The position numbers and the translations under genes are program-made. The notes under the pieces are model-generated. The model did no database searches. It had not been told where the DNA came from and worked only from the letters and a program-made list of their open reading frames with translations. Source: an uncultured Dehalococcoidales bacterium (GTDB taxonomy: Bacteria > Chloroflexota > Dehalococcoidia > GIF9 > AB-539-J10). From it: 59,758 nt of DNA. Below, one piece after another: positions 1 through 59,758 of the stretch. The first letter of the stretch is position 1. Each line of letters starts with the position of its first letter. Location of the stretch: contig CAZJGF010000001.1 of assembly GCA_964545665.1 (NCBI GenBank), positions 1 through 59,758 of the forward strand. Direction: 5' to 3'.

Positions 1-590
1 TCAAACATAGTGGAGGATATCAGAATAGCTACCAGGCCATTGACAAATGAGGAAATCGGTGTTATGGTTCATGTCCATAGAGGGATATCACATGACCGCC
101 AGGGTAACACACAAATTGAGGAGGATAACACTCCAAATCCCCGAGCAGATGAAGTGATGTCGAGGGATGTAAGGAGAATATCAGGTTTCAGTAATGAGAA
201 GGGGGTAGGGTCATTGCTAGCTAGGGGAAGCTAGTAGGGCGATGAAGGAGCGCTGCCTGGCCGGTTCTGGGTTAGCGAGGCTGCTTAGAAACTGATGATT
301 AAGCTGTCCTTACTATGGCGGAGGTTTTTTTGAACCAAGCAAACTCAATCTTTATGGCTTCACATTATTTTCGACTGCTCCATTGGAGGGTTAGCACCTT
401 GACAATAGTGTAGATCAGCCTGGCGTTTTATTGTCTGGGCATTTAGATTCAGGTAGCTTTGGGGGTGAAGCAACAAAAGGGAGGCCTTTCAAAATTAAGC
501 AGACTCAAACGATGTGAAAGGAGGTGATAGAAGAAGAAGTAGGGTTAAAAAATACTCAACAGGCGAAAATCTAGAAGGGAGGTAAGTGAA

Positions 591-1733
591 TTGAAAAAGC
601 GAATAGTCATGCTGGTGTTGACGGTAGCAGTTATTGCCGGCCTGGTCATTGTTGGCTGCGCCCCTGAGGCAGCACCGCCACCGGCGGAAGAAGAGGAGGC
701 GCCACCACCAGAAGAGGAGGAGGAAGCCCCGCCAGCAGCGCCGGAGGAAGAGGTGTTCAAAGCGACCTGGCAGGATATTGACGCACCAGCACAATCCCAG
801 TGGTACGCCCTGCAGAACCTTGCTGATAGAGTGAGGAAAGCGTCGGGGGGCAGGCTCGATATCACAGTCCATCCCGAGGGTGAGATAGTCCCGCGAAATG
901 AATGTACCCCGGCCGTGAAAGATAGAGTCGTGGAAATGGCCACTATCACTTCTTCCATGGACGAGGGCCGCATCGGGCCGGCCACTTATTTACTGACTGC
1001 CTCAGGCCTTCCCGCTGGTCCCAGCACGCTAGAATGCATAGTATGGCTATACCAGGGGGGCGGGCTGGAGATATTTAATGAGGTGTATGAAGACTGGTGT
1101 TACGTAATCGGCGCTTCAGCAGGGGCAGCAGAACTCTTCTGCCACTCTAACGAGCCGCTTACCACTGCAAAGGACTTCAAGGGTCTGAAGTTCCGCACCA
1201 TGGGTATGTGGGCTGAGGTTCTGGGGCAATATGGGGCTTCGGTCACAATGCTACCGGGGGCTGAGCTTTACGCAGCTGTGGAGAGAGGTGTCATCGATGC
1301 TTTTGAGTATGGTCCTCCCAGCACCAACTGGTCTCAGGGCTTCCATGAGGTATGCAAGTACGTCGGCCTTCCCGGCATCCAGTCACCGGGGTATGCCAAG
1401 CCCGTTCTGGTGAACAAGGAGTTTTTCGAGGAGCTGCCCGACGACCTGCAGGAACTGCTGACGCATGAGTGTATGCTACTGTCGCTTGACAGCTATGGGA
1501 TTGTGCAGTACGCAGACGCTGAGGCTATGGTAAAGTACGAGGACTATGGCACCGAGTTCTTCTATGTCGAGGAAGACTTTCAGGCAGACATCGCTGCGAA
1601 GAGCAAAGCACTATGCGAAAAATATGCTGCCGAAGACGCCATGTTCGCCAAGGTCTGGGAGAGTCAGAATGCTTTCTTCAGCGTTTGGAGGAGCCTCAGC
1701 GGAATCTTCCCGAAATACACAATATATGACTAG
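591..1733 (+). CDS. dctP: TRAP transporter substrate-binding protein (DctP family), lipoprotein-anchored
   Basis: 380-aa ORF with a TTG start 8 nt after GGGAGG. It has a signal peptide plus lipobox (LVIVGC), then a Pro/Glu/Ala linker, then a DctP-like body (GMWAEVLGQYGASVTMLPGAELYAAVERGVIDAFEYG). DctQ and DctM genes follow. Confidence 0.85.
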   Translation: MKKRIVMLVLTVAVIAGLVIVGCAPEAAPPPAEEEEAPPPEEEEEAPPAAPEEEVFKATWQDIDAPAQSQWYALQNLADRVRKASGGRLDITVHPEGEIVPRNECTPAVKDRVVEMATITSSMDEGRIGPATYLLTASGLPAGPSTLECIVWLYQGGGLEIFNEVYEDWCYVIGASAGAAELFCHSNEPLTTAKDFKGLKFRTMGMWAEVLGQYGASVTMLPGAELYAAVERGVIDAFEYGPPSTNWSQGFHEVCKYVGLPGIQSPGYAKPVLVNKEFFEELPDDLQELLTHECMLLSLDSYGIVQYADAEAMVKYEDYGTEFFYVEEDFQADIAAKSKALCEKYAAEDAMFAKVWESQNAFFSVWRSLSGIFPKYTIYD

Positions 1734-1760
1734 GAATTGAGGCTAACTGGGTTCTGGTTT

Positions 1761-1793
1761 CGGCAGCCTGCCACCTTTGGTCGCAGGCTGCCG
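1761..1793 (+). promoter_or_regulatory. Intercistronic stem-loop between dctP and dctQ (perfect 11-bp stem, 11-nt loop)
   Basis: CGGCAGCCTGC-cacctttggtc-GCAGGCTGCCG, read directly, 28 nt after the dctP stop. There is no clear U-tract, so it is more likely an mRNA-stabilising or attenuating hairpin than a full terminator. Confidence 0.45.
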
Positions 1794-1818
1794 AAGGGTT
1801 GTCTTAACAGAGGTTGGT

Positions 1819-2340
1819 ATGACGGTTATAGAGAAGATATATAATCGCATAGGCATGATTAGCGAATGGTCAGGCAGGACAGTAAGGTTTCTGATGATCA
1901 TACTGGTACTGAATATCGTTTATGATGTGTCCGCCAGATACATTTTCAACGCACCCACCGTCTGGTCGTTTGGTTTGAGCTACATGACCGGGACCGCCAT
2001 TATAGCCATGGGCATGTGCTATGTGTATTACCACCACGCCAATGTAAGGATTGACATAATATATTCCAGGCTGCCACCAAAGGGAAAACTGATGATAGAT
2101 GTAGCCTTGACCATTGTTTTTTTCTTCCCCCTGGTTCTGATGCTTACCAAGGTATGGGCGCAGGACACCTGGCAGGCCTACGTTCTTAAGGAGGTATCTA
2201 GCGAGACGATATGGTATCCGCCGCTGTGGCCGATTAAGCTGGTGGTGACAATTGGTTTTGTTCTTCTGTTGTTGCAGGGGATAGCCACTTTTCTCAAGGA
2301 TGTAATATCTCTGGCGAAGGGGGGTAGCGAGCCGTGGTAG
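1819..2340 (+). CDS. dctQ: TRAP transporter small permease (DctQ family)
   Basis: Small hydrophobic protein with four predicted TM segments, lying between dctP and dctM. I prefer ATG 1819 over the track start TTG 1777, which lies inside the hairpin. Its stop overlaps the dctM start. Confidence 0.8.
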   Translation: MTVIEKIYNRIGMISEWSGRTVRFLMIILVLNIVYDVSARYIFNAPTVWSFGLSYMTGTAIIAMGMCYVYYHHANVRIDIIYSRLPPKGKLMIDVALTIVFFFPLVLMLTKVWAQDTWQAYVLKEVSSETIWYPPLWPIKLVVTIGFVLLLLQGIATFLKDVISLAKGGSEPW

Positions 2341-3671
2341 AAATAAGTCCCGAGCTGGTAGTGGTGGTAATGTTCGCCGGAGTATTTATCGGCATTCTTC
2401 TGGGTTATCCGTTGCCCTTTGTCGTTGGCGGGGTAGCCATGTTTCTGGGTTGGGTGCTCATCGGCCCCCAGGTATTTACCCTGTTCCGCTTGCGCCTGTG
2501 GGACATGATGAGCAGCTATATCTTGTTAGCCATACCGCTGTTTGTTTTTATGGGGTCAATGGTGGAAAAATCGGGATCTGCCGAGAGGCTCTACTCAGGC
2601 CTTTACCTATCGTTTGGAAAGGTTAGAGGAGGTCTAGCCATAACCACTGTATTAGTGGGCACAGTCTTGGCGGCTTGCGTTGGCATAATCGCCGCATCGG
2701 TAATCACTCTGGGGCTTATTGGCGTCCCCAGCATGTTGAAGCGAGGCTACAACAAGGAGCTAATTTGCGGCTCGGTCTGTGCCGGGGGGAGTCTGGGTAT
2801 CCTTATCCCGCCCAGTATAATGCTGGTTATATATGGTCCCATGGCCGCCATCTCAGTGGGCAAGCTGTTCATGGGAGCCTTTGGTCCCGGCTTGCTTCTT
2901 TCTGGTCTATACGTCAGCTATATTGCGGTTTGGTCCTGGCTCAAGCCCAGTGTAGCGCCTCCAGTGTCAGCGGAAGAGCGGGCTGTGCCTCTAAGGAGAA
3001 AACTATTCATACTGGTAACTGGAATGCTACCCCCGTTCTTCTTGGTACTGAGCGTGCTGGGAGTTATTTTCTTCGGCATTGCCGCCCCAACCGAGGCAGC
3101 CGCCTGCGGTGCATTCGCAGCGACGCTACTGGCGCTGGCCTACCGCCGCCTCAATTGGGAAACACTGAAAGCGGTGATGCTGGAGACAGTGAGGGTTGCC
3201 ACCATGGCTTTGCTCATCGGCTGGAGCGCCTCCATGTTCACCGGCGTTTTTCTCAGGCTTGGAGGTGGTGAAGTAATCGCCAACATGGTGATGGCTGCCC
3301 CGTTCGGCAAATGGGGAGCCTTTGCCCTTATCATGTTGGTGGTCTTCGCCTTAGGGTTTCTTGTTGACTGGATAGCCATTGTCTTCATCATAGTTCCTCT
3401 GGTGGCGCCCATTGTTCCTGAACTGGGCTTTGACCCCCTCTGGTTTGCCATAATGGTCTGCGTTAACCTTCAAATGGCCCTTATGACTCCGCCTATGGCC
3501 CCGGCCATCTTCTTTCTGAAGGGGATAACAAAGCCAGAATGGGGGATAGAAACGGGGCACATCATTCGAGGAATAATTCCGTTCGTCATATTCATAATAG
3601 TCGGGCTTGCTATATGTATCGCTTTCCCCGACATAATAATGTGGCTGCCTCACCAGATGATAAAGTTCTGA
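2334..3671 (+). CDS. dctM: TRAP transporter large permease (DctM family)
   Basis: 445-aa polytopic membrane protein. Its GTG start overlaps the dctQ stop (GTGGTAG). This is the typical DctM position and size. Confidence 0.9.
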   Translation: MVEISPELVVVVMFAGVFIGILLGYPLPFVVGGVAMFLGWVLIGPQVFTLFRLRLWDMMSSYILLAIPLFVFMGSMVEKSGSAERLYSGLYLSFGKVRGGLAITTVLVGTVLAACVGIIAASVITLGLIGVPSMLKRGYNKELICGSVCAGGSLGILIPPSIMLVIYGPMAAISVGKLFMGAFGPGLLLSGLYVSYIAVWSWLKPSVAPPVSAEERAVPLRRKLFILVTGMLPPFFLVLSVLGVIFFGIAAPTEAAACGAFAATLLALAYRRLNWETLKAVMLETVRVATMALLIGWSASMFTGVFLRLGGGEVIANMVMAAPFGKWGAFALIMLVVFALGFLVDWIAIVFIIVPLVAPIVPELGFDPLWFAIMVCVNLQMALMTPPMAPAIFFLKGITKPEWGIETGHIIRGIIPFVIFIIVGLAICIAFPDIIMWLPHQMIKF

Positions 3672-3737
3672 GCTTCACTGGTGGGTTCAATATGCAAAAC
3701 AATAATTGATGATGTAATATAGACGGAAGGAGGTAAG

Positions 3738-4187
3738 ATGGACAGCAAAACGTTTTCCCAGATTCATCACATAGGAGCAGTAGTCAAGGACATAGAGAAA
3801 AGTATGCAGTATTTATCATCGTTAGGTATTGGCCCATGGGGGCCGATGCCAGGGAAGCCCTTTATGGGAAATAAGAAGCTGCGGGGGAAGCCCGCTGACT
3901 ACAAATTGACGGCAAGATTTGCCCCGCTGGGGCCGATACAGCTTGAATTGGTCCAACCCCTTGGTGGAGAGTGTGTCCAGAAGGAGTTCTTGGAAGAAAA
4001 AGGAGAAGGCATCAATCATCTGGGCTTCCTGGTGAAAGACATCGATAAAACGGTAGCCGAGTTAGCCAAGCAAGGAGTCAATGTCATACAAAGCGGTCCA
4101 GGAACAACCAAGGGCGGCTTTGCTTACCTTGATACTGAGGCGGCCTGTGGCATTACTCTGGAGTTGGTTGAGTGGGATGAGGATTAG
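3738..4187 (+). CDS. VOC-family protein (glyoxalase / methylmalonyl-CoA-epimerase-like)
   Basis: 149 aa with paired beta-alpha-beta-beta-beta module signatures (HHIGAVVKDIEKS ... INHLGFLVKDIDKT ... GITLELVEW). GGAAGGAGG precedes the ATG. Confidence 0.7.
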   Translation: MDSKTFSQIHHIGAVVKDIEKSMQYLSSLGIGPWGPMPGKPFMGNKKLRGKPADYKLTARFAPLGPIQLELVQPLGGECVQKEFLEEKGEGINHLGFLVKDIDKTVAELAKQGVNVIQSGPGTTKGGFAYLDTEAACGITLELVEWDED

Positions 4188-4225
4188 AGTGGGTAATAGT
4201 ATCTTTTGGAGGTGTAGTTGAGACG

Positions 4226-4262
4226 TTGTGCTGCTTTGAAAAGGAAGCAGCACAATGTTATT
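4226..4262 (+). terminator. Rho-independent-type terminator hairpin after the VOC gene
   Basis: TTGTGCTGCTT-tgaaaagg-AAGCAGCACAA (perfect 11-bp stem) followed by TGTTATTCT. It covers the track start codon at 4255 of the next ORF, which argues for the downstream ATG at 4300. Confidence 0.5.
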
Positions 4263-4299
4263 CTCAGCGCCAAATATTAATGATAACAGGAGGTTGAGT

Positions 4300-4830
4300 A
4301 TGTCGAAGGAACCAGCTAGAGAAGAACTTCTGGACAAGGTTGAGGAGACAGCATCGAAATGTGAGAGAGAACTTCATGGTTGTGGACGCTGTGCGCTAGC
4401 AGCGTTGATGCAATGCTTTGAACTGGGAGACAAAACAAGTGCGGACCTGATTTTGAAAGCAATTTTACCGCTGTCGGGGGGGATTGCGCAGACGCGTAAT
4501 ACGTGTGGTGCATTGCTTGGTGGTCTAATGGCAATAGGGATGGTCTGTTTCCCTGGCAAATTAGAGGATGCCACCATGGACGATATTCGAGCAGCAATGA
4601 CACTGGGCAGGCAATACTATCGCAAGTTTGAGAAGGAGGTAGGGAATGTCCGCTGTTTTGATATTCGAGAGGTGGGGTTGGGGCGTTGTTTCGATACTGC
4701 TGACCCAGATGAGTATGATAAATTTGTGAAAGCAGGTGCTTACGACTTCTGCAGCAAAGTATGTGGCAAAGCGGCTCGATTAGCCGCTGAGTTTATTCTG
4801 GAGATCCAGCAGAAACAGCGCGAAGGTTAA
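4300..4830 (+). CDS. C_GCAxxG_C_C family putative redox-active protein (copy 1)
   Basis: Has the conserved Cys pattern of the family (GCGRCALAAL ... NTCGALLGGLMAIG ... C-terminal FCSKVCGKAARLAAE). ATG 4300 lies 7 nt after AGGAGG. Confidence 0.7.
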   Translation: MSKEPAREELLDKVEETASKCERELHGCGRCALAALMQCFELGDKTSADLILKAILPLSGGIAQTRNTCGALLGGLMAIGMVCFPGKLEDATMDDIRAAMTLGRQYYRKFEKEVGNVRCFDIREVGLGRCFDTADPDEYDKFVKAGAYDFCSKVCGKAARLAAEFILEIQQKQREG

Positions 4831-4969
4831 ATTGCAGTCAATAATAGCCTTTCAAAAGCCGCGATGAATTAGGTCATACCAAGGGGTGATAGGTGGAGTG
4901 GCTTATGAAAGCTCATCAAACCAAATCCCTTACACAGGGCAGCCACGAATTACATAAAGGAGGTTAGCC

Positions 4970-5743
4970 ATGAGGCTAGAGGGGAAAGTGGCGCTAATAA
5001 CCGGTTCCGGCAGGGGTATTGGCCAAACAATGGCTTTGCTCTTCGCCAGGGAAGGTGCCGATATAGCTGTGAACGATATAGGCCTGCCATCTGCCGAGAA
5101 AACGGCTGGGGAGATAAGGCAGATTGGGCGAAAGGCTATCGCCATAAAAGCCGACGTAGGTAATCCTGATGACGTTGATATAATGGTTGACAGGATAATA
5201 AACGAGCTGGGAGGAGTTCATATATTAGTAAACAATGCGGGGATTCTTGATGAGGCAGTCCCCACAATTGAATCGTCAGTGGAGCACTGGGATGAAGTAA
5301 TTAGAGTTATTCTGCGTGGCACTTATCTATGCTGCCGCCGGGTCGGGCAATGGATGACAACTCATAAGACAGGGAAGATTGTTAACATTGCCTCTGTTGC
5401 TGCCATGGCAGGACTCGCCCCGCGGCCTTCCTATGGACCAGCTAAGGCGGCCGTCATCCAGTTGACACGAACCCTGGCTGTGGAGTGGGCACCATACAAC
5501 ATCAACGTAAATTGCATAGCGCCAGGTTTCTGTTTGACGCCCTTGGTGGAGGAGGCATTTAAGAGGGCCAACGCTGATCTGGCGTCAATCGGGAAACATA
5601 TTCCACTTGGGCGTATGGCCAGACCTGATGACATCGCGAATGCAGCGTTGTTTCTGGTCTCTGATGAGGCCGAGTTTATAACCGGGGTGACTTTGCCAGT
5701 CGATGGTGGGTGGCTGGCTTATCGTACACTCCCGAAAGGCTAG
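4970..5743 (+). CDS. Classical short-chain dehydrogenase/reductase (FabG-like), copy 1
   Basis: TGSGRGIG Rossmann motif, NNAG, and the catalytic S...YxxxK (YGPAKAA). 257 aa. Confidence 0.9.
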   Translation: MRLEGKVALITGSGRGIGQTMALLFAREGADIAVNDIGLPSAEKTAGEIRQIGRKAIAIKADVGNPDDVDIMVDRIINELGGVHILVNNAGILDEAVPTIESSVEHWDEVIRVILRGTYLCCRRVGQWMTTHKTGKIVNIASVAAMAGLAPRPSYGPAKAAVIQLTRTLAVEWAPYNINVNCIAPGFCLTPLVEEAFKRANADLASIGKHIPLGRMARPDDIANAALFLVSDEAEFITGVTLPVDGGWLAYRTLPKG

Positions 5744-5865
5744 ATTAAGGTCTCTTCTCGTAAGATACCAAAAGAACATCAACAAACAAGCTCAGGGGAA
5801 GCTGGTAAGTAAGTGTGTGATTTCAAGAAGGTTTCCTGAGATCTCAGTCTTGGGTAAAAGGAGTA

Positions 5866-6846
5866 ATGTCTATGGCGAATAGTATGATCACCGGTGGGTT
5901 TGGGTTCGTGGGGCGGCATCTAATCAGGATGCTTTTAGACAGAGGGGACAAGGTTACCGTTTTTGATGCAGTTTCTAGCTCCAAGTTTCTCGAGGACGTA
6001 ATGGACAGACTCACTGTGAAGGTAGGGAACCTCAGCAACTGGACGGATGTAGCCGAGGCGATCAAGGAAAACAGAATCGACGCAGTCTACCACCTGGGTG
6101 CTGCAATTCCGCCGCTGACCGAGCAGGATTCCTCAGTAGCATTCTATAGCAATGTTGTTGGCACTTTCCACATTCTAGAAGCAGCCCGACTCTTCAGTGT
6201 GGGCAGTGTTATCTTTGCTAGTACCCAGTCCTCATATAAGGAGGGCGATGTCTTCATTCCAGATGACTATCCACAGCGCCCCAACACTTTCTATGGCATG
6301 ACCAAGGTCTGCGGTGAACGTCTGGGTGAGGCCTACTGGCGGACGTGCGGCGTGAACTTCCGCGGCGTGCGTTATTGTATCGTCAACGGCCCTGGCCGCG
6401 GCGGCGTCAACCCTGGTCAGTTCGTCATCTGGACGCTCCAGATGGCGGCGCTGGGTAGGGCCTTCAAGGTATTTGTTGAGCCGGAGACCGAGGTGGCCAC
6501 GATCTACGTGAAGGATGCTGCCAAGGCGCTCATTGAGCTGAATGATGCCGAGGAGTCGAGACTTACCAAGCGGGTATACAGTCTGTTTGGCTATTCGGTT
6601 ACTGCCCAGCAACTTGTTGATGCCGCCAAGAAGTACCTGCCTGAGACAAACCTTACCTTCAGGGTCAACGAGGAGATGATGCGGAAGGTGCGTGACCTGA
6701 ACCTACCACGCCGCATGGATATTTCCTCTGCTGAACACGATTGGGGTTTCAAGCCGCAATTCGACCTTGACAAGACTGTCCAAGACTATATCCAGGAATG
6801 TACGGAGAATAGGAGTCTCTTTGACTACCAGATCCCTGAGTTCTAG
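5866..6846 (+). CDS. NAD-dependent epimerase/dehydratase family protein (extended SDR, threonine-dehydrogenase-like), copy 1
   Basis: GGFGFVG Rossmann motif, YGMTKV (YxxxK), and a C-terminal DWGFKPQFDL block. The second ATG at 5872 has better spacing to GGAG and may be the real start. Confidence 0.8.
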   Translation: MSMANSMITGGFGFVGRHLIRMLLDRGDKVTVFDAVSSSKFLEDVMDRLTVKVGNLSNWTDVAEAIKENRIDAVYHLGAAIPPLTEQDSSVAFYSNVVGTFHILEAARLFSVGSVIFASTQSSYKEGDVFIPDDYPQRPNTFYGMTKVCGERLGEAYWRTCGVNFRGVRYCIVNGPGRGGVNPGQFVIWTLQMAALGRAFKVFVEPETEVATIYVKDAAKALIELNDAEESRLTKRVYSLFGYSVTAQQLVDAAKKYLPETNLTFRVNEEMMRKVRDLNLPRRMDISSAEHDWGFKPQFDLDKTVQDYIQECTENRSLFDYQIPEF

Positions 6847-6975
6847 GTGCAAGACTTGTGGCTTCAAGTGTGGTAACGTATAGCAGACTCTGAATGGTTC
6901 TTTTCCTTCCAAGGGCATCCTCCGGATCTCGCGATGTTGGGAAAATAAATATGAAAGGAGATAGGAAGTACAGAA

Positions 6976-7965
6976 ATGGCAAAAGTGTATGTATGCAGAA
7001 GCTGGTTTCCTGACGTACTCGATAGACTCGCCCAGCTTCATGAAATGAGAGTGTGGGAGGGAGAGGATAGTCCGCCACGGGATGTGCTCTTAGCACAGGT
7101 TGCAGATATTGAGGGTCTCATTCCTGTTGGTAACCCGGTTGACGCTGAGGTAATGAATGCTGCTCCAAAGCTAAGGGTAATTAGTAACTTCGGCGATGGG
7201 TGTGATCACATTGATGTGGCTGAAGCCACAAGGCGTAGTATTCCTGTGGGGCACACTCCCAATGTGCTAACTGAAACGACTGCTGACCTTGCCTTTGCCC
7301 TTATCCTGGCATCCGCCAGGCGTATTGTAGAAGGTGACGCTTTTACCAGGCAGGGGAAGTGGAGAATGCATGCTCACCTGGATCTTCCTGGTGTTGACGT
7401 TAATCATGCTATCTTAGGTATAGTAGGATTAGGTAAGATAGGAATGCAGGTAGCGAAACGAGCCAAGGGGTTCAATATGCGGGTGCTTTATTACAGCCGA
7501 ACCAGGAAGGTGGATATCGAAAGCCTTCTGGGGGTGGAATATGTTCCTGAGCTGCACTCGCTTCTTTCCCAATCTGATTTCATAAGCATTACCACGCCGC
7601 TGACTGAGCAGACCAGGCACATGATTGGGGCTGATGAGTTTGCGGTAATGAAGCCGACGGCGATATTGGTTAATGCCGCTCGAGGCTCGGTTATAGACCA
7701 AAGAGCGTTATATGAGGCGCTGAAGTCGCGCCGGATTCTACGTGCTGCTATAGACGTAACTGAGGTTGAGCCGATATCACTTGATGATCCTCTGCTGACT
7801 CTGGACAATCTGACCATTGTTCCGCATATTGGGAGCGCCGTGCCTGCTACGAGGAAGAGGATGATGGCCATGGCAGTGGACCAGCTTATTGCTGGTTTAG
7901 GAGGGGATAGAATAGCTCACTGTGTTAATCCCAGCGTCTATCACGGATCCTCAGAAGAAGGTTGA
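6976..7965 (+). CDS. D-isomer-specific 2-hydroxyacid dehydrogenase (glyoxylate/hydroxypyruvate-reductase-like)
   Basis: GIVGLGKIGMQVAKRA NAD motif, the catalytic region VNAARGSVID, and HIGSA near the C-terminus. 329 aa. Confidence 0.85.
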   Translation: MAKVYVCRSWFPDVLDRLAQLHEMRVWEGEDSPPRDVLLAQVADIEGLIPVGNPVDAEVMNAAPKLRVISNFGDGCDHIDVAEATRRSIPVGHTPNVLTETTADLAFALILASARRIVEGDAFTRQGKWRMHAHLDLPGVDVNHAILGIVGLGKIGMQVAKRAKGFNMRVLYYSRTRKVDIESLLGVEYVPELHSLLSQSDFISITTPLTEQTRHMIGADEFAVMKPTAILVNAARGSVIDQRALYEALKSRRILRAAIDVTEVEPISLDDPLLTLDNLTIVPHIGSAVPATRKRMMAMAVDQLIAGLGGDRIAHCVNPSVYHGSSEEG

Positions 7966-8017
7966 TGGAAACAAAAGCGACGGTGTGCAATTAAGCGGGG
8001 TCAAACGAAATTTTGAG

Positions 8018-8056
8018 GATATCTGGGAGGAAATGGCTTACAATAGGTGAAGACGG
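8018..8056 (+). repeat. Intergenic repeat, copy A (direct repeat of 17096-17134)
   Basis: My hand alignment gives 33 of 39 positions identical to 17096-17134 (GATATCTGGGAG.AAATGGCTT.CAA.AGG.GAAGA). Weaker similarity extends about 15 nt upstream. Both copies start about 40 nt after a stop codon. Confidence 0.5.
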
Positions 8057-8202
8057 AGGGCAGGGTATTGACGTCTTCCCCTCTGTCAAACCCGTGTAGG
8101 GTCTTGGTTAACCTCTTATCCGAAAAGGAGGTGACATTATGTGACAGAGATAGGTAACATAGAAGGGCAGACAAGGTATGAGGAATTTAGGGAGGTTTCA
8201 AG

Positions 8203-8493
8203 GTGCAAGAAAAAGCAATATTAATAGATGAAAGAGACAATGTAGCCACGGCGTTGTGCCAACTGGAGAAGGGTGATTCCGTCCCGGTTGGGGTAGAAGA
8301 TCGTAGCGTTAGTATTGCATTATCGCAGGATATTCCCTTTGGACACAAGTTTGCCTTGACGGATATTCAGCAGGGAGAGGCTGTAATCAAATATGGTGAG
8401 GCAATAGGCCTAGCTACGAAACAGATTCGGCAAGGGGAGCATGTCCATGTCCACAATGTGGAAAGTCAGAAAGGGAGGGGTGACAAGCGATGA
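8203..8493 (+). CDS. UxaA-family dehydratase, small (SAF-domain) subunit
   Basis: 96-aa ORF with the N-terminal UxaA/SAF pattern (DNVATAL ... IPFGHKFAL..I..GE.VIKYGE.IG). Its stop overlaps the start of the large subunit. Confidence 0.75.
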   Translation: MQEKAILIDERDNVATALCQLEKGDSVPVGVEDRSVSIALSQDIPFGHKFALTDIQQGEAVIKYGEAIGLATKQIRQGEHVHVHNVESQKGRGDKR

Positions 8494-9647
8494 AGTTTGT
8501 GGGATACCGTAGAAGCAATGGCAAGGTTGGCATACGAAACCACGTATTGATATTCCCCACTATAGTGTGTGCCGCTGAGGTGGCGCGGATGATAAGCAAC
8601 GAAGTACCAGGTACAGTTTATGCCATCCATGGTTGTGGGTGTGGTCATGTTGGTGAAGACAAGGAACAGGTAATCCGGACTATGGTTGGTTTTGTCGGCC
8701 ATCCAAATGTTGCTGGCGTATTACTGGTTGGAAATGGCTGTGAGTTAATAACACCCGAAGTGATTGCAGGGGAGTTGGCGAAGGTTGGTCAGAGGATGGA
8801 AACCATCAGTGTACAAGAGGCAGGGGGCACGACCGGGTGTGTAACGGAAGGAAAGAGGTTAGCGGAAAGGCTTTTGACAGAGGCATCAGATGTTGACCGT
8901 GAATCAGTGGATGTTTCCGAGCTTATCTTGGGCCTGGAGTGTGGTGGCTCTGATGCCTTTTCAGGGCTTACTGCTAATCCAGCGTTGGGTATTGCCTCCG
9001 ATCTACTGATCGCTGAGGGAGGCTCAGCCATATTCTCAGAGACTACGGAGATGCTGGGCACTGAGCAGGTACTGGCAAAAAGGGCGGCGAATGCTGAGGT
9101 TGAGAAGCGTATCTATGAGATAATTGCTGCTGCTGAGGGCAAAGCTAAGTCTATGGGTGTGGATATCCGTGGGTCACAGCCGTCACCGGGAAACATAGCC
9201 GGAGGACTAACCAGCATTGAGGAGAAGTCGCTGGGCTGTATCCGTAAAGGTGGTAGCACGACTATTATGCAGGTAGTCAAGTATGCGGAGCAGCCTACTA
9301 AGAAAGGCTTGACAATAATGGATGGCACGGCCCTTGATGTCATGAATAACATTGGGCTGCTAGCTTCTGGAGCACAGATAATCGTTTTTACTACCGGGCG
9401 AGGAACACCAGTGGGCACGCCTATCGCCCCGGTGATAAAAGTATCAAGCAATAGTGTCACCTACAACAAAATGAAGGACAATATTGATATAAACGCAGGG
9501 GTGATAGTAGATGGTCAGGGTAGTCTGCGGACTGTTGGCGAACAGATATTTAACGAGATAGTTGAAGTGGCATCGGGAAAGCTAACCAAGGCAGAAATCC
9601 TGGGGCACCGCGAGTTTGACATTCATTCGCTGGGGCCTGTGCTCTAA
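8490..9647 (+). CDS. UxaA-family dehydratase, large subunit (altronate/galactarate-dehydratase-like)
   Basis: 385 aa. It begins MKFVGYRRSNGKVGIRNHVLI and contains the GCGC/GNGCE blocks typical of UxaA C-terminal domains. It is translationally coupled to the small subunit. Confidence 0.8.
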   Translation: MKFVGYRRSNGKVGIRNHVLIFPTIVCAAEVARMISNEVPGTVYAIHGCGCGHVGEDKEQVIRTMVGFVGHPNVAGVLLVGNGCELITPEVIAGELAKVGQRMETISVQEAGGTTGCVTEGKRLAERLLTEASDVDRESVDVSELILGLECGGSDAFSGLTANPALGIASDLLIAEGGSAIFSETTEMLGTEQVLAKRAANAEVEKRIYEIIAAAEGKAKSMGVDIRGSQPSPGNIAGGLTSIEEKSLGCIRKGGSTTIMQVVKYAEQPTKKGLTIMDGTALDVMNNIGLLASGAQIIVFTTGRGTPVGTPIAPVIKVSSNSVTYNKMKDNIDINAGVIVDGQGSLRTVGEQIFNEIVEVASGKLTKAEILGHREFDIHSLGPVL

Positions 9648-9670
9648 CTATAAGAAAGGCGGTATTCAAG

Positions 9671-10918
9671 ATGAATAAGTCAAAGGTGATTCGGCTACCG
9701 CAAATGGAGTGGTATGGAGATACCGAGCTCGAGATAGATTTCCCTGGTTCCTGGGATGTAACTGTGTGTCACATGCATGGCCACGATGCTTCCCCGCTGG
9801 GCGAGGATGGAATCAGGAAAGCTTTTGCCAATCCCATCGGCACCAGGACCATAAAGGAGCTGGCTAAAGGAAAGAAAGAGGTTGTAATACTGTTTGACGA
9901 CATGTCACGGGCAACACCGACTGCAGTATTGATACCTTATGTTTTAGAGGAACTTGCCTCTGCTGGCATTCCCGACGATAATATCAGGTTCATTGCTGCC
10001 ATTGGGGCTCATGGCTCGATGAATGGCATAGACTTCAGAAAGAAGCTGGGAGACGAGGTGATGGGTAGATTTCTGGTTTACAATCATAATCCTTATGAGA
10101 ACTGTACTCCACTTGGAATGAGCAGCCGGGGCATACCGATATCTATCAATAGCGAGGTAATGTGTTGCGACCTTAAGATTGGCATTGGCTCCATCGTACC
10201 GCACCCAATGAGTGGCTATGGTGGTGGCAGCAAGATAATTCTCCCCGGAGTTGCCTCCATAGAGACCATAGATTCCAATCACACAAGGCTTGCACTTTCT
10301 CCGACAACTGGCATAGGCAAGTACGAAGGCAACATATTGAAACAGGACATGGATGAAGCAGCCAGAATGGCAGGGCTTGACGTCAAGGTAGATGCCATTC
10401 TTAACCTAAAAAGAGAGGTAACGGCTCTTTTTGTTGGTGACCCTATTGAGGAACACGCAGAGGGAGTGAAATTAGCCAGGGAGCGCTATGCCACGGATAT
10501 GGTTACCGATTGTGATATCGTCATTGCTAACTGCTATTCCAAGGCGAACGAGATGGTTCTTGCTCCTGCGGTAGCATCTCCGTTCTTGTCTCAGAAGGGC
10601 GGCGACATGGTAGTCATAGTAGTCACTCCAGAAGGACAGATAAATCATTACTGGGGTAGGAGCTTTGGGAAGAGGTTTGCTGGCAGGGGCTGGGTCCGCA
10701 GGACAAGTCTGCCCCGTAACACCGAGCGACTCTTTGTCATGGCACCCTACTCAGATAGGGTTGGTGGCGATTGGGTAGCACCGTACAGCTCTATCAATTG
10801 GACAAAAACATGGGCTGAAGTAATCCAGGAGCTCAAGAACAGATATGGTGATAAAGCAAAGGTAGCGGTGATACCGGATGCAACGATACAGTACTTTCCT
10901 GATGCCCTGAAGCCATGA
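9671..10918 (+). CDS. LarA-like (lactate-racemase family, nickel-pincer-dependent 2-hydroxyacid racemase/epimerase homolog)
   Basis: 415 aa with the Lar_N pattern: FDDMSRATP, IGAHGSM, and PHPMSGYGGGSKIILPG. The last block carries the Lys that tethers the nickel-pincer cofactor in LarA, followed by a conserved His (NHTRL). Confidence 0.75.
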   Translation: MNKSKVIRLPQMEWYGDTELEIDFPGSWDVTVCHMHGHDASPLGEDGIRKAFANPIGTRTIKELAKGKKEVVILFDDMSRATPTAVLIPYVLEELASAGIPDDNIRFIAAIGAHGSMNGIDFRKKLGDEVMGRFLVYNHNPYENCTPLGMSSRGIPISINSEVMCCDLKIGIGSIVPHPMSGYGGGSKIILPGVASIETIDSNHTRLALSPTTGIGKYEGNILKQDMDEAARMAGLDVKVDAILNLKREVTALFVGDPIEEHAEGVKLARERYATDMVTDCDIVIANCYSKANEMVLAPAVASPFLSQKGGDMVVIVVTPEGQINHYWGRSFGKRFAGRGWVRRTSLPRNTERLFVMAPYSDRVGGDWVAPYSSINWTKTWAEVIQELKNRYGDKAKVAVIPDATIQYFPDALKP

Positions 10919-10985
10919 GGAGAGCCTTCTTCGAGCTCAGGGTGCACTGCTAAGCAATTTCTAAAGGAAGGAGATACGTGAGTCA

Positions 10986-12218
10986 ATGGTAACTAAGAAG
11001 GAACCTTGGAAATCGGACAATTGGTTTGTTAGCCCGTGGAATTTCTTGGAGGAGGTAACTAGGGATTTTCATCCTCCCAGGCAGGTGAGGGTTCATGACA
11101 TTACCCTGCGTGATGGAGAGCAGCAGGCGGGCATCATATTCAGAAAGGACGACAAAATACGCATCGCTGAGAAGCTAGCCGAGGCGGGTGTTCACCGCAT
11201 TGAAGCTGGTATGCCAGTTGTGTCCCCGCAGGATGAGGCTGCTATAAAGGAGATAGTGAAACGCCACTTGGGTCCTGAGATATTCTGTTTCTGCCGGTGC
11301 ATGGTAGATGATGTAGAGAGAGCAGTGGATTGTGGTGCGGCTGGTATTATCATTGAGATTCCTTGCTCCCAACATTTAATTGAGCACGCATATAGATGGC
11401 CCTTGGAGAAGGCTATTGAGCTTCCCGTTAAGGCAACTCAATTTGCCAAGGAACAGGGGCTGTATACGGTTTTCTTCACTATTGATGCCACCAGATCGGA
11501 TATGGACTGGTATCTGAACCTCATAGAAAGGGTGGCCAAGGAAGGTCACATGGATGCACTGGCTCTAGTGGATACCTTTGGCGTACTCTCGCCGCAGGGT
11601 GCTTTCTACTATACAAAGACTGTTAAGGAAAGGATTAATAAGCCGCTGGAAATACATTTTCACAATACCTTTGGCATGGCCACGGCTAACACGATAATGT
11701 CGGTACTTGCTGGAGGAGAGGTAATTCACTCTACAGTTACCGGGATCGGTGAGGGCCCCGGTAATTGCCCTATGATTGATACACTCATGGCGCTGTTGAT
11801 ACTGTATGGCATAGATGTAGGCATCAAGTATGACAAGCTGACCGAACTTGCTGAGCTGGTAGATGACCTTGCCGGTGTGCCGGCTAACCGACCCTTTGTG
11901 GGAGATGGAGTCAATGATATAGAATCTGGAATCGTTGCCAGCTGGTATAGGAATAGCTATGAGCAGTACCCAACGGGGATAACTCCTATTCTTCCTAGGG
12001 TTGTAGGCCATAGGGCACCTAAGGTATTGATGGGGAAGAAAAGTGGACTGGATTCCATAGCCATATGGGCGGACAAGCTAGGCATTGAGCTTACCAAGGA
12101 GGAAATAGAGGGAGTTCTACGCCGGGTTAAACAACGGTCACATGACCTTAAGCGGCTGTTGAGTGAGAGCGAATTTCGAGAAATCGCCTTGGCTGTGAAG
12201 GCTAACAGCAAGGGTTAA
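10986..12218 (+). CDS. HMGL-like (pyruvate carboxyltransferase) domain protein, LeuA/NifV/4-hydroxy-2-oxoacid-aldolase superfamily
   Basis: ITLRDGEQQAG motif at the start of a TIM barrel, and HFHNTFGMATANT metal-binding block. 410 aa with no recognisable LeuA regulatory domain. Confidence 0.75.
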   Translation: MVTKKEPWKSDNWFVSPWNFLEEVTRDFHPPRQVRVHDITLRDGEQQAGIIFRKDDKIRIAEKLAEAGVHRIEAGMPVVSPQDEAAIKEIVKRHLGPEIFCFCRCMVDDVERAVDCGAAGIIIEIPCSQHLIEHAYRWPLEKAIELPVKATQFAKEQGLYTVFFTIDATRSDMDWYLNLIERVAKEGHMDALALVDTFGVLSPQGAFYYTKTVKERINKPLEIHFHNTFGMATANTIMSVLAGGEVIHSTVTGIGEGPGNCPMIDTLMALLILYGIDVGIKYDKLTELAELVDDLAGVPANRPFVGDGVNDIESGIVASWYRNSYEQYPTGITPILPRVVGHRAPKVLMGKKSGLDSIAIWADKLGIELTKEEIEGVLRRVKQRSHDLKRLLSESEFREIALAVKANSKG

Positions 12219-12346
12219 ACATTCTGTTATGATCTATTTTCTCTTTCCATAGGAAGAAGGGGGCAATTATTGGGTAAAAGAGCAACGAAGATGGGCAGGC
12301 GTCTGGACTAACAAGTACAAAATAGAGCAAAGGAGGCTAAAGAGAA

Positions 12347-12892
12347 GTGATAGAAGAAAAGGATGCAAAGAAGTTGATTGAAAAGGCATACAAGCTAGGT
12401 TACGAATATGAGAATGTTTACAGGGGCTGTGGCCAGTGTGCGCTAGCTGCGCTTCAGGATACCTTTGACATGAGGGATGATGCTACCTTTAAGGCGATGA
12501 CTGGCTACGCTGGCGGAGGTGGAACAGCCGGTGATGCTGGGTGCGGTGCTTATGTGGCAGGGGTTCTGTTTCTGAGCATGCTGAAGGGGAGAGAAAGGGA
12601 CAATTTTGCCGATCCTGAGCGTGTCCGGTTTGAAAGCTTTGCGCTAGCCAGAAAGCTACATGATAAACTCATCGCCGAATACGGCACCGTTATATGTAGG
12701 GACATTCATCAGAAACTCTTTGGGCGCCCTTACTACATGCCTGACCCAGATGAATTTGCCAAGTTTGATGCTGCTGGGGCACACACTACAGTTTGTACGG
12801 AAGTATGTGGCAAAGTGGCAAGGTGGACTGCTGAGATTGCGATACAGGAGAACTTGTTACCGGAGGAGAAGCTTAGTAAGCTGGTAAAGTAA
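12347..12892 (+). CDS. C_GCAxxG_C_C family putative redox-active protein (copy 2)
   Basis: GCGQCALAAL ... AGCGAYVAGVLFLS ... VCTEVCGKVARWTAE. It is collinear with the copy at 4300. GTG start 9 nt after AAAGGAGG. Confidence 0.7.
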   Translation: MIEEKDAKKLIEKAYKLGYEYENVYRGCGQCALAALQDTFDMRDDATFKAMTGYAGGGGTAGDAGCGAYVAGVLFLSMLKGRERDNFADPERVRFESFALARKLHDKLIAEYGTVICRDIHQKLFGRPYYMPDPDEFAKFDAAGAHTTVCTEVCGKVARWTAEIAIQENLLPEEKLSKLVK

Positions 12893-12893
12893 A

Positions 12894-13847
12894 ATGGGGA
12901 AGAATCTGATAACTGGGGGGTTTGGTTTCATTGGATATCATTTAGCTAAGCTGTTGCTGGATGAAGGTGAGGAGGTAGTGCTATTTGACGTGGCTTCTGA
13001 TTCAAGGCTTGCTCAGGGCGTCAAGAGTAGCGTGACGATTGTCCGTGGAGACTTGAGCAACTGGGTGCATGTGCTCGACGCGGTGAAGGATAACGACATC
13101 AGTTGTATATACCATGCTGGAGCTCTACTGCCGCCTATCAGTGAGCAAAGCCCTGCTACAGCTTACGCCGTAAATGTTACCGGCACTTTTAACGTACTGG
13201 AGGCCGCCCGCCTACTTGGTGTAGGTAGCGTTATCTATCCTAGCACGCTGGCTACGTTCGGTTTAGATGTTCCTCGAATAGTACCCAATGATGCCCCGCA
13301 ACGACCGCCTAACATGTATGGTGTGACCAAAGTATGCAGTGAACGTCTTGGCGAGTACTACCATACCAGGTTTGGGGTCAACTTCCGTGCAGTTAGATTT
13401 ACTCCGATAATTGGTATGGGCCGGTTTGATAGGGCGCAAAGCGCTTATAACTACCTGGCTATACAGGAATCTGCTTTGGGGCGGCCCTACACCATCTATG
13501 TTGATGAATCAACCACGATAGCTCTGTTGTATGTAAAAGATGCAGTGCGGGGCTTAGTTGACCTAAAGAGAGCCGAGGAGGCGAAGCTAACGAGGCGCGT
13601 TTATAACTTATACGGGTTTTCAATTACAGCACAGCAGCTGGTTGGTAGTGTGAGAAGATGTATACCCGAGGCACAGATAGACTTTAAGCCAGACCAATCA
13701 ATGATTAGACTGGTGAAGAACTTGCCTGAGAAGCTGGATGATACTTTGGCTAGAGAGGATTGGGGGTGGTCTCCTCGTTACTCTCTTGATCAGGCGGTGG
13801 AGAATTTCATAGGGGAGGTTCGAGCTAATAGGGCTATTTACGAGTGA
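12894..13847 (+). CDS. NAD-dependent epimerase/dehydratase family protein (extended SDR), copy 2
   Basis: GGFGFIG, YGVTKV and DWGWSPRYSL motifs. It is collinear with 5866-6846 along its full length. Confidence 0.8.
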   Translation: MGKNLITGGFGFIGYHLAKLLLDEGEEVVLFDVASDSRLAQGVKSSVTIVRGDLSNWVHVLDAVKDNDISCIYHAGALLPPISEQSPATAYAVNVTGTFNVLEAARLLGVGSVIYPSTLATFGLDVPRIVPNDAPQRPPNMYGVTKVCSERLGEYYHTRFGVNFRAVRFTPIIGMGRFDRAQSAYNYLAIQESALGRPYTIYVDESTTIALLYVKDAVRGLVDLKRAEEAKLTRRVYNLYGFSITAQQLVGSVRRCIPEAQIDFKPDQSMIRLVKNLPEKLDDTLAREDWGWSPRYSLDQAVENFIGEVRANRAIYE

Positions 13848-13857
13848 AGGAGGGAAA

Positions 13858-14622
13858 ATGAGACTAAGTGGTAAAGTTGCTCTGGTGACTGGAGCAGGAA
13901 GGGGCATTGGCCTAGCAATAGCTTTGGGGCTTGCCAGGGAAGGTGCTGATGTGGCTGTAAATGCTGCACATCTATCATCTGCCGAGGGAACTGCCGAAGC
14001 CATAAAGCAGCTAGGGCGAAGAGCTATTGCTATAGAAGCCGATGTGGCTGAGGCGAATCAGGTTGACAAGATGGTAAATAGAGTAATCAACGAGCTTGGC
14101 GGTATACATATCTTGGTAAACAATGCCGGCGTTAATCTGGAGATTGTTCCCACAGTGGAACAATCCCTGGAGAAGTGGGACAGGACAATGGGCGTTAATG
14201 TACGCGGCGTTTATCTCTGTTGCCGACAAGCAGCGCAGTGGATGATAGCTCACGAGGTGGGGAAAATCATCAACATCGCTTCAAATTTTGGCATGAGTGG
14301 TTTTCCCATGCGCACCGCTTATTCGCCATCTAAAGCAGCGGTAATAAATATGACCAAGGACTTGGCAGCAGAGTGGGGTAAATACAGTATCAACGTGAAT
14401 TGCATAGCCCCGGGATACACTATGACTGATATGATTAAGAATTGGATAGCCCAAGGCAAGTTCGACCTGGAAACTCTACAGAGGCGGACTCCTCTTGGGA
14501 GATTGGCCACGCCTGATGATATTGCCAATGCAGCCGTGTTCTTGGCATCTGATGAGGCCAAGAGCATAACCGGGGTAACTTTGCCCGTGGACGGCGGGTG
14601 GATAGCCTATGGGTATATATAA
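13858..14622 (+). CDS. Classical short-chain dehydrogenase/reductase, copy 2
   Basis: TGAGRGIG, NNAG and YSPSKAA motifs. It is clearly paralogous to 4970-5743 and shares the C-terminal ITGVTLPVDGGW. Confidence 0.9.
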   Translation: MRLSGKVALVTGAGRGIGLAIALGLAREGADVAVNAAHLSSAEGTAEAIKQLGRRAIAIEADVAEANQVDKMVNRVINELGGIHILVNNAGVNLEIVPTVEQSLEKWDRTMGVNVRGVYLCCRQAAQWMIAHEVGKIINIASNFGMSGFPMRTAYSPSKAAVINMTKDLAAEWGKYSINVNCIAPGYTMTDMIKNWIAQGKFDLETLQRRTPLGRLATPDDIANAAVFLASDEAKSITGVTLPVDGGWIAYGYI

Positions 14623-14684
14623 CCAGTCTTTCAGCTTCTTAGTATTAGCCTAAGGTGCTCCCAATTTCAGCAAGGAGGTAGAGG

Positions 14685-15527
14685 ATGTCGAAGACTGTAA
14701 GGGTGGGCCTTATTCAAGCCAAGTGGGAAGGCGATGTGGAGGCAATGGTTCAGAAGCATGAGAGAATGATCGACGAGGCAGCGGATAAGGCTGTCCAGAT
14801 CCTCTGTCTCCAGGAATTGTTCTTTGCACCCTATTTTCCTGCCGAGCAAGATGCAAAGTGGTATGAACTTGCTGAGCCAATACCGGGACCGATAACCAAT
14901 AGGATGCAGGAAAAGGCAAAAAAGCACAGGATAGCTCTAATAGTACCTACCTACGAAAAGGAGATGACCGGAGTTTACTACAATACTTCAGTTATTTTCG
15001 ATGCTGACGGTAAGATGTTAGGCAAGTATAGGAAAAATCATCTACCCCACAATCTTCCAGGTTTTTGGGAAAAGTTCTACTTTAAGCCAGGCAATTTGGG
15101 GTACCCTGTGTTCAATACGAGGTATGCCAAGGTTGGAGTATACCTCTGCTACGACAGGCATTTCCCAGAAGGAGCGCGGATTTTGGGCTTGAATGGCGCA
15201 GAGATTGTCTTTAACCCTTCAGCAACGGTCGCAGGTCTTTCAAAGTACTTGTGGGAACTTGAGCAACCTGCCCATGCCGTAGCTAACGGGTACTTTGTCG
15301 CACCTGTTAATAGAGTGGGAATAGAAGAACCTTGGAATATCGGGAAATTCTATGGATCTAGCTATATCTGTAATCCAAGAGGCGAGATCATAGCTAAAGG
15401 GTCTGAAGATAGAGACGAGATAGTTGTTGCCGACGTTGACCTAGATATGATTAGGGAGGTAAGGCATATCTGGGAATTCTATAGGGATAGGAGACCTGAA
15501 ACCTACGGCAAGCTGGTGGAATTATGA
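14685..15527 (+). CDS. Carbon-nitrogen hydrolase (nitrilase superfamily, beta-ureidopropionase / N-carbamoyl amidase-like)
   Basis: Glu-Lys-Cys triad context: CLQELF (Glu), YRKNHLP (Lys), GVYLCYDRHFPE (Cys). 280 aa. Confidence 0.85.
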   Translation: MSKTVRVGLIQAKWEGDVEAMVQKHERMIDEAADKAVQILCLQELFFAPYFPAEQDAKWYELAEPIPGPITNRMQEKAKKHRIALIVPTYEKEMTGVYYNTSVIFDADGKMLGKYRKNHLPHNLPGFWEKFYFKPGNLGYPVFNTRYAKVGVYLCYDRHFPEGARILGLNGAEIVFNPSATVAGLSKYLWELEQPAHAVANGYFVAPVNRVGIEEPWNIGKFYGSSYICNPRGEIIAKGSEDRDEIVVADVDLDMIREVRHIWEFYRDRRPETYGKLVEL

Positions 15528-15549
15528 AACAGCCACAAGGGGATGAGAC

Positions 15550-17058
15550 ATGGCGTTGAAAGGGTTTACCCGCAACTTCAGGCCTCTGAAGTTGCTGACT
15601 GATGAGGAAGTTGAGGCGATTCACCGGGGGACTTTAGAGGTTCTTTGGAAGACAGGCATCAGGATGGAGCATGAGAGGGCGTTAAAGCTACTGGAGAGGA
15701 ATGGTTGTAAGGTAGATTACCATGAAATGAGGGTGAGGATTCCACCGGCTCTGGTTGAGGAGTCTCTGCGTAAAACTCCCAGCAGCTTTCATGCCTTGGC
15801 AAGGGACGACAAACACAGCTTGATGCTAGGAGGTAATAACCTTTACTTCGCCCCGGCACCCGGGCAGCAGACTGTGGACCTTGATACCTGGGAGCCTCGG
15901 GTGCCAACAAGAAAAGAGTATTATGACGGTGTAACTGTGCTGGATGCATTGCCTACCGTTCATTTCTTCTGTCCTTACACACCATACTTTGGGTTTGAGG
16001 GCGTTCCCCCGTGCATGGCGATGCCAGAGAGTCTTGCTGCCAGGGTAAGGAATTCCACCAAGTTCCAAGGTGTAGGTTTCTCCAATGACTCGGAAATATT
16101 TGCCATAAAAATGGCCCAAGCAGTGGGGATAGAAATCATGGGCACCTGTGCCTTTGCGCCGCCTTTGACCGTTTTCGGGGACGCTGTCGAATCCGCATAC
16201 AGGTTTGCTGAAGCTGGACTCCCTATGCGCATCATCAGTGGTCAGGTGATGGGTGGGACTGGGCCAGCCACAATCGCTGGAGGAGTAATAACCAACAATG
16301 CTGAAGTCATCGCTGGGGTAGTACTGGCGCAGTTGATAAAGCCAGGGACAAGAGTGTTGGTTAAGGACTTTTCATGTTCCATGAATATGAACACGGGAGC
16401 TCCTGCTTTTGGCGGTATAGAAGCTTGCTTACATAACGCGGCATCCAATCAAATCTTCCAAAGATATGGTGTCCCTATAGATAATTGCACTGGCTATCCC
16501 AACTCAAAGAGGCCAGATTACCAATGTGGCTATGAGAAAGCCTCTCGCCTTTTAGTGGCTGCTCTATCTGGAGCAAATACGCTGCTACTGCATGGCAGTG
16601 TATATGGCGAAATCACACATCACCCCATCCAGGCCATATTGGACGATGATTTGGCTGGCATGGTGGGACGTTTCATGGAAGGTGTTAGTGTAAACGATGA
16701 AACGTTGGCAATAGACCTAATAGAGGAGGTTGGGCCAATTCCAGGACATTTTCTGAACAAGGCACATACCCGAAAGTGGTGGAAGCTGGAGCAATTTGTG
16801 CCCAGGGCAGCCGATAGGCTGACTTATCCTGAATGGATGAAGAGTGGGAAGAAGAGTTGTCTTGATTATGCCAGAGAGAGGATGGAAGAGATACTGGCAG
16901 CACATAGGCCAGCCCCCCTGACTCCCGGTCAGGAGGAGGATGTGGAGAGGATACTGGAAGAGGCAAGGAAGTATTACAGGGAGAAGGGCCTGATATCAGA
17001 AGATGAGATGGCGAGATATAGAGACAGCATGAAATCAGCTAATTACCCGTATGAGTAG
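15550..17058 (+). CDS. MttB-superfamily methyltransferase, non-pyrrolysine type (quaternary-amine:corrinoid methyltransferase candidate)
   Basis: 502-aa uninterrupted ORF with an MttB-type N-terminus (LTDEEVEAIHRGTLEVLWKTGIRMEHERALKLLERNGCKVD). It has no in-frame TAG. Confidence 0.85.
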   Translation: MALKGFTRNFRPLKLLTDEEVEAIHRGTLEVLWKTGIRMEHERALKLLERNGCKVDYHEMRVRIPPALVEESLRKTPSSFHALARDDKHSLMLGGNNLYFAPAPGQQTVDLDTWEPRVPTRKEYYDGVTVLDALPTVHFFCPYTPYFGFEGVPPCMAMPESLAARVRNSTKFQGVGFSNDSEIFAIKMAQAVGIEIMGTCAFAPPLTVFGDAVESAYRFAEAGLPMRIISGQVMGGTGPATIAGGVITNNAEVIAGVVLAQLIKPGTRVLVKDFSCSMNMNTGAPAFGGIEACLHNAASNQIFQRYGVPIDNCTGYPNSKRPDYQCGYEKASRLLVAALSGANTLLLHGSVYGEITHHPIQAILDDDLAGMVGRFMEGVSVNDETLAIDLIEEVGPIPGHFLNKAHTRKWWKLEQFVPRAADRLTYPEWMKSGKKSCLDYARERMEEILAAHRPAPLTPGQEEDVERILEEARKYYREKGLISEDEMARYRDSMKSANYPYE

Positions 17059-17095
17059 CAGGATTTAGCTGAGTGAAGGCAAGTTGAATTTCAAA

Positions 17096-17134
17096 GATAT
17101 CTGGGAGAAAATGGCTTGCAACAGGAGAAGATGT
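17096..17134 (+). repeat. Intergenic repeat, copy B (direct repeat of 8018-8056)
   Basis: See copy A. It lies between the mttB-family stop and the 3' side of the transposase relic. Confidence 0.5.
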
Positions 17135-17170
17135 GGAACGGAACGGGCGCCTGTTGCGTCACAAATCATG

Positions 17171-17521
17171 TTACCCAAGCCTTAATAAGCTTTGAGCTTC
17201 CTTTGTTGATGGAAGGGGCGTTCGGCCAAGACTGACAAACAATTGGAAGCCTTCGGTGCTCCCACCGCAGTGGGACACCAAGTCTGCTTCGAGAAAGCCA
17301 GGACGCTCATCCTGCCAGTCAGCGAAGGTTCCGATAGGTATTGCGCTTTTCAGCTAGCTTCCTGGCTTGGTAGCAGTAAAGGAGCGACGCCCACCAAGTC
17401 GCCCATAGGGGCGCAAGAGCTGATCGATGGTTGAAGGGCTTGTCTGACATGACTCGGCTTCCATCTCAGCAGCCATGGCACTTGTTAAAACACATCCAGA
17501 ATCTGTCCTTTCTCTCCTTCT
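17171..17521 (-). pseudogene. Relic of a DDE-type (rve-like) transposase/integrase: N-terminal fragment with an in-frame stop
   Basis: The minus-strand frame reads ...SPSTIDQLLRPYGRLGGRRSFTATKPGS*LKSAIPIGTFADWQDERPGFLEADLVSHCGGSTEGF.... That is the conserved N-terminal and first catalytic-Asp region of this transposase type. There is an in-frame TAG at 17354-17356 and no remaining catalytic core. The + strand ORFs in the track here are antisense artefacts. Confidence 0.55.
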
Positions 17522-17661
17522 TCAAGGCTCGCAAATATCGCCCCCGTCTGCCTCGGTGTATTTGCCTATGCTGCCTCTTGTTATTTTGTTCCCTTTCAGT
17601 AACACTTTTTTGAGGCAACAATACCACTTTCGATAACAAAACTATGAAGCAACTGGTTCTC

Positions 17662-17690
17662 TTGATTTCCTTATTGCGGTAGGATACAAT
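17662..17690 (+). promoter_or_regulatory. Candidate sigma-70-type promoter for the Wood-Ljungdahl operon
   Basis: TTGATT (17662-17667), a 17-nt spacer, then TACAAT (17685-17690). The cooC ATG at 17705 has no Shine-Dalgarno sequence, so the transcript would have a very short leader or none. Confidence 0.4.
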
Positions 17691-17704
17691 CCTGTCTTTG
17701 CGAC

Positions 17705-18499
17705 ATGAAAATTGCTATTAGTGGCAAAGGAGGGGTGGGCAAAACACTGTTAGTGGCCTTCCTTTCCACTGTATTTGCTAAATCCGGCTATTCTGTCCTA
17801 GCGATAGACGCTGACCCCAACATTAACCTAGCGGCTGCTTTTGGCTTTCCTAACTCCGAGAAGATAGTACCTATATCCAAGATGGATGACCTTATCGAGG
17901 AAAGGACAGGAGCAAGACCTGGTCAAATGGCACCCTACTTCAGGCTAAATCCGAAAGTTGACGATTTGCCAGACAAATGCTCCCTAAGACGTGAAGGAAT
18001 TAAGATAATGGTCATGGGGCCGATTAAAGCAGCTGGCAGTGGTTGTTATTGCCCCGAAGGCGCTTTGCTTGAGGCCCTGGTTGCCCATTTGCTCCTCAAA
18101 GTAGATGAAGTGGTTATCTTAGATATGGAGGCTGGGATAGAGCATTTAACACGGGGGACAGCGAAGGGAGTAGATAAGCTGATTATAGTAGTGGAACCAA
18201 GTAGAAGAAGCGTTGAGACAGGCTATAGAGTAAGAGACTTAGCCCGAGAGATAGGTTTGCACAATATTGGGGTAGTGGGCAATAAGATTCGAAACGAGAA
18301 GGAAAAGGATTTCCTTATTTCCAGCATGGCGGACTTTGAATTCCTCGGATTCATCCCTTACGACGAAGGCGTAGCGGAGGCTGACATTACCGGTTTTCCC
18401 CTCATTGATTCTAGCAAAAGGGTTATGAGAGAGGTGGAGGACATTGCTGCTCGGCTTGGGGTTGTTAAATTGAAAACTGTTGGCGAGCTGGCAAGTTGA
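17705..18499 (+). CDS. cooC: CooC/AcsF-family Ni-insertion ATPase for CODH/ACS
   Basis: Deviant Walker A GKGGVGKT at the N-terminus and a CxC metal motif (GSGCYCPEG). 264 aa, at the head of the CODH/ACS operon. Confidence 0.85.
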
Positions 18500-18527
18500 A
18501 AATCACGAATTAAGGAAGGAGATTGCT

Positions 18528-20291
18528 ATGGCATACGATGCAACAAAACTGAAGGATTGGCAGATTTCGGAAGCGGCTGAAGAAAACATGCCAACTCTCG
18601 ATGAGTGGCGGGGGAGACTGGGCCTGGAGAAGGACGAGATTATTCCCTACGGAAGACTATGCAGGCTGGATTTCATGAAGATTATTGAGCGTCTTAAAGA
18701 CAAGCCGGACGGCAAGTACGTCGAGGTGACTGCTATAACTCCTACGCCACTGGGCGAAGGGAAAACGACGACCACTATGGGCATCTTAGAAGGTATGGGC
18801 AAGCGGGGCAAGAATGTGGGCGGTTGTATACGTCAGCCCTCCGGTGGTCCAACTATGAATATCAAGGGGACTGCTGCTGGGGGAGGCAATGCGCTACTTA
18901 TTCCCATGACCGAATTCTCCATGGGGCTTACTGGTGACATCAACGATATCACCAATGCGCATAACCTAGCTATGGTGGCACTTACTGCGAGGATGCAGCA
19001 TGAGCGTAACTACAACGACGAAGAACTGGCCAAGCGGAGCAGGATGCGCCGCCTGAACGTTGACCCTACGCGAGTGGAGATGGGCTGGGTAATGGATTTC
19101 TGTGCTCAGAGCCTCAGGAACATCGTCGTAGGTCTCGGTGGTCGCATGGATGGCTACCCAATGCAGTCCAAATTCGGTATTAGTGTGGGCTCTGAGCTTA
19201 TGGCTATGCTATCTATAGTCAGGGATCTGGCAGATCTGCGTCAAAGAATGGACGGAATTACTGTAGCCTTCGATAGGGATGGTAATCCTGTTACTACGGG
19301 CGATCTAGAAGTGGGAGGTGCCATGACTGCTTGGATGCGCAACGCCATCAACCCCACACTGATGTGCACGGTGGAGTATCAACCTTGCATGGTGCATGCT
19401 GGTCCCTTTGCCAACATCGCCGTGGGGCAATCCTCCATCATCGGCGACCGCATCGGGCTGAAGATGTTTGATTACCATGTAACTGAGAGCGGCTTCGCCG
19501 CAGATATCGGGTTTGAGAAATTCTGGAATGTCAAGTGTCGCTACAGCGGGCTAAAGCCCCATGTGTCGGTACTTACCACTACTATCAGGGCGCTGAAAAT
19601 GCACGGTGGCGGGTCCAAGGTGGTGGCGGGGCTGCCCTTGCCCGAGGCTTACACCAAAGAGGATATGGGGCTCTTGGAGAAAGGCATTCCCAATATGCTG
19701 CACCACATCAACACGATCAGGACATCGGGCATCAACCCCGTGGTGTGTATCAACTCCTTCCACACTGACACTAAGGAGGAGATTGCCGTGGTGCGCAAGG
19801 CAGCCGAGGCGGCTGGGGCACGTTGTGCGTTCAGCGAGCACTGGCTCAAGGGTGGCGATGGTGCCCTGGAACTGGCAGACGCCGTAATGGAAGCCTGTGA
19901 AGAGAAGAACGATTTCAAATTCCTTTACCCTATGGAAATGAAGCTGCGAGAGCGGGTCGATAAGATCGCCAAGGTGGTCTACGGAGCCGATGGCGTATCC
20001 TGGACTTCTGATGCTGAGGCCAAGGCCAAGATGGTTGAAAGCGACTCAAAATATGATGAATACGCTACCATGATGGTGAAGACCCACCTGAGCTTGACGC
20101 ACGACCCCGCCATTAAGGGTACGCCTAAGGGATGGAGCTTGCCCATTCGCGACGTCTTGATCTACTCCGGGGCGAAATTCCTCTGTCCCTGCGCTGGCGC
20201 CATCAGCCTTATGCCGGGGACAAGCTCTGACCCGGCTTTCAGGAGAGTGGACATAGATACTAAGAGTGGTAAGGTGCAGGGGCTATTCTAG
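18528..20291 (+). CDS. fhs: Formate--tetrahydrofolate ligase
   Basis: Classic Fhs blocks ([28 protein letters not shown]-like regions, C-terminal MPGL-type tail). ATG 18528 after AAGGAAGGAG is preferred to the TTG at 18480, which overlaps cooC. Confidence 0.95.
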
Positions 20292-20341
20292 GGGCGACGG
20301 GCTTATCTTGGGAAAATAGACTCAGCGCTGCATTTGTTGGT

Positions 20342-21001
20342 TTGTTGGTAAAAGCCAAGAATATTTGCTTGACTATTGATGGTAAACAGGTGGCAGCTGT
20401 CGAAGGTGACAGAGTGTTATGGGCAGCTTTGGATAATGACATCTACATCCCGAATCTCTGTGCCATCCGGGAGGCATCAGAGCCTTTTGCTTCCTGTCGT
20501 CTTTGCTTTGTGGAAATAGAAGGTGAGGATAGGCCTGTTACAGCCTGCACTACGCCTGTGGCCGAAGGCATGGTGGTTAATACCAAAGGGGCAAAGGCCT
20601 TAAAGCTAACTCGCACTGGTTTCGAGTTGCTCTTAGCCAATTTGCCTCTAGACTGTGCCCATTGCCCCAAAAGCGGTTCTTGTGAAATTCAAAAGATCGC
20701 CAAGCATTTAAGGGTAAAGCTCACCTCAAAGAGGTTCAGGAAGACACTGCGTGAGCTACCCATAGATTCTAGCAGCCCTGTATTTATCTATGATCCTAAC
20801 AAGTGTGTGCTCTGCGGCAAGTGTGTTTGGATATGCCAGGAAAAGTTAGGCATAGGAGCTATTGGATTCGCCCACCGTGGATTCCAGCGAATTGTTACCA
20901 CTTTTGCCGATGAGCCTATTGGCGAATCCCGGTGCCAAGGCTGTGGAGAGTGTGTTAAGGTTTGTCCTGTTGGTGCTTTAGTATTTAAAGGCGGAAATTG
21001 A
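20342..21001 (+). CDS. Stand-alone FeS protein equivalent to the N-terminal domain of NuoG/HydA/FdhA ([2Fe-2S] plus [4Fe-4S] clusters)
   Basis: 219 aa, collinear with residues 1-210 of the FdhA at 37019: IDGK..., IPNLC...CRLC [2Fe-2S], CAHCPKSGSCE, CVLCGKCVWIC, CQGCGECVKVCPVGAL. No catalytic domain follows. The start codon is uncertain (TTG, no clear SD). Confidence 0.75.
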   Translation: MLVKAKNICLTIDGKQVAAVEGDRVLWAALDNDIYIPNLCAIREASEPFASCRLCFVEIEGEDRPVTACTTPVAEGMVVNTKGAKALKLTRTGFELLLANLPLDCAHCPKSGSCEIQKIAKHLRVKLTSKRFRKTLRELPIDSSSPVFIYDPNKCVLCGKCVWICQEKLGIGAIGFAHRGFQRIVTTFADEPIGESRCQGCGECVKVCPVGALVFKGGN

Positions 21002-21060
21002 CACATGGGTTCTTATGTGTTATACGAAGCTGATTTAATATATACTAAGAGGGGTGCTAC

Positions 21061-21945
21061 ATGATTATTATAGGCGAGAACATACATGTTATAGCCAGAG
21101 CAGTTTCCACGGCGATAAAGGAGAGGGATGCCAAGCCAATTCAGGATTTGGCTAAGGCTCAAGCCGAGGCCGCGGTGGATTACATAGACGTGAATGTTGG
21201 TTACTTAAGAAAAGATACCGAGGAAACCATGACATGGATAGTCAACACAATTCAAGAGGTTACTGATTTGCCTTTATCCATAGATACTATGAATCCTGCA
21301 GCCATGGAAGTAGGTCTTAAGCTTTGCAAGAAAAAACCCTTGCTTAATTCCGCTTCAGGAAAGACCGACTCTAAAGAGCAGATGCTCCCGTTAGCAAAGA
21401 AATATAACTGTGATGTAGTTATTTCGGTGATTAACGATAAAGGTATGCCTGCTGAAGGTGATTCAAAGTTGGACAGCATCATGGATACAGTGGCTTACGC
21501 TAACGATCTTGGAATTCCCAATGAGGATATTTGGGGTGACCCCATAGCCCTCCCCGTAAGCACTGCTGGTGAGGGACAGAAGAATGCCTTGGCAACTTAT
21601 GAATTCATAGAGATGCTTCCTGAAGCTTTGCCCGGGCTTAAATCAACGGTAGGGCTTTCGAATATATCTAACGGGGCACCTGAAGAACTTAGGCCTCTGC
21701 TTAACCATGTTTACTTGATAATGTTGGCTAGGAAAGGACTCTATTCATCAATTCACGATGCCTTGGATAAGGATATTATGGGCATATCCAAGGGCGGGAA
21801 GGAGAATCTAGTTGACCTCGTCTACAGAACGTGGGATGGGGAGGACATAGACTTTTCTTCCCTATCCCAGGAGCAAATAGACTACGTCAAGACGACCAAG
21901 GTCCTCACAGGTGAAGTCCTCTATTCGGATGCCTGGCTTGAGTAA
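21061..21945 (+). CDS. acsE: Methyl-THF:corrinoid/iron-sulfur protein methyltransferase
   Basis: Pterin-binding TIM-barrel protein that starts MIIIGENIH and has GLSNISNG near the C-terminal half. It sits directly upstream of the CFeSP small subunit. Confidence 0.85.
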   Translation: MIIIGENIHVIARAVSTAIKERDAKPIQDLAKAQAEAAVDYIDVNVGYLRKDTEETMTWIVNTIQEVTDLPLSIDTMNPAAMEVGLKLCKKKPLLNSASGKTDSKEQMLPLAKKYNCDVVISVINDKGMPAEGDSKLDSIMDTVAYANDLGIPNEDIWGDPIALPVSTAGEGQKNALATYEFIEMLPEALPGLKSTVGLSNISNGAPEELRPLLNHVYLIMLARKGLYSSIHDALDKDIMGISKGGKENLVDLVYRTWDGEDIDFSSLSQEQIDYVKTTKVLTGEVLYSDAWLE

Positions 21946-21957
21946 GGAGGTTTGATA

Positions 21958-22875
21958 ATGGAGTATAAAGCACCAGTTGAAGCATACACTGGAGTAGTTA
22001 GGGAGGAAACTATTGGGACGGGGGAGAAAGCCCTAAAGCTTGGAGGGGAAAACATGCTTCCTTTACATTTCTTTGATGAAGGTTCATTCCCTAATGCGCC
22101 AAGCTTCGCCTTGGAGATATTGGATATGGAGCCTACAGATTGGCCAGAACACTTAGTTGAGACCTTTAAAGATGTGGTATCCGATCCAGTGAAGTGGGCC
22201 AGGAAATGTGAGGAATTTGGTGCGGATGCGGTCAGCATTTTTCTCTTAAGCACTGATCCAGCAGAGAAGGACAGCCCTGCGGATGAAGCGGCAGCACTGG
22301 TAAAAGAAGTGGCTGAGTCAATAAGCATCCCTGTGCTGGTGTACGGCTCTGGGGATGATAAGAAGGATGCTGAGGTTCTCCCCAAGGTTGCTGAGGTGTG
22401 CGACGGGATGAATCTCCTTCTAGGTCCGGTGCTTAAGGAAAACTACGAAGTTGTCGGGAGGGCAATTCTAGAGCATGGACATAAAGCCTGGGCTGAGAGT
22501 CCTTTGGATATCAATTTGCTTAAGGAGTTGAATGTAAAACTGTGTCATTTCCTGCCTCCAGAGAGAATTGTAATCGATCCAGAATCCACAGCGCTGGGCT
22601 ATGGCTTTGAATATGGCTTCACTCTAATGGAAAGGGTGAAGCAGCTTGGTGTAATTATTAAGGATAGCATGACCCAGATGCCCATGATAGCGAATTTAGG
22701 AAGGGAAGTCTGGAAGACAAAGCAAGCCAAGGAGAGCGCAAAGCAAGGCTTGCTGTTTGAGGCAATGACGGCCTTAGGACTTCTTTTAGCCGGGGCAAAT
22801 ATCCTTGTATTGAGGCATCCGGAAAGCATAAAGCTAGTGAAAGAAACTGTTGGAGGCAAAGCATGGCAGAAGTAA
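21958..22875 (+). CDS. cdhD: Corrinoid/iron-sulfur protein small subunit (ACDS delta)
   Basis: About 305 aa, lying between acsE and the CODH gene, with the typical AcsD/CdhD N-terminus (YKAPVEAYTGVV.E..IG). ATG 21958 lies 8 nt after AAGGAGG. Confidence 0.85.
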   Translation: MEYKAPVEAYTGVVREETIGTGEKALKLGGENMLPLHFFDEGSFPNAPSFALEILDMEPTDWPEHLVETFKDVVSDPVKWARKCEEFGADAVSIFLLSTDPAEKDSPADEAAALVKEVAESISIPVLVYGSGDDKKDAEVLPKVAEVCDGMNLLLGPVLKENYEVVGRAILEHGHKAWAESPLDINLLKELNVKLCHFLPPERIVIDPESTALGYGFEYGFTLMERVKQLGVIIKDSMTQMPMIANLGREVWKTKQAKESAKQGLLFEAMTALGLLLAGANILVLRHPESIKLVKETVGGKAWQK

Positions 22876-25181
22876 AAGAACTAGTAAAACAACTAACCAG
22901 GAAGGAACAGGAAATTCGGGAACTGATAAAAGCGGACATCCCCTGGGAGCCAGTAGGGCCTACTCCCATGCCTGAAATCCCGGATCTCAGATCATGGGAT
23001 ATGCGGCTTCTCAAAACGTATGCGCCTTGGTATGCTCCCTTCTGTGATTTGTGCTGTCTCTGCACCTATGGCAAGTGCGATCTCAGTCAGGGGAGAAGAG
23101 GGGCTTGTGGTCTTGATATAGCCACTCAACAAGGGAGGATAATTCTCCTTGCTTGCTTGATGGGGTGCTCTGCTCATGCGGCTCATGCCGGGCACATCCT
23201 GGAATTCCTGATAGAAAAGCACGGCCCGGATAAGAAGATAGACTTGGGCCCATTTGTTGATCTGGAGGCACCAAACATAAGGACGGTTACGGGACTAAAG
23301 CCTGAGACTTTAGGCGACCTTAAGATAGCTATAGAGTATGTCTACAGGGAAATCGCCCATCTTCTTGATTCCACCCATACCGGGCAGGAGGGAGCTGCTC
23401 TGGATTACGAGTCCAAAGCCTTGCATGCCAGCATGCTGGATCACGTAGGCATGGAGGTGGCTGATATCGCTCAGATTGTGGGATTCGATTTCCCCACTTC
23501 GGTTGCTGATACCCCTTTGGTGGATATGGGGTGGAACTCAATTGACAAATCGAAGCCGGTGATCTTGCTAGTTGGGCATAACCCAGCTACTTCATGCACT
23601 CTCATTGATTACCTGCGGGAAAATGACCTTTATGACAAAGTTGAGGTAGCTGGCATCTGTTGCACTGCCCTGGAGACAACAAGATATTCTGATAGAGCAA
23701 AAATTGTAGGCCCTCTTTCGCGGCAACTTTTCTTTGTCCGGACGGGGATTGCCGATGTCATCATGACCGATGAGCAGTGTATCAGGACTGATATGCCCAT
23801 AGAGGCAGACAAGGTTGACTCACGAGTTATCGCCTGTTTGGACAAGGCCATGTATGGACTTGAGGAAGCCAGCGACAGGGAAGTAGATGGACTGGTAAAA
23901 GAAATGGTGGAGGATAAGAAGCATTTCGCCATTCTAGACCCTAAAAAGGCGGCGGAGGTAGCAGCGAAAGTTGCAATGGAGATTGCGCCTCAGAGGAGGA
24001 AGGAATGGATAGCAGAAGAAGAGGCCATAGAGCTAGCTAAGAAATGCACCAATTGCGGTATGTGTGAGAGAGTATGTCCCAATCTTTTCTCTATCGGCGA
24101 TGGTATAACTGAGCTTGCCAAGGGTAATCTTGACCTGATAAGGCAGCAGTTCAATCTGTGTATTGGCTGTGGTAAATGTGAGCAAGAGTGCCCGAACGAT
24201 GTTCCCATCTTTAAGATAATGCAGATAGCAGCGAGCAAGGAGACCTGGAAGATAAGGGCTGGGCGCGGTGCTGTAATGGATACCGAGATAAGGAATGTGG
24301 GAGCACCCATAACTTTGGGCACGATCCCTGGTGTCCTCGCTTTCGTTGGCTGCTCTAACTATCCCGATATAGACGACGTTGCCGACATGGTATATGAGTT
24401 TGCCAAGAGGAAATATATCGTGGTTCTCACCGGTTGTGCTGCTATGGTGGCTGGGATGAAGAAATTTGAGGATGGCAAGACCGTATATGAACTGTTTCCC
24501 CCTGATTTTGATGCCGGCGGGGTAGTGAATGTTGGCTCCTGTGTTTCCAATGCCCATATTACTGGGGCAGCAATAAAGATAGCTAACATCTTCGCTGCTC
24601 TCCCGTTAAGAGCAAACTACGAAGTGATGGCCGATTACGTTCTTAATAGAGTAGGTGCTTGCGGAATAGCCTGGGGAGCGATGTCCCAGAAGGCAGCTTC
24701 CATTGGCACAGGGTGCAACAGGCTAGGTATCCCGGTGGTCCTGGGCCCTCACTCCTCCAAATATAGAAGGCTGTATCTCTCAAGAAATGAGGAGGATGAC
24801 TGGAGAGTAATGGATGCCAGGAAGAGGGAAATTGTCGATAGCGGGGAGCCTTCCCCTGAGCACTTAGCTTATGCGGCAGAGACAAAAGAAAAAGCCATGG
24901 TGATGATCCCCAAACTTTGCATAAGGAAGAACGATACCCCTCAAGGAAGGTCGATAAAGCTTAATCACTATGTCTCTCTATATAAGAAGTATATGGGAGG
25001 TGGGCTTCCTGAGGACCTTCACCTCTTTGTCAGAAGGGATGCTGACATCCCACTAGTGTACAAGAAGGAAGTAAGAGCATACTTGCAGCAAATTGGCTGG
25101 CAGCCTAAGGAACCTGTGGGATTGCCTACCTTGATTGGAACTTATCCCAGCAAGGTTCCTTTGGATGCCGTGATACATTAG
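22863..25181 (+). CDS. cdhA: CODH catalytic subunit, archaeal ACDS-alpha type
   Basis: 772 aa with an internal 2x[4Fe-4S] ferredoxin insert (CTNCGMCERVCPN ... CIGCGKCEQECPN). That insert distinguishes CdhA from the shorter bacterial AcsA/CooS. A CdhB-like gene follows. The start overlaps the cdhD stop. Confidence 0.9.
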   Translation: MAEVKELVKQLTRKEQEIRELIKADIPWEPVGPTPMPEIPDLRSWDMRLLKTYAPWYAPFCDLCCLCTYGKCDLSQGRRGACGLDIATQQGRIILLACLMGCSAHAAHAGHILEFLIEKHGPDKKIDLGPFVDLEAPNIRTVTGLKPETLGDLKIAIEYVYREIAHLLDSTHTGQEGAALDYESKALHASMLDHVGMEVADIAQIVGFDFPTSVADTPLVDMGWNSIDKSKPVILLVGHNPATSCTLIDYLRENDLYDKVEVAGICCTALETTRYSDRAKIVGPLSRQLFFVRTGIADVIMTDEQCIRTDMPIEADKVDSRVIACLDKAMYGLEEASDREVDGLVKEMVEDKKHFAILDPKKAAEVAAKVAMEIAPQRRKEWIAEEEAIELAKKCTNCGMCERVCPNLFSIGDGITELAKGNLDLIRQQFNLCIGCGKCEQECPNDVPIFKIMQIAASKETWKIRAGRGAVMDTEIRNVGAPITLGTIPGVLAFVGCSNYPDIDDVADMVYEFAKRKYIVVLTGCAAMVAGMKKFEDGKTVYELFPPDFDAGGVVNVGSCVSNAHITGAAIKIANIFAALPLRANYEVMADYVLNRVGACGIAWGAMSQKAASIGTGCNRLGIPVVLGPHSSKYRRLYLSRNEEDDWRVMDARKREIVDSGEPSPEHLAYAAETKEKAMVMIPKLCIRKNDTPQGRSIKLNHYVSLYKKYMGGGLPEDLHLFVRRDADIPLVYKKEVRAYLQQIGWQPKEPVGLPTLIGTYPSKVPLDAVIH

Positions 25182-25195
25182 AAAAGGAGGGGAAA

Positions 25196-25750
25196 ATGAG
25201 TGCAGTAATACCGCTTCATCGAGTCAATGTTCTAACCGGAATAAAGTCAGCCAGGGTGATAGAGGACGCCGCACAGTATGCCAACTTGCTCGAAAAAGCA
25301 AAAAGGCCTCTACTGGTGCTTGGTCCTCTGCTATCCGAATGGTCACTTGACGGCAAGCTGGCGATCGAATATGCCGAGGAGATAGCCAAAGCTGCCAATA
25401 TCCCTATATGTGCTACGGCTCACGTTAAGGGCAAGATGGTGGAATTGGGGATGAAGCCTGACAGCGTTTATGACGCTGTAGAGATAGTAAACCACCTAAA
25501 AGATCCTGAATGGCAAGGGGTTAGGAAAGAAGGAAACCACGACCTAGTTATCTTCTTTGGCATAAGGAGCGACCTTGAAGAACAATGCCTTTCTGTCCTT
25601 AAACATTTTGCCTTTAAGCACTTAATAACCATGACCTTGGATAAATATTACTTCCCCAATGCGAATTATTCCCTTCCCAATTTCAAGAGGGAAAAGCAAT
25701 GGAAGGCATTCTTAGAAAGCCTAATAGACAGCTTGAAGAAAGGAGATTAA
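25196..25750 (+). CDS. cdhB: ACDS epsilon subunit
   Basis: 184 aa directly after cdhA. It is collinear with CdhB as I remember it (KAKRPLL, KAANIPI.AT, L.DPEW.G....GN.DLVI..G). Confidence 0.8.
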   Translation: MSAVIPLHRVNVLTGIKSARVIEDAAQYANLLEKAKRPLLVLGPLLSEWSLDGKLAIEYAEEIAKAANIPICATAHVKGKMVELGMKPDSVYDAVEIVNHLKDPEWQGVRKEGNHDLVIFFGIRSDLEEQCLSVLKHFAFKHLITMTLDKYYFPNANYSLPNFKREKQWKAFLESLIDSLKKGD

Positions 25751-25753
25751 GGT

Positions 25754-27004
25754 ATGGCACCAGAGTTTCATACAGACTTAGGACCTCAATATGAAGGTGA
25801 GGTAATAAGGAAAGAAGACCTTTACATGGAGTTTGGAGGGCCGAAGGTAGCTCATAAGTTCGAATTGGTAACCTTGAAGCGACCCGAGGAAATTGAGAAT
25901 GAGAAGGTGGAGCTTATCGGACCGGATATAACTGAACTGCAGCCTTATGATGACGCAACTGGCGAAGGTGGGAGCTACCCTATAGCTGTCCTGGTCGAGG
26001 TTGCCGGAGCAGAGTTAGACAAGGATGCCGAGGCAATCATCGAAAGGAAGATCCATATGTATACGAACTATACTCAGGGTTGGTATCACATGAATCAGCG
26101 TCAGGATGCCTGGTATAGGATGAACAAAGAGGCTGCAAAGAAAGGGTTCAACTCTTTAAGAGAGTTAGGGGAAATTTTCAATTTGCTTTTCACCTCGGAG
26201 ATGCCCATTATTGAAGCAATACAAACTACTATTATTACTGACGATGAGAGAATAGCGAAACTCTTGCCAGACGCATTAGCTACTTATAAGGCAAGGGACG
26301 ACAGGGCGCTAAGCCTTAGGGATGAGGATGTAGATACATTTTATGGCTGTGTCCTTTGCCAGAGCTTCGCTCCCACCCACGTCTCCATCATAACCCCCGA
26401 TAGAATCGCCAATTGTGGAGCTATAAATTGGTTTGATGGCAGGGCCGCAGCCAAGATTGACCCTGAGGGACCTATATTCGCCATACCTAAGGGGGAGCTT
26501 ATAGACCACGTAAAGGGTGAATATGATGGAGCGAACAAAGTCGAATATGAGAGGTCTATGGGGACTTACGATCGGGTTTATCTCTACAGCGCCTTCGAGC
26601 ATCCCCACACCTCCTGTGGCTGTTTTGAAGCCATTGTTTTCTATATCCCTGAGGCGGACGGATTCGGACTGGTGCACAGAGATTTTAAGGGCCCAACTGT
26701 GATTGGGGAAACCTTCTCCCACATGGCCGGTGACACCTCCGGGGGCAGGCAGGTAGAAGGTCGCTTGGGAACCGGCTTGGAGCAGCTACGCTCCCCGAAG
26801 TTCATTCAGGCAGACGGAGGGCGAAAAAGGATGGTATGGATGCCCAGGGAGATACTGGACAGATATAAGGAAGCTTTTGAAGCTGAGGGGCTATATGACA
26901 AGATACCCACAGAGAACGAGGTTAAAACCGTTGATGAGTTAATGCCATGGTTAGAAGAGCATCAGCACCCTTGGATAATGGGGGAGGTTGAGCTTCCCGA
27001 GTGA
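25754..27004 (+). CDS. cdhC: Acetyl-CoA synthase catalytic subunit, short (archaeal CdhC-like) form
   Basis: A-cluster ligand blocks CVLCQSFAPTH and HTSCGCFEA (Cys-Gly-Cys). At 416 aa it lacks the N-terminal domain of bacterial AcsB. Confidence 0.9.
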   Translation: MAPEFHTDLGPQYEGEVIRKEDLYMEFGGPKVAHKFELVTLKRPEEIENEKVELIGPDITELQPYDDATGEGGSYPIAVLVEVAGAELDKDAEAIIERKIHMYTNYTQGWYHMNQRQDAWYRMNKEAAKKGFNSLRELGEIFNLLFTSEMPIIEAIQTTIITDDERIAKLLPDALATYKARDDRALSLRDEDVDTFYGCVLCQSFAPTHVSIITPDRIANCGAINWFDGRAAAKIDPEGPIFAIPKGELIDHVKGEYDGANKVEYERSMGTYDRVYLYSAFEHPHTSCGCFEAIVFYIPEADGFGLVHRDFKGPTVIGETFSHMAGDTSGGRQVEGRLGTGLEQLRSPKFIQADGGRKRMVWMPREILDRYKEAFEAEGLYDKIPTENEVKTVDELMPWLEEHQHPWIMGEVELPE

Positions 27005-27107
27005 GACCGTTTGAGCAAAGCGAAGGAATCCCTGAGCTGTAAATAAGAGAGAAAGGTAGCCCTCGTCCATGCTATGCTTTGTCCTGGCGAGGGGCAGGAG
27101 GTTTGTT

Positions 27108-28472
27108 ATGCCGGTATCAGGCTCTGAGTTAGTAAAGTTACTGCCAAAAAGGAAGCCATGTAGGGACTGCGGCTTTCCCACTTGCTTCGCCTTTGCCATG
27201 AAGCTGGCTTCAGGCGGAGCTAGTGTAGATAAGTGCCCTTATCTGGATGAGGAAACAAAAGCCAGGATAACAGATCTTCTCGCTCCGCCCATAAGGCTCG
27301 TAACCATTGGCTCGGGGGAAAATAAGCTAGAGATGGGAAATGAGGAGGTAGTATACAGACATGAGAAGACTTACTACCATCCACCGGGAATCGGTCTACT
27401 TATCTCCGATAAGGAGGCTGACGACAAGATTGACGAGAAGATAAGGAAGATAAAAGAGTTGCAGTTCCCGTGGATAGGATTAATGCTAAAGGCGGATTTC
27501 TTGGCTCCCTACTTTGAATCGGGTGATAAGGACAAATTTCTAGCTTTGGTCAAGAAAGTGTACCAATCAACCGATGTGCCAATGATTTTGATCTCAGAAG
27601 ATATGGATGCCTTATTTTCTGCCAGGGATATATGTGCTGATAGAAATCCGCTTCTTTACCCCATAACCAAGGAAAACATAGAGGAGGCAATCCCAAAGAT
27701 CAAGGAGAAACCTAGCCCGATAGGAATTCGAGGAGATAGTCTAGAGTCGCTGGTGCCTTTGACTATGAAATTAAAGGATGCCGGGATTGAAGATGTTGTC
27801 CTAGACCCGGGTTCCAAGAAGCTAATGGAGGCGATAAGAGACCAGACTTTTATCAGGAGGGCAGCTATAAAGCAAGGGTTTAGGCCGCTTGGCTATCCTA
27901 CCATTGCCTTTCCCTGCTTCATAGCTAACGACGGGCTAGAGGAAGCCATGGCTGGCTCAACCTTCATAAACAAGTTCACTAGCATTATTGTATTCTCCGA
28001 TTTCGACCAGTATTCCTTGCTCCCCACCTTAATACAAAGGCTCAATATCTATACTGACCCTCGTTTCCCCATGGGGGTGGATGAGAAATATTACGAGGTA
28101 TTGGAACCTGATGAATATTCCCCCGTTCTTGTCACGTCAAACTGGGCCTTGACTTACTTCCTGGTATCATCGGCTGTCGAGGCTACTAGAATTCCTGGCT
28201 ATGTTTGCGTAAAGGATGCGGAAGGGCTTGGTGTCCTTACAGCTTGGGCAGCAGGCAAGTTTGACGGCGAATCTGTAGGAGAATTCATAAAGAAAAGTGG
28301 AATCGCAGACCGTGTGAAACACAGAACGCTAATTATCCCGGGTAAGGTAGCCAGGATTAAAGGCGCCCTTGAAGATGCTTTGAATCTTGAATGGGAGGTT
28401 GTAGTCGGTCCCAGAGAAATAACTGCGTTGGGAAAGTTCCTTCCAGACGTTGCTAAAAGTCTAAGGAAATAA
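27108..28472 (+). CDS. acsC: Corrinoid/iron-sulfur protein large subunit (ACDS gamma)
   Basis: N-terminal [4Fe-4S] motif CRDCGFPTCFAFAMKLA. ATG 27108, 6 nt after AGGAGG, is preferred to the track start at 27069. Confidence 0.85.
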   Translation: MPVSGSELVKLLPKRKPCRDCGFPTCFAFAMKLASGGASVDKCPYLDEETKARITDLLAPPIRLVTIGSGENKLEMGNEEVVYRHEKTYYHPPGIGLLISDKEADDKIDEKIRKIKELQFPWIGLMLKADFLAPYFESGDKDKFLALVKKVYQSTDVPMILISEDMDALFSARDICADRNPLLYPITKENIEEAIPKIKEKPSPIGIRGDSLESLVPLTMKLKDAGIEDVVLDPGSKKLMEAIRDQTFIRRAAIKQGFRPLGYPTIAFPCFIANDGLEEAMAGSTFINKFTSIIVFSDFDQYSLLPTLIQRLNIYTDPRFPMGVDEKYYEVLEPDEYSPVLVTSNWALTYFLVSSAVEATRIPGYVCVKDAEGLGVLTAWAAGKFDGESVGEFIKKSGIADRVKHRTLIIPGKVARIKGALEDALNLEWEVVVGPREITALGKFLPDVAKSLRK

Positions 28473-28475
28473 GAG

Positions 28476-28988
28476 TTGATAGGGACACAGGAGAAAGAGC
28501 AATTAGCCGAGACTTTGTCCTCATACGGTAAGGAAAGGAAAAGCTTAATTCCCTTATTGGAGGAAGTTCAGGTGGACCTGGGGTATCTTCCCAAGGAAGT
28601 GATGCAAGAGATTGCTACTTTCTTGGCCATTCCTGAAGTTGAGGTCTATGGAGTCGCCACCTTCTATAACCAATTTCGCTTTGTTCCGCTGGGGAAGCAC
28701 CATGTTAGAGTTTGCATGGGAACCGCATGTCATCTAGCAGGGGGAAAACTTATCCTAGAAGCTTTAGAAAGGGAGCTTGGCATTAAGGTGGGAGAAACTA
28801 GGGAGGATGGGGAATTCAGCCTAGAGCGAGTTGCTTGCGTTGGTTGCTGCATGCTGGCTCCGGTAATGATAGTAGGGGATGGAATTCATCCTAGGATGAC
28901 GCCTTTCAAGGCAGAGGAAGCCTTAATACCCTACAGGCAAAAATCCGATGGGGCAAGCTCAAGTGAAGAGCAAGCTGGGGCACAGTAG
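28476..28988 (+). CDS. nuoE: NuoE/HydC-like [2Fe-2S] thioredoxin-fold subunit (copy 1)
   Basis: VCMGTACHLAGG ... VACVGCCMLAPV cluster motifs. 170 aa, directly upstream of a NuoF-like gene. Confidence 0.85.
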   Translation: MIGTQEKEQLAETLSSYGKERKSLIPLLEEVQVDLGYLPKEVMQEIATFLAIPEVEVYGVATFYNQFRFVPLGKHHVRVCMGTACHLAGGKLILEALERELGIKVGETREDGEFSLERVACVGCCMLAPVMIVGDGIHPRMTPFKAEEALIPYRQKSDGASSSEEQAGAQ

Positions 28989-29001
28989 GAAAGCGTAGTG
29001 A

Positions 29002-30930
29002 ATGACGTTTCAGGAAATCCAGAACCGGGCGAAATCCGAATGGGAGAACCTTCAGAATAACGCCTATATCCTCATTGGCACAGCCACTTGTGGTAGGGCG
29101 GCTGGTGCTTTAAGCACCCTTGAGGCTTTCCAACAAGAGTTATCGCGGCGGAATATCGAGGTTAAGACCATCCAAGTTGGATGTATGGGGCTGTGCCATG
29201 CTGAGCCATTGGTCACTATATCCAAGCCTGATTCTTTCCGCGTCGTCTACGGGAACGTGACCTCCGAGCTTGTTCCCCGCCTGGTAGAAGGCTACATTGT
29301 GGGAGATGACCCCTGCCTTGAGCTTGCACTGGGTACCCTGGAGGGAGGCCAGGGAGAAGCCCCCTATATTCCGGAACTTCCTAGGTTTGAACACGAGCTC
29401 CGCCTTGTGTTCCGCCGCTGCGGCTACATCGACCCGGTGAATATAAATCATTACATCGCCAATGGTGGATATAGCAGCTTGGAAAAGGCATTAAGGAGGC
29501 AACCCGAAGAGATAATTGAGGAGGTAAAAAACTCAGAGTTGCGGGGGCGAGGTGGGGCTGGATTTCCTACTGGGCTGAAGTGGGAGTTTTGCCACAGCGC
29601 TAAAGGAGATCCGAAGTATGTGGTGTGTAATGCTGATGAGGGAGATCCAGGCGCATTTATGGACCGAGTTGTCTTGGAAAGTGACCCTCAGCAAGTTATC
29701 GAGGGAATGATTATTGGGGCTTATGTCATAAGTGCTAAGCAGGGTTACATCTATGTCCGTGTCGAGTATCCTTTAGCCGTTGAGCGGGTAAAGATTGCCT
29801 TAAAGCAAGCAGAGGAACTGGGTCTCTTGGGAGATAATATCCTAGAAAGCGGTTTTGGTTTCCATATAGAGCTAGCCATGGGAGCTGGTGCTTTCGTCTC
29901 TGGCGAGGAGACGGCACTCATGGCGGCTGTGGAAGGAGAGATGAGCACGCCCAGGCCGAGACCTCCTTATCCTGCTCAGGCGGGCTTATGGGGTAAACCT
30001 ACATTGCTGAATAACGTGAAAACTTTCGCCAACGTCCCGTTGATAATCGAGCGGGGGGCAGATTGGTTTTCCTCGATTGGCACTGAGGGAAGCAAGGGAA
30101 CAGCGGTGTTCACCCTGGCAGGCAAGGTTAACAATAAAGGATTGACCGAAGTGCCTATGGGAACAACGTTCCGTGAGATCATTTATGACATCGGTGGGGG
30201 AATCCCCGAATCCAAGTCATTTAAGGCAATACAGATTGGTGGTCCCTCAGGAGGCTGTATCCCAGCAAGCTTGCTTGATACTCCCATCGACTATGACTCC
30301 CTTCGTCAAGCTGGCTCCATGATGGGCTCGGGGGGACTAATTGTAATGGATGAGGATAACTGCATGGTTGATGCTGCAAGGTTTTTCTTGGATTTCACCA
30401 CAAAGGAGTCCTGTGGCAAATGCACCATGTGTCGTCTAGGAACCTTGCAAATGCACCAAATTCTTGAGGCTATTGTAGCCGGCAGAGCTGAACCTGAAGA
30501 CCTTAACCTCCTCTTTGAATTAGCTGAAGACGTCAAAGCAGGGTCGCTTTGTGCCTTAGGAGGAACAGCCCCAAATCCCATTCTTACTACTCTACGTTAC
30601 TTCCGAGATGAGTATGAAGCACATGTAATGGAAAAGCGCTGTCCTGCCAAGGTATGTCCTGAGCTCACCGCCTACTATATCCTTCCCGACAAGTGTGAAA
30701 GAAGCTGTGAGCATTGCGTGCTTACCTGTCCTACCGAGGCTGTTAAAGGCGAAAAAGGGGAGATAAAGGTTATTGATCAAGAGAAATGCGTTAATTGCGG
30801 CACTTGCCTGGATGTCTGCCCTCCTGAGTATGATGCGGTAGTGAAGCTATCGCCTATTAGCCAACTCCCCCCGGAAGATGCAGCAGCTAAAGAAAGGGGC
30901 ATAGCGCAGCGAGCACAACAGGTCGTATAG
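29002..30930 (+). CDS. nuoF: NuoF/HydB-like NADH- and FMN-binding subunit with a C-terminal 2x[4Fe-4S] ferredoxin domain (copy 1)
   Basis: GRGGAGFPTGLKWEF (FMN), ESCGKCTMCRLG and SLCALGGTAPNP (N3 cluster), and a C-terminal CEHCVLTCPTEA / CVNCGTCLDVCP. The N-terminal thioredoxin-like domain carries Cys motifs. Confidence 0.9.
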   Translation: MTFQEIQNRAKSEWENLQNNAYILIGTATCGRAAGALSTLEAFQQELSRRNIEVKTIQVGCMGLCHAEPLVTISKPDSFRVVYGNVTSELVPRLVEGYIVGDDPCLELALGTLEGGQGEAPYIPELPRFEHELRLVFRRCGYIDPVNINHYIANGGYSSLEKALRRQPEEIIEEVKNSELRGRGGAGFPTGLKWEFCHSAKGDPKYVVCNADEGDPGAFMDRVVLESDPQQVIEGMIIGAYVISAKQGYIYVRVEYPLAVERVKIALKQAEELGLLGDNILESGFGFHIELAMGAGAFVSGEETALMAAVEGEMSTPRPRPPYPAQAGLWGKPTLLNNVKTFANVPLIIERGADWFSSIGTEGSKGTAVFTLAGKVNNKGLTEVPMGTTFREIIYDIGGGIPESKSFKAIQIGGPSGGCIPASLLDTPIDYDSLRQAGSMMGSGGLIVMDEDNCMVDAARFFLDFTTKESCGKCTMCRLGTLQMHQILEAIVAGRAEPEDLNLLFELAEDVKAGSLCALGGTAPNPILTTLRYFRDEYEAHVMEKRCPAKVCPELTAYYILPDKCERSCEHCVLTCPTEAVKGEKGEIKVIDQEKCVNCGTCLDVCPPEYDAVVKLSPISQLPPEDAAAKERGIAQRAQQVV

Positions 30931-31694
30931 TGGTTAGGAAAATTGTTTCCACAGGAAGAGGAGGAGCCGGGAAATCAACTTTCGTCGCTCTTGTTAGCAA
31001 GTACCTGAAACCTCCAACATTGCTCATTGACCTTGATCCCGATCTCAGCCTCGCCGATATGCTTGGACTGGATTTTCAAAGGGAAGGGAAAAGGACTGTT
31101 TGCGAAGCGCTTTACGATGTCATTGAGAAAAGAAAAAGTAACATAAGCCCCACGATTACGACACATGATTCAATGGAATCTTTGCTATGGAGCGATTGTT
31201 TATACGAAGGAAAGAAAATTGACCTGATCAGCCTAGGAACAAAACTTACCGAAGGCTGTCTTTGTGCTGCAGATGAACTGCTCAGGAAAACAATTCCTAG
31301 GCTGGCTAAGAACTATACCAACGTGCTAATAGACTCACCAGCTGGGGTGGAACATCTGAATCGAAACATAGTGTCAGACATAAATGACCTCTTTGTCCTA
31401 TGCGATCCCTCTGACAAATCTTTGAAGCACATACCAAGGATCAAAGAAATTATCAAGCAAGTAGGAATTAGATACGGTCACTTCTACCTGGTGGCAAACT
31501 ATGAGTGCACCGAAGAGGCAGAGAGGTATCTACAGAATACAGGTGAAATCTACCTGGGCAGAATAGACTACGACGCTCGTTTGCAGCAGTACAACTTGGA
31601 GGGCAAATCTCTTCTCGAGTTGCCAGAGGATTCAGTTGCTTGTTTGTCTGTGAGAAGGATTCTGACGAAGGCAGGTTATCAAATCGGATCTTAA
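30930..31694 (+). CDS. CooC/AcsF-like ATPase with variant Walker A (tandem paralog 1)
   Basis: N-terminal STGRGGAGKST instead of GKGGVGKT, with the CxC motif retained (EGCLCAADE). The GTG start overlaps the nuoF stop. Confidence 0.7.
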   Translation: MVRKIVSTGRGGAGKSTFVALVSKYLKPPTLLIDLDPDLSLADMLGLDFQREGKRTVCEALYDVIEKRKSNISPTITTHDSMESLLWSDCLYEGKKIDLISLGTKLTEGCLCAADELLRKTIPRLAKNYTNVLIDSPAGVEHLNRNIVSDINDLFVLCDPSDKSLKHIPRIKEIIKQVGIRYGHFYLVANYECTEEAERYLQNTGEIYLGRIDYDARLQQYNLEGKSLLELPEDSVACLSVRRILTKAGYQIGS

Positions 31695-31701
31695 TTTGGC
31701 T

Positions 31702-32520
31702 ATGGGAAGAGTAATTGTTTCCACAGGGAGAGGAGGAGCAGGGAAATCGACTTTTGTGGCTTTGGCTAGCAAGTATTTGAATTCGCCGAAGCTGCTGATA
31801 GACCTCGACCCTGATGAGAGTCTAGCTGACATGCTTGGAGTAGATTTGAACGAGAAAGGCAAAAAGACCATCTCAAGCGCACTCTACGACGCTATAGAGG
31901 AGAACAAAGGGGTCGGTCGCTCGGGCTACAATCTCCTATCCGAGGTACTGCAACCTGTTTTGTACCGAGGGGCAGAATTTGACCTTATCGCCCTGGGAAC
32001 GAAGTTCACCGTGGGTTGTTATTGTGCTCCAGACGCAGTGCTCAAAGACTTCATCCCCACTCTGGTTAAAGATTATGACGAGGTACTAGTAGACGCACCT
32101 GCGGGGTTGGAGCACTTCAATCGCAAGGTGGTGGTAGATATAGATGACCTGTTTGTGCTTCTGGATCCATCCGAGAAGTCCATCAAGCATATAGAAAGAG
32201 TCAAAGATATTACCAGGGAACTGAAGGTTGGTTACAATCATCTGTACCTGATAGGGAACTACAGATTTACTGAGGAAACGGAAGAGTATTTACGAAGTGC
32301 GGGAGAAGCCTATCTAGGGAAGATAGACTACGATCCTAATGTCAAACGATATAATCTGGAAGGGAGATCTCTTCTTGAGTTGCCTGGGGATTCTCCCGCT
32401 GCCCTTTCTGTAAAGAGGATTCTAGCGAAGGCAGGCTATAGAATTACGGATGGGAATCTTGCTAGTGAGTCGAGCCAGAAAATAGCCAAGAGTTCACCTT
32501 TACGGGAGACTAGGAGGTGA
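31702..32520 (+). CDS. CooC/AcsF-like ATPase with variant Walker A (tandem paralog 2)
   Basis: STGRGGAGKST and VGCYCAPDA motifs. It is collinear with 30930-31694 at both protein and DNA level. ATG 31702 is preferred to TTG 31696. Confidence 0.7.
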   Translation: MGRVIVSTGRGGAGKSTFVALASKYLNSPKLLIDLDPDESLADMLGVDLNEKGKKTISSALYDAIEENKGVGRSGYNLLSEVLQPVLYRGAEFDLIALGTKFTVGCYCAPDAVLKDFIPTLVKDYDEVLVDAPAGLEHFNRKVVVDIDDLFVLLDPSEKSIKHIERVKDITRELKVGYNHLYLIGNYRFTEETEEYLRSAGEAYLGKIDYDPNVKRYNLEGRSLLELPGDSPAALSVKRILAKAGYRITDGNLASESSQKIAKSSPLRETRR

Positions 32521-32705
32521 ATGACAAACTTATGTCCGAAAAAGAAGAGGCGATTGGTGGTTTTGGGCTTTCACTTTCAGCTACAATCCCTCAAGACGCC
32601 TATATTGCTGATTTGGAGATAATAGTAACACCGCTGGCGGAGCTCCCCTGGGATTCCCCTCTTCCAGCCAAGGTGAAAGGAGTAGCGAACTTGCTTCAAC
32701 TATAA
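32517..32705 (+). CDS. Hypothetical small protein (weak call)
   Basis: 62-aa ORF overlapping the stop of the preceding gene by 4 nt. I recognised no motif, so only position and strand support it. Confidence 0.2.
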   Translation: MNDKLMSEKEEAIGGFGLSLSATIPQDAYIADLEIIVTPLAELPWDSPLPAKVKGVANLLQL

Positions 32706-32726
32706 CAGAAGTGCATATTTGCTATA

Positions 32727-32756
32727 TTGATAGGCTTCGGCCTAAGAGGTTAAAAT
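32727..32756 (+). promoter_or_regulatory. Candidate promoter upstream of the cNMP-domain gene / FDH unit
   Basis: TTGATA (32727-32732), an 18-nt spacer, then TAAAAT (32751-32756), about 58 nt upstream of ATG 32814. Confidence 0.35.
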
Positions 32757-32813
32757 TGTGTGCTTAGCAATAAATAAGCCGGGGATTAGGGACTTGTACA
32801 GGAGGTGACAACG

Positions 32814-33293
32814 ATGGTATCAGCTGAGATGTTAGCAGGTTTTCAATCGTTTGAAGGGTTGGAGGAAAGCGAGCTAGTGGAGATAGCTAGACTTTGCCAC
32901 CAGCGAAGTTACGAGAAAGATTCAGTCATTTTTACATCGGGGGGCTCAGCTGCAGGCATTTACCTTCTCAAAGATGGTGAAGTTCACATACAGGTTGAAC
33001 TCGTCATCTATGACCTGGAGGCCAGAGCAACCATCTACACAGTGAGAAAGGGTGAGACCTTCGGCTGGTCAGCCTTGGTACCACCACATAAGTTCACAGC
33101 ATCAGCTAGATGCGGGCAAAACTCTGAAGTCCTCACCATAGATGGCCAAGACTTGATGAACATCTTGAACAAGAATAACCATATAGGCTATCTGGTCATG
33201 AGGAACCTCAGCAACGTGATAAGTGCGAGGTTGGCTGCAACCATGGTAGCACTGAGACACCAGGTCCAGAGAGCCTCGGCCAGCAGGGTGTAA
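32814..33293 (+). CDS. Stand-alone cyclic-nucleotide-binding-like domain protein
   Basis: About 160 aa with the cNMP beta-roll pattern (IYLLKDGEV ... GETFGWSALV ... ASARC). No DNA-binding or other output domain is present. ATG 32814 lies 8 nt after GGAGG. Confidence 0.7.
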   Translation: MVSAEMLAGFQSFEGLEESELVEIARLCHQRSYEKDSVIFTSGGSAAGIYLLKDGEVHIQVELVIYDLEARATIYTVRKGETFGWSALVPPHKFTASARCGQNSEVLTIDGQDLMNILNKNNHIGYLVMRNLSNVISARLAATMVALRHQVQRASASRV

Positions 33294-33451
33294 ACATATT
33301 TGGTGCGCCCCGAGGCTAAAAGGGGAAAGCCTTTATCGGCTGTGGAGGAGGCGCCGCAATCATCCATAGAGGCGGCGGAAGAAGCGTGGACCAGGTGCGA
33401 GCAAATCTGGGAAGGTAAGCTAGATATTGAAACGTAATAGGGAGACGGTGG

Positions 33452-33907
33452 ATGAAAGTAAAGGAACGTTTGACTGAAATTCTGGCGCCGTACAAAGAGA
33501 AGAAAGGTGCCCTGATACCTGTCCTGCAGCAAGTCCAAGGTGAACTGGGCTATCTCCCCAAGGAAGCAGTATCTGGAATCGCCCGCTTCTTGGGTACCTC
33601 AGAGAGCGAGGTTTTTGGTGTGGCTAGCTTCTATGCTCAGTTTCGCTTTACTAGAGCTGGGAGGCACATTGTAAAAGTATGTCTGGGCACTTCTTGCTAT
33701 GTGCGGGGTGGAGCGCGTGTCATGGAAACGGTAGAGAAAGAACTTGGCATTAGGCAAGGAGAGACTAGAACCGACTATGAATTCAGTTTAGAGAGGGTTG
33801 CTTGCTTTGGTTGCTGCGCTTTGTCTCCAGTAATGGTGGTCGACAACGGTGTTTATAGCAGGATGACTCCGACAAAGGCAAAGCAAGTCTTGTCCTCTTA
33901 TTATTAG
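33452..33907 (+). CDS. nuoE: NuoE/HydC-like [2Fe-2S] subunit (copy 2)
   Basis: VCLGTSCYVRGG ... VACFGCCALSPV motifs. 151 aa, paralogous to 28476-28988. Confidence 0.85.
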   Translation: MKVKERLTEILAPYKEKKGALIPVLQQVQGELGYLPKEAVSGIARFLGTSESEVFGVASFYAQFRFTRAGRHIVKVCLGTSCYVRGGARVMETVEKELGIRQGETRTDYEFSLERVACFGCCALSPVMVVDNGVYSRMTPTKAKQVLSSYY

Positions 33908-33921
33908 CTTTGGAGGCTGGG

Positions 33922-36900
33922 ATGACCTTTGAAGAGATTCAGAGTCGAGCCGAATTGGAGTGGGAAACCTTAGCGCATAGTGAAAAGCCCCGCATCCTCG
34001 TTGGCGCTGCCACCTGTGGTCGCTCAGCGGGTGCGCTAAACGTGCTCCAGACTATTAATGATGAGCTAGCCAAGCGTAGTATTGATGCTATTGTGATACA
34101 GGTGGGATGTATCGGGCTATGTTATCTTGAGCCTTTGGTTGATATCATCAAGCCAGGTCGTCCTCGCATTTGCTATGGCAATATCACCCCCGAAATCGCA
34201 CCTGAACTTGTGGAAGACTACCTAATTAAGGACGATGCTCGCCCTGATTTAGCCCTGGGGACGATAGGTGATGGGGACATTAATGGCGTTCCCAGATTCT
34301 TTGATTTGCCCATGCTCAAACCACAGGTTCGCATCATTCTGAGAAATTGTGGGACTATTGATCCCGAAAATATTAATCACTATATTGCCAATGGTGGTTA
34401 TAATGGATTTGCTCGAGCGCTTGAGATGAGCCCAGAGGAAGTCATAGAAGAGATTAAGCGGTCAGGGCTTAGGGGACGAGGTGGTGCTGGCTTCCCTACA
34501 GGGCTGAAGTGGGAGTTCTGCCGTAAATCTCCTGGCAGGGGAAAATACCTCGTTTGCAATGCTGATGAAGGAGATCCGGGAGCCTTCATGAATCGGTCCG
34601 TTTTGGAAGGAGATCCACATGCTGTGCTGGAGGGCATGCTTATCGCTGCCTACGCTATAGGGGCAACACACGGCTATATCTATTGCCGCGCCGAATACCC
34701 ACTGGCACTGGAACGATTGAATATCGCCCTGGCTACGATGAAGGAGTACGGCCTTCTGGGGGAAAGCATCCTTGGTTCGAGCTTCAATTTCAACATAGAA
34801 ATCAAAGAGGGAGCAGGAGCTTTCGTCTGCGGCGAAGAGACGGCATTGATGGCTTCTATCGAGGGCAAAAGGGGCATGCCTCGTCCTCGTCCTCCCTTCC
34901 CCGCTCAATCCGGCATCTGGGGTAAACCAACCAACATCAACAATGTAGAGACCCTTGCCGCTGTGGCGGCGATTCTGCAAAGAGGCGCAGATTGGTATGC
35001 CCAATACGGAACGGAGAGGAGCAAGGGAACAAAGACCTTTGCTTTAGCCGGAAAGATAAAGCGCACCGGACTCATCGAAGTTCCCTTAGGCATCACCCTT
35101 CGTGAGATCATCTATGATATTGGTGGCGGTATTGCTGACGATAAGCCGTTTAAGGCAGTGCAGACTGGCGGTCCTTCAGGAGGTTGTCTTTCTGCTGACC
35201 AGCTTGATCTCCCTGTAGACTATGAGACCTTGACTAGGGCCGGTTCCATCATGGGCTCAGGTGGCATGATCGTTGCTGACGAGGATACTTGCATCGTTGA
35301 TTTTGCCAAGTTTTTCCTCACCTTCACTCAAGCCGAATCCTGTGGAAAATGTGTCCCCTGCCGAGTGGGCACAAGGCAGATGCTAGATATCTTGGAACGC
35401 ATAACCCGTGGAGAGGGGCAAGATGACGACATCGATAAACTACAGCAGCTTGCTGAAACGGTCAAGGATGGCTCGCTCTGTGCTTTGGGGAGAACGGCGC
35501 CTAATCCTGTCCTGACTACTCTCCGCTACTTTCATGATGAATATGAAGCTCACATCAAGAGAAAGAAATGTCCCGCTGCAGTCTGTAAAGGGCTGGTTAA
35601 AGCTCCCTGCAGCCATACCTGTCCTGCTGGGGTGGATGTACCCCGCTACCTCCGCTTCATTGGCCAAGGTAAGTTTGACGAGGCATTGGCTGTAGTTCGG
35701 GAGAAAATCCCTTTTCCCTCAGTCTGTGGGCGTGTCTGCCCTCATCCCTGTGAAGCCAAGTGCAGGCGAGGGGAGGTGGACGAACCAATTGCCATTAGAG
35801 CACTCAAGCGCTTTGCCGCTGAAAGGGGGAACGGACTCTGGAAAGTCAAAGCAAGAATGGCTCTGGCTACAGGTAAGCGAGTGGTCATCATTGGCTCTGG
35901 GCCAGCAGGACTGACCGCAGCCTACTACTTGGCGAAACGAGGGCATAGTGTCACTGTGCTCGAGGCGCTCCCTGAGCCAGGTGGCATGATGAGGTACGGC
36001 ATTCCTGAGTATCGTTTGCCCAGAGAAGTATTGGCCGAAGAGATTGAGGAGATAAAGGGTGTTGGCGTCAACATAGAGCTGAATACTAAAGCAAGCTCTT
36101 TGGACGAACTTTTCGCCCAAGGCTATAACGCCATTTTCCTCGCTATCGGTGCTCACCAAGGGGCTAAGCTTAACATAAAGGGGGAGGATAGCCCTGAGGT
36201 TATCGAGGCTGTGTCCTTCCTCAGGGAGATAAATATGGGGAATGAGATCAAGGTAGGCGGCAGGGTCGCTGTCATTGGCGGAGGCAATGCCGCCATAGAT
36301 GCCTCTCGCAGTGCTCTTCGTCTTGGTGGCAGAGAGGTAACCATTGTCTATCGCCGAAGCAGAACTGAGATGCCAGCAAGCGAGGAAGAGATAGAGGAGG
36401 CGATACATGAAGGGATAAGGATAGATTTCCTTGCCGCCCCAACTAGAATAGAGAGAAAAGATGCTGCGGTGGAGCTCATATGCATTCGCATGGAGTTGGG
36501 GGCAGTGGATGCCAGCGGTAGAAGGCGGCCAGTGCCAATCGAAGGCAGCGAATCTAGTTCGATCTTTGATACTGTGATTGCTGCCATCGGTCAGCTGCCA
36601 AAGGCTCCAGAGCAATTTGGGCTTCCTCTGGGAAAGGGAAATGTGTTCCAAGTTGACCCTTATACCTTAGCTACAGGCAGGGATGGGGTCTTTGCTGGCG
36701 GCGACGCCGTCACTGGACCAGCCACGGTCATCGAGGCTATCGCTGCCGGAAGGCAGGCGGCAACCTCGATTGATAAATACTTGGGCGGCAGCGGAGTTAT
36801 AGACGAAACGCTGGCATCGCCTGAGGAACTAGAGGCGCTGCCCGACATTGAGGAGGGGGAGAGGCATCGCAGCCCAATACCCACTCTGCCTTTAAACGAC

Positions 36901-37002
36901 CGACTTGGTAGCTTTGCTGAGGTGGAGCTTGGACTCAGCGAAGAGATAGCCACTGCGGAGGCAAGACGGTGCTTAAGGTGCGATTTGGAGGAGCGGGAGT
37001 AA
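33922..37002 (+). CDS. NuoF/HydB-like subunit fused to a GltD/NfnB-like NAD(P)H:FAD oxidoreductase module
   Basis: The N-terminal ~550 aa match the NuoF copy at 29002 (GRGGAGFPTGLKWEF, ESCGKCVPCRVG, SLCALGRTAPNP). From about 35570 onward the motifs are GltD-type: CPAGVDVPRY, CGRVCPHPCEAKCRR, IIGSGPAGLTAAYYL, GGMMRYGIPEYRLP, VIGGGNAAIDASR, GVFAGGDAVTGP. ATG 33922 gives the same MTFEEIQ start as the paralog. Confidence 0.9.
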   Translation: MTFEEIQSRAELEWETLAHSEKPRILVGAATCGRSAGALNVLQTINDELAKRSIDAIVIQVGCIGLCYLEPLVDIIKPGRPRICYGNITPEIAPELVEDYLIKDDARPDLALGTIGDGDINGVPRFFDLPMLKPQVRIILRNCGTIDPENINHYIANGGYNGFARALEMSPEEVIEEIKRSGLRGRGGAGFPTGLKWEFCRKSPGRGKYLVCNADEGDPGAFMNRSVLEGDPHAVLEGMLIAAYAIGATHGYIYCRAEYPLALERLNIALATMKEYGLLGESILGSSFNFNIEIKEGAGAFVCGEETALMASIEGKRGMPRPRPPFPAQSGIWGKPTNINNVETLAAVAAILQRGADWYAQYGTERSKGTKTFALAGKIKRTGLIEVPLGITLREIIYDIGGGIADDKPFKAVQTGGPSGGCLSADQLDLPVDYETLTRAGSIMGSGGMIVADEDTCIVDFAKFFLTFTQAESCGKCVPCRVGTRQMLDILERITRGEGQDDDIDKLQQLAETVKDGSLCALGRTAPNPVLTTLRYFHDEYEAHIKRKKCPAAVCKGLVKAPCSHTCPAGVDVPRYLRFIGQGKFDEALAVVREKIPFPSVCGRVCPHPCEAKCRRGEVDEPIAIRALKRFAAERGNGLWKVKARMALATGKRVVIIGSGPAGLTAAYYLAKRGHSVTVLEALPEPGGMMRYGIPEYRLPREVLAEEIEEIKGVGVNIELNTKASSLDELFAQGYNAIFLAIGAHQGAKLNIKGEDSPEVIEAVSFLREINMGNEIKVGGRVAVIGGGNAAIDASRSALRLGGREVTIVYRRSRTEMPASEEEIEEAIHEGIRIDFLAAPTRIERKDAAVELICIRMELGAVDASGRRRPVPIEGSESSSIFDTVIAAIGQLPKAPEQFGLPLGKGNVFQVDPYTLATGRDGVFAGGDAVTGPATVIEAIAAGRQAATSIDKYLGGSGVIDETLASPEELEALPDIEEGERHRSPIPTLPLNDRLGSFAEVELGLSEEIATAEARRCLRCDLEERE

Positions 37003-37018
37003 GTTTGATTACGAGCAG

Positions 37019-39697
37019 GTGAGCATGGATACTGTTACTTTGATTATTGACGGTAAGGAAGTAAAAGCGAGAAAGGGAACCACAGTTTTAGACGCAGCTC
37101 TAGAAGCGGACATTTATATTCCTACACTTTGCTACCACCCAGACCTAACTCCCTTTGGTGCCTGCCGCCTGTGCATCGTGGAGATCGAAGGGATGGTCGG
37201 CTTTCCCCCGGCATGCACTACCCCGGCGGCTGAAGGAATGACAGTCCATACCAATACCGAAAAGTTGCAGGAGCTTCGCCGCAATATAATGGAGCTGATT
37301 TTGAGCGAACATCCGTATTCCTGCCTCACCTGCTCCAAAAACCTAAATTGCGAATTGCAGAGGGTTGCTCGCTATATCGGACTGGAAAAAGTAACTCTCC
37401 CTTATACCAGTAAGGAACTCCCCATTGATAGGGAAAACCCGTTCTTCGACCGAGATTATAACTTGTGCATTCTTTGTGGTCGCTGCGTCCGCATGTGCCA
37501 AGAGGTACGCAAGGTGGGAGCCATCTCCTTTATCTATCGAGGGAGTAAGGCTTTGATAGGTACTGCCTTCGATCGCCCGCTACAGGAAGTGAGCTGCGAA
37601 TTCTGCGGCGCTTGCATTGATGCTTGCCCTACTGGAGCCCTGACGGAGAGAACCAATAAGTGGGAGGGTTTGCCTGACCGTGAAGTAGTCACTATTTGCC
37701 CATATTGTGGTGTTGGCTGCCAACTCAAGCTCAAGGTCAAGGATGAGAGAATAATGACTACCGTCCCCGCTCCAGACGGCGTGACCAATCATGGTCAAGC
37801 ATGTGTCAAGGGCCGTTTCGGTATCGCTGAATTTGTCCATCACCCCCAGCGTTTGACTTCTCCCTTAATAAGACAGAACGGGGAGTTGAAAGAGGCATCT
37901 TGGGAGGAAGCGGTAGGGCTGGTGGCCAGGAAACTGAGAACTTATAAAGCAGAGGAAGTAGGGTTAATTGCCTCAGCCAAGTGCACCAACGAGGAGAATT
38001 ATGTCATGCAAAAACTTGCTCGAGCGGTGCTGGGCAGCAACAACGTTGATCACTGTGCCCGACTATGTCATGCTCCCACTGTGACCGGCCTCGTTCAAAG
38101 CTTTGGTAGCGGAGCTATGACTAATTCCATCAACGAAATTGGCCACGCCGCTTGCATTCTTGCTATCGGCACTAACACTACGGAAAATCACCCAGTGATC
38201 GGGCTTGAAGTGAAGAAAGCAGTAGATAGGGGGGCAGAACTCATCGTAGCGAATCCTCGCGAAATTGACCTCTGCCGCTTTGCCAGCCTCTGGCTACGGC
38301 ATAGCCCGGGCACAGATGTTGCCTTGCTCATGGGTATGATGCGGGTTACAGTGGACGAGGAATTGTTCGACTCAGCGTTTATCAGAGAGAGATGTGAAAA
38401 CTTCGATGCTTTTAAGGAATCGTTAAGAAACTTTGACCTTGATTTTGTCGAGCAGGTCACCAGAGTGCCGCAGGACGAGATAGCAGAAGCTGCCCGCACG
38501 TATGCTACTAATAGTCCTGCCATGCTGCTCTACGCCATGGGTATCACCCAGCATTCCCATGGCACCGACAATGTGGTGGCTACAGCCAACCTGGCAATGC
38601 TAACTGGAAACATAGGCAAGCCCTCAGCCGGGGTCAATCCGCTCAGAGGCCAGAACAATGTGCAAGGTGCTTGCGATATGGGTGCTCTGCCCAATGTTTA
38701 CAGCGGCTATCAGGCAGTAGCTGATCCGGCTGTTAGAGAGAGGTTTGAGATTGCCTGGGGCTGCTCATTACCTTCATCTCCAGGGCTAACCTTGGTTGAG
38801 ATGCTTGAAGCTGCATATCGGAATGAGATAAAGGCGCTTTACCTCATTGGCGAGAATCCGGCAATGAGCGACCCTGATCTTGGACATATTCGAGAAGCAC
38901 TAGCTAGAGTCGAATTTCTTGTTGTTCAAGATGTTTTCCTTTCGGAGACCGCAGAGTTTGCCCATGTTGTTTTGCCAGCGGCAAGTTTTGCTGAGAAGGA
39001 CGGTACCTTCACCAACACTGAGCGGCGAGTGCAACGAGTAAGGAGGGCTATTGAGCCAATTGGGGATTCTAAGCCGGATTGGTGGATCGTCTGCCAGCTA
39101 GCCAAGAGGTTAGGAGCTAGAGGGTTTGACTATAGCCACCCGCTTGACATAATGGAGGAAATCCGCCATCTCACTCCCAGCTATGGTGGCATAAGTTACC
39201 AGAGGTTAGAGGCCGGTGGACTCCAATGGCCCTGCCGTACTGATGACCATCCAGGTACACCGGTACTGCATGTGAATACTTTTGCCAGGGGGAAAGGTAG
39301 ATTCATCCCACTGGAATATATCCCCCCTGCGGAGCTGGCAGACGAAGACTATCCTTTGATTCTCACCACAGGCCGTAGTCTGTACCACTTTCATAGCGGG
39401 ACAATGACTCGGAAAGTAGCTGGCCTCAATATCATAGAGCCTGAAGGTACAGTGGAAATTAGCCCCAGCGATGCTTCACGGCTCAGCGTAGCCCAGGGGG
39501 ACAGGGTTAGAATCAGCTCTCGGCGTGGTGAAATCATCGCTAAAGCCAAAGTAACTGAGGCATCGCCTCCTGGAGTGGTGTTTATGACCTTCCATTTCGC
39601 CGAAAGTCCCGCCAATATCCTTACCAACCCTAAGCTAGACCCAATGTCCAAGATTCCTGAACTCAAAGTCTCAGCAGTCAGGGTAGAAAGACTGTGA
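37019..39697 (+). CDS. fdhA: Formate dehydrogenase catalytic subunit (Mo/W-bis-PGD), cysteine type, with an N-terminal FeS domain
   Basis: N-terminal [2Fe-2S] and [4Fe-4S] motifs. The catalytic domain has ICPYCGVGCQ and the active-site block DHCARLCHAP, with a TGT Cys codon at 38066-38068 where Sec-type enzymes carry TGA. ATG 37025 is an alternative start. Confidence 0.9.
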   Translation: MSMDTVTLIIDGKEVKARKGTTVLDAALEADIYIPTLCYHPDLTPFGACRLCIVEIEGMVGFPPACTTPAAEGMTVHTNTEKLQELRRNIMELILSEHPYSCLTCSKNLNCELQRVARYIGLEKVTLPYTSKELPIDRENPFFDRDYNLCILCGRCVRMCQEVRKVGAISFIYRGSKALIGTAFDRPLQEVSCEFCGACIDACPTGALTERTNKWEGLPDREVVTICPYCGVGCQLKLKVKDERIMTTVPAPDGVTNHGQACVKGRFGIAEFVHHPQRLTSPLIRQNGELKEASWEEAVGLVARKLRTYKAEEVGLIASAKCTNEENYVMQKLARAVLGSNNVDHCARLCHAPTVTGLVQSFGSGAMTNSINEIGHAACILAIGTNTTENHPVIGLEVKKAVDRGAELIVANPREIDLCRFASLWLRHSPGTDVALLMGMMRVTVDEELFDSAFIRERCENFDAFKESLRNFDLDFVEQVTRVPQDEIAEAARTYATNSPAMLLYAMGITQHSHGTDNVVATANLAMLTGNIGKPSAGVNPLRGQNNVQGACDMGALPNVYSGYQAVADPAVRERFEIAWGCSLPSSPGLTLVEMLEAAYRNEIKALYLIGENPAMSDPDLGHIREALARVEFLVVQDVFLSETAEFAHVVLPAASFAEKDGTFTNTERRVQRVRRAIEPIGDSKPDWWIVCQLAKRLGARGFDYSHPLDIMEEIRHLTPSYGGISYQRLEAGGLQWPCRTDDHPGTPVLHVNTFARGKGRFIPLEYIPPAELADEDYPLILTTGRSLYHFHSGTMTRKVAGLNIIEPEGTVEISPSDASRLSVAQGDRVRISSRRGEIIAKAKVTEASPPGVVFMTFHFAESPANILTNPKLDPMSKIPELKVSAVRVERL

Positions 39698-39749
39698 GGA
39701 CTTTGCAAGAGATATTAGCTGCGAGCACCAGGCTTCTCAGGTCAAATCT

Positions 39750-40673
39750 TCAGGGGCGGGGGCAAAGGCCGGCTGCGCTACAGATTCTTGGAATAGTCTC
39801 CTCTCGCTGAAGGGTCATGATGTGGATGCCCGCTACCCCTTCTACCTCTTTCAGTTGATTTATTGTGGCGATAGCGATTTTTGTCCCTTCCGTTGCCATT
39901 TCTTCTTTCGTGCGAGCCTTTAGGAGGCGTTCAATAATTTCATCTGGGACGTCAGTATTGGGGACTTTTGTCTTCATATACCTTGCTGCTGCTAGGGATG
40001 TTATGGGACTGATTCCAGCAAGGATTTTAACCTTCCTATCTAGTCCCTCTTCTTGAACAAGCTCCATCCATTTCTTAAATCTCTCAATGTTATAAACAGG
40101 CTGCGTCTGGACAAAATCTGCCCCGACAGCAACCTTATCCCTCAGGCGAATCACTTCGTCCTCTAGGGATTCGGCAAAGGGGTTTGCTCCTGCCCCAATG
40201 AAAAGTCGTGGCTCTCTTCCAGCTATTGGCTGTCCATTTTCAAACTCTTTCTCATCCCGGAGTCGTTTGACCATCCTGATAAACTGGATGGAATCGAGGT
40301 CGAAGACGGGCTTTGCCTCAGGACAATTTCCGAAAGAAACAGGATCCCCGGAGAGACAAAGTATGTTATTCACGCCAAACGCGGAGATGCCCAACACATC
40401 CATTTGGAGAGCAATTCGATTTCTGTCACGACAAGTCATTTGCGCTATGGGATCAAGACCCTCTTGTTTGCCTATAAGGCAGGCTGCCCAGCTTGCCATC
40501 GCTACCACCGCTGACTCTCCATCTGGGACATTAAAAGCATCAACATAGCCCTTAATCAGATTGAATTTTTCCCTTATCGCCTCGGTCTCCGTATTCTGAG
40601 GGGGACCAACTTGAGCAGTTACGGCAAAACATCCTGTTCCAAGTATCCTCTCCAGGTTGCTTTTCGTCTTCAT
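39750..40673 (-). CDS. metF: Methylenetetrahydrofolate reductase (acetogen-type MetF), stand-alone copy
   Basis: 307 aa with MTCRDRNRIALQ, LCLSGD, and FVQTQPVYN blocks. It is collinear with the second copy at 46759. Confidence 0.85.
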   Translation of the reverse strand: MKTKSNLERILGTGCFAVTAQVGPPQNTETEAIREKFNLIKGYVDAFNVPDGESAVVAMASWAACLIGKQEGLDPIAQMTCRDRNRIALQMDVLGISAFGVNNILCLSGDPVSFGNCPEAKPVFDLDSIQFIRMVKRLRDEKEFENGQPIAGREPRLFIGAGANPFAESLEDEVIRLRDKVAVGADFVQTQPVYNIERFKKWMELVQEEGLDRKVKILAGISPITSLAAARYMKTKVPNTDVPDEIIERLLKARTKEEMATEGTKIAIATINQLKEVEGVAGIHIMTLQREETIPRICSAAGLCPRP

Positions 40674-40763
40674 TTTGAACCCTGTAGCAAATATCTTATC
40701 ATGGTTTGCTGAAATTGATATACCTCGTTGCCAGCTTTCTGGAAACGATTAAACCACCAGTAT

Positions 40764-40792
40764 TTGCAGAAATCCTTAGAAGTACTTATAAT
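40764..40792 (+). promoter_or_regulatory. Candidate sigma-70-type promoter for the kinase/regulator/hdr unit
   Basis: TTGCAG (40764-40769), a 17-nt spacer, then TATAAT (40787-40792). The annotated GTG at 40806 has no SD, which implies a very short leader. An inverted repeat AGCAAA-n13-TTTGCT lies at 40686-40710 in the same divergent region. Confidence 0.4.
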
Positions 40793-40805
40793 GTAAACCC
40801 TTGAA

Positions 40806-41936
40806 GTGAAAGCAGTAACCGGGTTGGGCTCAGGCAAGGAAATACTAAAAGAATCAGACCTGTTCCGCGGTCTGAGCGACGATGAACTAGATAAGCTGCC
40901 ACCGCTTTGCCAGGAAGAAGTTTATGAGGCTGGGGTGGTTGTTTTCCTTGAAGGCGGCTGCTGCCATGCTATGTATATTGTGGAATCGGGCAAGGTGGCT
41001 CTGGAAATGAACCTTCATATTGGTCGGGTGGCAGAGGAAAGTGCGACGATTGACGTAATAACTAAAGGTGGCTGCTTGTGTTGCTCAGGGCTGATAGATC
41101 CTTGTATCCTTACTGCCACAGGCCGGACTCTTGAGACAACCAGGGTTGTTGTCTTAGATACGGCAGAGCTTATAGGCTTGCTCCAAGAGAACCCTGAAAT
41201 AGGATGTAAGGTGATGAATAACCTGGCCAAGATAGTTTCTTCAAGGCTTAAACACATTAGGGATACGATGGGACGTATTCTGTCCGTTATTTTCCACGAC
41301 CTAAAGGCTCCCTTGGCTGCGGTGGAAAGCTATAATCGGCTGTTGCTTGGTGAGTTCGCCGGAGAATTGAATGAGGAGCAAACGAACATAGTGAAAAGAA
41401 GTAGCAAGAGACTCTCTGATCTTCTAAATTTGGTGAGTAACATCATCGATTTTTCCCGAGTTGGTTTCGGGGACTTGAGGATGGAGAGAATTCCTGTGGG
41501 AAAAGTGATAGAAGATTGCATTGAAGCTATGCGCCCCTTAGCTGAGGAAAAGGGACTGCAACTGGTTGCTGAAGTATCTCCAGAACTCCCCGCTGTTCTC
41601 GGAGTTCAAGAGCGGCTTAAGCAGGTAGTTACCAACCTGTTGTCCAATGCCATTAAATTTACTCCTCACGGAGTAGTAACGGTTAAGGCGAGGGATGGTG
41701 CGGATGGCATACAGGTAGAGGTGGCGGATACCGGGATTGGTATTCCTGCCGAGGAATTGCCTAGGATATTTGATGGCTTCTATCGAGGTCTTGACATGGC
41801 TGAAAGGGGGGCTGGCCTAGGGCTTTCCATAACTAAGCAAATAGTTGAGGCCCACCGTGGTAGGATATGGGTGGTTAGCCCCTGTCCTGAAACCGGGAAG
41901 GGAAGCAAATTTGCCTTCACTTTGCCAAGGACTTGA
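40806..41936 (+). CDS. Cytoplasmic sensor histidine kinase with an N-terminal cNMP-binding-like domain
   Basis: H-box FHDLKAPL, N-box LLSNAIKFTP, G-boxes DTGIGI and GAGLGLS. The N-terminal ~150 aa have a cNMP-like fold pattern with a Cys-rich stretch (GGCLCCSGLIDPC). No TM segments are present. Confidence 0.8.
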   Translation: MKAVTGLGSGKEILKESDLFRGLSDDELDKLPPLCQEEVYEAGVVVFLEGGCCHAMYIVESGKVALEMNLHIGRVAEESATIDVITKGGCLCCSGLIDPCILTATGRTLETTRVVVLDTAELIGLLQENPEIGCKVMNNLAKIVSSRLKHIRDTMGRILSVIFHDLKAPLAAVESYNRLLLGEFAGELNEEQTNIVKRSSKRLSDLLNLVSNIIDFSRVGFGDLRMERIPVGKVIEDCIEAMRPLAEEKGLQLVAEVSPELPAVLGVQERLKQVVTNLLSNAIKFTPHGVVTVKARDGADGIQVEVADTGIGIPAEELPRIFDGFYRGLDMAERGAGLGLSITKQIVEAHRGRIWVVSPCPETGKGSKFAFTLPRT

Positions 41937-42000
41937 AAAGGTGAGGGAAAGGAGTGAGCGGATTAGGCGATTATTAGAACCAGTCGCCGGAGTAAGGTAG

Positions 42001-42423
42001 ATGGCTAAGATTCTGGTAGTAGATGATGACCCTGACATGCGGCTGGCAATTGGTAGCGTGCTAAAGTCGCGTTCCTATGAGATAGTTGAGGCTCGCGATG
42101 GAGAGGAGGCTCTAGCTAGGCTGAATGAAGAAAAGCCAGACTTAATGCTCCTAGACCTTCTGCTGCCAAAGATGGATGGTTTTGCTGTTGTCAAGGAGCT
42201 CAAGAACACCCAGGAGAGGTATCCCAGCGTACCTATACTAATCATAAGCTCGGTAAGGGAGGAAGCCAGTCACCGGCGCTATGAGCTAGAGGTAGGTCAT
42301 AAACTCAATATTGATGAGTATATTGAAAAACCCATTGAGCCGTTTATTCTACTGGAGCGTGTAGAGAGGCTTTTGTCTAAAGGAGGAAAAGATGCAAAAA
42401 CAAACCAAGATACTGGTCATTGA
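42001..42423 (+). CDS. Single-domain response regulator (CheY-like)
   Basis: ILVVDDD ... DLMLLDLLLPKMDG receiver motifs. 140 aa with no output domain. Confidence 0.85.
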   Translation: MAKILVVDDDPDMRLAIGSVLKSRSYEIVEARDGEEALARLNEEKPDLMLLDLLLPKMDGFAVVKELKNTQERYPSVPILIISSVREEASHRRYELEVGHKLNIDEYIEKPIEPFILLERVERLLSKGGKDAKTNQDTGH

Positions 42424-42799
42424 TGACGACCCCGATTTGCAGGCAGCAGTGAAGAAGGTGCTTGAAAGTAAGTCCTACGAAGTGGCTGCTGCGCTCAACG
42501 GAGACGAAGGTTTGCGGAAGGTAGTGGATGAAAGGCCCGATCTAATCATTCTAGACGTAGTGATGCCAGGTAAGAGTGGATTCGAGGTTTGCAAAGAACT
42601 CAAGACTGACCCAAAATATTACTTCTTCTCTCACATCCCTGTGCTGATGCTAACCGTTTATCCTGACGACAGAGAAAAGATGCACCTCTCTATGCGAGAG
42701 GGGATGACGATGGAGGCGGAAGACTACCTGCACAAGCCATTTGATCCTGACGAACTGCTAAACCGAGTGGAGGAATTGCTAGAAAAGAAAGAAAACTAG
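42392..42799 (+). CDS. Single-domain response regulator (CheY-like)
   Basis: ILVIDDD ... DLIILDVVMPGKSG ... KPF receiver motifs. 135 aa. It overlaps the preceding gene. Confidence 0.85.
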   Translation: MQKQTKILVIDDDPDLQAAVKKVLESKSYEVAAALNGDEGLRKVVDERPDLIILDVVMPGKSGFEVCKELKTDPKYYFFSHIPVLMLTVYPDDREKMHLSMREGMTMEAEDYLHKPFDPDELLNRVEELLEKKEN

Positions 42800-42802
42800 A
42801 TA

Positions 42803-44044
42803 GTGAATAAGTCAGTTGCAGTTATTGGCGGCGGCATAAGCGGAATAACTTCAGCATTAGAATTAGCCAATAGCGGCTTTAGAGTATACTTAATAGAGAG
42901 AGAAGCAGCAATTGGAGGGCAAGCTGCTTCTTTTTGTTGCAAGGCAACAGAGATCTGCACAAAGTGCTCAGTCTGCTTAATACCCCAAAAACTCAATAAG
43001 GTCGCAGTTCATTCCAAAATCTCGATCCTGACTGATTCGACAGTGGCAGGCTTAAGCGGCAAAGCCGGATATTTTGAGGTCGAAGTGCTTCGAAAACCTC
43101 AATATATTGCTCCAGAGAGATGTGTTGCTTGTGGAATATGTGCCCGAGTCTGTCCTACTGAACCTAAGGCAATCCGTTCTCCTTCCCCGGATGCAATCCC
43201 TTATTGTTATGTCATCGATGAAAGTCGATGTCTTCGCCTTAGAGGTGAAAAGTGCAACCTCTGTCGGGGAACGTGTCCCACAAACGGCATAGATTTTGAC
43301 CGGGAGCCAGAAAGGAAGGAGCTAAGCGTCAGTGCTATCATCGTTGCTACCGGATTCGAGGTTTTCAATGCTCGAGAAATGGGCTCCTTGGGCTATAGTA
43401 GATATCCTAACGTTCTGACTGGCCTTGACCTTGAGAGGATGTTCAATCGGTGGGGCTTTCTTAGACTTCCCTCCAATGGGAAAGAGCCTCGAAAAGTCGC
43501 CTTCATCCAGTGTGTAGGCTCAAGGGATGAAACTCGTGGCTATTGTTCCCAGGTATGCTGCAAGTATGCCATGAGGTTTGCTCGGCTTATCAAATATCAA
43601 AACCCAAATACTGAGGTGACCATCTTTTATATTGACCTTCAGACTGCTGGAAAGGGCTTTGCCGAGTTTTATGAAGAGTGTCGAGGGAATATTCAATTTA
43701 TTCGAGGAGTGCCAGTGGAAATTCTGGAGACCTCCGGGGAACTCGAGGTAAGGTTTGAGAATATTCTAGAAGGGAAGGTTGAACGAGAAACCTTTGACCT
43801 TGTAACCCTTTCGGTGGGCATCACCCCCAGGAAAGACTCCTGGAATCTGGCGAGAGTCTTGGGAATAAATTTGGGAGACCATGGCTTCTTCGATACCAAG
43901 GAGCCGTTTAATTCCATAGAGACGAATGTTGAGGGGATTTTCCTTGCCGGAACTTGTCAGGGTCCTAAAGACATCCCTGATTCTATTGCTCATGGAGTGG
44001 CTGCGGCAGAGGGAGCAATGGGGGTTCTAGAGAAATGCAAGTAA
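42803..44044 (+). CDS. hdrA: HdrA-like flavoprotein (first half of a split tandem HdrA)
   Basis: VAVIGGGISGITSALELA FAD motif, ferredoxin motifs CVACGICARVCP / CNLCRGTCP, and the HdrA signature FIQCVGSRDE..YCSQVCC. The usual LDKTFPT.DCS.C block is replaced by SFCCKATEICTKCSVC. Confidence 0.8.
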   Translation: MNKSVAVIGGGISGITSALELANSGFRVYLIEREAAIGGQAASFCCKATEICTKCSVCLIPQKLNKVAVHSKISILTDSTVAGLSGKAGYFEVEVLRKPQYIAPERCVACGICARVCPTEPKAIRSPSPDAIPYCYVIDESRCLRLRGEKCNLCRGTCPTNGIDFDREPERKELSVSAIIVATGFEVFNAREMGSLGYSRYPNVLTGLDLERMFNRWGFLRLPSNGKEPRKVAFIQCVGSRDETRGYCSQVCCKYAMRFARLIKYQNPNTEVTIFYIDLQTAGKGFAEFYEECRGNIQFIRGVPVEILETSGELEVRFENILEGKVERETFDLVTLSVGITPRKDSWNLARVLGINLGDHGFFDTKEPFNSIETNVEGIFLAGTCQGPKDIPDSIAHGVAAAEGAMGVLEKCK

Positions 44045-45699
44045 AGATGGGCATCTTCCTATGCGATTGCGGGGGGAGTCTAAAGAACATAGATTTTCCC
44101 AAAATTAGCGGAGATTTAGAGAAACTTGAAGACGTTGCCTTTATAGACATAAGCCATAGCTTGTGCCTTGAAGAAGGAGAGAAGGCGATAACTTCCAGAA
44201 TCCTGAGTGAGAACATAAATAGAGTAGTAATCGCTGCTTGCTCACCGGAGTTACGTGAGCACAAATTTGTCAGACTTCTAGAAGGGCTTAGATTTAACCC
44301 CAGTCTTCTTTCCTTGGCAAACATCAGGGAACAATGTTCTTGGACTCGTGAAGGCGATGTCACTGAGAAGGCGACGGAACTTATAAGAATGGCTATGGGT
44401 AAAGCTCGGTTGCTTCAGCCTGTGGAAAGAGAGAGCGTTTCAGTAAACAAAGAAGTACTAGTGCTGGGCGGAGGATTCTCTGGGATGAAATCGGCTCTTG
44501 AGCTTTCCCGGCTTGGAATCAGGACAACCATAGTGGAAGGGAAGTCAACCTTGGGGGGCAAGCTTAAGGAGGTTGAGGGCTTCTACGGACTTAAAACAAG
44601 CCCGAAACAGATGCTTGACTCGATGATAACGGCGATAGAGAAAGATAATAATATCGAGGTTCTAACCTCTGCTGAAGTTACAAGGGTGCGAGGGGAGGTG
44701 GGGGATTTTGACATAACAATAAGAGGAGGGAGAAAAGAATTCTCCCTGAGCTTTGGCGCTATCATCTTTGCCACCGGATATAGAACTGAAATTTTGCCGC
44801 AAGACTTTGAGCTTAAACCCGGAGGTAATATCATCTCACAGCTAGACCTTGTTGAGATGCTGCGAGCTCCAGAGAAGTTGAAACGAAGACCTGAGACTAT
44901 AGGCTTTATTCTCGATGTCTGTGATGAGAATTCACGCCTCCCTACCCTCTCCAGTCTCAACAATGCCTTGGCGGTTAGAGAGAAACTAGGAAGTGAAGTC
45001 TACGTGTTCTGTAAGAATCTGAAGGTAGATAGTGAAGGGGCGGAGGAGCTTTACCGAGAGGCGCGCAATCGCGGAGTAGTGTTTTTGAAATTTGACGAAC
45101 CACCACAGATATACTGTGAGGATGGCCGAGTGGCCATCGAGGCAAAGGATGTTCTTTTGGGTGAAGAGGTGGTGCTCCCCTGTGACCTCTTGGTGGCTGA
45201 GGAAAGAGCTTTGCCCCCAGAAGGAACCAAAGGCTTAAGCTCTATGCTAAATATAGGGACCGACTTCCAAGGCTTCTATCAGGATGAAAATGTGCATCTT
45301 TATTCAGCGGCATCAGCTAGGAAAGGGATGTTTTTTGTCGGAGGCTGCCGCGGGAATCTGGATCTCCGTCGAGCTTTGACCGATATTGCATCTGCGGTGA
45401 TGGGCAGCTATTCGCTTTTGGCTCTGGGGGAGGCAGTGGTCGAGGTGGAGAAAGTAAGGGTCGACCCGGAAAAGTGTCGGGCGTGCCTGACCTGCATCCG
45501 TGTATGTCCCCACGGTGCAGTTCAGTTAGTTCGGTTGGATACTGAGAAGGAGGTAGCTCAGATTTACGATCTGGCTTGTGATGGATGTGGCATCTGCTCT
45601 GCCTTATGTCCGGCAAAGGCAATAGATTTTAAAGGCTATGCCGATGAACAAATCCTTGCTGAAGTTGAAGCAATGGGAGAAACTAATGAACGTAGATAA
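44035..45699 (+). CDS. HdrA-like protein (second half of a split tandem HdrA)
   Basis: It starts with the HdrA-type MGIFLCDCGG domain, then a second Rossmann motif VLVLGGGFSGMKSALELS, and ends with 2x[4Fe-4S] (CRACLTCIRVCPHG, CDGCGICSALCPAKA). It is collinear with residues ~917-1480 of the protein at 48169 but lacks a CVGSR/YCS.VCC block. ATG 44047 is an alternative start. Confidence 0.75.
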   Translation: MQVKMGIFLCDCGGSLKNIDFPKISGDLEKLEDVAFIDISHSLCLEEGEKAITSRILSENINRVVIAACSPELREHKFVRLLEGLRFNPSLLSLANIREQCSWTREGDVTEKATELIRMAMGKARLLQPVERESVSVNKEVLVLGGGFSGMKSALELSRLGIRTTIVEGKSTLGGKLKEVEGFYGLKTSPKQMLDSMITAIEKDNNIEVLTSAEVTRVRGEVGDFDITIRGGRKEFSLSFGAIIFATGYRTEILPQDFELKPGGNIISQLDLVEMLRAPEKLKRRPETIGFILDVCDENSRLPTLSSLNNALAVREKLGSEVYVFCKNLKVDSEGAEELYREARNRGVVFLKFDEPPQIYCEDGRVAIEAKDVLLGEEVVLPCDLLVAEERALPPEGTKGLSSMLNIGTDFQGFYQDENVHLYSAASARKGMFFVGGCRGNLDLRRALTDIASAVMGSYSLLALGEAVVEVEKVRVDPEKCRACLTCIRVCPHGAVQLVRLDTEKEVAQIYDLACDGCGICSALCPAKAIDFKGYADEQILAEVEAMGETNERR

Positions 45700-46075
45700 T
45701 AACAAGATTGTTGCTTTTTGCTGTGCGAACTCAGCTTATCAGGCAGCGGACAAGGCGGGAAAGATGAGGCTTTGTTATCCAGATAATGTCAGGATCATTC
45801 GAGTCCCTTGTGCTGGAAGGGTGGATGTTGTTCATATTCTTAAAGCCTTTGAGAAAGGCGCCGCTGGGGTACTGGTGATGGGTTGTCAGGAGGGTGCCTG
45901 CCAGCATCTTACAGGCAACACTCGAGCGAAGGAAAGGCTAAAGTATGCCGGCGATTTGCTCAAAGAAGTAGGAATAGATAGAGAGCGAGTTAAAATGGTC
46001 AATCTTGCCCCAGACATGGCTCAAAAGTTCATCTGTGAGATTGAGGTGATGATGGAGAAGATAAAGGAGGCGTGA
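45686..46075 (+). CDS. mvhD: MvhD/FlpD-like [2Fe-2S] electron-transfer protein (copy 1)
   Basis: KIVAFCCANSAYQAAD ... IIRVPCAGRV ... GVLVMGCQEGACQH, the typical MvhD Cys pattern. ATG 45686 is preferred to the upstream track start, which overlaps hdrA. Confidence 0.85.
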   Translation: MNVDNNKIVAFCCANSAYQAADKAGKMRLCYPDNVRIIRVPCAGRVDVVHILKAFEKGAAGVLVMGCQEGACQHLTGNTRAKERLKYAGDLLKEVGIDRERVKMVNLAPDMAQKFICEIEVMMEKIKEA

Positions 46076-46078
46076 GGA

Positions 46079-46741
46079 ATGATAATTGCTGAAAGGAAGC
46101 CTTTCGAGGAAATCAAGAACATGATTGTTGGTTATAAGAGAATCCTGGTGGTAGGGTGCAGGACTTGTGTCACTATCTGCTGGGCTGGTGGGGAAAAGGA
46201 GGTGGGAATACTTTCCTCCCAACTGAGGCTCCAATCGAGCAGGAACGGAGATGAGCTTTCTATTTTGGAAGCCACTGTCGAAAGGCAGTGTGAAAAGGAG
46301 ATGGTGACCCAGGAACTTGGAGATAAGGTACAGGATATAGAGGCGATTCTCTCTATGGGCTGTGGAGTCGGGGTGCAGACCATAGCCGAGATATATGAAG
46401 AAAAGCCTGTTTTCCCGGCACTTAATACTACATTTGTAGGGATGCCTGAAAAGGAAGGGCTATGGATTGAGACGTGCGGAGCGTGCGGGGATTGCTTTTT
46501 GGACAGAACAGGGGGAATCTGCCCAGTTGTGCGCTGCGCCAAGGGGCTGCTCAATGGGCCTTGTGGCGGCACAAGAAGGGGTGGGAAGTGCGAGATAGAT
46601 CCAGAGAAAGACTGTGCGTGGGTTCTTATTTACCGAAGGCTGGAAAAGCAAGGCAGGCTTGACCTAATGAGGAAATACTACGAGGCTAAGAACTATAGGA
46701 AAGTGAAAAGACCTGGGAAAATCGAAGCCTTGGAAGCTTGA
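46079..46741 (+). CDS. metV: MetV (MTHFR C-terminal-domain protein, Cys-rich partner of acetogen MetF)
   Basis: CGACGDCFLDRTGGICPVVRCAKGLLNGPCGGTRRGGKCE...CAW is the characteristic MTHFR_C block. It lies directly upstream of metF. Confidence 0.8.
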   Translation: MIIAERKPFEEIKNMIVGYKRILVVGCRTCVTICWAGGEKEVGILSSQLRLQSSRNGDELSILEATVERQCEKEMVTQELGDKVQDIEAILSMGCGVGVQTIAEIYEEKPVFPALNTTFVGMPEKEGLWIETCGACGDCFLDRTGGICPVVRCAKGLLNGPCGGTRRGGKCEIDPEKDCAWVLIYRRLEKQGRLDLMRKYYEAKNYRKVKRPGKIEALEA

Positions 46742-46758
46742 ATCATAGGGGGTGGAAA

Positions 46759-47649
46759 ATGGCAAAGCCCTTTAGGGAAACGCTAAAAAAGAAGGATTTC
46801 ATTGTAACCGCCGAGGCGGGTCCAGTGAAAGGCTCCAATGTGACAAATATGATCGAGCATATTGAACTTCTTAAAGACAAGGTGGATGGCCTAAATGTAA
46901 CTGATAATCAAAGTGCTGTCATGAGGTATCCCTCGCTTGGGACTTGCCTTCTCGTCAAAGAGCATGGCGGAGAGCCAATTCTCCAAATCACATGCAGGGA
47001 CCGTAATCGCCTGGCAATTCAGGCAGATCTTCTTTTTGCTTACTCCAGAGGAATAGATAATGTCCTCTGTCTTACCGGCGATTCTGTGGATGTTGGTGAC
47101 CATAAGGAGGCAAAACCAGTTTTCGATCTCGACTCGGTCCAGCTGATTCATTTGGTTCATAGTTTGAATTCTGGAAAAGATATGGTGGGGAATGAACTCG
47201 ATGGGGGTGTTGATTACTGTATCGGTGCCTCTGCCACCCCTTCGGCAGATCCAATCGAACCTCAGCTTATTAAATTTGATAAGAAGCTAGATGCCGGGGT
47301 GGACTTTGTTCAAACCCAGGCTGTCTATGATCTGGATGAACTCAAAAGATTTATGGAACATACCCGTAGGATGGACGGAAAGGTCAAAATTCTGGCTGGC
47401 ATAGTGCTTCTTGTCGGGGCGAGAATGGCGATGTGGATGAATGACAATGTTCCTGGCATATTTGTTCCTCAGCACTTCATTGATGAGATGGCTGAGGCTC
47501 CAAAGGGCAAAGGAGTTTCTAGGGGGATAGAGATTGCTGGAAGGCTCGTACGACAGATAAAAAAGGAGAAAATCTGTGATGGGGTTCATATCATGGCTAT
47601 TGGAAGAGAGGAGAGGGTTCCTGACATTCTAGAGGCGGCCGGAATATGA
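46759..47649 (+). CDS. metF: Methylenetetrahydrofolate reductase (acetogen-type MetF), MetV-linked copy
   Basis: ITCRDRNRLAIQ, LCLTGD and FVQTQAVYD blocks. ATG 46759 follows GGGGGTGGA. Confidence 0.85.
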   Translation: MAKPFRETLKKKDFIVTAEAGPVKGSNVTNMIEHIELLKDKVDGLNVTDNQSAVMRYPSLGTCLLVKEHGGEPILQITCRDRNRLAIQADLLFAYSRGIDNVLCLTGDSVDVGDHKEAKPVFDLDSVQLIHLVHSLNSGKDMVGNELDGGVDYCIGASATPSADPIEPQLIKFDKKLDAGVDFVQTQAVYDLDELKRFMEHTRRMDGKVKILAGIVLLVGARMAMWMNDNVPGIFVPQHFIDEMAEAPKGKGVSRGIEIAGRLVRQIKKEKICDGVHIMAIGREERVPDILEAAGI

Positions 47650-47676
47650 GAATTCAAAACTTGGGAAGGTAAGAAA

Positions 47677-48156
47677 ATGACTGTAGCGCTAAATGAGTTG
47701 GATTCCAAATTTAAATATGATGTGGCTGAAGAGCCCGGAGGAGAAAACATTAAGCTTTGTTTTGCCTGTGGTCTCTGCACCGCAAGCTGCCCAGTTGCGG
47801 ATATTGATCCGGAGTATAACCCTCGAAAGATAATTCATATGGTTCTCTTAGGGATGAGGGAGGCAGTGCTTTCTTCTAACTTTCCCTGGCTTTGCACTCA
47901 GTGCTATACATGTCAGGCTCACTGTCCTCAAAATGTAAACTTCTCTGATGTAATGAAGGCATTGAGGAGTATGGCGGTTAAGGAAGGATATGTCCATCCT
48001 TCCTTTGCCGATCAAATAAAGGAGATTGACACCTTCTCGCAAAAGCTACGTCATCAAATGGTGCTATCCATCGTGGCTAGGAAATCCGAAGAACTAAAGG
48101 CGGACGTAGAGAAACTTGCTAAGGAAGCACTGGAGAAGGCGAGAAAAGAAGTCTAG
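47677..48156 (+). CDS. hdrC: HdrC-like 2x[4Fe-4S] protein
   Basis: CFACGLCTASCPV ... CTQCYTCQAHCPQ, with the helical spacer typical of HdrC. 159 aa. Confidence 0.75.
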   Translation: MTVALNELDSKFKYDVAEEPGGENIKLCFACGLCTASCPVADIDPEYNPRKIIHMVLLGMREAVLSSNFPWLCTQCYTCQAHCPQNVNFSDVMKALRSMAVKEGYVHPSFADQIKEIDTFSQKLRHQMVLSIVARKSEELKADVEKLAKEALEKARKEV

Positions 48157-48168
48157 AGGGCCAAAGCT

Positions 48169-51100
48169 ATGGAATCTAAGAACAGCCTCGTAGGAGCGGC
48201 GCTAGTAGTTGGCGGAGGAATTGGAGGGATGCAGGCTGCGCTTGACCTTGCCGAGTCTGGGTATCACGTCTATTTGGTGGAGAAATCCCCGGCTATCGGT
48301 GGGGCAATGGCTCAGCTGGATAAGACCTTTCCCACCTTAGATTGTTCCATGTGTATTCTCTCTCCCAAACTCATTGAATGTGGAAGGCATCCCAACATAG
48401 AATTGCTTTCCTGCTCAGAACTTGTTGAAGTCAACGGGGAGCCGGGGGATTTCAAAGCCAAGGTCTTAAAGCATCCGAGGTATGTTGATGTTGCCAGGTG
48501 CACCGGGTGCGCTGAGTGTGCTGAAGTCTGTCCGGTAGAGCTTCCCAACGAGTTCGAACAGGATTTAGCTTCGAGGAAGGCCATATTCAGGCCATTCGCC
48601 CAAGCCTTTCCCAATGCCTTTGCCATCGAGAAGAGGGAGAGACCGCCATGCACTTTGACTTGTCCAGCAGGGATAAACATTCAAGGATACGTGGCTTTGA
48701 TCGCCAAGAGGAAATATAGAGAAGCGCTATCCCTGATCAGGGAGTGGGTTCCTATCCCAGGAGTACTGGGTAGGATTTGCCCTGCTCCCTGCGAGGAGAA
48801 ATGCAACCGCAAGCTCTTAGAAGAGCCTGTAGCAATTCGAGTCCTGAAGAGATTTGCCGCCGATATGGTTGAAGATGAATTGTCACCTCCCGAGATAGAG
48901 GAGAAAGAGGAAAGGGTTGCTATCATCGGCTCAGGGCCAGCAGGGCTTACCTGCGCCCATTACCTTCGTCGCGAAGGATATCAGGTTACTGTCTTTGAAG
49001 CCCTCCCTGTGGTTGGAGGAATGCTTTATGTAGGCATCCCTGAGTACCGTTTGCCTAAGAACGTTGTTGAGAAGGAGATTGAGAGTATCAAACGCCTGGG
49101 GATAGAGATAAAGACCAATACCCCTATTGGTGCAGAAATTGGCATTAAAGACCTTCTTGAACAAGGATATGAAGCCGTATTTATCAGTGTTGGAGCGCAT
49201 CGTAGTCAGCGACTTGGCGTTCCAGGCGAAAATGCAGAAAGGGTGATTCACGGTGTCGATTTCTTGAGAGATATTAATTTGGGGAAGGAAGTGAAGACGA
49301 AAGGGAAAGTAGTGATAATAGGAGGTGGAGACGTTGCCATAGATTCAGCCCGCTCTGTTCTTCGCTTGGGTGCCGATGAAGTCGTAGTCCTTTACAGGAG
49401 GACGAGAGTTGAAATGCCTGCCAGGGAGGAAGAGGTTAAAGCTGCCGAAGAGGAAGGGGTGAAGATAGAATATTTGGTCGCTCCTGTGGAGATCCTCTGC
49501 GAAAATGGTAAGGTTACCGGAGTAAAGTGTACTCGTATGCAGCTTGGGGAGCCCGACGTCACCGGGAGGAAGCGTCCTATACCCATACCGGGTTCCGAGT
49601 TTGACCTTAAGGTTGATATGGTAATTCCGGCAATCGGGCAGACGCCTGACCTCTCCTTTGTAGAAAACAGCGGGATAAACATCTCCAGCAGGGGCACTAT
49701 CCAAGTTGACCCAATGACTTTGGAAACAGGCTGTGAAGGAGTCTTTTCTGGAGGGGATTGCCAGACTGGGCCCTCTATTGCAGTTGAAGCTGTAGCCGCT
49801 GGTGCGCGGGCAGCAGAATCCATCATCAGATATATTAACCATCAAGACCTCAAAGAGGGAAGGACTGTAGAGAGGAAGCTCTCCGGTGTTTCTTTTATTC
49901 CTTTCGGTATGGCCAGGGAGTCAAGACAGAAGATGCCAACCATCCCTGTTGAGGAGAGGAAGGTAAGCTTTAAGGAGATAGAGCTTGGCTTCCCTGAAGA
50001 TATGGCCATTAGGGAGGCAAGTCGCTGCCTTGCCTGCGGAATTTGTTCTGAGTGTATGCAATGCGTCGCAGCTTGCAAAGCTAATGCTATTGATCACAAC
50101 ATGAGAGAAGAGATTGTACAACTGAATGTGGGCTCTGTGGTACTCTGTCCTGGATTTGATGAATTCGACCCTGGCCCTCTCTTCAATTACGGATACAGGA
50201 GATATTCCAACGTGGTAACTAGCATAGAATTTGAGAGGATGCTCTCGGCATCGGGGCCATATCAAGGAGAGCTCAAGAGGCCTTCAGATGGGAGGCCGCC
50301 TCAAAGGATAGCCTGGATTCAATGCGTTGGCTCAAGAGATGAAAGCCTAAATCGAGGATATTGCTCTTCTGTGTGCTGCACCTACGCTGTGAAACAAGCT
50401 ATTATCGCCAAGGAACATGTCCCTCTTGAACTGGAAGAGACTATCTTCTTCATGGATATACGAACTCAAGGGAAGGACTTTGATAAGTTCTACAGGCGGG
50501 GAGAGGAAGAGGGAATAGAATTTATGAGGGCTAGGGTCTATAGGATTGAGGAATCAGATGGCACCGGTAGTTTACTTCTCAAGTATGTAGGCGAGGATGA
50601 TAAGCCAAGCACTCGTGAGTTTGACCTGGTTGTCCTATCTGTAGGCCTTCAGCCTTCCTCGACAGCGATAGAACTAGCCAAGAAGCTTGGCATCCAGCTC
50701 AATAAATATGGATTTTGTCACACGAATACATTTTCTCCAGTGGAGACTTCGAGGCCGGGAATCTTTGCCGCTGGCGCCTTTCAAGGCCCGAAGGATATTC
50801 CTGAGACTGTGATGCAGGCAAGCGGAGCAGCGGGAAGCGTTTCCGCTTTGCTTGCTCCGGCACGGAATACCCTGATCAAGAAGAAGCAATATCCGCCGGA
50901 AAGAGACGTCTCTGGGGAAGAACCCAGGATTGGTGTTTTCATATGCCACTGTGGCATCAATATTGGGGGAGTGGTCAATGTGCCTGACGTCACTGACTAC
51001 GCTAAGACACTTCCTGGCGTAGTTTATGCTGAAGACAACCTCTACACTTGCTCTCAGGACACTCAGGAAAGAATAAAAGCAATGGCAAAGGAACATGGTC

Positions 51101-52611
51101 TAAATCGGGTGGTGGTAGCATCGTGCACCCCTCGGACACATGAGCCTTTGTTCCAGGAGACTATCAGAGAAGCCGGCTTGAATAAATACCTTTTTGAGTT
51201 TGCCAATATCCGTGACCAATGCTCCTGGGTTCACATGCATGAGCCAGAGAAGGCTACTGAGAAGGCGAAGGATTTGCTAGGAATGGCAGTGGCAAAGGTA
51301 AGGCTGAAAAAACCACTTAAGCCTCTGTCTCTCCCAGTTAATCACTCTGCTTTGGTTATTGGGGGAGGAATAGCAGGGATGGTAAGTGCCTTAAACTTGG
51401 CAGAGCAAGGTTTCGAAGTCCATCTTATTGAGAGGAGCAGCGAGCTCGGTGGTATGGCAAGGAAAATACATCATACTATTGATAATGGAGATGTTCAGAC
51501 TTTTCTCGGCGATTTAATTAAGAAGGTTAAGGAACATACTAAGGTTAGGGTCTATTACAATACTTGGATTGTAGATGCCTATGGATATGTGGGTCACTTC
51601 ACCACCGAGATAATGAGATATCGAGGCAGGGTAGTAGAGAAGATAGAGCATGGCGCGACTATCATTGCCACCGGGGCCCAGGAGTATAAGCCGAACGGTG
51701 AGTACCTCTATGGAAGAGACCCAAGGGTGCTTACCCAACTTGAACTTGAAGATGAGATAGCCAGAGAGAGTCCGGACATTATCAACTGCGATAACGTAGT
51801 GATGATTCAGTGTGTGGGCTCTCGCAATGGTCAACGACCTTATTGCAGCCGGGTGTGCTGCAATCAAGCAATTAAGAATGCTCTAAAGCTTAAGGAAATA
51901 AGGCCTGAAATGAACATTTACATCCTCTATCGGGATATGAGGACGTATGGATTCTATGAGGAACATTACCGGGAGGCAAGACAACAAGGGGTTGTCTTCC
52001 TCCGCTATGAGCCAGAAGATAAGCCTCGGGTGAGTCAAGAGAGAAAGAGTGGCCAGCTTTTGATAAGGGTTGAGAGCAAGGATCCGGTGCTGGGGGAGAA
52101 AGTAGCTATTGATGCTGATATTCTTGCCCTATCTGTGCCCATGGTTCCCCCGGAGGAAGCAAGAGAGCTTGCAATGCTCTACAAGGTGCCTTTAAACGAG
52201 GATGGCTTCTTCCTAGAGGCACATGTAAAGCTTCGTCCGGTGGATTTCGCCACCGATGGGATCTTTGTCTGCGGGCTTGCCCATGCCCCTAAGTCGATAG
52301 AGGAAAGCATCGCTCAGGCTAAAGCAGCCGCCTCTCGAGCAACCACTATATTAGCCAAGGATACCGTTACGGCTGAGGGCATTGTTGCCTCCGTAAACGA
52401 AAATATTTGCTCAGGTTGTGGCATTTGTGAGGCTCTCTGCCCTTATGGGGCTATCACTATTGATAGGGATAAGAATGTAGCCAAAGTTAACGAAGCTTTG
52501 TGTAAGGGTTGTGGCACTTGCTGTGCCGCTTGCCCTTCAGGAGCTGCCCAACAAAGGAGTTTTACCTCGGAGCAGATTTCAGCCATGCTGGATGCTATTT
52601 TGGAGGTTTAG
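48169..52611 (+). CDS. Giant HdrA-GltD-HdrA fusion flavoprotein (HdrL-like)
   Basis: 1480-aa uninterrupted ORF. Order of parts: HdrA N-part (VVGGGIGGMQAALDLA, LDKTFPTLDCSMC, CTGCAECAEVCP); GltD-like insert at ~48640-49860 (CPAGINIQGY, ICPAPCEEKCNR, IIGSGPAGLTCAHYL, GGMLYVGIPEYRLP, IIGGGDVAIDSAR, GVFSGGDCQTGP); rest of HdrA (CLACGICSECMQC, WIQCVGSRDE..YCSSVCC); the IGVFICHCG domain; a second HdrA unit (VIGGGIAGMVSALNLA, MIQCVGSRNG..YCSRVCC); and a terminal CSGCGICEALCP / CKGCGTCCAACP. Confidence 0.9.
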   Translation: MESKNSLVGAALVVGGGIGGMQAALDLAESGYHVYLVEKSPAIGGAMAQLDKTFPTLDCSMCILSPKLIECGRHPNIELLSCSELVEVNGEPGDFKAKVLKHPRYVDVARCTGCAECAEVCPVELPNEFEQDLASRKAIFRPFAQAFPNAFAIEKRERPPCTLTCPAGINIQGYVALIAKRKYREALSLIREWVPIPGVLGRICPAPCEEKCNRKLLEEPVAIRVLKRFAADMVEDELSPPEIEEKEERVAIIGSGPAGLTCAHYLRREGYQVTVFEALPVVGGMLYVGIPEYRLPKNVVEKEIESIKRLGIEIKTNTPIGAEIGIKDLLEQGYEAVFISVGAHRSQRLGVPGENAERVIHGVDFLRDINLGKEVKTKGKVVIIGGGDVAIDSARSVLRLGADEVVVLYRRTRVEMPAREEEVKAAEEEGVKIEYLVAPVEILCENGKVTGVKCTRMQLGEPDVTGRKRPIPIPGSEFDLKVDMVIPAIGQTPDLSFVENSGINISSRGTIQVDPMTLETGCEGVFSGGDCQTGPSIAVEAVAAGARAAESIIRYINHQDLKEGRTVERKLSGVSFIPFGMARESRQKMPTIPVEERKVSFKEIELGFPEDMAIREASRCLACGICSECMQCVAACKANAIDHNMREEIVQLNVGSVVLCPGFDEFDPGPLFNYGYRRYSNVVTSIEFERMLSASGPYQGELKRPSDGRPPQRIAWIQCVGSRDESLNRGYCSSVCCTYAVKQAIIAKEHVPLELEETIFFMDIRTQGKDFDKFYRRGEEEGIEFMRARVYRIEESDGTGSLLLKYVGEDDKPSTREFDLVVLSVGLQPSSTAIELAKKLGIQLNKYGFCHTNTFSPVETSRPGIFAAGAFQGPKDIPETVMQASGAAGSVSALLAPARNTLIKKKQYPPERDVSGEEPRIGVFICHCGINIGGVVNVPDVTDYAKTLPGVVYAEDNLYTCSQDTQERIKAMAKEHGLNRVVVASCTPRTHEPLFQETIREAGLNKYLFEFANIRDQCSWVHMHEPEKATEKAKDLLGMAVAKVRLKKPLKPLSLPVNHSALVIGGGIAGMVSALNLAEQGFEVHLIERSSELGGMARKIHHTIDNGDVQTFLGDLIKKVKEHTKVRVYYNTWIVDAYGYVGHFTTEIMRYRGRVVEKIEHGATIIATGAQEYKPNGEYLYGRDPRVLTQLELEDEIARESPDIINCDNVVMIQCVGSRNGQRPYCSRVCCNQAIKNALKLKEIRPEMNIYILYRDMRTYGFYEEHYREARQQGVVFLRYEPEDKPRVSQERKSGQLLIRVESKDPVLGEKVAIDADILALSVPMVPPEEARELAMLYKVPLNEDGFFLEAHVKLRPVDFATDGIFVCGLAHAPKSIEESIAQAKAAASRATTILAKDTVTAEGIVASVNENICSGCGICEALCPYGAITIDRDKNVAKVNEALCKGCGTCCAACPSGAAQQRSFTSEQISAMLDAILEV

Positions 52612-52612
52612 A

Positions 52613-53032
52613 ATGGCCAAGAATGAATTTGAGCCGAAAATACTAGGTTTCTGTTGTAACTGGTGTTCGTATGCTGGTGCTGACCTTGCTGGTGTCTCGC
52701 GGTTCCAATATCCCCCCAATATAAGGATAATAAGGGTGATGTGCTCCGGCCGGGTAAGCCCTGCTTTTGTTCTGAAGGCATTAGCGGTTGGATTCGATGG
52801 TGTGCTCATCGCTGGCTGCCATCCAGGGGATTGCCATTATATATCCGGCAACTATAAAACGAGAAGAAGGGCGGAATTCACAAAAAGGCTTTTGGAGCAG
52901 TTTGGAATGGAACCAGAAAGACTGAGATTGGAGTGGATCTCAGCATCTGAGGGAATGAAATTTGCTGAGGTGGTGAGAGACTTCACCAACAAAATAAAGG
53001 AGTTAGGACCAAATTCACTGAAAAGGAGCTGA
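52613..53032 (+). CDS. mvhD: MvhD/FlpD-like protein (copy 2)
   Basis: KILGFCCNWCSYAGAD ... IIRVMCSGRV ... GVLIAGCHPGDCHY. ATG 52613 lies 2 nt after the stop of the giant gene and 7 nt after GGAGG. Confidence 0.85.
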   Translation: MAKNEFEPKILGFCCNWCSYAGADLAGVSRFQYPPNIRIIRVMCSGRVSPAFVLKALAVGFDGVLIAGCHPGDCHYISGNYKTRRRAEFTKRLLEQFGMEPERLRLEWISASEGMKFAEVVRDFTNKIKELGPNSLKRS

Positions 53033-53036
53033 GCAG

Positions 53037-53689
53037 ATGGCAAGAAGATGGAAAATAGAACTAGCCTTTTATTGGGCAGCCACCTGTGGAGGCTGTGATG
53101 TGGCAACTTTGGACATTGGAGAGAAAATCCTCGATGTGGTGGACATTGCCGATATTGTCCTTTGGCCTGTGGCGATGGACTTCAAGTACAGAGACGTAGA
53201 GAAGATGGAGCCAAAAAGCATAGATCTGTGTTTGTGTAACGGCGCGGTAAGAAGTCCGGAGCATGAGGAAATAGCCAAGATGCTAAGGGAAAAACCAAAG
53301 GTGATGGTAGCATTTGGAAGTTGCGCCTGCTTCGCGGGATACCGGGGCTTGGGAATGTAGCAAATAAAGAGCAAATATTTGATGTGGCATACCAAGAGAC
53401 ACCTTCCACAGTGAACCCAGATTCTATTGTGCCCAAGACAGAATGTGAAGTGGCGGGAGAGATTTTGACACTTCCTGAGTTGTACGACACGGTGAAGACA
53501 CTGGATCAAACAGTGGATGTTGATTATTACGTGCTTGGTTGGCCCCCGGTTGTAGACGGTATAAACGACGCTGTGGGAATAATCGCCAAGTACGCAGAAA
53601 CCGGGGAGCTGCCTCCAAAGGGAACAGTTGTCGCTTTCGACAAGACTGTATGTGATGAGTGTCCACCCAGCTTCACTTCTGTGCCTTAG
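53037..53689 (+). pseudogene. mvhG: [NiFe]-hydrogenase small subunit (MvhG-like): frameshifted, mutated and 3'-truncated
   Basis: Frame 0 reads ATCGGCDVATLD ... AFGSCACFAG and then stops. The expected continuation GIPGLGNVAN... is in the -1 frame from the GGG run at 53336-53338. The conserved PGCPP is LGWPP (TGG at 53540-53542). The ORF ends soon after VCDECP, so the C-terminal cluster-binding part is missing. Confidence 0.7.
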
Positions 53690-54807
53690 GAGCCCCGGAC
53701 TTTATTGTAGGCCCAAGAGCTGAAGCAGCGAAGAGAAACATAATCGGAGTAGTAGAAAAAGCAGGCACGGAATTGGGGCTGGCGGTGATACATGCTAGGG
53801 GATATGCACAGAGAATACAGGAGATAGTGGGAGGAAAGGCAACACATCCAGTATGTGGCCTGCCCGGGGGTATGTCAAAGGCTCTCTCGAATGAGGAGAG
53901 GGATGAGATAGAGGGTGAGGCCAAGAAGCTAGTTGATTTTGGCAAGAAAAGCCTTGAGATATTTGATGACCTTGTGTTGAAGAACAAAGAATATGTGGAT
54001 TTGATCACAGGTGATACTTATTACCATGAGACGTATTACATGGGCATGGTAGATGAAAATGAGAAAGTAAATTTCTATGAAGGAAAAATAAAGGTGGTGG
54101 ATCCGGATGGAAAGGAATATGCTAGATTTGATGCCAAGGACTACTTGGACTATATAAGCGAAGCAGTGGAGCCTTGGTCGTACCTAAAGTTTCCTTATCT
54201 AAAAGGGGTTGGATGGAAAGGGCTCGTAGATGGGAAGGAGAGTGGCATTTATAGACTGAATTCACTGGCAAGGCTGAATGTTGCCAGTGGCATGGCTACT
54301 CCTAGAGCACAAGAAGCATACACGAGAATGTATGACTTCTTCGGTAAAAAGCCAGTCCATAGCACCCTTGCGTTCCACTGGGCCCGCCTCATAGAGAATC
54401 TATATGCTGCTGAGAGATGCTTGGAGCTCATTCAAGACCCGGAGACAAGTTCTCAAGATATAAGAGGCGACTTAGGAGAGCCTGGCGAGGGGCTAGGTTG
54501 CGTAGAAGCTCCTCGTGTTACACTCTTCCATCACTACTGGGCAGATGAAAAAGGAATAACCAAGAAAGTTAACCTAATAGTCGCCACAGCTCAGAATAAC
54601 GGCCCGATGTGTATGTCAATTAAGAGAGCGGCGCAGAGCTTAATAAAGAATTGGAAAGTAGAAGAAGGCTTACTAAATATGGTAGAAATGGCTTTTAGGG
54701 CTTACGATCCTTGCCTTGCATGCGCAACTCATACGCTTCTAGGACAGGTGCCCCTAAAAATCGTCATAGTTGGCCCAGACAGAAAGGAGTTGCAAAGGCT
54801 AGGTTGA
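53659..54807 (+). pseudogene. mvhA: [NiFe]-hydrogenase large subunit (MvhA-like), 5'-truncated
   Basis: It reads from LHFCALGAPDFIVG to the C-terminal Ni-ligand motif DPCLACATH. The first ~110 aa, including the N-terminal R.CG.C Ni-binding motif, are absent. The frame is closed immediately upstream by TGA TGA (53653-53658). Confidence 0.7.
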
Positions 54808-54940
54808 AGCATCCCATACGACAACTGGCTGACGGCTGACAGCTTAGAGATGGAGACTCTGGTTTCTAGACTGGTGCAAAATTGGACAAAGTGGTATTCT
54901 GTATTGTCACCTGCTCTAATACTCTTGCCAGAGTAGCAGA

Positions 54941-57757
54941 TCAAGACGCTAATGTGATCTCTCTCATCTCGACCGCGTCATCTGCCTCAGCCATAACCTC
55001 AGCCGCTCTACCCGCTGCTCCTGAGGCCTGAGTTACAGAATCTGGGATATCCCGCGGGCTGTGAACATAGCCGCAAGCAAAGATGCCGCGCTTTGTGGTA
55101 TCTAGCGGTTGCAGCAATTTATTTGGAATCTTCACGAAGCCATTTTCATCTAACTCTATGCCTAAGATTTCTGCCAGTTCCTCGCTAATTTGAGGAATCA
55201 TCGCTTGGGCAAGAACCACCAGTTCTGCCTCAAGGCTCTTTATTTCCCCGGTGGTGGTGTCCTCGTACGAAATAACAGGGTTATCGTTCTTGGGGTTGAC
55301 TTCGATCCTGCCGGGACGTCCCCTGATATATGTTGCGTTGTACTCCTTCTTAGCCCTAGCGATATATTCCTGAAACCTCTTACCCACAGCCCTCATGTCC
55401 ATATAGAGAATTGTGGACTTCGTTCCTGGCTCATGTTCATATGCCATCATGGCTTCCTTGGTGGCATGCATGCAGCAGACGCTGGAACAATATGCTTTGT
55501 TCCTAAGATCGCGGGAGCCAACGCATTGGATGAAGGCTATATTGTGAGGGATTTTCCCATCTGAAGGGCGCCTAAGTTCTCCCATAGTAGGTCCTGACGC
55601 TGCAGTTAGCCTCTCGCATTCCATTGCTGTAATAACGTTCTTTATCTTTCCATAGCCATATTCTTCAATGCTTGAGATATCATGAAAATTGAGTCCTGTG
55701 GCGAGGATTATTGCTCCTACATCGAGGCGAATATGCTCATCCTGCATGTGATAATCAATCGCATTTGCCTCACACCGTTTCTCACATTCGTGACATTCGA
55801 TGCACCCTTCTATCTGCCCAGCAAGGCAGCGAGAAGCCTCCTCCACAGCTTCTTCTGGAGTGTAGCCCAAAGTCACCTCACCAAAGCCTCTCATCCTCTC
55901 CTCCACAGGCTCCTTTTCCATCTCGACTCGCTTTTTGAACGGAAAGCGTTTTTGCCTGTCCGCTACCTCCTCCTCGGAAAGCTTCTCCGGCTTCCTTTCC
56001 TCCTCAGACTCAATGGGTTTACCTTGCAAATACAGGTCTATGGAGCGAGCTGCCCTGTTACCTGCTGCTATGGCATCGATAACGAAAGCAGGACCTGTAA
56101 CTACATCCCCGCCGGCAAATACTCCCTCGATGTTAGTTGCCCCGGTATTAGGATCAATTTCTATTGTGCCTCTGTTGGAGAGTGATACGCCAAGCTTCGC
56201 GGCAAACTCTGTTTTCGGATTTTGACCAAGGGCAGTGATTACTGTGTCCACTGGAGCAGAAAACTCAGAGCCTTCGATAGGAATAGGTCGGGGACGCCCG
56301 CTCGCATCCAACTCCCCGAGTTCCATTCTCATACACTCCACCCTGGCGATTCTCCCATCGTCCCGGCAAAAGCGGGTTGGGGTAGTCAGGAAATCAATCT
56401 CTATCCCCTCCTCCTCGGCTGCCTTTACCTCTTCCGCCGAGGCTGGCATTTCGGCGCGGGAACGGCGGTACACAATGTTCACCTCTTCGGCACCAAGGCG
56501 CTTTGCCAGTCGAGCGCAGTCAATAGCTGTGTTCCCCCCACCAATTACTGCTACTTTTTTACCTACCTTCACCTTCTCCCTAAGGTTTACAGCACGAAGA
56601 AATCCTATTCCCTCGAACACCCCGGAAAGGTTTTCCCCCTCCACTCTGAGTCGCGTTCCGCTGGGAGCTCCGGTAGCGAGGAAAAGGGCATCATAACCTT
56701 TGTTTATTTCTTCAAGGGCAATATCCTTGCCAACTTCTACCCCTGTCCTTATTTCCACGCCAAGCTTTTGGATGTAACCTATCTCCTTGCGCACAATCTC
56801 CTTAGGAAGGCGATATTCAGGAATGCCATAGTGGAGCATTCCCCCAGGCTCAGGGAGAGCCTCGAAAACAGTCACCTGGTACCCCTTAAGGGCAAGGTCA
56901 TTAGCAGCAGCAAGACCTGCAGGCCCTGAGCCTACGATTGCTACCTTCTTGTCCCTTTTTGTAATAGCTGGAACTTCAAGCTTGTCAATATCCACTTGAT
57001 CTGCAGCGAACCTCTTTAAGTCGCGGATGGCTATAGGCTCATCAATTTGACCACGATTGCAGGCTTCCTCGCAGGGAGCGTAGCAAACTCGGCCGCAGAC
57101 AGCAGGGAGAGGATTTGTATCTCTTATGAGCTTGTAAGCTTCCTGGAACTTCCCTTCGGCTATGAGCTTAACATACCCGAGCACATTGGTATGAGCAGGG
57201 CAGGCATCCTTGCAAGCTGCTTTACATGGCCTCTCCTCTATCTTAGCGACGGCATACTTCTTAGGGACGGCTTGAGGGAAGGGAATGAAGATGGCTTTTC
57301 TCTCGCCAAGCCCCTGGTCAAATTCGCTCGGCATGATAACCGGGCATCCCTCCGCGCAAAGACCACAGCCAGTGCATTTATCCCAATCAACATAAGGTGC
57401 TCTCCTCTTCACCTTAGCCTGGAAACTTCCAACCTCTCCTGAGACTTCTTCGACTTGGGAATAGGTCAAAAGTTCTATATTTGGATGCTGGCTTGCTTCG
57501 ATCATCTTGGGGGCTAAAATACACATAGCACAATCGTTAGTAGGAAAGGTCTTATCTAGCTGTGCCATCCTCCCTCCGATGCTGGGCGTCTTTTCCACCA
57601 AATACACCTTAAACCCCATATTAGCCAGATCGAGAGAAGCTTGAATCCCAGCTATACCCCCCCCGATTACCAACATTGAGTTATTCGTGGTCTCACCCCC
57701 TTTGTAATTCAGAATGTTTTCCTGTCTTACCAGTTTTCGTGGCTCAGCGTACACCAC
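54941..57757 (-). CDS. HdrA::GltD fusion flavoprotein (single HdrA unit with a GltD-like insert)
   Basis: 938-aa ORF collinear with the first ~900 aa of the giant protein at 48169: IGGGIAGIQASLDLA, LDKTFPTNDCAMC, CTGCGLCAEGCP, then the insert at ~56017-57235 (CPAHTNVLGY, VCYAPCEEACNR, IVGSGPAGLAAANDL, GGMLHYGIPEYRLP, VIGGGNTAIDCAR, GVFAGGDVVTGP), then FIQCVGSRDL..YCSSVCC. The start is uncertain (GTG 57757 or ATG 57676). Confidence 0.85.
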   Translation of the reverse strand: MVYAEPRKLVRQENILNYKGGETTNNSMLVIGGGIAGIQASLDLANMGFKVYLVEKTPSIGGRMAQLDKTFPTNDCAMCILAPKMIEASQHPNIELLTYSQVEEVSGEVGSFQAKVKRRAPYVDWDKCTGCGLCAEGCPVIMPSEFDQGLGERKAIFIPFPQAVPKKYAVAKIEERPCKAACKDACPAHTNVLGYVKLIAEGKFQEAYKLIRDTNPLPAVCGRVCYAPCEEACNRGQIDEPIAIRDLKRFAADQVDIDKLEVPAITKRDKKVAIVGSGPAGLAAANDLALKGYQVTVFEALPEPGGMLHYGIPEYRLPKEIVRKEIGYIQKLGVEIRTGVEVGKDIALEEINKGYDALFLATGAPSGTRLRVEGENLSGVFEGIGFLRAVNLREKVKVGKKVAVIGGGNTAIDCARLAKRLGAEEVNIVYRRSRAEMPASAEEVKAAEEEGIEIDFLTTPTRFCRDDGRIARVECMRMELGELDASGRPRPIPIEGSEFSAPVDTVITALGQNPKTEFAAKLGVSLSNRGTIEIDPNTGATNIEGVFAGGDVVTGPAFVIDAIAAGNRAARSIDLYLQGKPIESEEERKPEKLSEEEVADRQKRFPFKKRVEMEKEPVEERMRGFGEVTLGYTPEEAVEEASRCLAGQIEGCIECHECEKRCEANAIDYHMQDEHIRLDVGAIILATGLNFHDISSIEEYGYGKIKNVITAMECERLTAASGPTMGELRRPSDGKIPHNIAFIQCVGSRDLRNKAYCSSVCCMHATKEAMMAYEHEPGTKSTILYMDMRAVGKRFQEYIARAKKEYNATYIRGRPGRIEVNPKNDNPVISYEDTTTGEIKSLEAELVVLAQAMIPQISEELAEILGIELDENGFVKIPNKLLQPLDTTKRGIFACGYVHSPRDIPDSVTQASGAAGRAAEVMAEADDAVEMREITLAS

Positions 57758-57864
57758 AACCGGGCAGGTAGCTGTTCATCTAAGTTGCCTACCCAAGCCT
57801 CTATTTTGCTGATGTCACCACTGGCCAAAAGCAACTCTCTTCCGCAGTTAAGGAGCGATATCCT
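57727..57864 (-). pseudogene. Truncated paralog (C-terminal ~40 codons) of the 95-aa gene at 58367-58654
   Basis: The minus-strand frame reads ...ELLLASGDISKIEAWVGNLDEQLPARLWCTLSHENW*. The intact gene reads ...ELAALVSGDIKNIERWVGKLDKQLATWLWCRLSQEKW*. From SGDI onward, 20 of 31 residues are identical by hand alignment. The fragment has no start codon and an upstream stop at 57865-57867. Confidence 0.5.
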
Positions 57865-57876
57865 CTAAGGCTGTAG

Positions 57877-58326
57877 TCATTCTGAGGCTCTCCTTGCCAT
57901 GACCAGAAGGGCAGTAGACAACCCACCAGCGACAGCTAAGCCTACGCCTATGTCCATAAAGGGGATCATCCCTCCGCTGGATATTTCCCCAGGGTTAAGG
58001 CTAGGGGAAAGAGTCTCACCGAAAACGGAGGAACCAACAAGGAAATTATGGAAGAAACTCGAGTGGAACATGCCTGCAAATGCTAAGCTGATGAATATCA
58101 GCAATCCAACGCTCATCAAAACAAGGAAATGGGCTCCATCCAGACTTCTACGAATGGAATGGGAGCCAAAGGCGACAATGAGCAAGGCTACACCTGAGGC
58201 AATTACAGCACCCCCCTGAAATCCACCTCCGGGAGTCAAGTGCCCGTGCATGATGATATATAGACCGAAGATAAGGATGGGCAGAATCAGAAAGCTGGAC
58301 ATGGTACGCACAATCTTGGACATCAT
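57877..58326 (-). CDS. MnhB-domain membrane protein (Mrp/Mbh antiporter-module subunit-like)
   Basis: 149 aa with four hydrophobic segments and the MnhB signature HGHLTPGGGFQGG. Confidence 0.7.
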   Translation of the reverse strand: MMSKIVRTMSSFLILPILIFGLYIIMHGHLTPGGGFQGGAVIASGVALLIVAFGSHSIRRSLDGAHFLVLMSVGLLIFISLAFAGMFHSSFFHNFLVGSSVFGETLSPSLNPGEISSGGMIPFMDIGVGLAVAGGLSTALLVMARRASE

Positions 58327-58366
58327 CTTTTATCACCTCCTTTCTATTTTTCTTAAGTTCTCTCGG

Positions 58367-58654
58367 CTACCATTTCTCTTGAGACAGCCGGCACCACAAC
58401 CAGGTAGCTAGCTGTTTATCTAGCTTGCCAACCCATCTCTCTATGTTCTTTATGTCGCCGCTGACCAACGCCGCCAGCTCATCTGGAGCTAGGGCGTAAT
58501 ACCCTCTGAGTGCCTCACCGGGGTTATCCGCCAGCTGAGCTAAGAATCCACTGTCATCAGCAGCCCTGGCTAAGACCTCTAGGATTGCTTCTCTTCCCCT
58601 CAGTCTTTCCGTCGGACCGGGAATCTTCCTCTCTTCTACTATCCCTTGTCCCAT
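58367..58654 (-). CDS. Hypothetical small soluble protein
   Basis: 95-aa ORF with GGAGG-type RBS (aggaaggaggca) upstream. I could not assign a family with confidence. A truncated paralog lies at 57727-57864. Confidence 0.5.
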   Translation of the reverse strand: MGQGIVEERKIPGPTERLRGREAILEVLARAADDSGFLAQLADNPGEALRGYYALAPDELAALVSGDIKNIERWVGKLDKQLATWLWCRLSQEKW

Positions 58655-58862
58655 TGTGATGCCTCCTTCCTCTGTTGCTCTAGTTTTAGATTAATATTTG
58701 CCAGAGCACATTACATCGGCCTCAAGGCCTATTTTGCTGTGGTCAAGGTACATTCCGGCCTGCCCTAAAGTCCCATATCTTGAGGCCTATGGTAAGGTGT
58801 CCTTGAGGTTTTGCTTCAGCTAGCTTAAAATTAGTTGGTAGTTGTTAACATAGGAGAGAGGA

Positions 58863-59570
58863 ATGCCTATGAGGAAGATCAGGATTCTGCTTGCTGATGA
58901 CCATGCGGTGCTGAGGGAGGGCATGCGCAACCTAATAGAGCAGGAGAAAGACATGGAGGTAGTTGGTGAGGCCGGTGATGGTGAAGAAGCCGTTGAATTG
59001 GGGACTCGGCTGAAGCCAGACGTAGTATTAATGGATATCGTTATGCCTAAAGTTAGTGGAGTTGTGGCTAGCAAATTGATCAAAGAAGCCAGTCCCAATA
59101 GTGCCGTATTGATACTGACTGCCTATGACGATAACCGCTACATCCTTGGACTTTTGGAAGCTGGAGCATGCGGCTACTTACTGAAAAACGCACGCGGTTG
59201 TGAGATTATAGGAGCTATACGGGCGGTACATTTCGGTGAATCTGTGCTTGACCCAGTAGTAATCCGTAGACTCTTGGAGCGCGCAAGCGGTCTAGCAAGG
59301 GAAAGTGGGGGATTTGAAGCCAAGGGGCTACTTAGCCAAAGGGAAATTGAGACTTTGAAGTTGGCAGCCAAGGGAATGAGTAACAAAGATATCGCCAATG
59401 AGCTTTTCCTCAGCGTGCGCACGGTGAAAGCCCACTTGAGCAATATCTTTAACAAGCTGGGAGTTAGTTGCCGCACTGAAGCTATACTCCAAGGGTTGAG
59501 GCAGGGCTATATTAGCCTTGATGACGTACCTCAAGGGTCCGGATCAGACGGGACCCCTGATAGAAGGTGA
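58863..59570 (+). CDS. NarL/FixJ-family response regulator (REC + LuxR-type HTH)
   Basis: ILLADDH ... DVVLMDIVMP receiver motifs and a C-terminal LSQREIETLKLAAKGMSNKDIANELFLSVRTVKAHLSNIFNKLGV. Confidence 0.9.
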   Translation: MPMRKIRILLADDHAVLREGMRNLIEQEKDMEVVGEAGDGEEAVELGTRLKPDVVLMDIVMPKVSGVVASKLIKEASPNSAVLILTAYDDNRYILGLLEAGACGYLLKNARGCEIIGAIRAVHFGESVLDPVVIRRLLERASGLARESGGFEAKGLLSQREIETLKLAAKGMSNKDIANELFLSVRTVKAHLSNIFNKLGVSCRTEAILQGLRQGYISLDDVPQGSGSDGTPDRR

Positions 59571-59573
59571 GCA

Positions 59574-59758
59574 ATGAGAACAAGATTTAAACTGCCTCAG
59601 CAAGGCTACAAATACCTGTTTGAGAACGTCACTGACGCTATTTTGGTTCACGATATGAGTGGTGATATCGTGGCAGCAAACAAGGCATGTGGAAAACTCA
59701 CAGGATATTCCCGAAAGGAATTAATTGGCGCCAATGTTAGGGAATTCATTACCGATAG
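59574..59758 (+). CDS. PAS-domain sensor protein, 5' part only (runs off the window)
   Basis: ATG at 59574, open to the window end. The translation (YLFENVTDAILVHDMSGDIVAANKACGKLTGYSRKELIGANVREFI) has the typical start of a PAS fold. It lies 4 nt after the regulator gene, so it is probably the cognate kinase. Confidence 0.6.
   Translation, partial: MRTRFKLPQQGYKYLFENVTDAILVHDMSGDIVAANKACGKLTGYSRKELIGANVREFITD

Follow-up and report, generated by a model that had tools for sequence, protein, structure and literature searches.

The window analysed here is one complete 59.8-kb MAG contig of an uncultured Dehalococcoidia, and between positions 17705 and 57757 it carries a Wood-Ljungdahl gene block that is genuine and conserved across many relatives. 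When all large ORFs were scanned with Pfam and NCBIfam, the gene content that a sequence-only reading had assigned to this 40-kb block was recovered. The C1 genes encode CdhABCDE, Fhs, AcsE, MetV, two MetF, FdhA, and three CooC-like ATPases; the redox genes encode two NuoE/NuoF pairs, two MvhD, and three intact GltD/NfnB-like modules. The block combines an archaeal-type five-subunit CODH/ACS with a bacterial tetrahydrofolate methyl branch, and the same scans of large ORFs found no folD in the window.

The CODH/ACS genes and their flanking NuoEF set

The first gene encodes a CooC-type Ni-insertion ATPase (17705..18499, + strand; Pfam CbiA/ParA) with the P-loop GKGGVGK and a CxC motif at residues 114/116. 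It is followed by the formate-tetrahydrofolate ligase Fhs (18480..20291, +; full-length Pfam FTHFS match, 707 bits) and by a 219-aa FeS protein that resembles the N-terminal stem of BfuA/HydA (20342..21001, +; Pfam Fer2_4, NADH-G_4Fe-4S_3, and Fer4). This protein has 2Fe-2S and 4Fe-4S clusters without a catalytic domain, and matches residues 4-207 of the bifurcating HydA 8a6t_A (7e-49). In 26 of 42 related loci, its gene is immediately 5' of acsE, which encodes the methyl-THF:corrinoid/FeS protein methyltransferase (21061..21945, +; Pfam Pterin_bind; NCBIfam NF005719, 221 bits).

The archaeal-type CODH/ACS (21952..28472, +; Pfam and NCBIfam) is encoded in the order CdhD (21952-22875), CdhA (22863-25181; NCBIfam cdhA 1062 bits, cutoff 781), CdhB (25196-25750), CdhC, a short 416-aa beta subunit (25754-27004; NCBIfam cdhC 539, cutoff 356), and CdhE (27069-28472), all on the + strand. 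The delta and gamma subunits score 344 and 535 against NCBIfam cutoffs of 280 and 306. Next come NuoE1, a BfuC-like 2Fe-2S subunit (28476..28988, +; Pfam 2Fe-2S_thioredx, 170 bits), and NuoF1, a full-length Bfu-type B subunit identified by Pfam (29002..30930, +) with N-terminal 2Fe-2S, FMN, and C-terminal 2x[4Fe-4S] domains. NuoF1 aligns end to end with NfnB of NfnABC, StnB, and HydB (about 1e-225), whereas the non-bifurcating FdsB reaches only 2e-128. Two more CooC/AcsF-type ATPases follow (30930-31694 and 31696-32520, +; Pfam AAA_31/CbiA), and the P-loop and CxC motif are common to all three such ATPases (17705, 30930, and 31696).

For the CO2/CO step, genes of a putative Bfu-type core bracket the cdh genes, the HydA-stem-like FeS protein upstream and NuoE1 and NuoF1 downstream, which would make this the CODH/ACS counterpart of the proposed 'Codh-Bfu'. 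This Cdh-linked Bfu core is a candidate lead. Among the related loci that could be evaluated, cdhE is followed directly by NuoE and NuoF in 28 of 30.

The formate dehydrogenase cassette and the GltD/NfnB-like modules

A 162-aa cNMP-binding-domain protein (32805..33293, +; Pfam cNMP_binding) precedes the second NuoEF set. NuoE2 is FdsG/BfuC-like (33452..33907, +; Pfam 2Fe-2S_thioredx; NCBIfam FDH gamma, 148 bits), and its partner is a NuoF·GltD fusion in a 1030-aa ORF (33910..37002, +), delimited by Pfam, PDB matches, and alignment with NuoF1. The true start is probably at 33922, giving a 1026-aa product, and an exact match to this product is already on record. The fusion is a Bfu-type NuoF up to about residue 555, and the GltD/NfnB module occupies residues 556-1026 of the 1030-aa ORF; compared with NuoF1, a 2x[4Fe-4S], FAD, and NAD(P)H module takes the place of the usual C-terminal dicluster domain. 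Fusions of this kind form at least 120 clusters at 69% identity or more, and the whole NuoE–NuoF·GltD–FdhA cassette was found again in two loci (L088 and L089).

FdhA is a Cys-type Mo/W formate dehydrogenase (37019..39697, +; NCBIfam Fdh-alpha 881, cutoff 666) with a NuoG-like FeS domain at its N-terminus, and it aligns end to end with Rhodobacter capsulatus FdsA (6tg9_A). In its active site, the Cys-His pair (in ARLCHAPT) and the Arg (in NPLRGQNNVQG) are both conserved, and the enzyme is catalytically intact as judged by these residues. For the CO2/formate step, the Cys-type formate dehydrogenase would sit on a NuoEF core onto which an NfnB/GltD-type module, most likely an NADP(H) site, has been grafted. 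This assembly is a second candidate lead. According to Schut et al. (PMC9304861), the C-terminal 2x[4Fe-4S] domain is 'absolutely conserved' in bifurcating BfuB; since NuoF·GltD lacks it, this protein may not bifurcate to ferredoxin.

The GltD/NfnB-like module does occur in three different proteins, as the earlier reading had stated: the 1030-aa fusion, a 1480-aa HdrL, and a 938-aa HdrA·GltD, where it spans residues ~178-650. The Cys motifs and those for FAD and NAD(P)H are intact in all three modules, which are 46-51% identical pairwise. They share GGGxxAxD and YRRxxxEMPA with the NADP(H)-dependent StnC, NfnA, NfnB, and NfnI-L; a preference for NADP(H) over NAD(H) is suggested by this motif homology.

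The methylene-THF region and its HdrA proteins

MetF copy 1 is divergently transcribed (39750..40673, - strand; Pfam MTHFR), in the same position as in relatives L007, L170, and L171. It is followed by a cNMP-domain histidine kinase (40806-41936, +) and two single-domain response regulators (42001-42423 and 42392-42799, +), all identified by Pfam and kept in relatives. The next two products form a split HdrA pair. A 413-aa unit-1-like protein (42803..44044, +; NCBIfam HdrA2 positions 139-562) has a thioredoxin-reductase-like FAD domain and an inserted ferredoxin domain without a GltD insert, and is 36% identical to HdrA·GltD homologues when their insert is left out. A 554-aa unit-2-like protein (44035..45699, +; Pfam, NCBIfam HdrA2, and Cys motifs) has the HdrA N-terminal, FAD, and C-terminal 2x[4Fe-4S] domains and no inserted ferredoxin domain; along its whole length, it shares 30% identity with the 560-aa HdrA partners of L172/L173. 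The C...CxxxCC cluster motif is present in four HdrA units and missing from the 554-aa protein.

Downstream lie MvhD copy 1 (45638..46075, +; Pfam FlpD, 150 bits), MetV (46079-46741, +; Pfam DUF5981), MetF copy 2 (46738-47649, +; Pfam MTHFR), and a 159-aa HdrC-like 2x[4Fe-4S] protein (47677..48156, +; Pfam Fer4_8/Fer4_17), which has two CxxCxxCxxxCP motifs and scores 92 bits for NCBIfam HdrC, under the cutoff of 160. The 1480-aa HdrL follows (48169..52611, +; Pfam and PDB mapping to 5odc_A). In unit 1, an HdrA core, the inserted ferredoxin domain is interrupted between its two clusters by the GltD/NfnB module (157-625), at a site flanked exactly by residues 291 and 293 of 5ODC. Unit 2 (917-1480) is an HdrA with N- and C-terminal ferredoxin domains and no inserted one. 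The two units are 49-51% identical to an adjacent 909-aa and 562-aa gene pair in relatives. MvhD copy 2 (52511..53032, +; Pfam FlpD, 197 bits) probably starts near 52613. The HdrA-type units number five and are spread over four genes, where four in three had been counted, because the 413-aa product is also an HdrA core by NCBIfam HdrA2.

The 12-gene cassette metF-HK-RR-RR-413-554-mvhD-metV-metF-hdrC-like-hdrL-mvhD recurs unchanged in relatives, whose copies are 65-89% identical. Homologues of HdrL are spread over many bacterial phyla and are also found in some archaea; GTDB genomes contain over 600 stretches homologous to it. MvhD lies directly 3' of the HdrL homologue in 67 of 75 loci, and MetV and MetF adjoin it in 29 of 79. 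The gene-order survey that the earlier reading proposed thus indicates, both here and downstream of cdhE, that the arrangement is not due to chance.

Behind MvhD copy 2 is an mvhG-mvhA pseudogene (53037..54807, +; Pfam fragments, and tblastn with the intact MvhG/MvhA of L005). One frameshift near 53340-53360 places MvhG 1-101 and 95-205 in different frames, and a deletion of ~0.7 kb has removed MvhG 206-327 and MvhA 1-106, including the N-terminal Ni-binding motif. The window thus holds no functional hydrogenase, as previously suspected. In L005 an intact MvhGA comes after the HdrL orthologue; L170 and L171 lack the hydrogenase. MvhA follows HdrL-MvhD in only 5 of 57 loci. Given this decay, no soluble partner other than NAD(P)H can be recognised in cis. 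The last gene encodes the orphan 938-aa HdrA·GltD (54941..57757, -; Pfam and PDB), the equivalent of HdrL unit 1 as a separate gene. Its homologues are ~910 aa long, and it is 79% identical to L172_909. In relatives, the operon reads CCG(HdrB-like)–HdrA·GltD–HdrA–(NfnAB)–MvhDGA; here, the usual neighbours (CCG protein, 560-aa HdrA, and MvhDGA) are lacking.

Profile scans of the large ORFs found no CCG/HdrB domain (Pfam and NCBIfam), Rnf, or NfnA in the window, and tblastn with three CCG proteins of relatives matched only the HdrC-like ferredoxin part. The claim that HdrB, Rnf, and Nfn are absent from the window is therefore borne out for CCG/HdrB, Rnf, and NfnA, although an HdrC-like gene is present. 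A further 10 kb downstream, on a JGI contig, also lacks CCG/HdrB, Rnf, NfnA, and an intact hydrogenase. Because the window is a single contig, absence of Rnf, Nfn, or hydrogenase from the genome cannot be claimed. HdrB-like proteins, NfnAB, Hyp genes, and hydrogenases do occur in relatives, and on one relative's contig hyp genes and antiporter-like subunits lie beside the same formate dehydrogenase cassette.

Proposed electron flow and comparison with known systems

We favour, with moderate confidence, the reading that this is a Wood-Ljungdahl supercluster of Dehalococcoidales-like Chloroflexota in which each of the three low-potential redox steps adjoins its own soluble flavin/FeS module from named families. 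The third step, between methylene- and methyl-THF, would join MetVF to the HdrC-like ferredoxin, two MvhD, the split HdrA pair (413 and 554 aa), and HdrL, the latter acting as a covalently fused, asymmetric HdrA pseudo-dimer with an NfnB/GltD NAD(P)H module in one half. A hydride from NAD(P)H would reduce the GltD FAD, and electrons would pass over the two GltD clusters to an HdrA flavin. There they might be split between a high-potential branch (HdrC-like protein, MetV, MetF, and methylene-THF) and a low-potential branch through the C-terminal ferredoxin domain to ferredoxin; in the oxidative direction of the pathway, the reaction would be reversed. HdrL–MvhD–HdrC-like–MetVF is thus a candidate NAD(P)H-linked methylene-THF reductase, possibly a bifurcating one. 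Gene co-localisation is not proof of complex formation. The identity of the genes, their domain maps, the integrity of the motifs, and the synteny and distribution are observations; complex composition, nucleotide specificity, bifurcation, and direction are inferred. Against the favoured reading, the 938-aa HdrA·GltD is orphaned in a part of the locus that is decaying, the 554-aa HdrA lacks a cluster motif, NuoF·GltD lacks the BfuB C-terminal domain, and one contig is seen of a genome whose relatives have HdrB-like proteins, NfnAB, Hyp genes, and hydrogenases.

The proteins might instead be ordinary non-bifurcating dehydrogenases whose clusters are wires only, which we regard as unlikely. NuoE2–NuoF·GltD–FdhA would then be an FdsABG-like formate dehydrogenase that uses both NAD+ and NADP+, NuoE1/NuoF1 would hand CODH electrons to NAD+, and HdrL-MetVF would be a plain NAD(P)H:methylene-THF reductase. 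The end-to-end match of FdhA to the non-bifurcating FdsA and the missing dicluster domain of NuoF·GltD are consistent with this, and methylene-THF reduction by NADH is exergonic and requires no coupling (textbook potentials quoted in PMC9586279). However, NuoF1 and the fusion NuoF fit bifurcating B subunits, including their N-terminal 2Fe-2S domain, about 100 orders of magnitude better than FdsB/Nqo1. HdrA units and MvhD are hallmarks of bifurcation that would be superfluous in a simple reductase, and HdrL keeps its C-terminal ferredoxin-type domain.

Alternatively, the partner docked by the two MvhD might be an MvhAG hydrogenase or an FdhAB whose genes lie in another part of the genome; the system would then resemble MvhADG-Hdr, with MetVF as acceptor and GltD as an auxiliary port only. 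Both MvhD genes are intact, MvhD is kept beside HdrL far more often than MvhA follows, and an ancestral arrangement with intact MvhGA exists. Still, hydrogen- or formate-driven operation in trans seems distinctly improbable: the cis hydrogenase is decayed here and deleted in the nearest relatives, and MvhD is widely kept with Hdr proteins in organisms without Mvh (PMC2702500).

Very unlikely is a self-contained, undescribed NAD(P)H-wired bifurcation network with GltD fusions replacing HdrB, hydrogenase, Rnf, and Nfn as terminal modules: despite the absences noted above, the three intact GltD modules, and the lack of a hydrogenase after MvhD2 in the closest relatives (83-89% identity), the scaffolds are of named families, orthologous HdrA·GltD genes adjoin CCG proteins, NfnAB, and intact MvhDGA in relatives, intact MvhGA comes after the HdrL orthologue of L005, and the view is limited to 60 kb, with hyp and antiporter-like genes adjoining a relative's cassette. 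GltD thus occurs together with such modules: it is an additional NAD(P)H port and does not take their place. That terminal modules are missing was itself a weak inference, since MetVF is the obvious one for the adjacent Hdr scaffold. The network interpretation of the sequence-only reading is thus supported in part only: the fusions are real, intact, conserved, and embedded among Wood-Ljungdahl genes, but the scaffolds had already been described (HdrL in 2009, an HdrA-NfnB insertion in ANME-1, and the Bfu family in 2022). Neither the literature found, which is genomic or proteomic only, nor the PDB, where no chain has the HdrA·GltD architecture, describes the biochemistry or structure of these exact fusion forms; to this extent, 'not characterised biochemically' holds.

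The Bfu family, in which Schut et al. proposed Codh-, Fdh-, and Nfn-Bfu types in 2022 (PMC9304861), includes the NuoEF sets of the window. Codh-Bfu was only proposed, from four Firmicutes sequences with a monofunctional CODH. There, as here, BfuA-like and BfuB/C genes flank the CODH genes, whereas in Dehalococcoidia they flank an archaeal-type five-subunit CODH/ACS and AcsE. The 'Nfn-Bfu' transhydrogenases StnABC and NfnABC (8OH5, 9N5U; PMC7483475) have been purified and their structures solved (PMC10482914, PMC12018979), and in both, the GltD domain provides an NADP(H) site on a Bfu core (PMC9304861, PMC10482914). NuoE2 and NuoF·GltD share with them a NuoE/NuoF-type Bfu core and a GltD-type FAD module for NADP(H), which is circularly permuted in the same way and belongs to the same subtype. 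In Stn and NfnABC, however, GltD lies in the A subunit, preceding a domain named after formate dehydrogenase/molybdopterin oxidoreductase; in the window it replaces the dicluster domain at the B-subunit C-terminus, and the A subunit is a separate FdhA with catalytic Cys-His and Arg. The electron-bifurcating formate dehydrogenase of Gottschalkia acidurici, HylABC-FdhF2 (Fdh-Bfu), likewise rests on a NuoE/NuoF Bfu-type core, and Type 1 Fdh-Bfu also has a NuoG-like cluster stem on FdhA (PMC9304861). The extra NADP(H) module and the loss of the canonical BfuB C-terminal clusters distinguish the window cassette and make its bifurcation uncertain.

HdrL was named in Desulfobacterium autotrophicum HRM2 by Strittmatter et al. 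in 2009 (PMC2702500), and Sfum_0824 of Syntrophobacter fumaroxidans is a further example (PMC5947623). It was described as a large soluble HdrA fused to an NAD(P)H/FAD module that resembles the small subunit of glutamate synthase; mvhD is always the next gene downstream, and MvhAG is often missing (PMC2702500). The 1480-aa protein fits this description, and its homologues from Desulfobacterota and other phyla are 44-79% identical. It differs in being a continuous, Cys-only ORF where the D. autotrophicum copies have selenocysteine, and in lying beside metVF, whereas HdrL was originally tied to dsr or hdrABC. ANME-1 HdrA9-11 (Chadwick et al. 2022, PMC9012536) similarly have an NfnB-like module of ~470-500 aa that breaks the inserted ferredoxin domain, but the window proteins are bacterial and linked to THF-dependent MetVF, and HdrL is also fused to a second HdrA. 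Like the window fusions, the HdrL of D. autotrophicum and the ANME-1 proteins are biochemically uncharacterised.

A close parallel for the methylene-THF step is MetFV-HdrABC-MvhD, the type III MTHFR of Moorella thermoacetica and Sporomusa ovata (PMC9430772; cited in PMC5736913), which is cited as purified from Moorella (in PMC5736913 and PMC9586279). In both cases, MetF, MetV, MvhD, an HdrA-type flavoprotein, and an HdrC-type ferredoxin are encoded together, and MetVF would be the high-potential acceptor of an Hdr-type module. Unlike that complex, the window has no HdrB/CCG, has five HdrA-type units instead of one, and carries a dedicated NfnB/GltD NAD(P)H module inserted into HdrA.

Gene content of the block and its flanks

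Scanning every large ORF against Pfam and NCBIfam bears out, with minor corrections, the inventory of Wood-Ljungdahl (WL) and electron-transfer genes that the sequence-only reading had placed at 17705-57757. The block begins with a CooC-like ATPase, Fhs, a 219-aa FeS protein and AcsE, followed by CdhD-CdhA-CdhB-CdhC-CdhE; after cdhE come NuoE1, NuoF1, two CooC-like ATPases and a cNMP-domain protein. The middle is occupied by NuoE2, a 1030-aa NuoF·GltD fusion, FdhA and a divergent MetF, and next stand a cNMP-domain histidine kinase, two receiver proteins, a 413-aa and a 554-aa HdrA-like protein and MvhD (45638-46075). At the end are MetV, MetF, a 159-aa HdrC-like ferredoxin, a 1480-aa HdrA/GltD/HdrA protein (HdrL), a second MvhD and hydrogenase fragments, beyond which a 938-aa HdrA·GltD protein is encoded on the opposite strand. 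The HdrC-like gene is a correction to the earlier inventory. The HdrA units had been recognised but miscounted: there are five in four genes, rather than four in three, because the 413-aa protein counts as an HdrA core as well (it matches NCBIfam HdrA2 positions 139-562). All three CooC-like ATPases are encoded with CODH and have a MinD-type P-loop and a CxC metal-binding motif; in NCBIfam they gave only MinD/ParA-type matches below cutoff, and no dedicated CooC model scored.

The reported absences were also upheld. No ORF in the window matches PF02754, the CCG domain of HdrB, and a tblastn search with three CCG (HdrB-like) proteins from relatives recovered nothing but the HdrC-like gene's ferredoxin part. 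Neither an Rnf nor an NfnA gene was found among the scanned ORFs, none of which matched NAD_binding_1 or DHODB_Fe-S_bind in Pfam, and the window contains no folD. The window is one complete NCBI contig of 59,758 bp; the 10 kb past its end, recovered on a JGI contig, encode only regulators, acetyl-CoA synthetases and a TRAP transporter.

The proposal that the block is an undescribed network stands in part. Its modules are of named kinds (HdrL; the flavin-based bifurcating enzyme family BfuABC, or Bfu; type III MTHFR), and it is not a categorically new system. What is uncharacterised is the variants, all of them widespread: HdrL combined with MetVF in the absence of HdrB, a BfuB that bears GltD and is paired with a real FdhA, and Cdh set in a Bfu core. 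Among genomes, uncultured Dehalococcoidales match most closely (79% identity), and the window is one of many near-identical public loci, its sole unique feature being a decaying hydrogenase.

The first part of the window (1-15500) is a sugar-acid catabolic island with a DctP/Q/M TRAP transporter, an altronate/galactarate dehydratase, a LarA N-terminal domain protein, a 2-hydroxyacid dehydrogenase, an HMGL-like enzyme, SDRs/epimerases and two C_GCAxxG_C_C proteins. Immediately upstream of the WL block is an MttB-superfamily methyltransferase (15550-17058, +; Pfam MTTB 263 bits). Its NCBIfam TIGR02369 score of 328 bits is below the cutoff of 525, so it is probably a non-pyrrolysine family member, and it could feed quaternary-amine methyl groups into the pathway. 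Within the block, 32805-33293 encodes a 162-aa cNMP-binding-domain protein in which no HTH was detected, and 40806-42799 a cNMP-HisKA-HATPase kinase with two single-domain receivers; the kinase set and the divergent metF are conserved in three related loci (L007, L170 and L171). At the other edge, an MnhB-domain gene (57877-58326, -, 149 aa) has no other Mrp/Mbh subunits nearby. The next ORF (95 aa) has a weak Frankia_peptide match, and the pair occurs on four independent contigs. As mnhB is a lone gene in all four, its membership of an Mrp/Mbh membrane complex is ruled out.

Flavoproteins encoded beside the CODH/ACS and formate dehydrogenase

The CODH/ACS is of the archaeal type, with the five subunits CdhA (alpha), CdhB (epsilon), CdhC (beta), CdhD (delta) and CdhE (gamma). 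NCBIfam scores exceed their cutoffs for cdhA (1062 against 781), cdhC (539 against 356), delta (344 against 280) and gamma (535 against 306), and epsilon is recognised by Pfam CO_dh. CdhC is short (416 aa) and does not have the N-terminal domain of bacterial AcsB. The flavoprotein encoded nearby, NuoF1 (29002-30930), has the BfuB domain set, namely an N-terminal 2Fe-2S domain, an FMN/4Fe-4S domain and a C-terminal 2x[4Fe-4S] domain (Pfam Fer4 at 559-607), while the 219-aa FeS protein matches in sequence the N-terminal cluster stem of bifurcating HydA. A survey of 80 metagenome loci, with CdhA 74-95% identical to that of the window, found NuoE1 and NuoF1 directly 3' of cdhE in 28 of 30 evaluable loci and the FeS protein directly 5' of acsE in 26 of 42. 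Four related loci (L095, L097, L106 and L121) have a 3-5 kb insert between cdhA and cdhB with a NuoF-like gene, about 50% identical to NuoF1; this position ties a NuoF-type flavoprotein to CODH even more tightly.

The second flavoprotein belongs to a formate dehydrogenase cassette. NuoF·GltD and NuoF1 share 60% identity as far as about residue 555, where the fusion's BfuB homology stops and the GltD cluster domain (Fer4_20) takes the place of the C-terminal dicluster domain; the protein departs from the 'absolutely conserved core' of the Bfu family. Its partner FdhA scores 881 against a cutoff of 666 in NCBIfam Fdh-alpha, aligns over its whole length with Rhodobacter capsulatus FdsA, retains the catalytic Cys-His and Arg, and is predicted to be a real formate dehydrogenase. 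The same alignment and residues rule out an inert Stn-like domain, which would have made the cassette a hidden Nfn. The NuoE-NuoF·GltD-FdhA cassette recurs in relatives, and the NuoF·GltD fusion is found in at least 120 clusters at 69% identity or more. One related locus (L089:1-15871) combines NuoE, NuoF·GltD and FdhA with a bacterial AcsB-type CODH/ACS, a [NiFe] hydrogenase, MetV, MetF and DUF3786; its FdhA is called as 375 and 546 aa, probably due to a selenocysteine codon. A literature search found no paper combining Bfu, GltD and formate dehydrogenase.

It is possible, if doubtful, that these proteins are plain dehydrogenases that do not bifurcate. FdhA has its full-length counterpart in FdsA, and NuoF·GltD has exchanged the dicluster domain. 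On the other side stands NuoF1, which matches NfnB of NfnABC, StnB and HydB over its full length (residues 23-607) at ~1e-225, compared with 2e-128 for the non-bifurcating FdsB.

HdrL, its HdrA relatives and the hydrogenase remnant

HdrL (48169-52611, +) combines HdrA domains and a GltD-like NAD(P)H/FAD module in one polypeptide, and its gene is followed by mvhD (52511-53032). Mapped on the solved HdrA structure 5ODC, its residues 9-156 correspond to HdrA 144-291 and residues 626-843 to HdrA 293-511. Between them, residues 157-625 form a GltD/NfnB-type module, which interrupts the inserted ferredoxin domain precisely between its two cluster motifs. Residues 917-1480 make up a second HdrA, with the N-terminal domain and the C-terminal ferredoxin domain and without the inserted ferredoxin domain. 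Over their whole length, the two halves share 49-51% identity with a pair of neighbouring genes in relatives (909 aa and 562 aa), so HdrL is a fusion of two complementary HdrA paralogues, and we infer that it represents an HdrA dimer whose unlike halves are joined covalently. The same two sub-architectures, minus the GltD insert, are found in the 413-aa and 554-aa proteins (42803-45699, +). They are not a single HdrA broken by selenocysteine or a frameshift, since the overlapping ORFs are in different frames, relatives have the same two-gene arrangement and the HdrA sub-architectures differ.

HdrL is abundant in the proteome of Syntrophobacter fumaroxidans (PMC5947623), it adjoins WL and Fdh genes in Desulfurivibrio dismutans, and an NfnB-like insertion of the HdrL type has also been described in ANME-1 HdrA (PMC9012536). 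No biochemical study of HdrL was found in the literature, and the structure-database comparison gave no PDB chain with this architecture. At least 120 full-length clusters exist at 90%-identity clustering (58-100% identity), and GTDB species genomes contain more than 600 homologous stretches, in Chloroflexota, Desulfobacterota, Bacillota, Acidobacteriota, Planctomycetota, Bacteroidota, Spirochaetota, Thermotogota and other bacteria, and in archaea including Bathyarchaeia, Thermoplasmatota and Promethearchaeia. Among 79 loci with a reliable C-terminus, MvhD lies directly 3' of HdrL in 67 of the 75 that could be evaluated, and MetV and MetF are directly adjacent in 29 (25 downstream, 4 upstream), from several bacterial phyla and one Asgard archaeal MAG. 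HdrL homologues also stand beside aldehyde/tungsten-oxidoreductase genes in Bam-like contexts, and in MAGs of the three archaeal groups just named, several with adjacent MvhGA (L006, L068, L073, L084; L064, L066, L071, L074, L078). The 12-gene cassette from the divergent metF through the second mvhD is shared by relatives, with 65-89% identity, and it encodes the type III MTHFR set (metF, metV, hdrA, hdrC and mvhD) together.

Downstream of this cassette, comparison with L005, a 72% relative in which MvhG and MvhA are intact, confirms that the window encodes no functional hydrogenase: mvhGA is a pseudogene with a frameshift and a deletion. The frame changes between MvhG residues 1-101 and 95-205; the deletion takes out MvhG 206-327 and MvhA 1-106, including the N-terminal Ni-binding motif; and MvhA 107-472 is still open, at 67% identity to L005. 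The 0.7-kb deletion, and the absence of the gene in the 83-89% relatives, argue for real decay rather than an assembly artefact. The hydrogenase is an accessory module in the course of being lost from this lineage, since it is a pseudogene here and, in the nearest relatives (HdrL identity 89% and 83%), no hydrogenase whatever comes after MvhD. In the survey of HdrL loci, MvhA follows in 5 of 57. An intact hydrogenase might be supplied in trans, but with the losses just described such a supply is unlikely.

The 938-aa HdrA·GltD protein (54941-57757, -) belongs to a large Dehalococcoidia family of ~910 aa. Relatives at 77-79% identity lie in an operon of the order CCG (HdrB-like), HdrA·GltD, 560-aa HdrA, MvhD, MvhG, MvhA and HycI, in one case with NfnA-NfnB between the 560-aa HdrA and MvhD. 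The window's gene is an orphan: the region around it has been rearranged, all of those neighbours are missing, and it points towards the decayed hydrogenase. In a 77% relative, the HdrA·GltD-HdrA-MvhDGA operon includes a canonical nfnA-nfnB pair (L173:12448-14712), so that a classical Nfn and an HdrA-embedded NfnB-like module coexist in one operon.

The three GltD/NfnB-like modules, seen in three scaffolds from the outset, proved to be intact, with the cluster cysteines and the GSGPAG, GGGxxAxD and YRRxxxEMPA motifs. They are of the circularly permuted Stn/NfnABC subtype, and align best with the NADP(H)-binding modules of StnC, NfnA (NfnABC), NfnB and NfnI-L, to all of which the motifs are common; NADP(H) is therefore their likeliest ligand. 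The self-contained network of the sequence-only reading is improbable: the sequence beside the contig showed no HdrB-like, Nfn or hydrogenase genes, but all belong to orthologous operons elsewhere, so that GltD is an extra NAD(P)H port rather than a substitute for them.

Proposed electron routes and known systems

The electron donor and the energetic coupling of methylene-THF reduction are among the unresolved points of WL bioenergetics. On the likeliest reading, each low-potential WL step has its own soluble module linked to NAD(H), NADP(H) and probably ferredoxin. For MetVF, hydride would enter at the GltD FAD and the electrons would pass to an HdrA flavin, which would split them two ways, one branch passing through the HdrC-like protein to MetV and MetF, the other through the C-terminal ferredoxin domain to ferredoxin. 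This splitting would be reversible. A bolder joint reading, possible rather than probable, is that HdrL, MvhD, the HdrC-like protein and MetVF form the long-sought NAD(P)H-dependent, ferredoxin-reducing (bifurcating) methylene-THF reductase, here free of HdrB, in which HdrL would serve as a fused asymmetric HdrA dimer with the NfnB-like insert as the port for hydride, and that NuoE-NuoF·GltD-FdhA carries out an Nfn-like split. In the FdhA cassette, NADPH electrons would be divided between CO2 (low-potential) and NAD+ (high-potential), yielding formate without ferredoxin. If this is true, then with the Bfu core on CODH/ACS all three reductive WL steps would be tied directly to pyridine nucleotides.

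The common HdrL-MvhD-MetVF cassette, with its built-in NAD(P)H module and no HdrB, provides concrete proteins for expression and assay, and a testable handle on the coupling problem of methylene-THF reductase. Dehalococcoidia are abundant in marine subsurface sediments, so their NADH/NADPH/ferredoxin balance bears on sediment carbon turnover.

The reaction proposed for HdrL-MetVF is the one long hypothesised for the Moorella MetFV-HdrABC-MvhD complex, whose second acceptor has, to our knowledge, never been identified. Unlike that complex, the window has no HdrB subunit with CCG domains, and unlike MvhADG-HdrABC it has no intact MvhA and MvhG [NiFe] subunits. In Stn/NfnABC the GltD module is in the A subunit and there is no separate formate-oxidising FdhA, whereas here GltD is on the B subunit and FdhA is separate, with its active-site residues; the cassette is thus distinct from Stn/NfnABC. 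Through the Bfu core that surrounds an archaeal-type CODH/ACS, and through the NuoF·GltD-FdhA cassette, the Bfu repertoire so far proposed comes to include Dehalococcoidia. A Codh-Bfu, so far uncharacterised, has been proposed from four Firmicutes clusters with a monofunctional CODH flanked by genes for BfuB and BfuA (Schut et al. 2022, PMC9304861); the window contains a Dehalococcoidia version, built instead around an archaeal-type CODH/ACS.

Follow-up and report, generated by a model that had tools for sequence, protein, structure and literature searches.

Free ferredoxin is the electron-exchange partner of the archaeal ACDS (CdhABCDE; 3cf4, 8riu, 9c0q). The bacterial "hybrid" CODH/ACS has in common with it CdhB, a short CdhC and a CdhA that contains the E/F-cluster insert, but unlike archaeal ACDS, the hybrid bacterial operons compared here carry Bfu genes. 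Schut et al. (2022; PMC9304861) argue that a BfuA that lacks a catalytic domain passes on electrons from extra subunits of the same cluster, and a "sandwich" argument was used for two predicted systems, Codh-Bfu and Por-Bfu. In Codh-Bfu (predicted Type 2; Acetohalobium arabaticum and Clostridium cellulovorans), BfuABC clusters with Ni-CODH genes located between bfuB and bfuA, and CO/CO2 was proposed as the third substrate of the NAD(H)/ferredoxin bifurcating core. The CODH in question is monofunctional and of the CooS type, comes with additional FeS subunits and is represented by 4 sequences from Firmicutes. In Por-Bfu (Dehalococcoides and relatives, the same phylum as the organism studied here), a short BfuA of approximately 210 aa and BfuBC are added to the operon of a low-potential CO2-handling enzyme, pyruvate:ferredoxin oxidoreductase.

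Three further systems contain comparable subunits. NiFe-HydABCSL of Acetomicrobium mobile (7t2r/7t30) is the Bfu enzyme of known structure in which BfuA has no catalytic site and is the wire to separate catalytic subunits of a hydrogenase. In the bifurcating formate dehydrogenase HylCBA-FdhF2 of Gottschalkia acidurici, a BfuA homologue without an active site is likewise combined with a separate catalytic subunit, a molybdo/tungstopterin FDH, and its genes are often found beside fhs. Finally, HoxU of the HoxEFU diaphorase (e.g. 5xf9) is a stand-alone protein of approximately 240 aa that equals the N-terminus of NuoG, so a NuoG N-terminus without catalytic domain is a known protein type.

We analysed a stretch of 59,758 nucleotides (the window) from a Dehalococcoidia bacterium that encodes a hybrid CODH/ACS composed of archaeal CdhABC and bacterial AcsCDE. 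Genes for a BfuA-like protein, NuoE1 and NuoF1 lie in the same putative operon, on the same strand and at the places given in a preliminary description of this DNA (Table 1). What had been called a cdhABCDE operon, however, is a hybrid one with the order acsE-acsD-cdhA-cdhB-cdhC-acsC, preceded by cooC-fhs and followed by two cooC genes. As described, nuoE1 and nuoF1 directly follow acsC, with a gap of 3 nt between the acsC stop codon and nuoE1, and the distance from bfuA to nuoE1 is 7.5 kb instead of eight. Weak promoter-like sites were found ahead of the first cooC (17662-17690) and after the second downstream cooC (32727-32756), and the window sequence contains no convincing internal terminator within the putative operon. 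Our reading, which we hold with middling confidence on the basis of sequence and gene order, is that BfuA, NuoE1 and NuoF1 form a BfuABC module without a catalytic domain that is transcribed together with the hybrid CODH/ACS and serves this enzyme specifically.

Table 1. Genes of the putative CODH/ACS operon, with window coordinates.
Gene and product	Coordinates	Strand	Evidence or remark
cooC-type Ni-insertion ATPase, first gene of putative operon	17705..18499	+	Pfam CbiA/ParA/NifH-like
fhs, formate-tetrahydrofolate ligase	18480..20291	+	PF01268, E 2e-212
bfuA, 219-aa BfuA/HoxU-like FeS protein (NuoG/HydA/FdhA N-terminal part only)	20342..21001	+	
acsE, methyl-THF:corrinoid methyltransferase	21061..21945	+	Pterin_bind/CdhD
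acsD, corrinoid FeS protein small subunit	21952..22875	+	PF03599
cdhA, archaeal-type CODH alpha subunit with ferredoxin-like E/F-cluster insert	22863..25181	+	E 2e-258 (8riu_A), 7e-216 (3cf4_A)
cdhB, CODH epsilon subunit	25196..25750	+	PF02552
cdhC, acetyl-CoA synthase beta subunit of the short archaeal type (416 aa)	25754..27004	+	PF03598 + PF19436
acsC, corrinoid FeS protein large subunit	27069..28472	+	PF03599 + PF04060
bfuC (nuoE1), thioredoxin-like [2Fe-2S] subunit	28476..28988	+	PF01257, E 5e-50
bfuB (nuoF1), 642-aa NAD(H)/FMN subunit	29002..30930	+	PF01512, SLBB, PF10589, C-terminal 2x[4Fe-4S]
cooC-like maturation ATPase	30930..31694	+	AAA_31/CbiA; 1-nt overlap with nuoF1 stop
another cooC-like maturation ATPase, closing the putative operon	31696..32520	+	

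The preliminary description had taken the 219-aa protein for only the N-terminal FeS part of HydA, FdhA or NuoG, and both Pfam and alignment agree with this. Fer2_4, NADH-G_4Fe-4S_3 and two 4Fe-4S ferredoxin motifs were the only domains found; residues 8-216 align with positions 4-207 in HydA1 of Thermoanaerobacter kivui (8a6t_A; E 7e-49) and share 45% identity with positions 6-209 of the FdhA encoded in the window. Its TTG codon is the earliest possible start downstream of a stop codon, so the reading frame cannot extend further 5'. That it is a gene fragment was rejected, as the best 120 database homologues (72-96% identical) are all 194-257 aa long. The predicted ligands are Cys40/52/55/69 for the [2Fe-2S] cluster, Cys105/108/114 for the N5-like site, and two CxxCxxCxxxC motifs at 155-165 and 198-208. 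Since the N-terminal [2Fe-2S] and N5-like domain are kept, this BfuA resembles Type 3 and not Type 2. It corresponds to the N-terminal part of A. mobile HydA (692 aa), whose C-terminal domain contacts HydS.

NuoE1 is a full PF01257 protein with Cys80/85/121/125. NuoF1 contains an N-terminal domain, an N3-type [4Fe-4S] site and, at the C-terminus, a 2x[4Fe-4S] ferredoxin domain; Cys454, His541, Cys547 and Cys552 make up its His/Cys site. It matches over its full length the BfuB subunits of solved bifurcating enzymes (9n5u_B NfnB, 9bov_B, 7t2r_B NiFe-HydB and 7q4v_B HydB; E 1e-211 to 1e-226). It has the same length and cluster motifs as A. mobile BfuB (E 1e-225) and retains the equivalents of C438, H525, C531 and C536 as well as both C-terminal [4Fe-4S] motifs. 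Because NuoF1 is a full-length BfuB/HydB-type subunit, the three genes form a BfuABC core without catalytic domain, and the electron-input core proposed earlier can be assigned to A, C and B subunits of the HydABC/Bfu type. Two ligand positions deviate in the window copy: Leu101 takes the place of the canonical His in the N5-like site of BfuA, and BfuB has Val at the position of A. mobile C476. The HxxxCxxCxxxxxC motif was found in 119 of the best 120 BfuA homologues, 82 with His and 28 with Leu.

The CO:NAD+ coupling suggested earlier probably covers only part of the reaction. Additional FeS domains at both ends and a His/Cys site, as found in NuoF1, are typical of bifurcating BfuB, so the expected chemistry is three-way, between NAD(H), ferredoxin and CODH; the CODH/ACS would be linked to both NAD(H) and ferredoxin and would probably bifurcate electrons. 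The proposed electron partner is CdhA, which may, with CdhB, provide the docking site; stoichiometry and physiological direction are likewise proposals. Electrons from the C-cluster would leave through the FeS clusters of CdhA, including the surface-exposed ferredoxin-like E/F insert with its CxxCxxCxxxC motifs, and continue along the FeS chain of BfuA to the FMN of BfuB, from which some would go to NAD+ and others to ferredoxin. When acetyl-CoA is formed, NADH and reduced ferredoxin would jointly drive CO2 reduction. The E0' of CO2/CO is -520 mV (Table 1 of PMC9304861); since this is not a mid-potential couple, bifurcation would be thermodynamically sensible only at a very low steady-state CO level or with coupling to ACS.

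As in Codh-Bfu, the CODH genes lie between bfuB and bfuA, and both systems are known as predictions. Unlike in Codh-Bfu, the CODH is here an archaeal-type CdhA/CdhB in a complete acetyl-CoA synthase operon of Chloroflexota and Desulfobacterota, and bfuA is 7.5 kb away from bfuCB. The preliminary description knew of no characterised arrangement of this kind. Experimentally this is right, but the prediction of a CooS-type Codh-Bfu dates from 2022 (PMC9304861), and NuoEFG-like genes had already been noted in the vicinity of Ni-CODH/WLP clusters (PMC6344411, PMC6305446, PMC3971608), those near Ni-CODH operons in 2018-2019.

In the window, FDH and MTHFR have redox modules of their own: FdhA begins with a BfuA-like domain and is encoded behind NuoE2 and NuoF2-GltD, and MTHFR is encoded with HdrA-MvhD-MetVF. 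CODH/ACS is therefore the only redox enzyme of the operon without an assigned partner. This also bears on the idea that the module is a Hyl-type (HylCBA) bifurcating partner of a formate dehydrogenase, such as the FdhA 6 kb downstream, with the position at fhs marking the formate branch. The 219-aa gene does lie directly behind fhs, the HylCBA-FdhF2 genes of Acetothermia are found together with fhs (PMC9586279), fdhA is found upstream of fhs-bfuA in two loci (L053, L058), and the identity to the FdhA N-terminus is 45% (see above). However, the window's FdhA is already equipped, the window does not encode an FdhF2-like catalytic subunit without the N-terminal domain, and in most related loci fdhA is absent from the neighbouring 7-10 kb, whereas nuoEF always stay behind acsC. 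We consider this explanation very unlikely.

Conservation was assessed in MAGs of Dehalococcoidia and Deltaproteobacteria/Thermodesulfobacteriota. Of 50 related loci, 49 have nuoE behind acsC (spacing 0-65 nt), and nuoF follows in 35/39; four loci lost nuoF and kept nuoE. Starting from the NuoF side, acsC-nuoE precedes 11 of 12 metagenomic NuoF1 homologues (at least 68% identity and at least 1.5 kb of upstream sequence); one close homologue (L092) sits elsewhere. This arrangement is far beyond chance. What comes after nuoEF-cooC varies between a hydrogenase, MetV-RnfC and FDH. It is very improbable that the module is a diaphorase of the HoxEFU or NiFe-HydABC kind, belonging to a cytoplasmic [NiFe] hydrogenase and feeding H2 electrons to the pathway, even though NiFe small and large subunits with a protease follow nuoEF-cooC in six loci (L009, L023, L024, L030, L036, L064), and L014 has a more distant small subunit there. 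JGI labels many 219-aa homologues "bidirectional [NiFe] hydrogenase diaphorase subunit", and the protein matches HoxU (5xf9_B, 242 aa), from an NAD-reducing hydrogenase of known structure, with E 5e-28. Yet the window contains no homologue of that hydrogenase and no adjacent hoxYH, its only NiFe genes being Mvh-type fragments beside Hdr, 22 kb away, and HoxF lacks the C-terminal 2x[4Fe-4S] domain of NuoF1 (PMC9304861).

The position of bfuA is less constant than the acsC-nuoEF junction, and this speaks in part against the preliminary description, which had named absence or variability of the 219-aa gene in otherwise syntenic operons as a refutation. The complete triplet was found in 22 of 35 loci with both flanks available; bfuA adjoins acsE in 32 of 54 acs loci and is not upstream of acsE in the other 22. 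Its most constant upstream neighbour is fhs, with or without acs following, and this linkage is at least as tight as that to acsE. The order cooC-fhs-bfuA recurs, bfuA closes a cooC-folD-fhs-bfuA operon with no acs behind it in L076-L078 and L081-L082, and some genomes have bfuA far from acs, as in MAG CAZLAL01 with the two units on separate contigs. No Bfu genes were found near stand-alone CdhA paralogues.

Such bfuA genes, traveling with cooC-folD-fhs even where acs lies elsewhere, are consistent with a free-standing BfuABC, a soluble NAD(H):ferredoxin oxidoreductase that would bind no third enzyme, would balance the two electron pools needed by the Wood-Ljungdahl pathway and would only be co-regulated with the pathway genes. 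The same applies to L109 (acsB-acsC-cooC-acsD-folD-nuoE-nuoF-bfuA; bfuA 227 aa), to the orphan bfuA-nuoE-nuoF set without obvious partner in L086, to the absence of Rnf genes from the window, and to the interpretation of such NuoEF sets as NADH-regenerating modules by Hug et al. and Suzuki et al. Against this, a BfuA without catalytic domain is the wire to extra subunits in all characterised or predicted Bfu enzymes (PMC9304861), and electron transfer from NADH to ferredoxin is uphill unless a third reaction is coupled. Co-regulation alone also hardly explains the acsC-nuoE spacing and the insertion into cdhA/cdhB described below, and we regard a free-standing core as rather unlikely.

A second Bfu lineage (NuoF approximately 50% and BfuA 31-37% identical to the window module) was found in other gene orders. 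On three contigs (L015, L083, L094), nuoE'-nuoF'-bfuA' is inserted between cdhA and cdhB, and in L084, L085, L088 and L089 the set is directly upstream of acsE; the L086 set also belongs to this lineage. In further orders, L016 has nuoF-bfuA upstream of acsE, and L109 has the whole set in its acs cluster. Several independent gene orders tie Bfu modules to cdhA/cdhB, a convergence that favours our reading. Since related genomes attach such modules to the operon in several ways, the window module most likely serves CODH/ACS. The insertion beside cdhA and cdhB, and not acsC/acsD, also argues against a module that makes low-potential electrons to reactivate the corrinoid FeS protein (AcsCD) or the ACS A-cluster without catalytic exchange with CODH. 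The start of nuoE directly behind acsC in nearly all loci would suit such a role, and the window has no recognisable RACo-like activator, but a bifurcating module of 1000 residues and 10 clusters is big for repair, and we think it most improbable. The sisters of the second lineage are the porGDAB-linked modules (L087, L090) called Por-Bfu by Schut et al. (PMC9304861), and the NuoF proteins from CODH/ACS operons (L015, L083, L084, L088) are 68-80% identical to these POR-linked ones.

The supercluster of Wood–Ljungdahl genes found in the window by ORF listing and Pfam scans is dense and lies on the + strand (see table). Its CODH/ACS genes encode a CdhA with an E/F-cluster insert, a CdhB epsilon subunit and a short CdhC alongside acsC, acsD and acsE, all of which mark the hybrid type (archaeal CdhABC combined with bacterial AcsCDE) described in PMC7325909; the ferredoxin-like E/F insert of CdhA is intact. 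The preliminary description was right about the CODH/ACS context of the three Bfu genes, but the operon it had called cdhABCDE is a hybrid acsED-cdhABC-acsC operon. A promoter/terminator scan gave fewer sites than in shuffled controls, so the boundaries of the 13-gene operon are set by gene spacing alone. For both CdhA and the 219-aa protein, the best homologues are encoded in Dehalococcoidia/Chloroflexota MAGs.

Features of the supercluster and its surroundings in the window
Feature	Position (nt)	Strand
MttB-family methyltransferase, 502 aa	15550-17058	+
cooC	17705-18499	+
fhs	18480-20291	+
bfuA, 219-aa FeS protein	20342-21001	+
acsE	21061-21945	+
acsD	21952-22875	+
cdhA	22863-25181	+
cdhB	25196-25750	+
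cdhC, 416 aa	25754-27004	+
acsC	27069-28472	+
nuoE1	28476-28988	+
nuoF1	29002-30930	+
cooC-like genes (two)	30930-32520	+
cNMP-binding regulator	32805-33293	+
FDH module: nuoE2, NuoF-GltD fusion (NuoF2, 1030 aa), full-length FdhA	33452-39697	+
MTHFR (MetF), lone paralogue	39750-40673	-
cNMP-binding histidine kinase and two receiver proteins	40806-42799	+
HdrA-like pair, MvhD, MetV, MetF	42803-47649	
MTHFR (MetF), paralogue in the HdrA-MvhD-MetV-MetF set	46738-47649	+
Flavo-FeS protein, 1480 aa	48169-52611	+
MvhD and NiFe hydrogenase subunit ORFs	52511-54807	+
Flavo-FeS protein, 938 aa	54941-57757	-

No earlier start codon separates the bfuA ORF from the stop that precedes it, and the ORF ends with TGA 59 nt before acsE; thus it is not part of a longer gene. 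Its product carries Fer2_4 (E 2e-21), NADH-G_4Fe-4S_3 (PF10588) and Fer4/Fer4_Nqo3 domains with two ferredoxin-type 4Fe-4S motifs (Pfam), its 16 Cys lie in the expected motifs, and it has the domains that define BfuA in the Bfu family of HydABC-type electron-bifurcating enzymes (IPR001041, IPR017896). Residues 8-216 match T. kivui HydA1 at E 7e-49 (its residues 4-207); similar alignments were obtained with T. maritima HydA, A. mobile NiFe-HydA, R. capsulatus FdsA and HoxU; identity to residues 6-209 of the FdhA in the window is 45%. A fragment or pseudogene of a longer HydA or FdhA was excluded by the position of the start codon together with the length of the best 120 homologues, all of which measure 194-257 aa. 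In the N5-like HxxxCxxCxxxxxC cluster (residues 101-114, window 20642-20683), the canonical His is replaced by Leu. This motif was found in 119 of the 120 homologues, with His in 82, Leu in 28, Gln in 6, Arg in 2 and Cys in 1, and the His within the CxHC pair is kept in 102 of the 119.

NuoE1 is complete and belongs to PF01257 (E 5e-50; 2-141 of 145 profile positions). With Cys80/85/121/125, it is a NuoE-like thioredoxin-type [2Fe-2S] protein as defined for BfuC (IPR002023). BfuB is defined by FMN/NADH 51-kDa, SLBB, Nuo51-type [4Fe-4S] and ferredoxin-type domains (IPR011538, IPR019554, IPR019575, IPR017896) (PMC9304861), and the corresponding PF01512, PF10531, PF10589 and C-terminal Fer4 families were all detected on NuoF1. 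The whole protein matches solved bifurcating BfuB/HydB chains (9n5u_B NfnB, 9bov_B, 7t2r_B and 7q4v_B; E 1e-211 to 1e-226), whereas matches to complex I Nqo1/NuoF or FdsB are far weaker and shorter. The alignments to the solved BfuB chains begin at residue 21-23 and span Cys30/61/65; Pfam made no PF01257 call on the N-terminus at E<=0.001. The C-terminus bears the motifs CxxxCxxCxxxCP and CxxCxxCxxxCP. NuoF1 thus has the extra clusters of BfuB that are missing in non-bifurcating homologues, namely those of the N-terminal [2Fe-2S] domain and two C-terminal [4Fe-4S] clusters. The ligands of the unusual B2 site in BfuB are a conserved His (H525), C438, C476 or Thr, C531 and C536 (PMC9304861, A. 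mobile numbering). Cys454, His541, Cys547 and Cys552 of NuoF1 align to C438, H525, C531 and C536, and the position of C476 is occupied by Val, which is neither Cys nor Thr. ORF structure, Pfam domains, homologue length and matches to structure chains hence bear out the claim of three genes without a catalytic domain around CODH/ACS, and homology at the sequence level was decisive for the fold.

In the predicted Codh-Bfu enzymes, CODH genes lie between bfuB and bfuA, and the window shows a like order, bfuA-acsE acsD cdhA cdhB cdhC acsC-bfuC bfuB (nuoE1 being bfuC and nuoF1 bfuB). Codh-Bfu combines a monofunctional CooS-type CODH with extra FeS subunits in Firmicutes, whereas the window has CdhA/CdhB within an ACS operon in Chloroflexota. 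Moreover, the Type 2 BfuA of Codh-Bfu is devoid of clusters A3 and A5, while BfuA of the window has [2Fe-2S] and PF10588 domains, which we infer from the figure legends of PMC9304861 to correspond to A5/A3. HoxEFU, the diaphorase of NAD-reducing [NiFe] hydrogenase, offers another parallel, as HoxU (about 240 aa) equals the NuoG N-terminus and chain 5xf9_B (242 aa) matches BfuA residues 10-217 (E 5e-28). However, HoxF lacks the C-terminal 2x[4Fe-4S] domain that NuoF1 has, and hoxYH is part of the HoxEFU operon; no homologues of the NiFe subunits of related locus L036 were found in the window. The N-module of complex I contains a full NuoG with a C-terminal molybdopterin-like domain and has the membrane and Q-module genes nuoA-D/H-N next to it, whereas the bfuA ORF cannot exceed 219 aa, and no nuo membrane genes are among the annotated window ORFs.

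Conservation of the gene order was analyzed by a CdhA scan with one genome per species followed by tblastn with the window proteins. The hybrid CODH/ACS gene order of the window was found in 72 loci (CdhA 68-92% identical) from Dehalococcoidia and from Deltaproteobacteria/Syntrophaceae/Thermodesulfobacteriota MAGs; a search of the protein database with CdhA returned only homologues >=80% identical and did not widen the survey to other phyla. Where enough downstream sequence was available, nuoE follows acsC in 49 of 50 loci, mostly with a gap of 0-65 nt and in seven loci after cooC. The nuoF gene is present in 35/39 loci, and four loci (L019, L025, L027, L057) have kept nuoE and lost nuoF. The 219-aa gene lies upstream of acsE in 32/54 loci, and L018 and L036 are examples of acs loci that lack it; among the 35 with both flanks, 22 have the full triplet and 10 only nuoEF. 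Conservation of the triplet, proposed earlier as a check, accordingly holds for nuoE after acsC and only partly for the triplet and for bfuA. With the window Bfu proteins, tblastn found no Bfu genes in three loci with a stand-alone cdhA (L020, L037, L038), whose ORFs were listed. The block fhs...bfuA-acsE...acsC-nuoE-nuoF-cooC-cooC is common to Dehalococcoidia and to loci L029-L035, L050, L056 and L065 of Deltaproteobacteria/Syntrophaceae/Thermodesulfobacteriota MAGs, with 60-80% protein identity. This suggests that the complete block, Bfu genes included, was transferred between phyla.

The acsC-nuoE junction is constant, unlike the genes beyond nuoEF-cooC, which comprise a NiFe hydrogenase in six loci (L014 has a more distant match to the small subunit), a MetV-RnfC fusion plus MetV in three loci (L011, L018, L067) and the FDH module in the window. 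Synteny gives no support to a NiFe hydrogenase as the partner of BfuABC, which is very unlikely; we rejected this candidate as the enzyme is downstream in 6-7 related loci, variable, and absent from the window. An FDH (Hyl-like) partner is equally improbable, again without support from synteny, and was dismissed as the main reading because most related loci lack fdhA, and FdhA of the window carries a fused BfuA domain and comes with a NuoE2 and NuoF2-GltD of its own. MTHFR was also rejected: MetVF goes with HdrA-MvhD in the window and with the MetV-RnfC fusion in the three loci that carry it.

Look-ups of homologues of the 219-aa protein gave contiguous operons, cooC-(folD)-fhs-bfuA-acsE...acsC-nuoE-nuoF, in L073-L075 and L079. 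In L076-L078 and L081-L082, by comparison, a cooC-folD-fhs-bfuA operon ends at bfuA, with acs elsewhere, and in MAG CAZLAL01 the two units are split between contig 40 (fhs-bfuA) and contig 164 (cdhA...nuoEF). These separate units indicate that the link of bfuA to fhs is no weaker than its link to acsE, and a bfuA missing from the acs locus is not necessarily missing from the genome. In a metagenome scan with NuoF1, which is independent of CdhA, we counted homologues >=68% identical with >=1.5 kb of upstream sequence. Eleven of these 12 are preceded by acsC-nuoE (the exception being L092); homologues <=61% identical occur in FDH or HydABC-like contexts.

A second Bfu lineage was found in L015. 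Besides nuoE1-nuoF1 after acsC, this locus has a complete nuoE'-nuoF'-bfuA' set inserted between cdhA and cdhB. Its BfuA' has 211 aa and no PF10588, and a search with it uncovered a second family of short BfuA proteins. The same insertion is present in L083 and L094; all three loci are the reverse of the Codh-Bfu arrangement, with bfuCBA sandwiched between the CODH genes. In L084, L085, L088 and L089, nuoE'-nuoF'-bfuA' is directly upstream of acsE and followed by acsD-cdhA-DUF166-cdhB-cdhC-acsC, except that L085 ends within acsD. The order porGDAB-nuoE'-nuoF'-bfuA' in L087 and L090 equals the Por-Bfu arrangement of Schut et al., and L086 holds an orphan set. NuoF identity is 65-79% within lineage 1 (window, L015 copy after acsC, L032, L046) and 65-88% within lineage 2, compared to about 50% between them (BfuA 31-37%). 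In addition, nuoF-bfuA lies upstream of acsE in L016, and L109 has acsB-acsC-cooC-acsD-folD-nuoE-nuoF-bfuA (BfuA 227 aa; NuoF 55% identical to NuoF1). Judging from the two lineages and the varied gene orders, Bfu modules without a catalytic domain have come to lie within or next to CODH/ACS operons on at least two independent occasions, and at least four gene orders have resulted.

The DUF166 gene (PF02593; L084 12876-13571, L088 12893-13591, L089 7983-8681) occupies the position between cdhA and cdhB that the Bfu set takes in L015 and L083. NuoF' of L084 (6317-7999) has 560 aa with no C-terminal Fer4 recorded, and its 85% identical relative in L088 has 638 aa with Fer4; the L084 protein has either been truncated or represents a variant that does not bifurcate.

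Schut et al. (2022; PMC9304861) argue that the sole role of BfuA is to pass electrons of a third substrate on to the BfuBC core, and that a BfuA without a catalytic domain has its partner encoded in the same cluster, as for NiFe-HydSL, Wor, Bam, Por and the predicted Codh-Bfu. CODH/ACS is the sole redox enzyme in the window operon, FDH and MTHFR having their own separate modules, and by this rule BfuABC would serve CODH/ACS. In the best-supported reading, to which we give about even chances, the hybrid CODH/ACS would exchange electrons with NAD(H) and ferredoxin by way of BfuABC, which would probably contact CdhA. We would expect three-way coupling and not a simple CO:NAD+ oxidoreductase, because NuoF1 has the features that separate bifurcating BfuB from Nqo1, FdsB and HoxF. 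To make thermodynamic sense, the effective potential of the CODH/ACS half-reaction would have to fall between those of NAD(H) and ferredoxin. Schut et al. made this argument for very low CO concentrations (PMC9304861); extending it to enzyme-bound CO consumed by ACS is our own step. Somewhat more tentatively, the hybrid CODH/ACS of Dehalococcoidia and some Desulfobacterota may itself be bifurcating, with BfuABC bound to CdhAB and modules recruited at least twice (the window and the Por-Bfu-like lineages). NADH and reduced ferredoxin would then together supply one electron pair for acetyl-CoA synthesis, and acetyl-CoA cleavage would charge both pools.

BfuABC could also act on its own as an NADH:ferredoxin oxidoreductase that shares no more than its regulation with the pathway, which would fit the fhs-bfuA units away from acs as well as L086 and L109. 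We consider this rather unlikely, since it leaves the insertions between cdhA and cdhB unexplained and is energetically awkward. A role in corrinoid/A-cluster reactivation is speculative and has the slimmest prospects of all. The placement of the Bfu genes is real and non-random, and their assignment to CODH/ACS is plausible and strengthened by the convergent gene orders.

NuoG/F/E-like proteins (COG1034/1894/1905) were listed by Inoue et al. (2019) among those tied to WLP-type Ni-CODH loci, clade A included, with their function left open. Suzuki et al. (2018) noted a nuoEF set near the hybrid CODH/ACS cluster of NPL-UPA2, and Hug et al. (2013) pointed out that the Chloroflexi genome RBG-2 has two NuoEF operons whose function was unclear. 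Codh-Bfu was predicted by Schut et al., whose BfuB tree has 57 clades, for CooS-type enzymes of Firmicutes only (PMC9304861). The literature searched contained no proposal of a Bfu-CdhAB/ACS complex or enzyme. As a variant, the proposed Bfu-CODH/ACS falls into a class of enzymes that had been predicted before.

In energy models of the Wood–Ljungdahl pathway, the carbonyl branch is paid wholly in reduced ferredoxin. If half of the electrons were exchanged with NAD(H) through a bifurcating module, acetyl-CoA synthesis would cost a different amount of ferredoxin and hence of ion gradient, and the energy yield of acetyl-CoA oxidation would change as well. The organisms in question are Dehalococcoidia, which the literature describes as widespread in sediments and the subsurface and as abundant there. 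The bifunctional archaeal-type CODH/ACS would join the list of Bfu partners and provide a concrete, testable case of how an archaeal CdhAB was integrated into the redox metabolism of bacteria. Suitable gene sets for co-expression can be read from the convergent gene orders.

Several other features of the supercluster were observed. In NuoF2, which is 57% identical to NuoF1, a GltD/NfnB-like Fer4_20 plus FAD/NAD(P)H domain replaces the C-terminal 2x[4Fe-4S] domain, and FdhA (892 aa) has its own BfuA-like N-terminus; from these domains, the FDH module looks like one with two sites for pyridine nucleotides, the first of them for NAD(H). One of the two MTHFR paralogues stands alone right after fdhA. 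The downstream MvhD gene is followed by short, apparently split NiFe hydrogenase small-subunit ORFs (107 aa and 122 aa) and a 382-aa ORF that matches the large-subunit profile in its C-terminal third only; these ORFs may stem from an Mvh-type hydrogenase that is frameshifted or decaying, or from an error in the assembly. The two large flavo-FeS proteins combine HdrA-like and GltD-like Pyr_redox_2, Fer4_20 and ferredoxin domains and adjoin the Hdr/MvhD/MetVF genes. The MttB-family ORF just upstream of the cooC-fhs operon is unbroken, and its product could be a source of methyl groups (from quaternary amines) for the pathway. Finally, the cNMP-binding regulator separates the CODH/ACS unit from the FDH unit, and the cNMP-binding histidine kinase with its two receiver proteins lies between the FDH and Hdr/MetVF units, which suggests cyclic-nucleotide control of the supercluster.

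Follow-up and report, generated by a model that had tools for sequence, protein, structure and literature searches.

A NuoF::GltD fusion subunit in a predicted formate dehydrogenase of an uncultured Dehalococcoidales bacterium

The window analysed here, a 59,758-nucleotide stretch of DNA from an uncultured Dehalococcoidales bacterium (GCA_964545665.1, CAZJGF010000001.1:1-59758), contains, within a carbon-fixation gene island, an operon for a formate dehydrogenase whose NuoF-like subunit is fused to a GltD module at the position of the ferredoxin-like domain of bifurcating (Bfu) enzymes. We propose, with about even confidence, that the encoded enzyme is a Wood-Ljungdahl-associated formate dehydrogenase/CO2 reductase with NADP(H) on the branch normally taken by ferredoxin. 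Judged from its sequence, the enzyme probably connects formate/CO2 with the NADH and NADPH pools alike. It is a variant within the known Bfu/Stn/Fds kind.

The operon and its catalytic subunit

The three same-strand genes of the operon, nuoE2, nuoF::gltD and fdhA, are tightly packed, with intergenic gaps of 14 nt and 16-22 nt. ORFs and domain matches agree with the original prediction, which had described them as a contiguous operon behind a cNMP-domain gene; the latter lies 158 nt upstream of nuoE2. The genes, two catalytic codons and a comparator gene pair are as follows.

28476-30930, + strand: NuoE1 and NuoF1, comparator pair downstream of CODH/ACS
28476-28988, + strand: NuoE1, comparator
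29002-30930, + strand: NuoF1, 642 aa, canonical, with the two-cluster ferredoxin-like C-terminus kept
32805-33293, + strand: stand-alone cNMP-binding-domain gene, 162 aa (PF00027, E=1e-12)
33452-33907, + strand: NuoE2, 151 aa, NuoE/BfuC/StnA-like thioredoxin-like [2Fe-2S] subunit (PF01257, E=9e-49)
33922-37002, + strand: NuoF::GltD fusion, 1026 aa, B subunit with FMN/NAD(H) and FAD/NADP(H) sites
37019-39697, + strand: FdhA, 892 aa, cytoplasmic Mo/W-bis-PGD formate dehydrogenase alpha subunit with NuoG-like N-terminal Fe-S domains
38066-38068, + strand: TGT codon of Cys350, the Mo/W ligand where other formate dehydrogenases carry selenocysteine, in HCARLC350H351APTV
38645-38647, + strand: codon of the catalytic Arg543, in RGQNNVQG
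39750-40673, - strand: MetF-like methylenetetrahydrofolate reductase gene (PF02219, E=1e-39), convergent with and adjoining the operon

The maximal ORF of the fusion (33910-37002) opens at a TTG at 33910. The true start is likely the ATG at 33922, which is preceded by GGAGG and gives a protein of 1026 aa, matching the length of the homologues (1023-1030 aa). FdhA may start at the ATG at 37025, a few codons inside its maximal ORF.

The same cNMP gene is found ahead of the operon in a 98%-identical contig (L081), and cNMP-domain genes with 36-38% identity lie 5' of the related operons in L026 and L030. The stand-alone protein is possibly a regulator and no part of the enzyme. No riboswitch or other RNA was found 5' of the operon: an Rfam search returned no match anywhere in the window at the gathering threshold, and none in 32400-33600 at E<=1. 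Promoter and terminator counts in 32400-40900 were close to shuffle expectation and uninformative. The window also encodes Fhs, CODH/ACS, MetF, MetV and HdrA-MvhD, a Wood-Ljungdahl context, and the metF-like neighbour recurs at L003-L006, L047, L052, L056 and L072.

FdhA scores 881 bits against TIGR01591, for which the equivalog cut-off is 666 bits, and its residues 6-889 are collinear with the FdsA-type alpha subunits 9wxb_B (860 bits) and 6tg9_A (836 bits). The Fe-S ligand set is full and a Tat signal is absent. The catalytic residue had been predicted to be Cys rather than Sec, and residue 350 is indeed Cys, with His351 next to it. A Cys ligand is ordinary at this position, being found likewise in R. 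capsulatus FdsA, and both Cys and Sec occur among the sister fusion loci. NuoE2, which also matches the NuoE and FDH-gamma NCBIfam models, has the features of a BfuC subunit, with the PF01257 match and four cysteines (Cys77, 82, 118 and 122), and is predicted to carry the C1 [2Fe-2S] cluster.

The fused B subunit and its junction

Domain matches along the fusion are Complex1_51K (E=2e-46), SLBB, NADH_4Fe-4S (E=4e-35), Fer4_20 and Pyr_redox_2, with the NCBIfam model PRK12771 spanning residues 517-1024. The regions of the protein are encoded as follows.

33922-34314, + strand: N-terminal (thioredoxin-like) domain, aligned to the N-terminal domains of 7t2r_B, 9bov_B, 9n5u_B and 8oh5_B
34315-35553, + strand: Rossmann-like core for FMN/NAD(H), then SLBB and a four-helix bundle holding the B1 [4Fe-4S] cluster, from motifs and aligned Cys
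35551-35586, + strand: hinge 'B2' site, H548-x5-C554-x4-C559 plus Cys461, with the fusion junction directly after
35587-35844, + strand: GltD/NfnB-type Fe-S region (Fer4_20; PF14691, E=1e-24), with six of the eight Cys for two [4Fe-4S] clusters
35857-36804, + strand: GltD-like FAD and NADP(H) Rossmann folds (Pyr_redox_2; PF07992, E=5e-33), with GSGPAG
36805-36999, + strand: C-terminal tail ...EARRC1021LRC1024DLEERE, the permuted first segment of NfnB/GltD, with the last two cluster ligands

The NuoF half is 65-70% identical to the same four solved bifurcating B subunits. Over the FMN region it scores 400-430 bits with bifurcating B subunits, compared with 328 bits for Nqo1 and 262-292 bits for FdsB. 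GRGGAGFPTG, NADEGDPGAFM, GAGAFVCGEETAL and Cys478/481/484/524 are conserved at 95-100%, so that the FMN/NAD(H) site, the B1 cluster and the GAFM motif of a BfuB core are all represented. In the N-terminal domain, Cys36, 67 and 71 (ORF numbering) are 98% conserved and the fourth, Cys88, is found in 32%; at the B5 site of StnB, two of the four Cys are absent. The GEETAL Glu is present at the FMN site, and in E. coli complex I the corresponding Glu disfavours NADPH. NADP+ is used in the same fold by T. kivui HydB (PMC10021017). The nucleotide specificity of this site is not readable from sequence, and NAD(H) is presumably used there over NADP(H).

The hinge has one His and three Cys, an arrangement absent from non-bifurcating homologues, and corresponds to H524/C529/C534/C437 of Tsi NfnB (PMC12018979). 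All of 125 fusion sequences have H548, C554, C559 and C461. The site probably binds Zn, since the extra Cys of the NiFe enzyme is a Thr in the fusion.

Direct comparison with NuoF1 bears out the claim that the GltD module replaces the terminal ferredoxin domain. Both sequences can be aligned collinearly as far as ...RYFxDEYEAHxxxKxCPAxVC. Beyond this stretch, NuoF1 continues into two CxxCxxCxxxCP motifs, whereas the fusion enters the GltD module 7 residues past the last hinge Cys. The C-terminal ferredoxin-like domain that marks a Bfu B subunit (two CX2CX2CX3CP, B3/B4) is thus found in NuoF1 and is missing from the fusion.

The GltD module is complete and of the circularly permuted NfnB/StnC type, with eight Cys for two [4Fe-4S] clusters, the FAD GxGxxG and an NADPH motif. 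Its Fer4_20 region conserves Cys567, 571, 606, 610, 614 and 618 together with Lys633, the equivalent of StnC K170, and the Arg of GIPEYRLP is the equivalent of StnC R239. GGGNAAID...VTIVYRRSRTEMPA corresponds to the segment that binds NADPH in StnC, NfnA and T. maritima NfnB. The specificity motif of this Rossmann fold is of the NADPH type, YRR..EMPA (VYRRSRTEMPA), with the Arg pair 100% conserved. The tail aligns with residues 6-43 of T. maritima NfnB (4ylf_B) and with the post-GltD segment of StnC and Csac NfnA, and its Cys1021 and Cys1024 are both 100% conserved. The GltD half scores 417 bits with 9bov_A, 405 bits with 9n5u_A and 375 bits with 8oh5_C. All ligands are 98-100% conserved among the 125 fusion sequences. 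Motifs for each of the three cofactor sites originally predicted, FMN/NADH, FAD/NAD(P)H and Mo/W-bisPGD, are therefore present. An AlphaFold2 monomer model of the fusion (50-sequence alignment; mean pLDDT 73.8, pTM 0.54), low in confidence at the junction and cluster loops, leaves the orientation of the two halves unfixed and cannot separate a rigidly docked from a tethered GltD module.

Relation to known enzymes and proposed function

The likeness to Stn noted earlier is well founded, as StnA is NuoE-like, StnB is NuoF-like and StnC has a GltD-like NADPH/FAD domain (PMC7483475, PMC10482914). Like S. ovata StnABC (8oh5), C. saccharolyticus NfnABC (9bov) and T. sibiricus NfnABC (9n5u), the enzyme of the window combines a NuoE-like subunit, a Bfu-type NuoF-like subunit, a permuted GltD module and a NuoG/FdhF-like subunit, with NAD(H) and NADP(H) sites. 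In the Stn enzymes, however, GltD is inserted in the NuoG/FdhF-like subunit (StnC/NfnA) and B3/B4 are on the B subunit; the present enzyme has the reverse, with GltD on the C-terminus of B. The FdhF domain of Stn is also catalytically dead, whereas the active site of FdhA is intact (Cys350/His351/Arg543) and the TIGR01591 cut-off is passed. Type 1 Fdh-Bfu and HylABC-FdhF2 share the NuoE–NuoF–FdhA order, the pterin A subunit and the Bfu-type BC core (PMC9304861), and many Dehalococcoidia neighbours (e.g. L015, L019 and L024) have exactly the canonical Fdh-Bfu form. The canonical B subunit has a two-cluster ferredoxin-like C-terminus and ferredoxin as third substrate, in contrast to the B subunit here. 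The survey that defined the Bfu family required the ferredoxin-type domain (Schut et al. 2022, PMC9304861), and because of this NuoF::GltD fusions would be missed by it.

In two further systems, T. onnurineus Fdh3 and M. thermoacetica sfrB2-sfrA2-fdhF3, an NfnL/GltD-type FAD/NADPH protein with the Arg-Arg 2'-phosphate motif serves a W/Mo formate dehydrogenase, as here, and T. onnurineus Fdh3 is of the Cys type like FdhA. Both lack a NuoE/NuoF FMN module and connect a separate NADPH subunit via small ferredoxin-like subunits, whereas NuoE2 and the NuoF core are intact in the window. In the ANME-1 HdrA–NfnB fusions (PMC9012536), a bifurcating flavoprotein has an NfnB-like NADPH/FAD module inserted within its ferredoxin domain. 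The evolutionary trick is the same, but the host protein is HdrA, not NuoF, and the likeness is one of analogy only. A 1480-aa protein similar to HdrA–NfnB fusions is also encoded in the window.

In ordinary Bfu enzymes, the mobile NuoE cluster passes the low-potential electron to the ferredoxin-like domain with B3/B4, which relays it to ferredoxin; B3/B4 form the ferredoxin branch, which is lost when the HydB C-terminus is deleted (PMC12018979, PMC10021017). Here B3/B4 have given way, at the same hinge, to a module of the NfnB/StnC type that has FAD, two [4Fe-4S] clusters and a site for NADP(H). Since the ferredoxin-like domain is swapped for an NADP(H) module, the third substrate would be NADP(H) rather than ferredoxin. 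GltD/NfnL-like subunits make the formate dehydrogenases of T. onnurineus and M. thermoacetica NADP-dependent (PMC8965080, PMC13040438). The predicted net reaction is 2 formate + NAD+ + NADP+ <-> 2 CO2 + NADH + NADPH, and the enzyme would be a ferredoxin-independent, Stn-like three-way redox hub. The cofactor sites, the exchange of domains and the conserved operon can be read directly from sequence. Assembly of the subunits into a single complex, electron flow between FMN and FAD, and obligatory coupling of the NAD and NADP half-reactions are inferred from them. By our own estimate, splitting formate electrons between NAD+ and NADP+ would yield an energetic gain only at low (micromolar to sub-millimolar) formate and with NADH and NADPH unequally poised.

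Such coupling might not exist. The FMN/NAD(H) and FAD/NADP(H) sites could be independent ports on one Fe-S wire to the pterin, with either nucleotide used, NADPH:NAD+ transhydrogenation as a side reaction and no bifurcation-like gating. FdsABG (R. capsulatus 6tg9, C. necator) is a precedent: it is NAD+-dependent and non-bifurcating, has NuoE/NuoF-like partners and shares the NuoE/NuoF/FdsA plan, and FdsA is of the Cys type and collinear with FdhA. GltD/NfnL-type subunits by themselves confer NADP-dependent formate dehydrogenase activity (PMC8965080), and under standard conditions there is little thermodynamic need to couple the reduction of NAD+ and NADP+ by formate. However, FdsB has no Bfu hinge, extra clusters or second nucleotide module, whereas the fusion has both the hinge and the FAD/NADPH module; its NuoF core has the Bfu-specific N-terminal thioredoxin-like domain, the His/Cys3 hinge and GAFM, and scores far higher against bifurcating B subunits than against FdsB. 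The GltD module is also at the distal position, which in solved Bfu structures is reached only via the mobile NuoE cluster (PMC12018979). We regard the uncoupled enzyme as possible, though rather unlikely.

Ferredoxin confurcation, raised as an alternative in the original prediction, is disfavoured, since the fusion lacks exactly the domain on which ferredoxin docks in Bfu enzymes (PMC12018979, PMC10021017). Ferredoxin could still participate by docking either at NuoE or, as in NfnAB, on the exposed [4Fe-4S] cluster that belongs to the GltD module, giving a four-substrate hybrid of formate dehydrogenase and Stn (e.g. Fd_red + NADH + NADP+/CO2). In NfnAB, the route to ferredoxin does run through both [4Fe-4S] clusters on the GltD-like subunit (PMC10482914, PMC8097209), ferredoxin is wedged partly against the NuoE-like C-terminal domain in Tsi NfnABC (PMC12018979), and the relative L056 retains its ferredoxin domain together with an intact, GltD-bearing FdhA. 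The canonical docking domain B3/B4 is, however, precisely the part lost, and the GltD module is of the StnC/NfnA type, in which bifurcation has been lost, with the Lys ligand and 9bov_A and 8oh5_C as nearest relatives. A role for ferredoxin is thus improbable. As GltD is on the A-subunit side in the sister loci L056, L072 and L041, as in Stn, its 'ferredoxin branch' position in the proposed NADP(H)-linked enzyme may not be mechanistically decisive.

The single-FMN bifurcation mechanism of Bfu-type enzymes is still debated. If the low-potential branch leads to a bound FAD/NADP(H) site and not to diffusible ferredoxin, the enzyme would offer a simple, all-spectrophotometric test system and show that this branch can be re-plumbed. 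It would also indicate how the abundant Dehalococcoidia of the subsurface keep NADH, NADPH and formate in balance in their Wood-Ljungdahl pathway with no reduced ferredoxin spent. A Cys-type, ferredoxin-free, NAD(P)H-linked CO2 reductase would be of some biotechnological interest.

Distribution and authenticity of the fusion

The fusion is widespread rather than rare. More than 120 protein clusters carry it (~1025 aa, 69-98% identity) in NCBI, JGI, ENA and Logan assemblies, and about 10 more clusters have the same architecture at 39-51% identity. An exact look-up of the window's fusion protein returned no record; a 98%-identical protein (P0001) lies on a 7.6-kb Logan contig whose genes are in the same order. 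The junction spacing C-x4-C-x7-C-x3-C is identical at 13 genome loci from several phyla. Of the 12 genome loci with a readable downstream gene, 11 keep the order NuoE–fusion–FdhA, with 1-105 nt between the genes. That the fusion is an assembly or frameshift artefact joining nuoF to a gltD-like gene, for which we find no support beyond the unfused versions of the same modules in related genomes, is practically excluded by this conservation, remoter clusters included.

It is also very improbable that the GltD module is inert or structural, or that the fusion operates independently of FdhA, e.g. as an NAD(P)H oxidoreductase in its own right, leaving a plain NAD-dependent formate dehydrogenase. 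Divergent NuoF::GltD proteins do stand alone, with neither NuoE nor A-subunit neighbours, and their FMN-site half is degenerate. Yet the Dehalococcoidia family keeps every cofactor motif of both halves at 98-100%, and synteny with NuoE and FdhA is nearly universal. With their FMN/NAD motifs degenerate, the divergent stand-alone fusions are unsupported as dual-nucleotide transhydrogenases.

In L082-L084, a fused B subunit, 51% identical, lies ahead of an [FeFe]-hydrogenase instead, which points to the fused B subunit being a module that feeds a catalytic A subunit. Because the same subunit would build an H2-linked version as well, a bolder proposal may be put forward tentatively, though it is doubtful: a general, unrecognised, 'pyridine-nucleotide-only' and ferredoxin-independent Bfu subclass. 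Its FMN/Fe-S site would split formate electrons downhill to NAD+ and uphill to NADP+ against a highly reduced NADPH pool, and in reverse NADPH would help NADH to reduce CO2, making the enzyme a formate-linked transhydrogenase.

Searches for NuoF/GltD/NfnB/HydB fusions and formate dehydrogenase found no description of NuoF::GltD in the searchable literature; the nearest report is of Stn-like genes beside a formate dehydrogenase gene in Dehalobacteriia, 'significance unclear'. From sequence comparison, the architecture is widespread in uncultured Dehalococcoidia, where hundreds of fusion proteins are now labelled only 'NuoF'.

Anatomy of the operon and of its NuoF::GltD subunit

The original prediction of contiguous same-strand genes for NuoE, a NuoF::GltD fusion and FdhA behind a cNMP-domain gene is borne out by the open reading frames, the intergenic gaps (14 and 16-22 nt) and the Pfam/NCBIfam matches.

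Genes of the operon, with the canonical NuoE/NuoF pair of the window used for comparison
28476-28988 and 29002-30930, + strand: NuoE1/NuoF1 with ferredoxin-like C-terminus, directly downstream of the CODH/ACS cluster and followed by two CooC-like ATPases
32805-33293: cNMP-binding-domain gene, 162 aa, ending 158 nt upstream of the operon
33452-33907, + strand: NuoE2, 151 aa, thioredoxin-like [2Fe-2S] NuoE (E=9e-49; Pfam/NCBIfam)
33910-37002, + strand: NuoF::GltD fusion ORF, 1030 aa counted from TTG; domain order Complex1_51K, SLBB, NADH_4Fe-4S, Fer4_20, Pyr_redox_2, with PRK12771 spanning residues 517-1024 (Pfam/NCBIfam)
37019-39697, + strand: FdhA, 892 aa, TIGR01591 formate dehydrogenase alpha subunit with NuoG-type N-terminal Fe-S domains

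Translation of the fusion from ATG 33922, which has GGAGG ahead of it, yields 1026 aa, as in nearly all homologues; an alternative start of FdhA lies at ATG 37025. FdhA scores 881 bits against TIGR01591 (cut-off 666; NCBIfam), is collinear over residues 6-889 with 9wxb_B and with the Cys-type FdsA of R. capsulatus (6tg9_A), and has all Fe-S ligands present. No Tat signal was found on FdhA. Its catalytic residue is Cys and not Sec, as had been read from TGT at 38066-38068; this codon encodes Cys350 in HCARLCH, the next residue being His351, and the catalytic Arg543 lies within RGQNNVQG. A Cys ligand is ordinary in such an enzyme. A search against Rfam returned no matches, a promoter/terminator scan around the operon was uninformative, and an exact-sequence look-up of the fusion protein returned no record.

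Residues ~24-561 of the fusion match the B subunits of solved electron-bifurcating enzymes of the BfuABC/HydABC type (Bfu), namely A. mobile NiFe-HydB (7t2r_B, 769 bits), C. saccharolyticus NfnB (9bov_B, 753 bits), T. sibiricus NfnB (9n5u_B, 730 bits) and S. ovata StnB (8oh5_B, 727 bits). The FMN domain by itself scores 400-430 bits against these four, and lower against T. thermophilus Nqo1 (328 bits) and the FdsB of NAD-dependent FDHs (262-292 bits). The NuoF half keeps the FMN/NAD motifs, including the Bfu-type GAFM, the Cys ligands of the B1 cluster, and the ligands of the hinge site B2 (His548, Cys554, Cys559 and Cys461). The hinge histidine is conserved in Bfu B subunits and missing in non-bifurcating homologues (PMC12018979). 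In the NiFe enzyme an extra cysteine turns B2 into a [2Fe-2S] cluster; the fusion has Thr at this position, so B2 is probably a Zn hinge, like that of the Stn, Nfn and FeFe enzymes.

The fusion and NuoF1 are collinear as far as ...RYFxDEYEAHxxxKxCPAxVC. Beyond this stretch NuoF1 carries the two CxxCxxCxxxCP motifs of its ferredoxin-like domain, and the fusion continues with ...KGLVKAPCSHTCPAG..., the beginning of the GltD-like module. Since the alignment diverges at the ferredoxin-like domain, the description of the module as standing in place of the terminal ferredoxin domain is literally true.

The best scores of the GltD half are those against Csac NfnA (417 bits), Tsi NfnA (405) and StnC (375), followed by T. 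maritima NfnB (304 bits), P. furiosus NfnI-L (286) and then glutamate synthase small subunits. Compared with NfnB/GltD, this half shows the circular permutation that StnC and NfnA also have. Its C-terminal tail (...FAEVELGLSEEIATAEARRCLRCD) aligns with residues 6-43 of Tm NfnB, and therefore Cys1021 and Cys1024 complete the set of eight cysteines for two [4Fe-4S] clusters (567, 571, 606, 610, 614, 618, 1021 and 1024); C567, C571, C1021 and C1024 are assigned to the first cluster. Of the specificity motifs of the two Rossmann folds, which the original prediction proposed to determine, that of the GltD half could be read: its NADPH stretch GGGNAAID...VYRRSRTEMPA is the same as in StnC, NfnA and NfnB, all experimentally NADPH-specific. 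It should be mentioned that the AF2 monomer model of the fusion (pLDDT 73.8, pTM 0.54) leaves the relative orientation of the halves undefined.

Proposed coupling of formate to two nucleotide pools

In Bfu enzymes, electrons from the A-subunit chain pass through B1 to the FMN (cryo-EM and mutagenesis), where the NAD(H) site is located. The C1 cluster of the NuoE-like subunit is mobile and moves between FMN and B3, and the B3/B4 clusters of the C-terminal ferredoxin-like domain of B deliver a low-potential electron to ferredoxin, a branch abolished by removal of the B C-terminus (PMC12018979, PMC10482914, PMC10021017). In the fusion, what begins seven residues past the hinge is not the B3/B4 domain but a module of two [4Fe-4S] clusters, with FAD and an NADPH site behind them. 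Given this swap, the simplest inference is that NADP(H) would take the place of ferredoxin in the fusion-type FDH, with the net reaction 2 formate + NAD+ + NADP+ <-> 2 CO2 + NADH + NADPH. For this scheme we infer complex formation, NAD specificity at the FMN, electron flow between FMN and FAD, and obligatory coupling. By our own estimate, the CO2/formate couple at micromolar to 0.1 mM formate is at about -310 to -340 mV, which is more negative than an NAD pool largely in the oxidised state (~-280 mV) and less negative than a largely reduced NADP pool (~-370 to -380 mV). When formate is oxidised, NADPH could therefore be formed at the expense of the exergonic NAD+ branch. When the enzyme works the other way, CO2 might be reduced by NADH with the help of NADPH, by analogy to H2 formation from reduced ferredoxin and NADH in confurcating hydrogenases.

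The main rival is an FDH that uses both cofactors without coupling them, which we consider possible though less likely than coupling. GltD/NfnL-type subunits alone make FDHs NADP-dependent in T. onnurineus Fdh3 (PMC8965080) and M. thermoacetica sfrB2-sfrA2-fdhF3 (PMC13040438), and the FdsABG enzymes are non-bifurcating; in contrast to FdsABG, the beta subunit here is of the Bfu type and bears a second nucleotide module. Continued participation of ferredoxin, through the GltD clusters or NuoE, appears improbable. An inert GltD module is contradicted by the conservation of its ligands and motifs.

With NADP(H) in place of ferredoxin, the complex is predicted to be closest in its working to Stn/NfnABC, with formate/CO2 added and ferredoxin omitted. 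The likeness to Stn-type transhydrogenases pointed out in the original prediction holds for the GltD half, nearest to NfnA and StnC. It fails in that GltD is on the wrong subunit compared to Stn, and in that the FDH is predicted to be active whereas that of Stn is dead. Unlike Bfu enzymes, the fusion does not have the defining B3/B4 domain. The Bfu census picked B subunits by this ferredoxin-type domain (PMC9304861), which the fusion proteins lack. We found no account of a NuoF::GltD (or HydB::GltD) fusion in the searchable literature; the closest published remark concerns Dehalobacteriia, in which Stn-like genes occur together with an FDH gene, 'functional significance unclear'. For work on electron bifurcation, the fusion is of real interest.

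Distribution and relatives of the fusion

A homologue search covering 5.8 billion proteins (NCBI, JGI, ENA and Logan) gave >120 clusters of fusion homologues, of 1023-1030 aa and 69-98% identity; the named ones are all called 'NuoF' and come from Dehalococcoidia/Chloroflexi MAGs. The cofactor ligands and nucleotide motifs of both halves are 93-100% conserved in a 125-sequence alignment. The cofactor sites, the domain replacement and the conservation are thus shown at the level of sequence. Among GTDB species, each represented by one genome, the fusion was located at 13 loci, mostly in Dehalococcoidia; the loci labelled otherwise belong to one 'delta proteobacterium', Deltaproteobacteria HGW-15 (57% identity) and Bacteroidota (54% identity). 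The junction spacing C-x4-C-x7-C-x3-C is the same in 13/13 loci, and ~10 more representatives among 50% clusters have the full-length architecture at 39-51% identity. The architecture, for which a survey of other genomes had been suggested earlier, is widespread though unrecognised. An assembly artefact is ruled out by this conservation.

NuoE lies ahead of the fusion at every locus with upstream sequence, and a true FdhA follows it in 11 of the 12 loci with a readable downstream gene; at the Bacteroidota locus the place of FdhA is taken by a degenerate A subunit resembling NuoG. FdhA has Cys as its ligand at eight loci; L008 and L010 encode Sec (TGA), and L004 ends before the ligand. Cys/Sec switching occurs within this operon type. 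A separate [NuoG-N::GltD] gene is found behind FdhA in L010.

Features at related loci
L008, 9102-11816, and L010, 9124-11823: sister fusion operons with TGA at the Cys350 position
L056, 7931-12073; L072, 11323-13821; L041, 10785-13683; L046, 17-2821: FdhA with inserted GltD/NfnB module
L082, 5490-10949 (also L083, L084): operon of NuoE, NuoF::GltD (1034 aa, 51% identical to that of the window) and [FeFe]-hydrogenase HydA (607 aa)

The same modules occur in other topologies, in Dehalococcoidia and beyond. The first is NuoE–NuoF(Fd)–FdhA, the canonical Type 1 Fdh-Bfu, often with a separate [NuoG-N-like::GltD] gene downstream of it. The second, NuoE–NuoF(Fd)–[NuoG-N::GltD] without a catalytic domain, constitutes short Stn-like operons, found also in Thermoplasmata, Bathyarchaeota, NPL-UPA2 and Coprothermobacterota MAGs. 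In the third, GltD is inserted in FdhA, giving the StnC architecture with an intact Cys/His active site (L041, L044, L046, L056 and L072). The module of L056, L072, L041 and L046 lies between the N-terminal Fe-S domains and the catalytic domain, which is 67-80% identical to that of the window and keeps the Cys/His active site. L072 is syntenic with the window (CdhA with 83% identity, then NuoE1/F1, two CooC genes and MetF) and has the inserted-GltD form at the position of the NuoF fusion. The GltD-bearing FdhA of L056 stands behind NuoE and a NuoF that retains its ferredoxin domain, which makes four potential substrate sites.

The L082-type operon is the hydrogenase counterpart of the FDH operon. 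Since its 51%-identical fusion (cluster P0121) is located in [FeFe]-hydrogenase operons, the fused B subunit is, judged by gene content, a module able to serve different catalytic A subunits. Stand-alone NuoF::GltD-like proteins (P0127, P0129, P0133, P0136 and P0153; L086, L087) of 39-42% identity lie beside response regulators. They retain the B1 cluster, the His/Cys3 hinge and each of the eight GltD cysteines; their FMN/NAD motifs are degenerate, and their NuoF half looks like a vestigial scaffold. These distant fusions are a different thing, with no bearing on the dual-nucleotide idea.

In neighbour-joining trees without support values (L001-L015 and the window), the fused Dehalococcoidia proteins group into one clade by their GltD halves, but their NuoF halves are interspersed among unfused NuoFs. 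The NuoF core of the window shares 86% identity with the unfused L011 and only 70-75% with other fused forms. The discordant trees and the L011 identity suggest either a single fusion event, after which paralogous nuoF genes recombined, or an exchange of modules that happened more than once.

Genomic setting in the window

The presence of Fhs, CODH/ACS, MetF paralogs, MetV and HdrA-MvhD in the window fits a role of the FDH at the entry of the methyl branch.

Neighbouring genes
18480-20291: Fhs
20342-21001: NuoG-N-terminal-like Fe-S protein, 219 aa, upstream of CODH/ACS
21061-28472: archaeal-type CODH/ACS cluster of CdhA (with Fer4 insert), CdhB, CdhC and CdhD
39750-40673, - strand: MetF paralog, convergent on the FDH operon
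42803-46075, + strand: split HdrA-like gene (413 + 554 aa) and MvhD, ahead of the MetV–MetF pair
46079-47649, + strand: MetV–MetF pair (second MetF paralog)
48169-52611, + strand: multi-flavoprotein, 1480 aa, with three Pyr_redox_2/NAD_binding_8 stretches, a Fer4_20 GltD-type region and a C-terminal 2x[4Fe-4S] domain
54941-57757, - strand: third GltD-like module protein, 938 aa, with N-terminal FAD-binding fold, Fer4, Fer4_20 and Pyr_redox_2

The NuoG-N-like protein, CODH/ACS and NuoE1/NuoF1 together look like a 'Codh-Bfu' arrangement, a gene order also seen in L072. The order of the HdrA-like, MvhD and MetV–MetF genes is as in the Moorella-type MetFV-HdrABC-MvhD reductase. Directly after them comes the 1480-aa multi-flavoprotein, which resembles the ANME-1 HdrA–NfnB fusions (PMC9012536).

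Genes with cNMP-binding domains lie on both sides of the FDH operon (32805-33293; 40806-41936 and 42001-42799), and downstream of it are a cNMP-domain histidine kinase and two single-domain response regulators. Such genes also precede related operons in L026, L030 and L081. Because they bracket this operon and precede those, cyclic-nucleotide control of formate/C1 metabolism is suggested. An MttB-family (trimethylamine methyltransferase-like) protein, with its Pfam match in two stretches, is encoded at 15550-17058 (+ strand), ~1.4 kb upstream of fhs.
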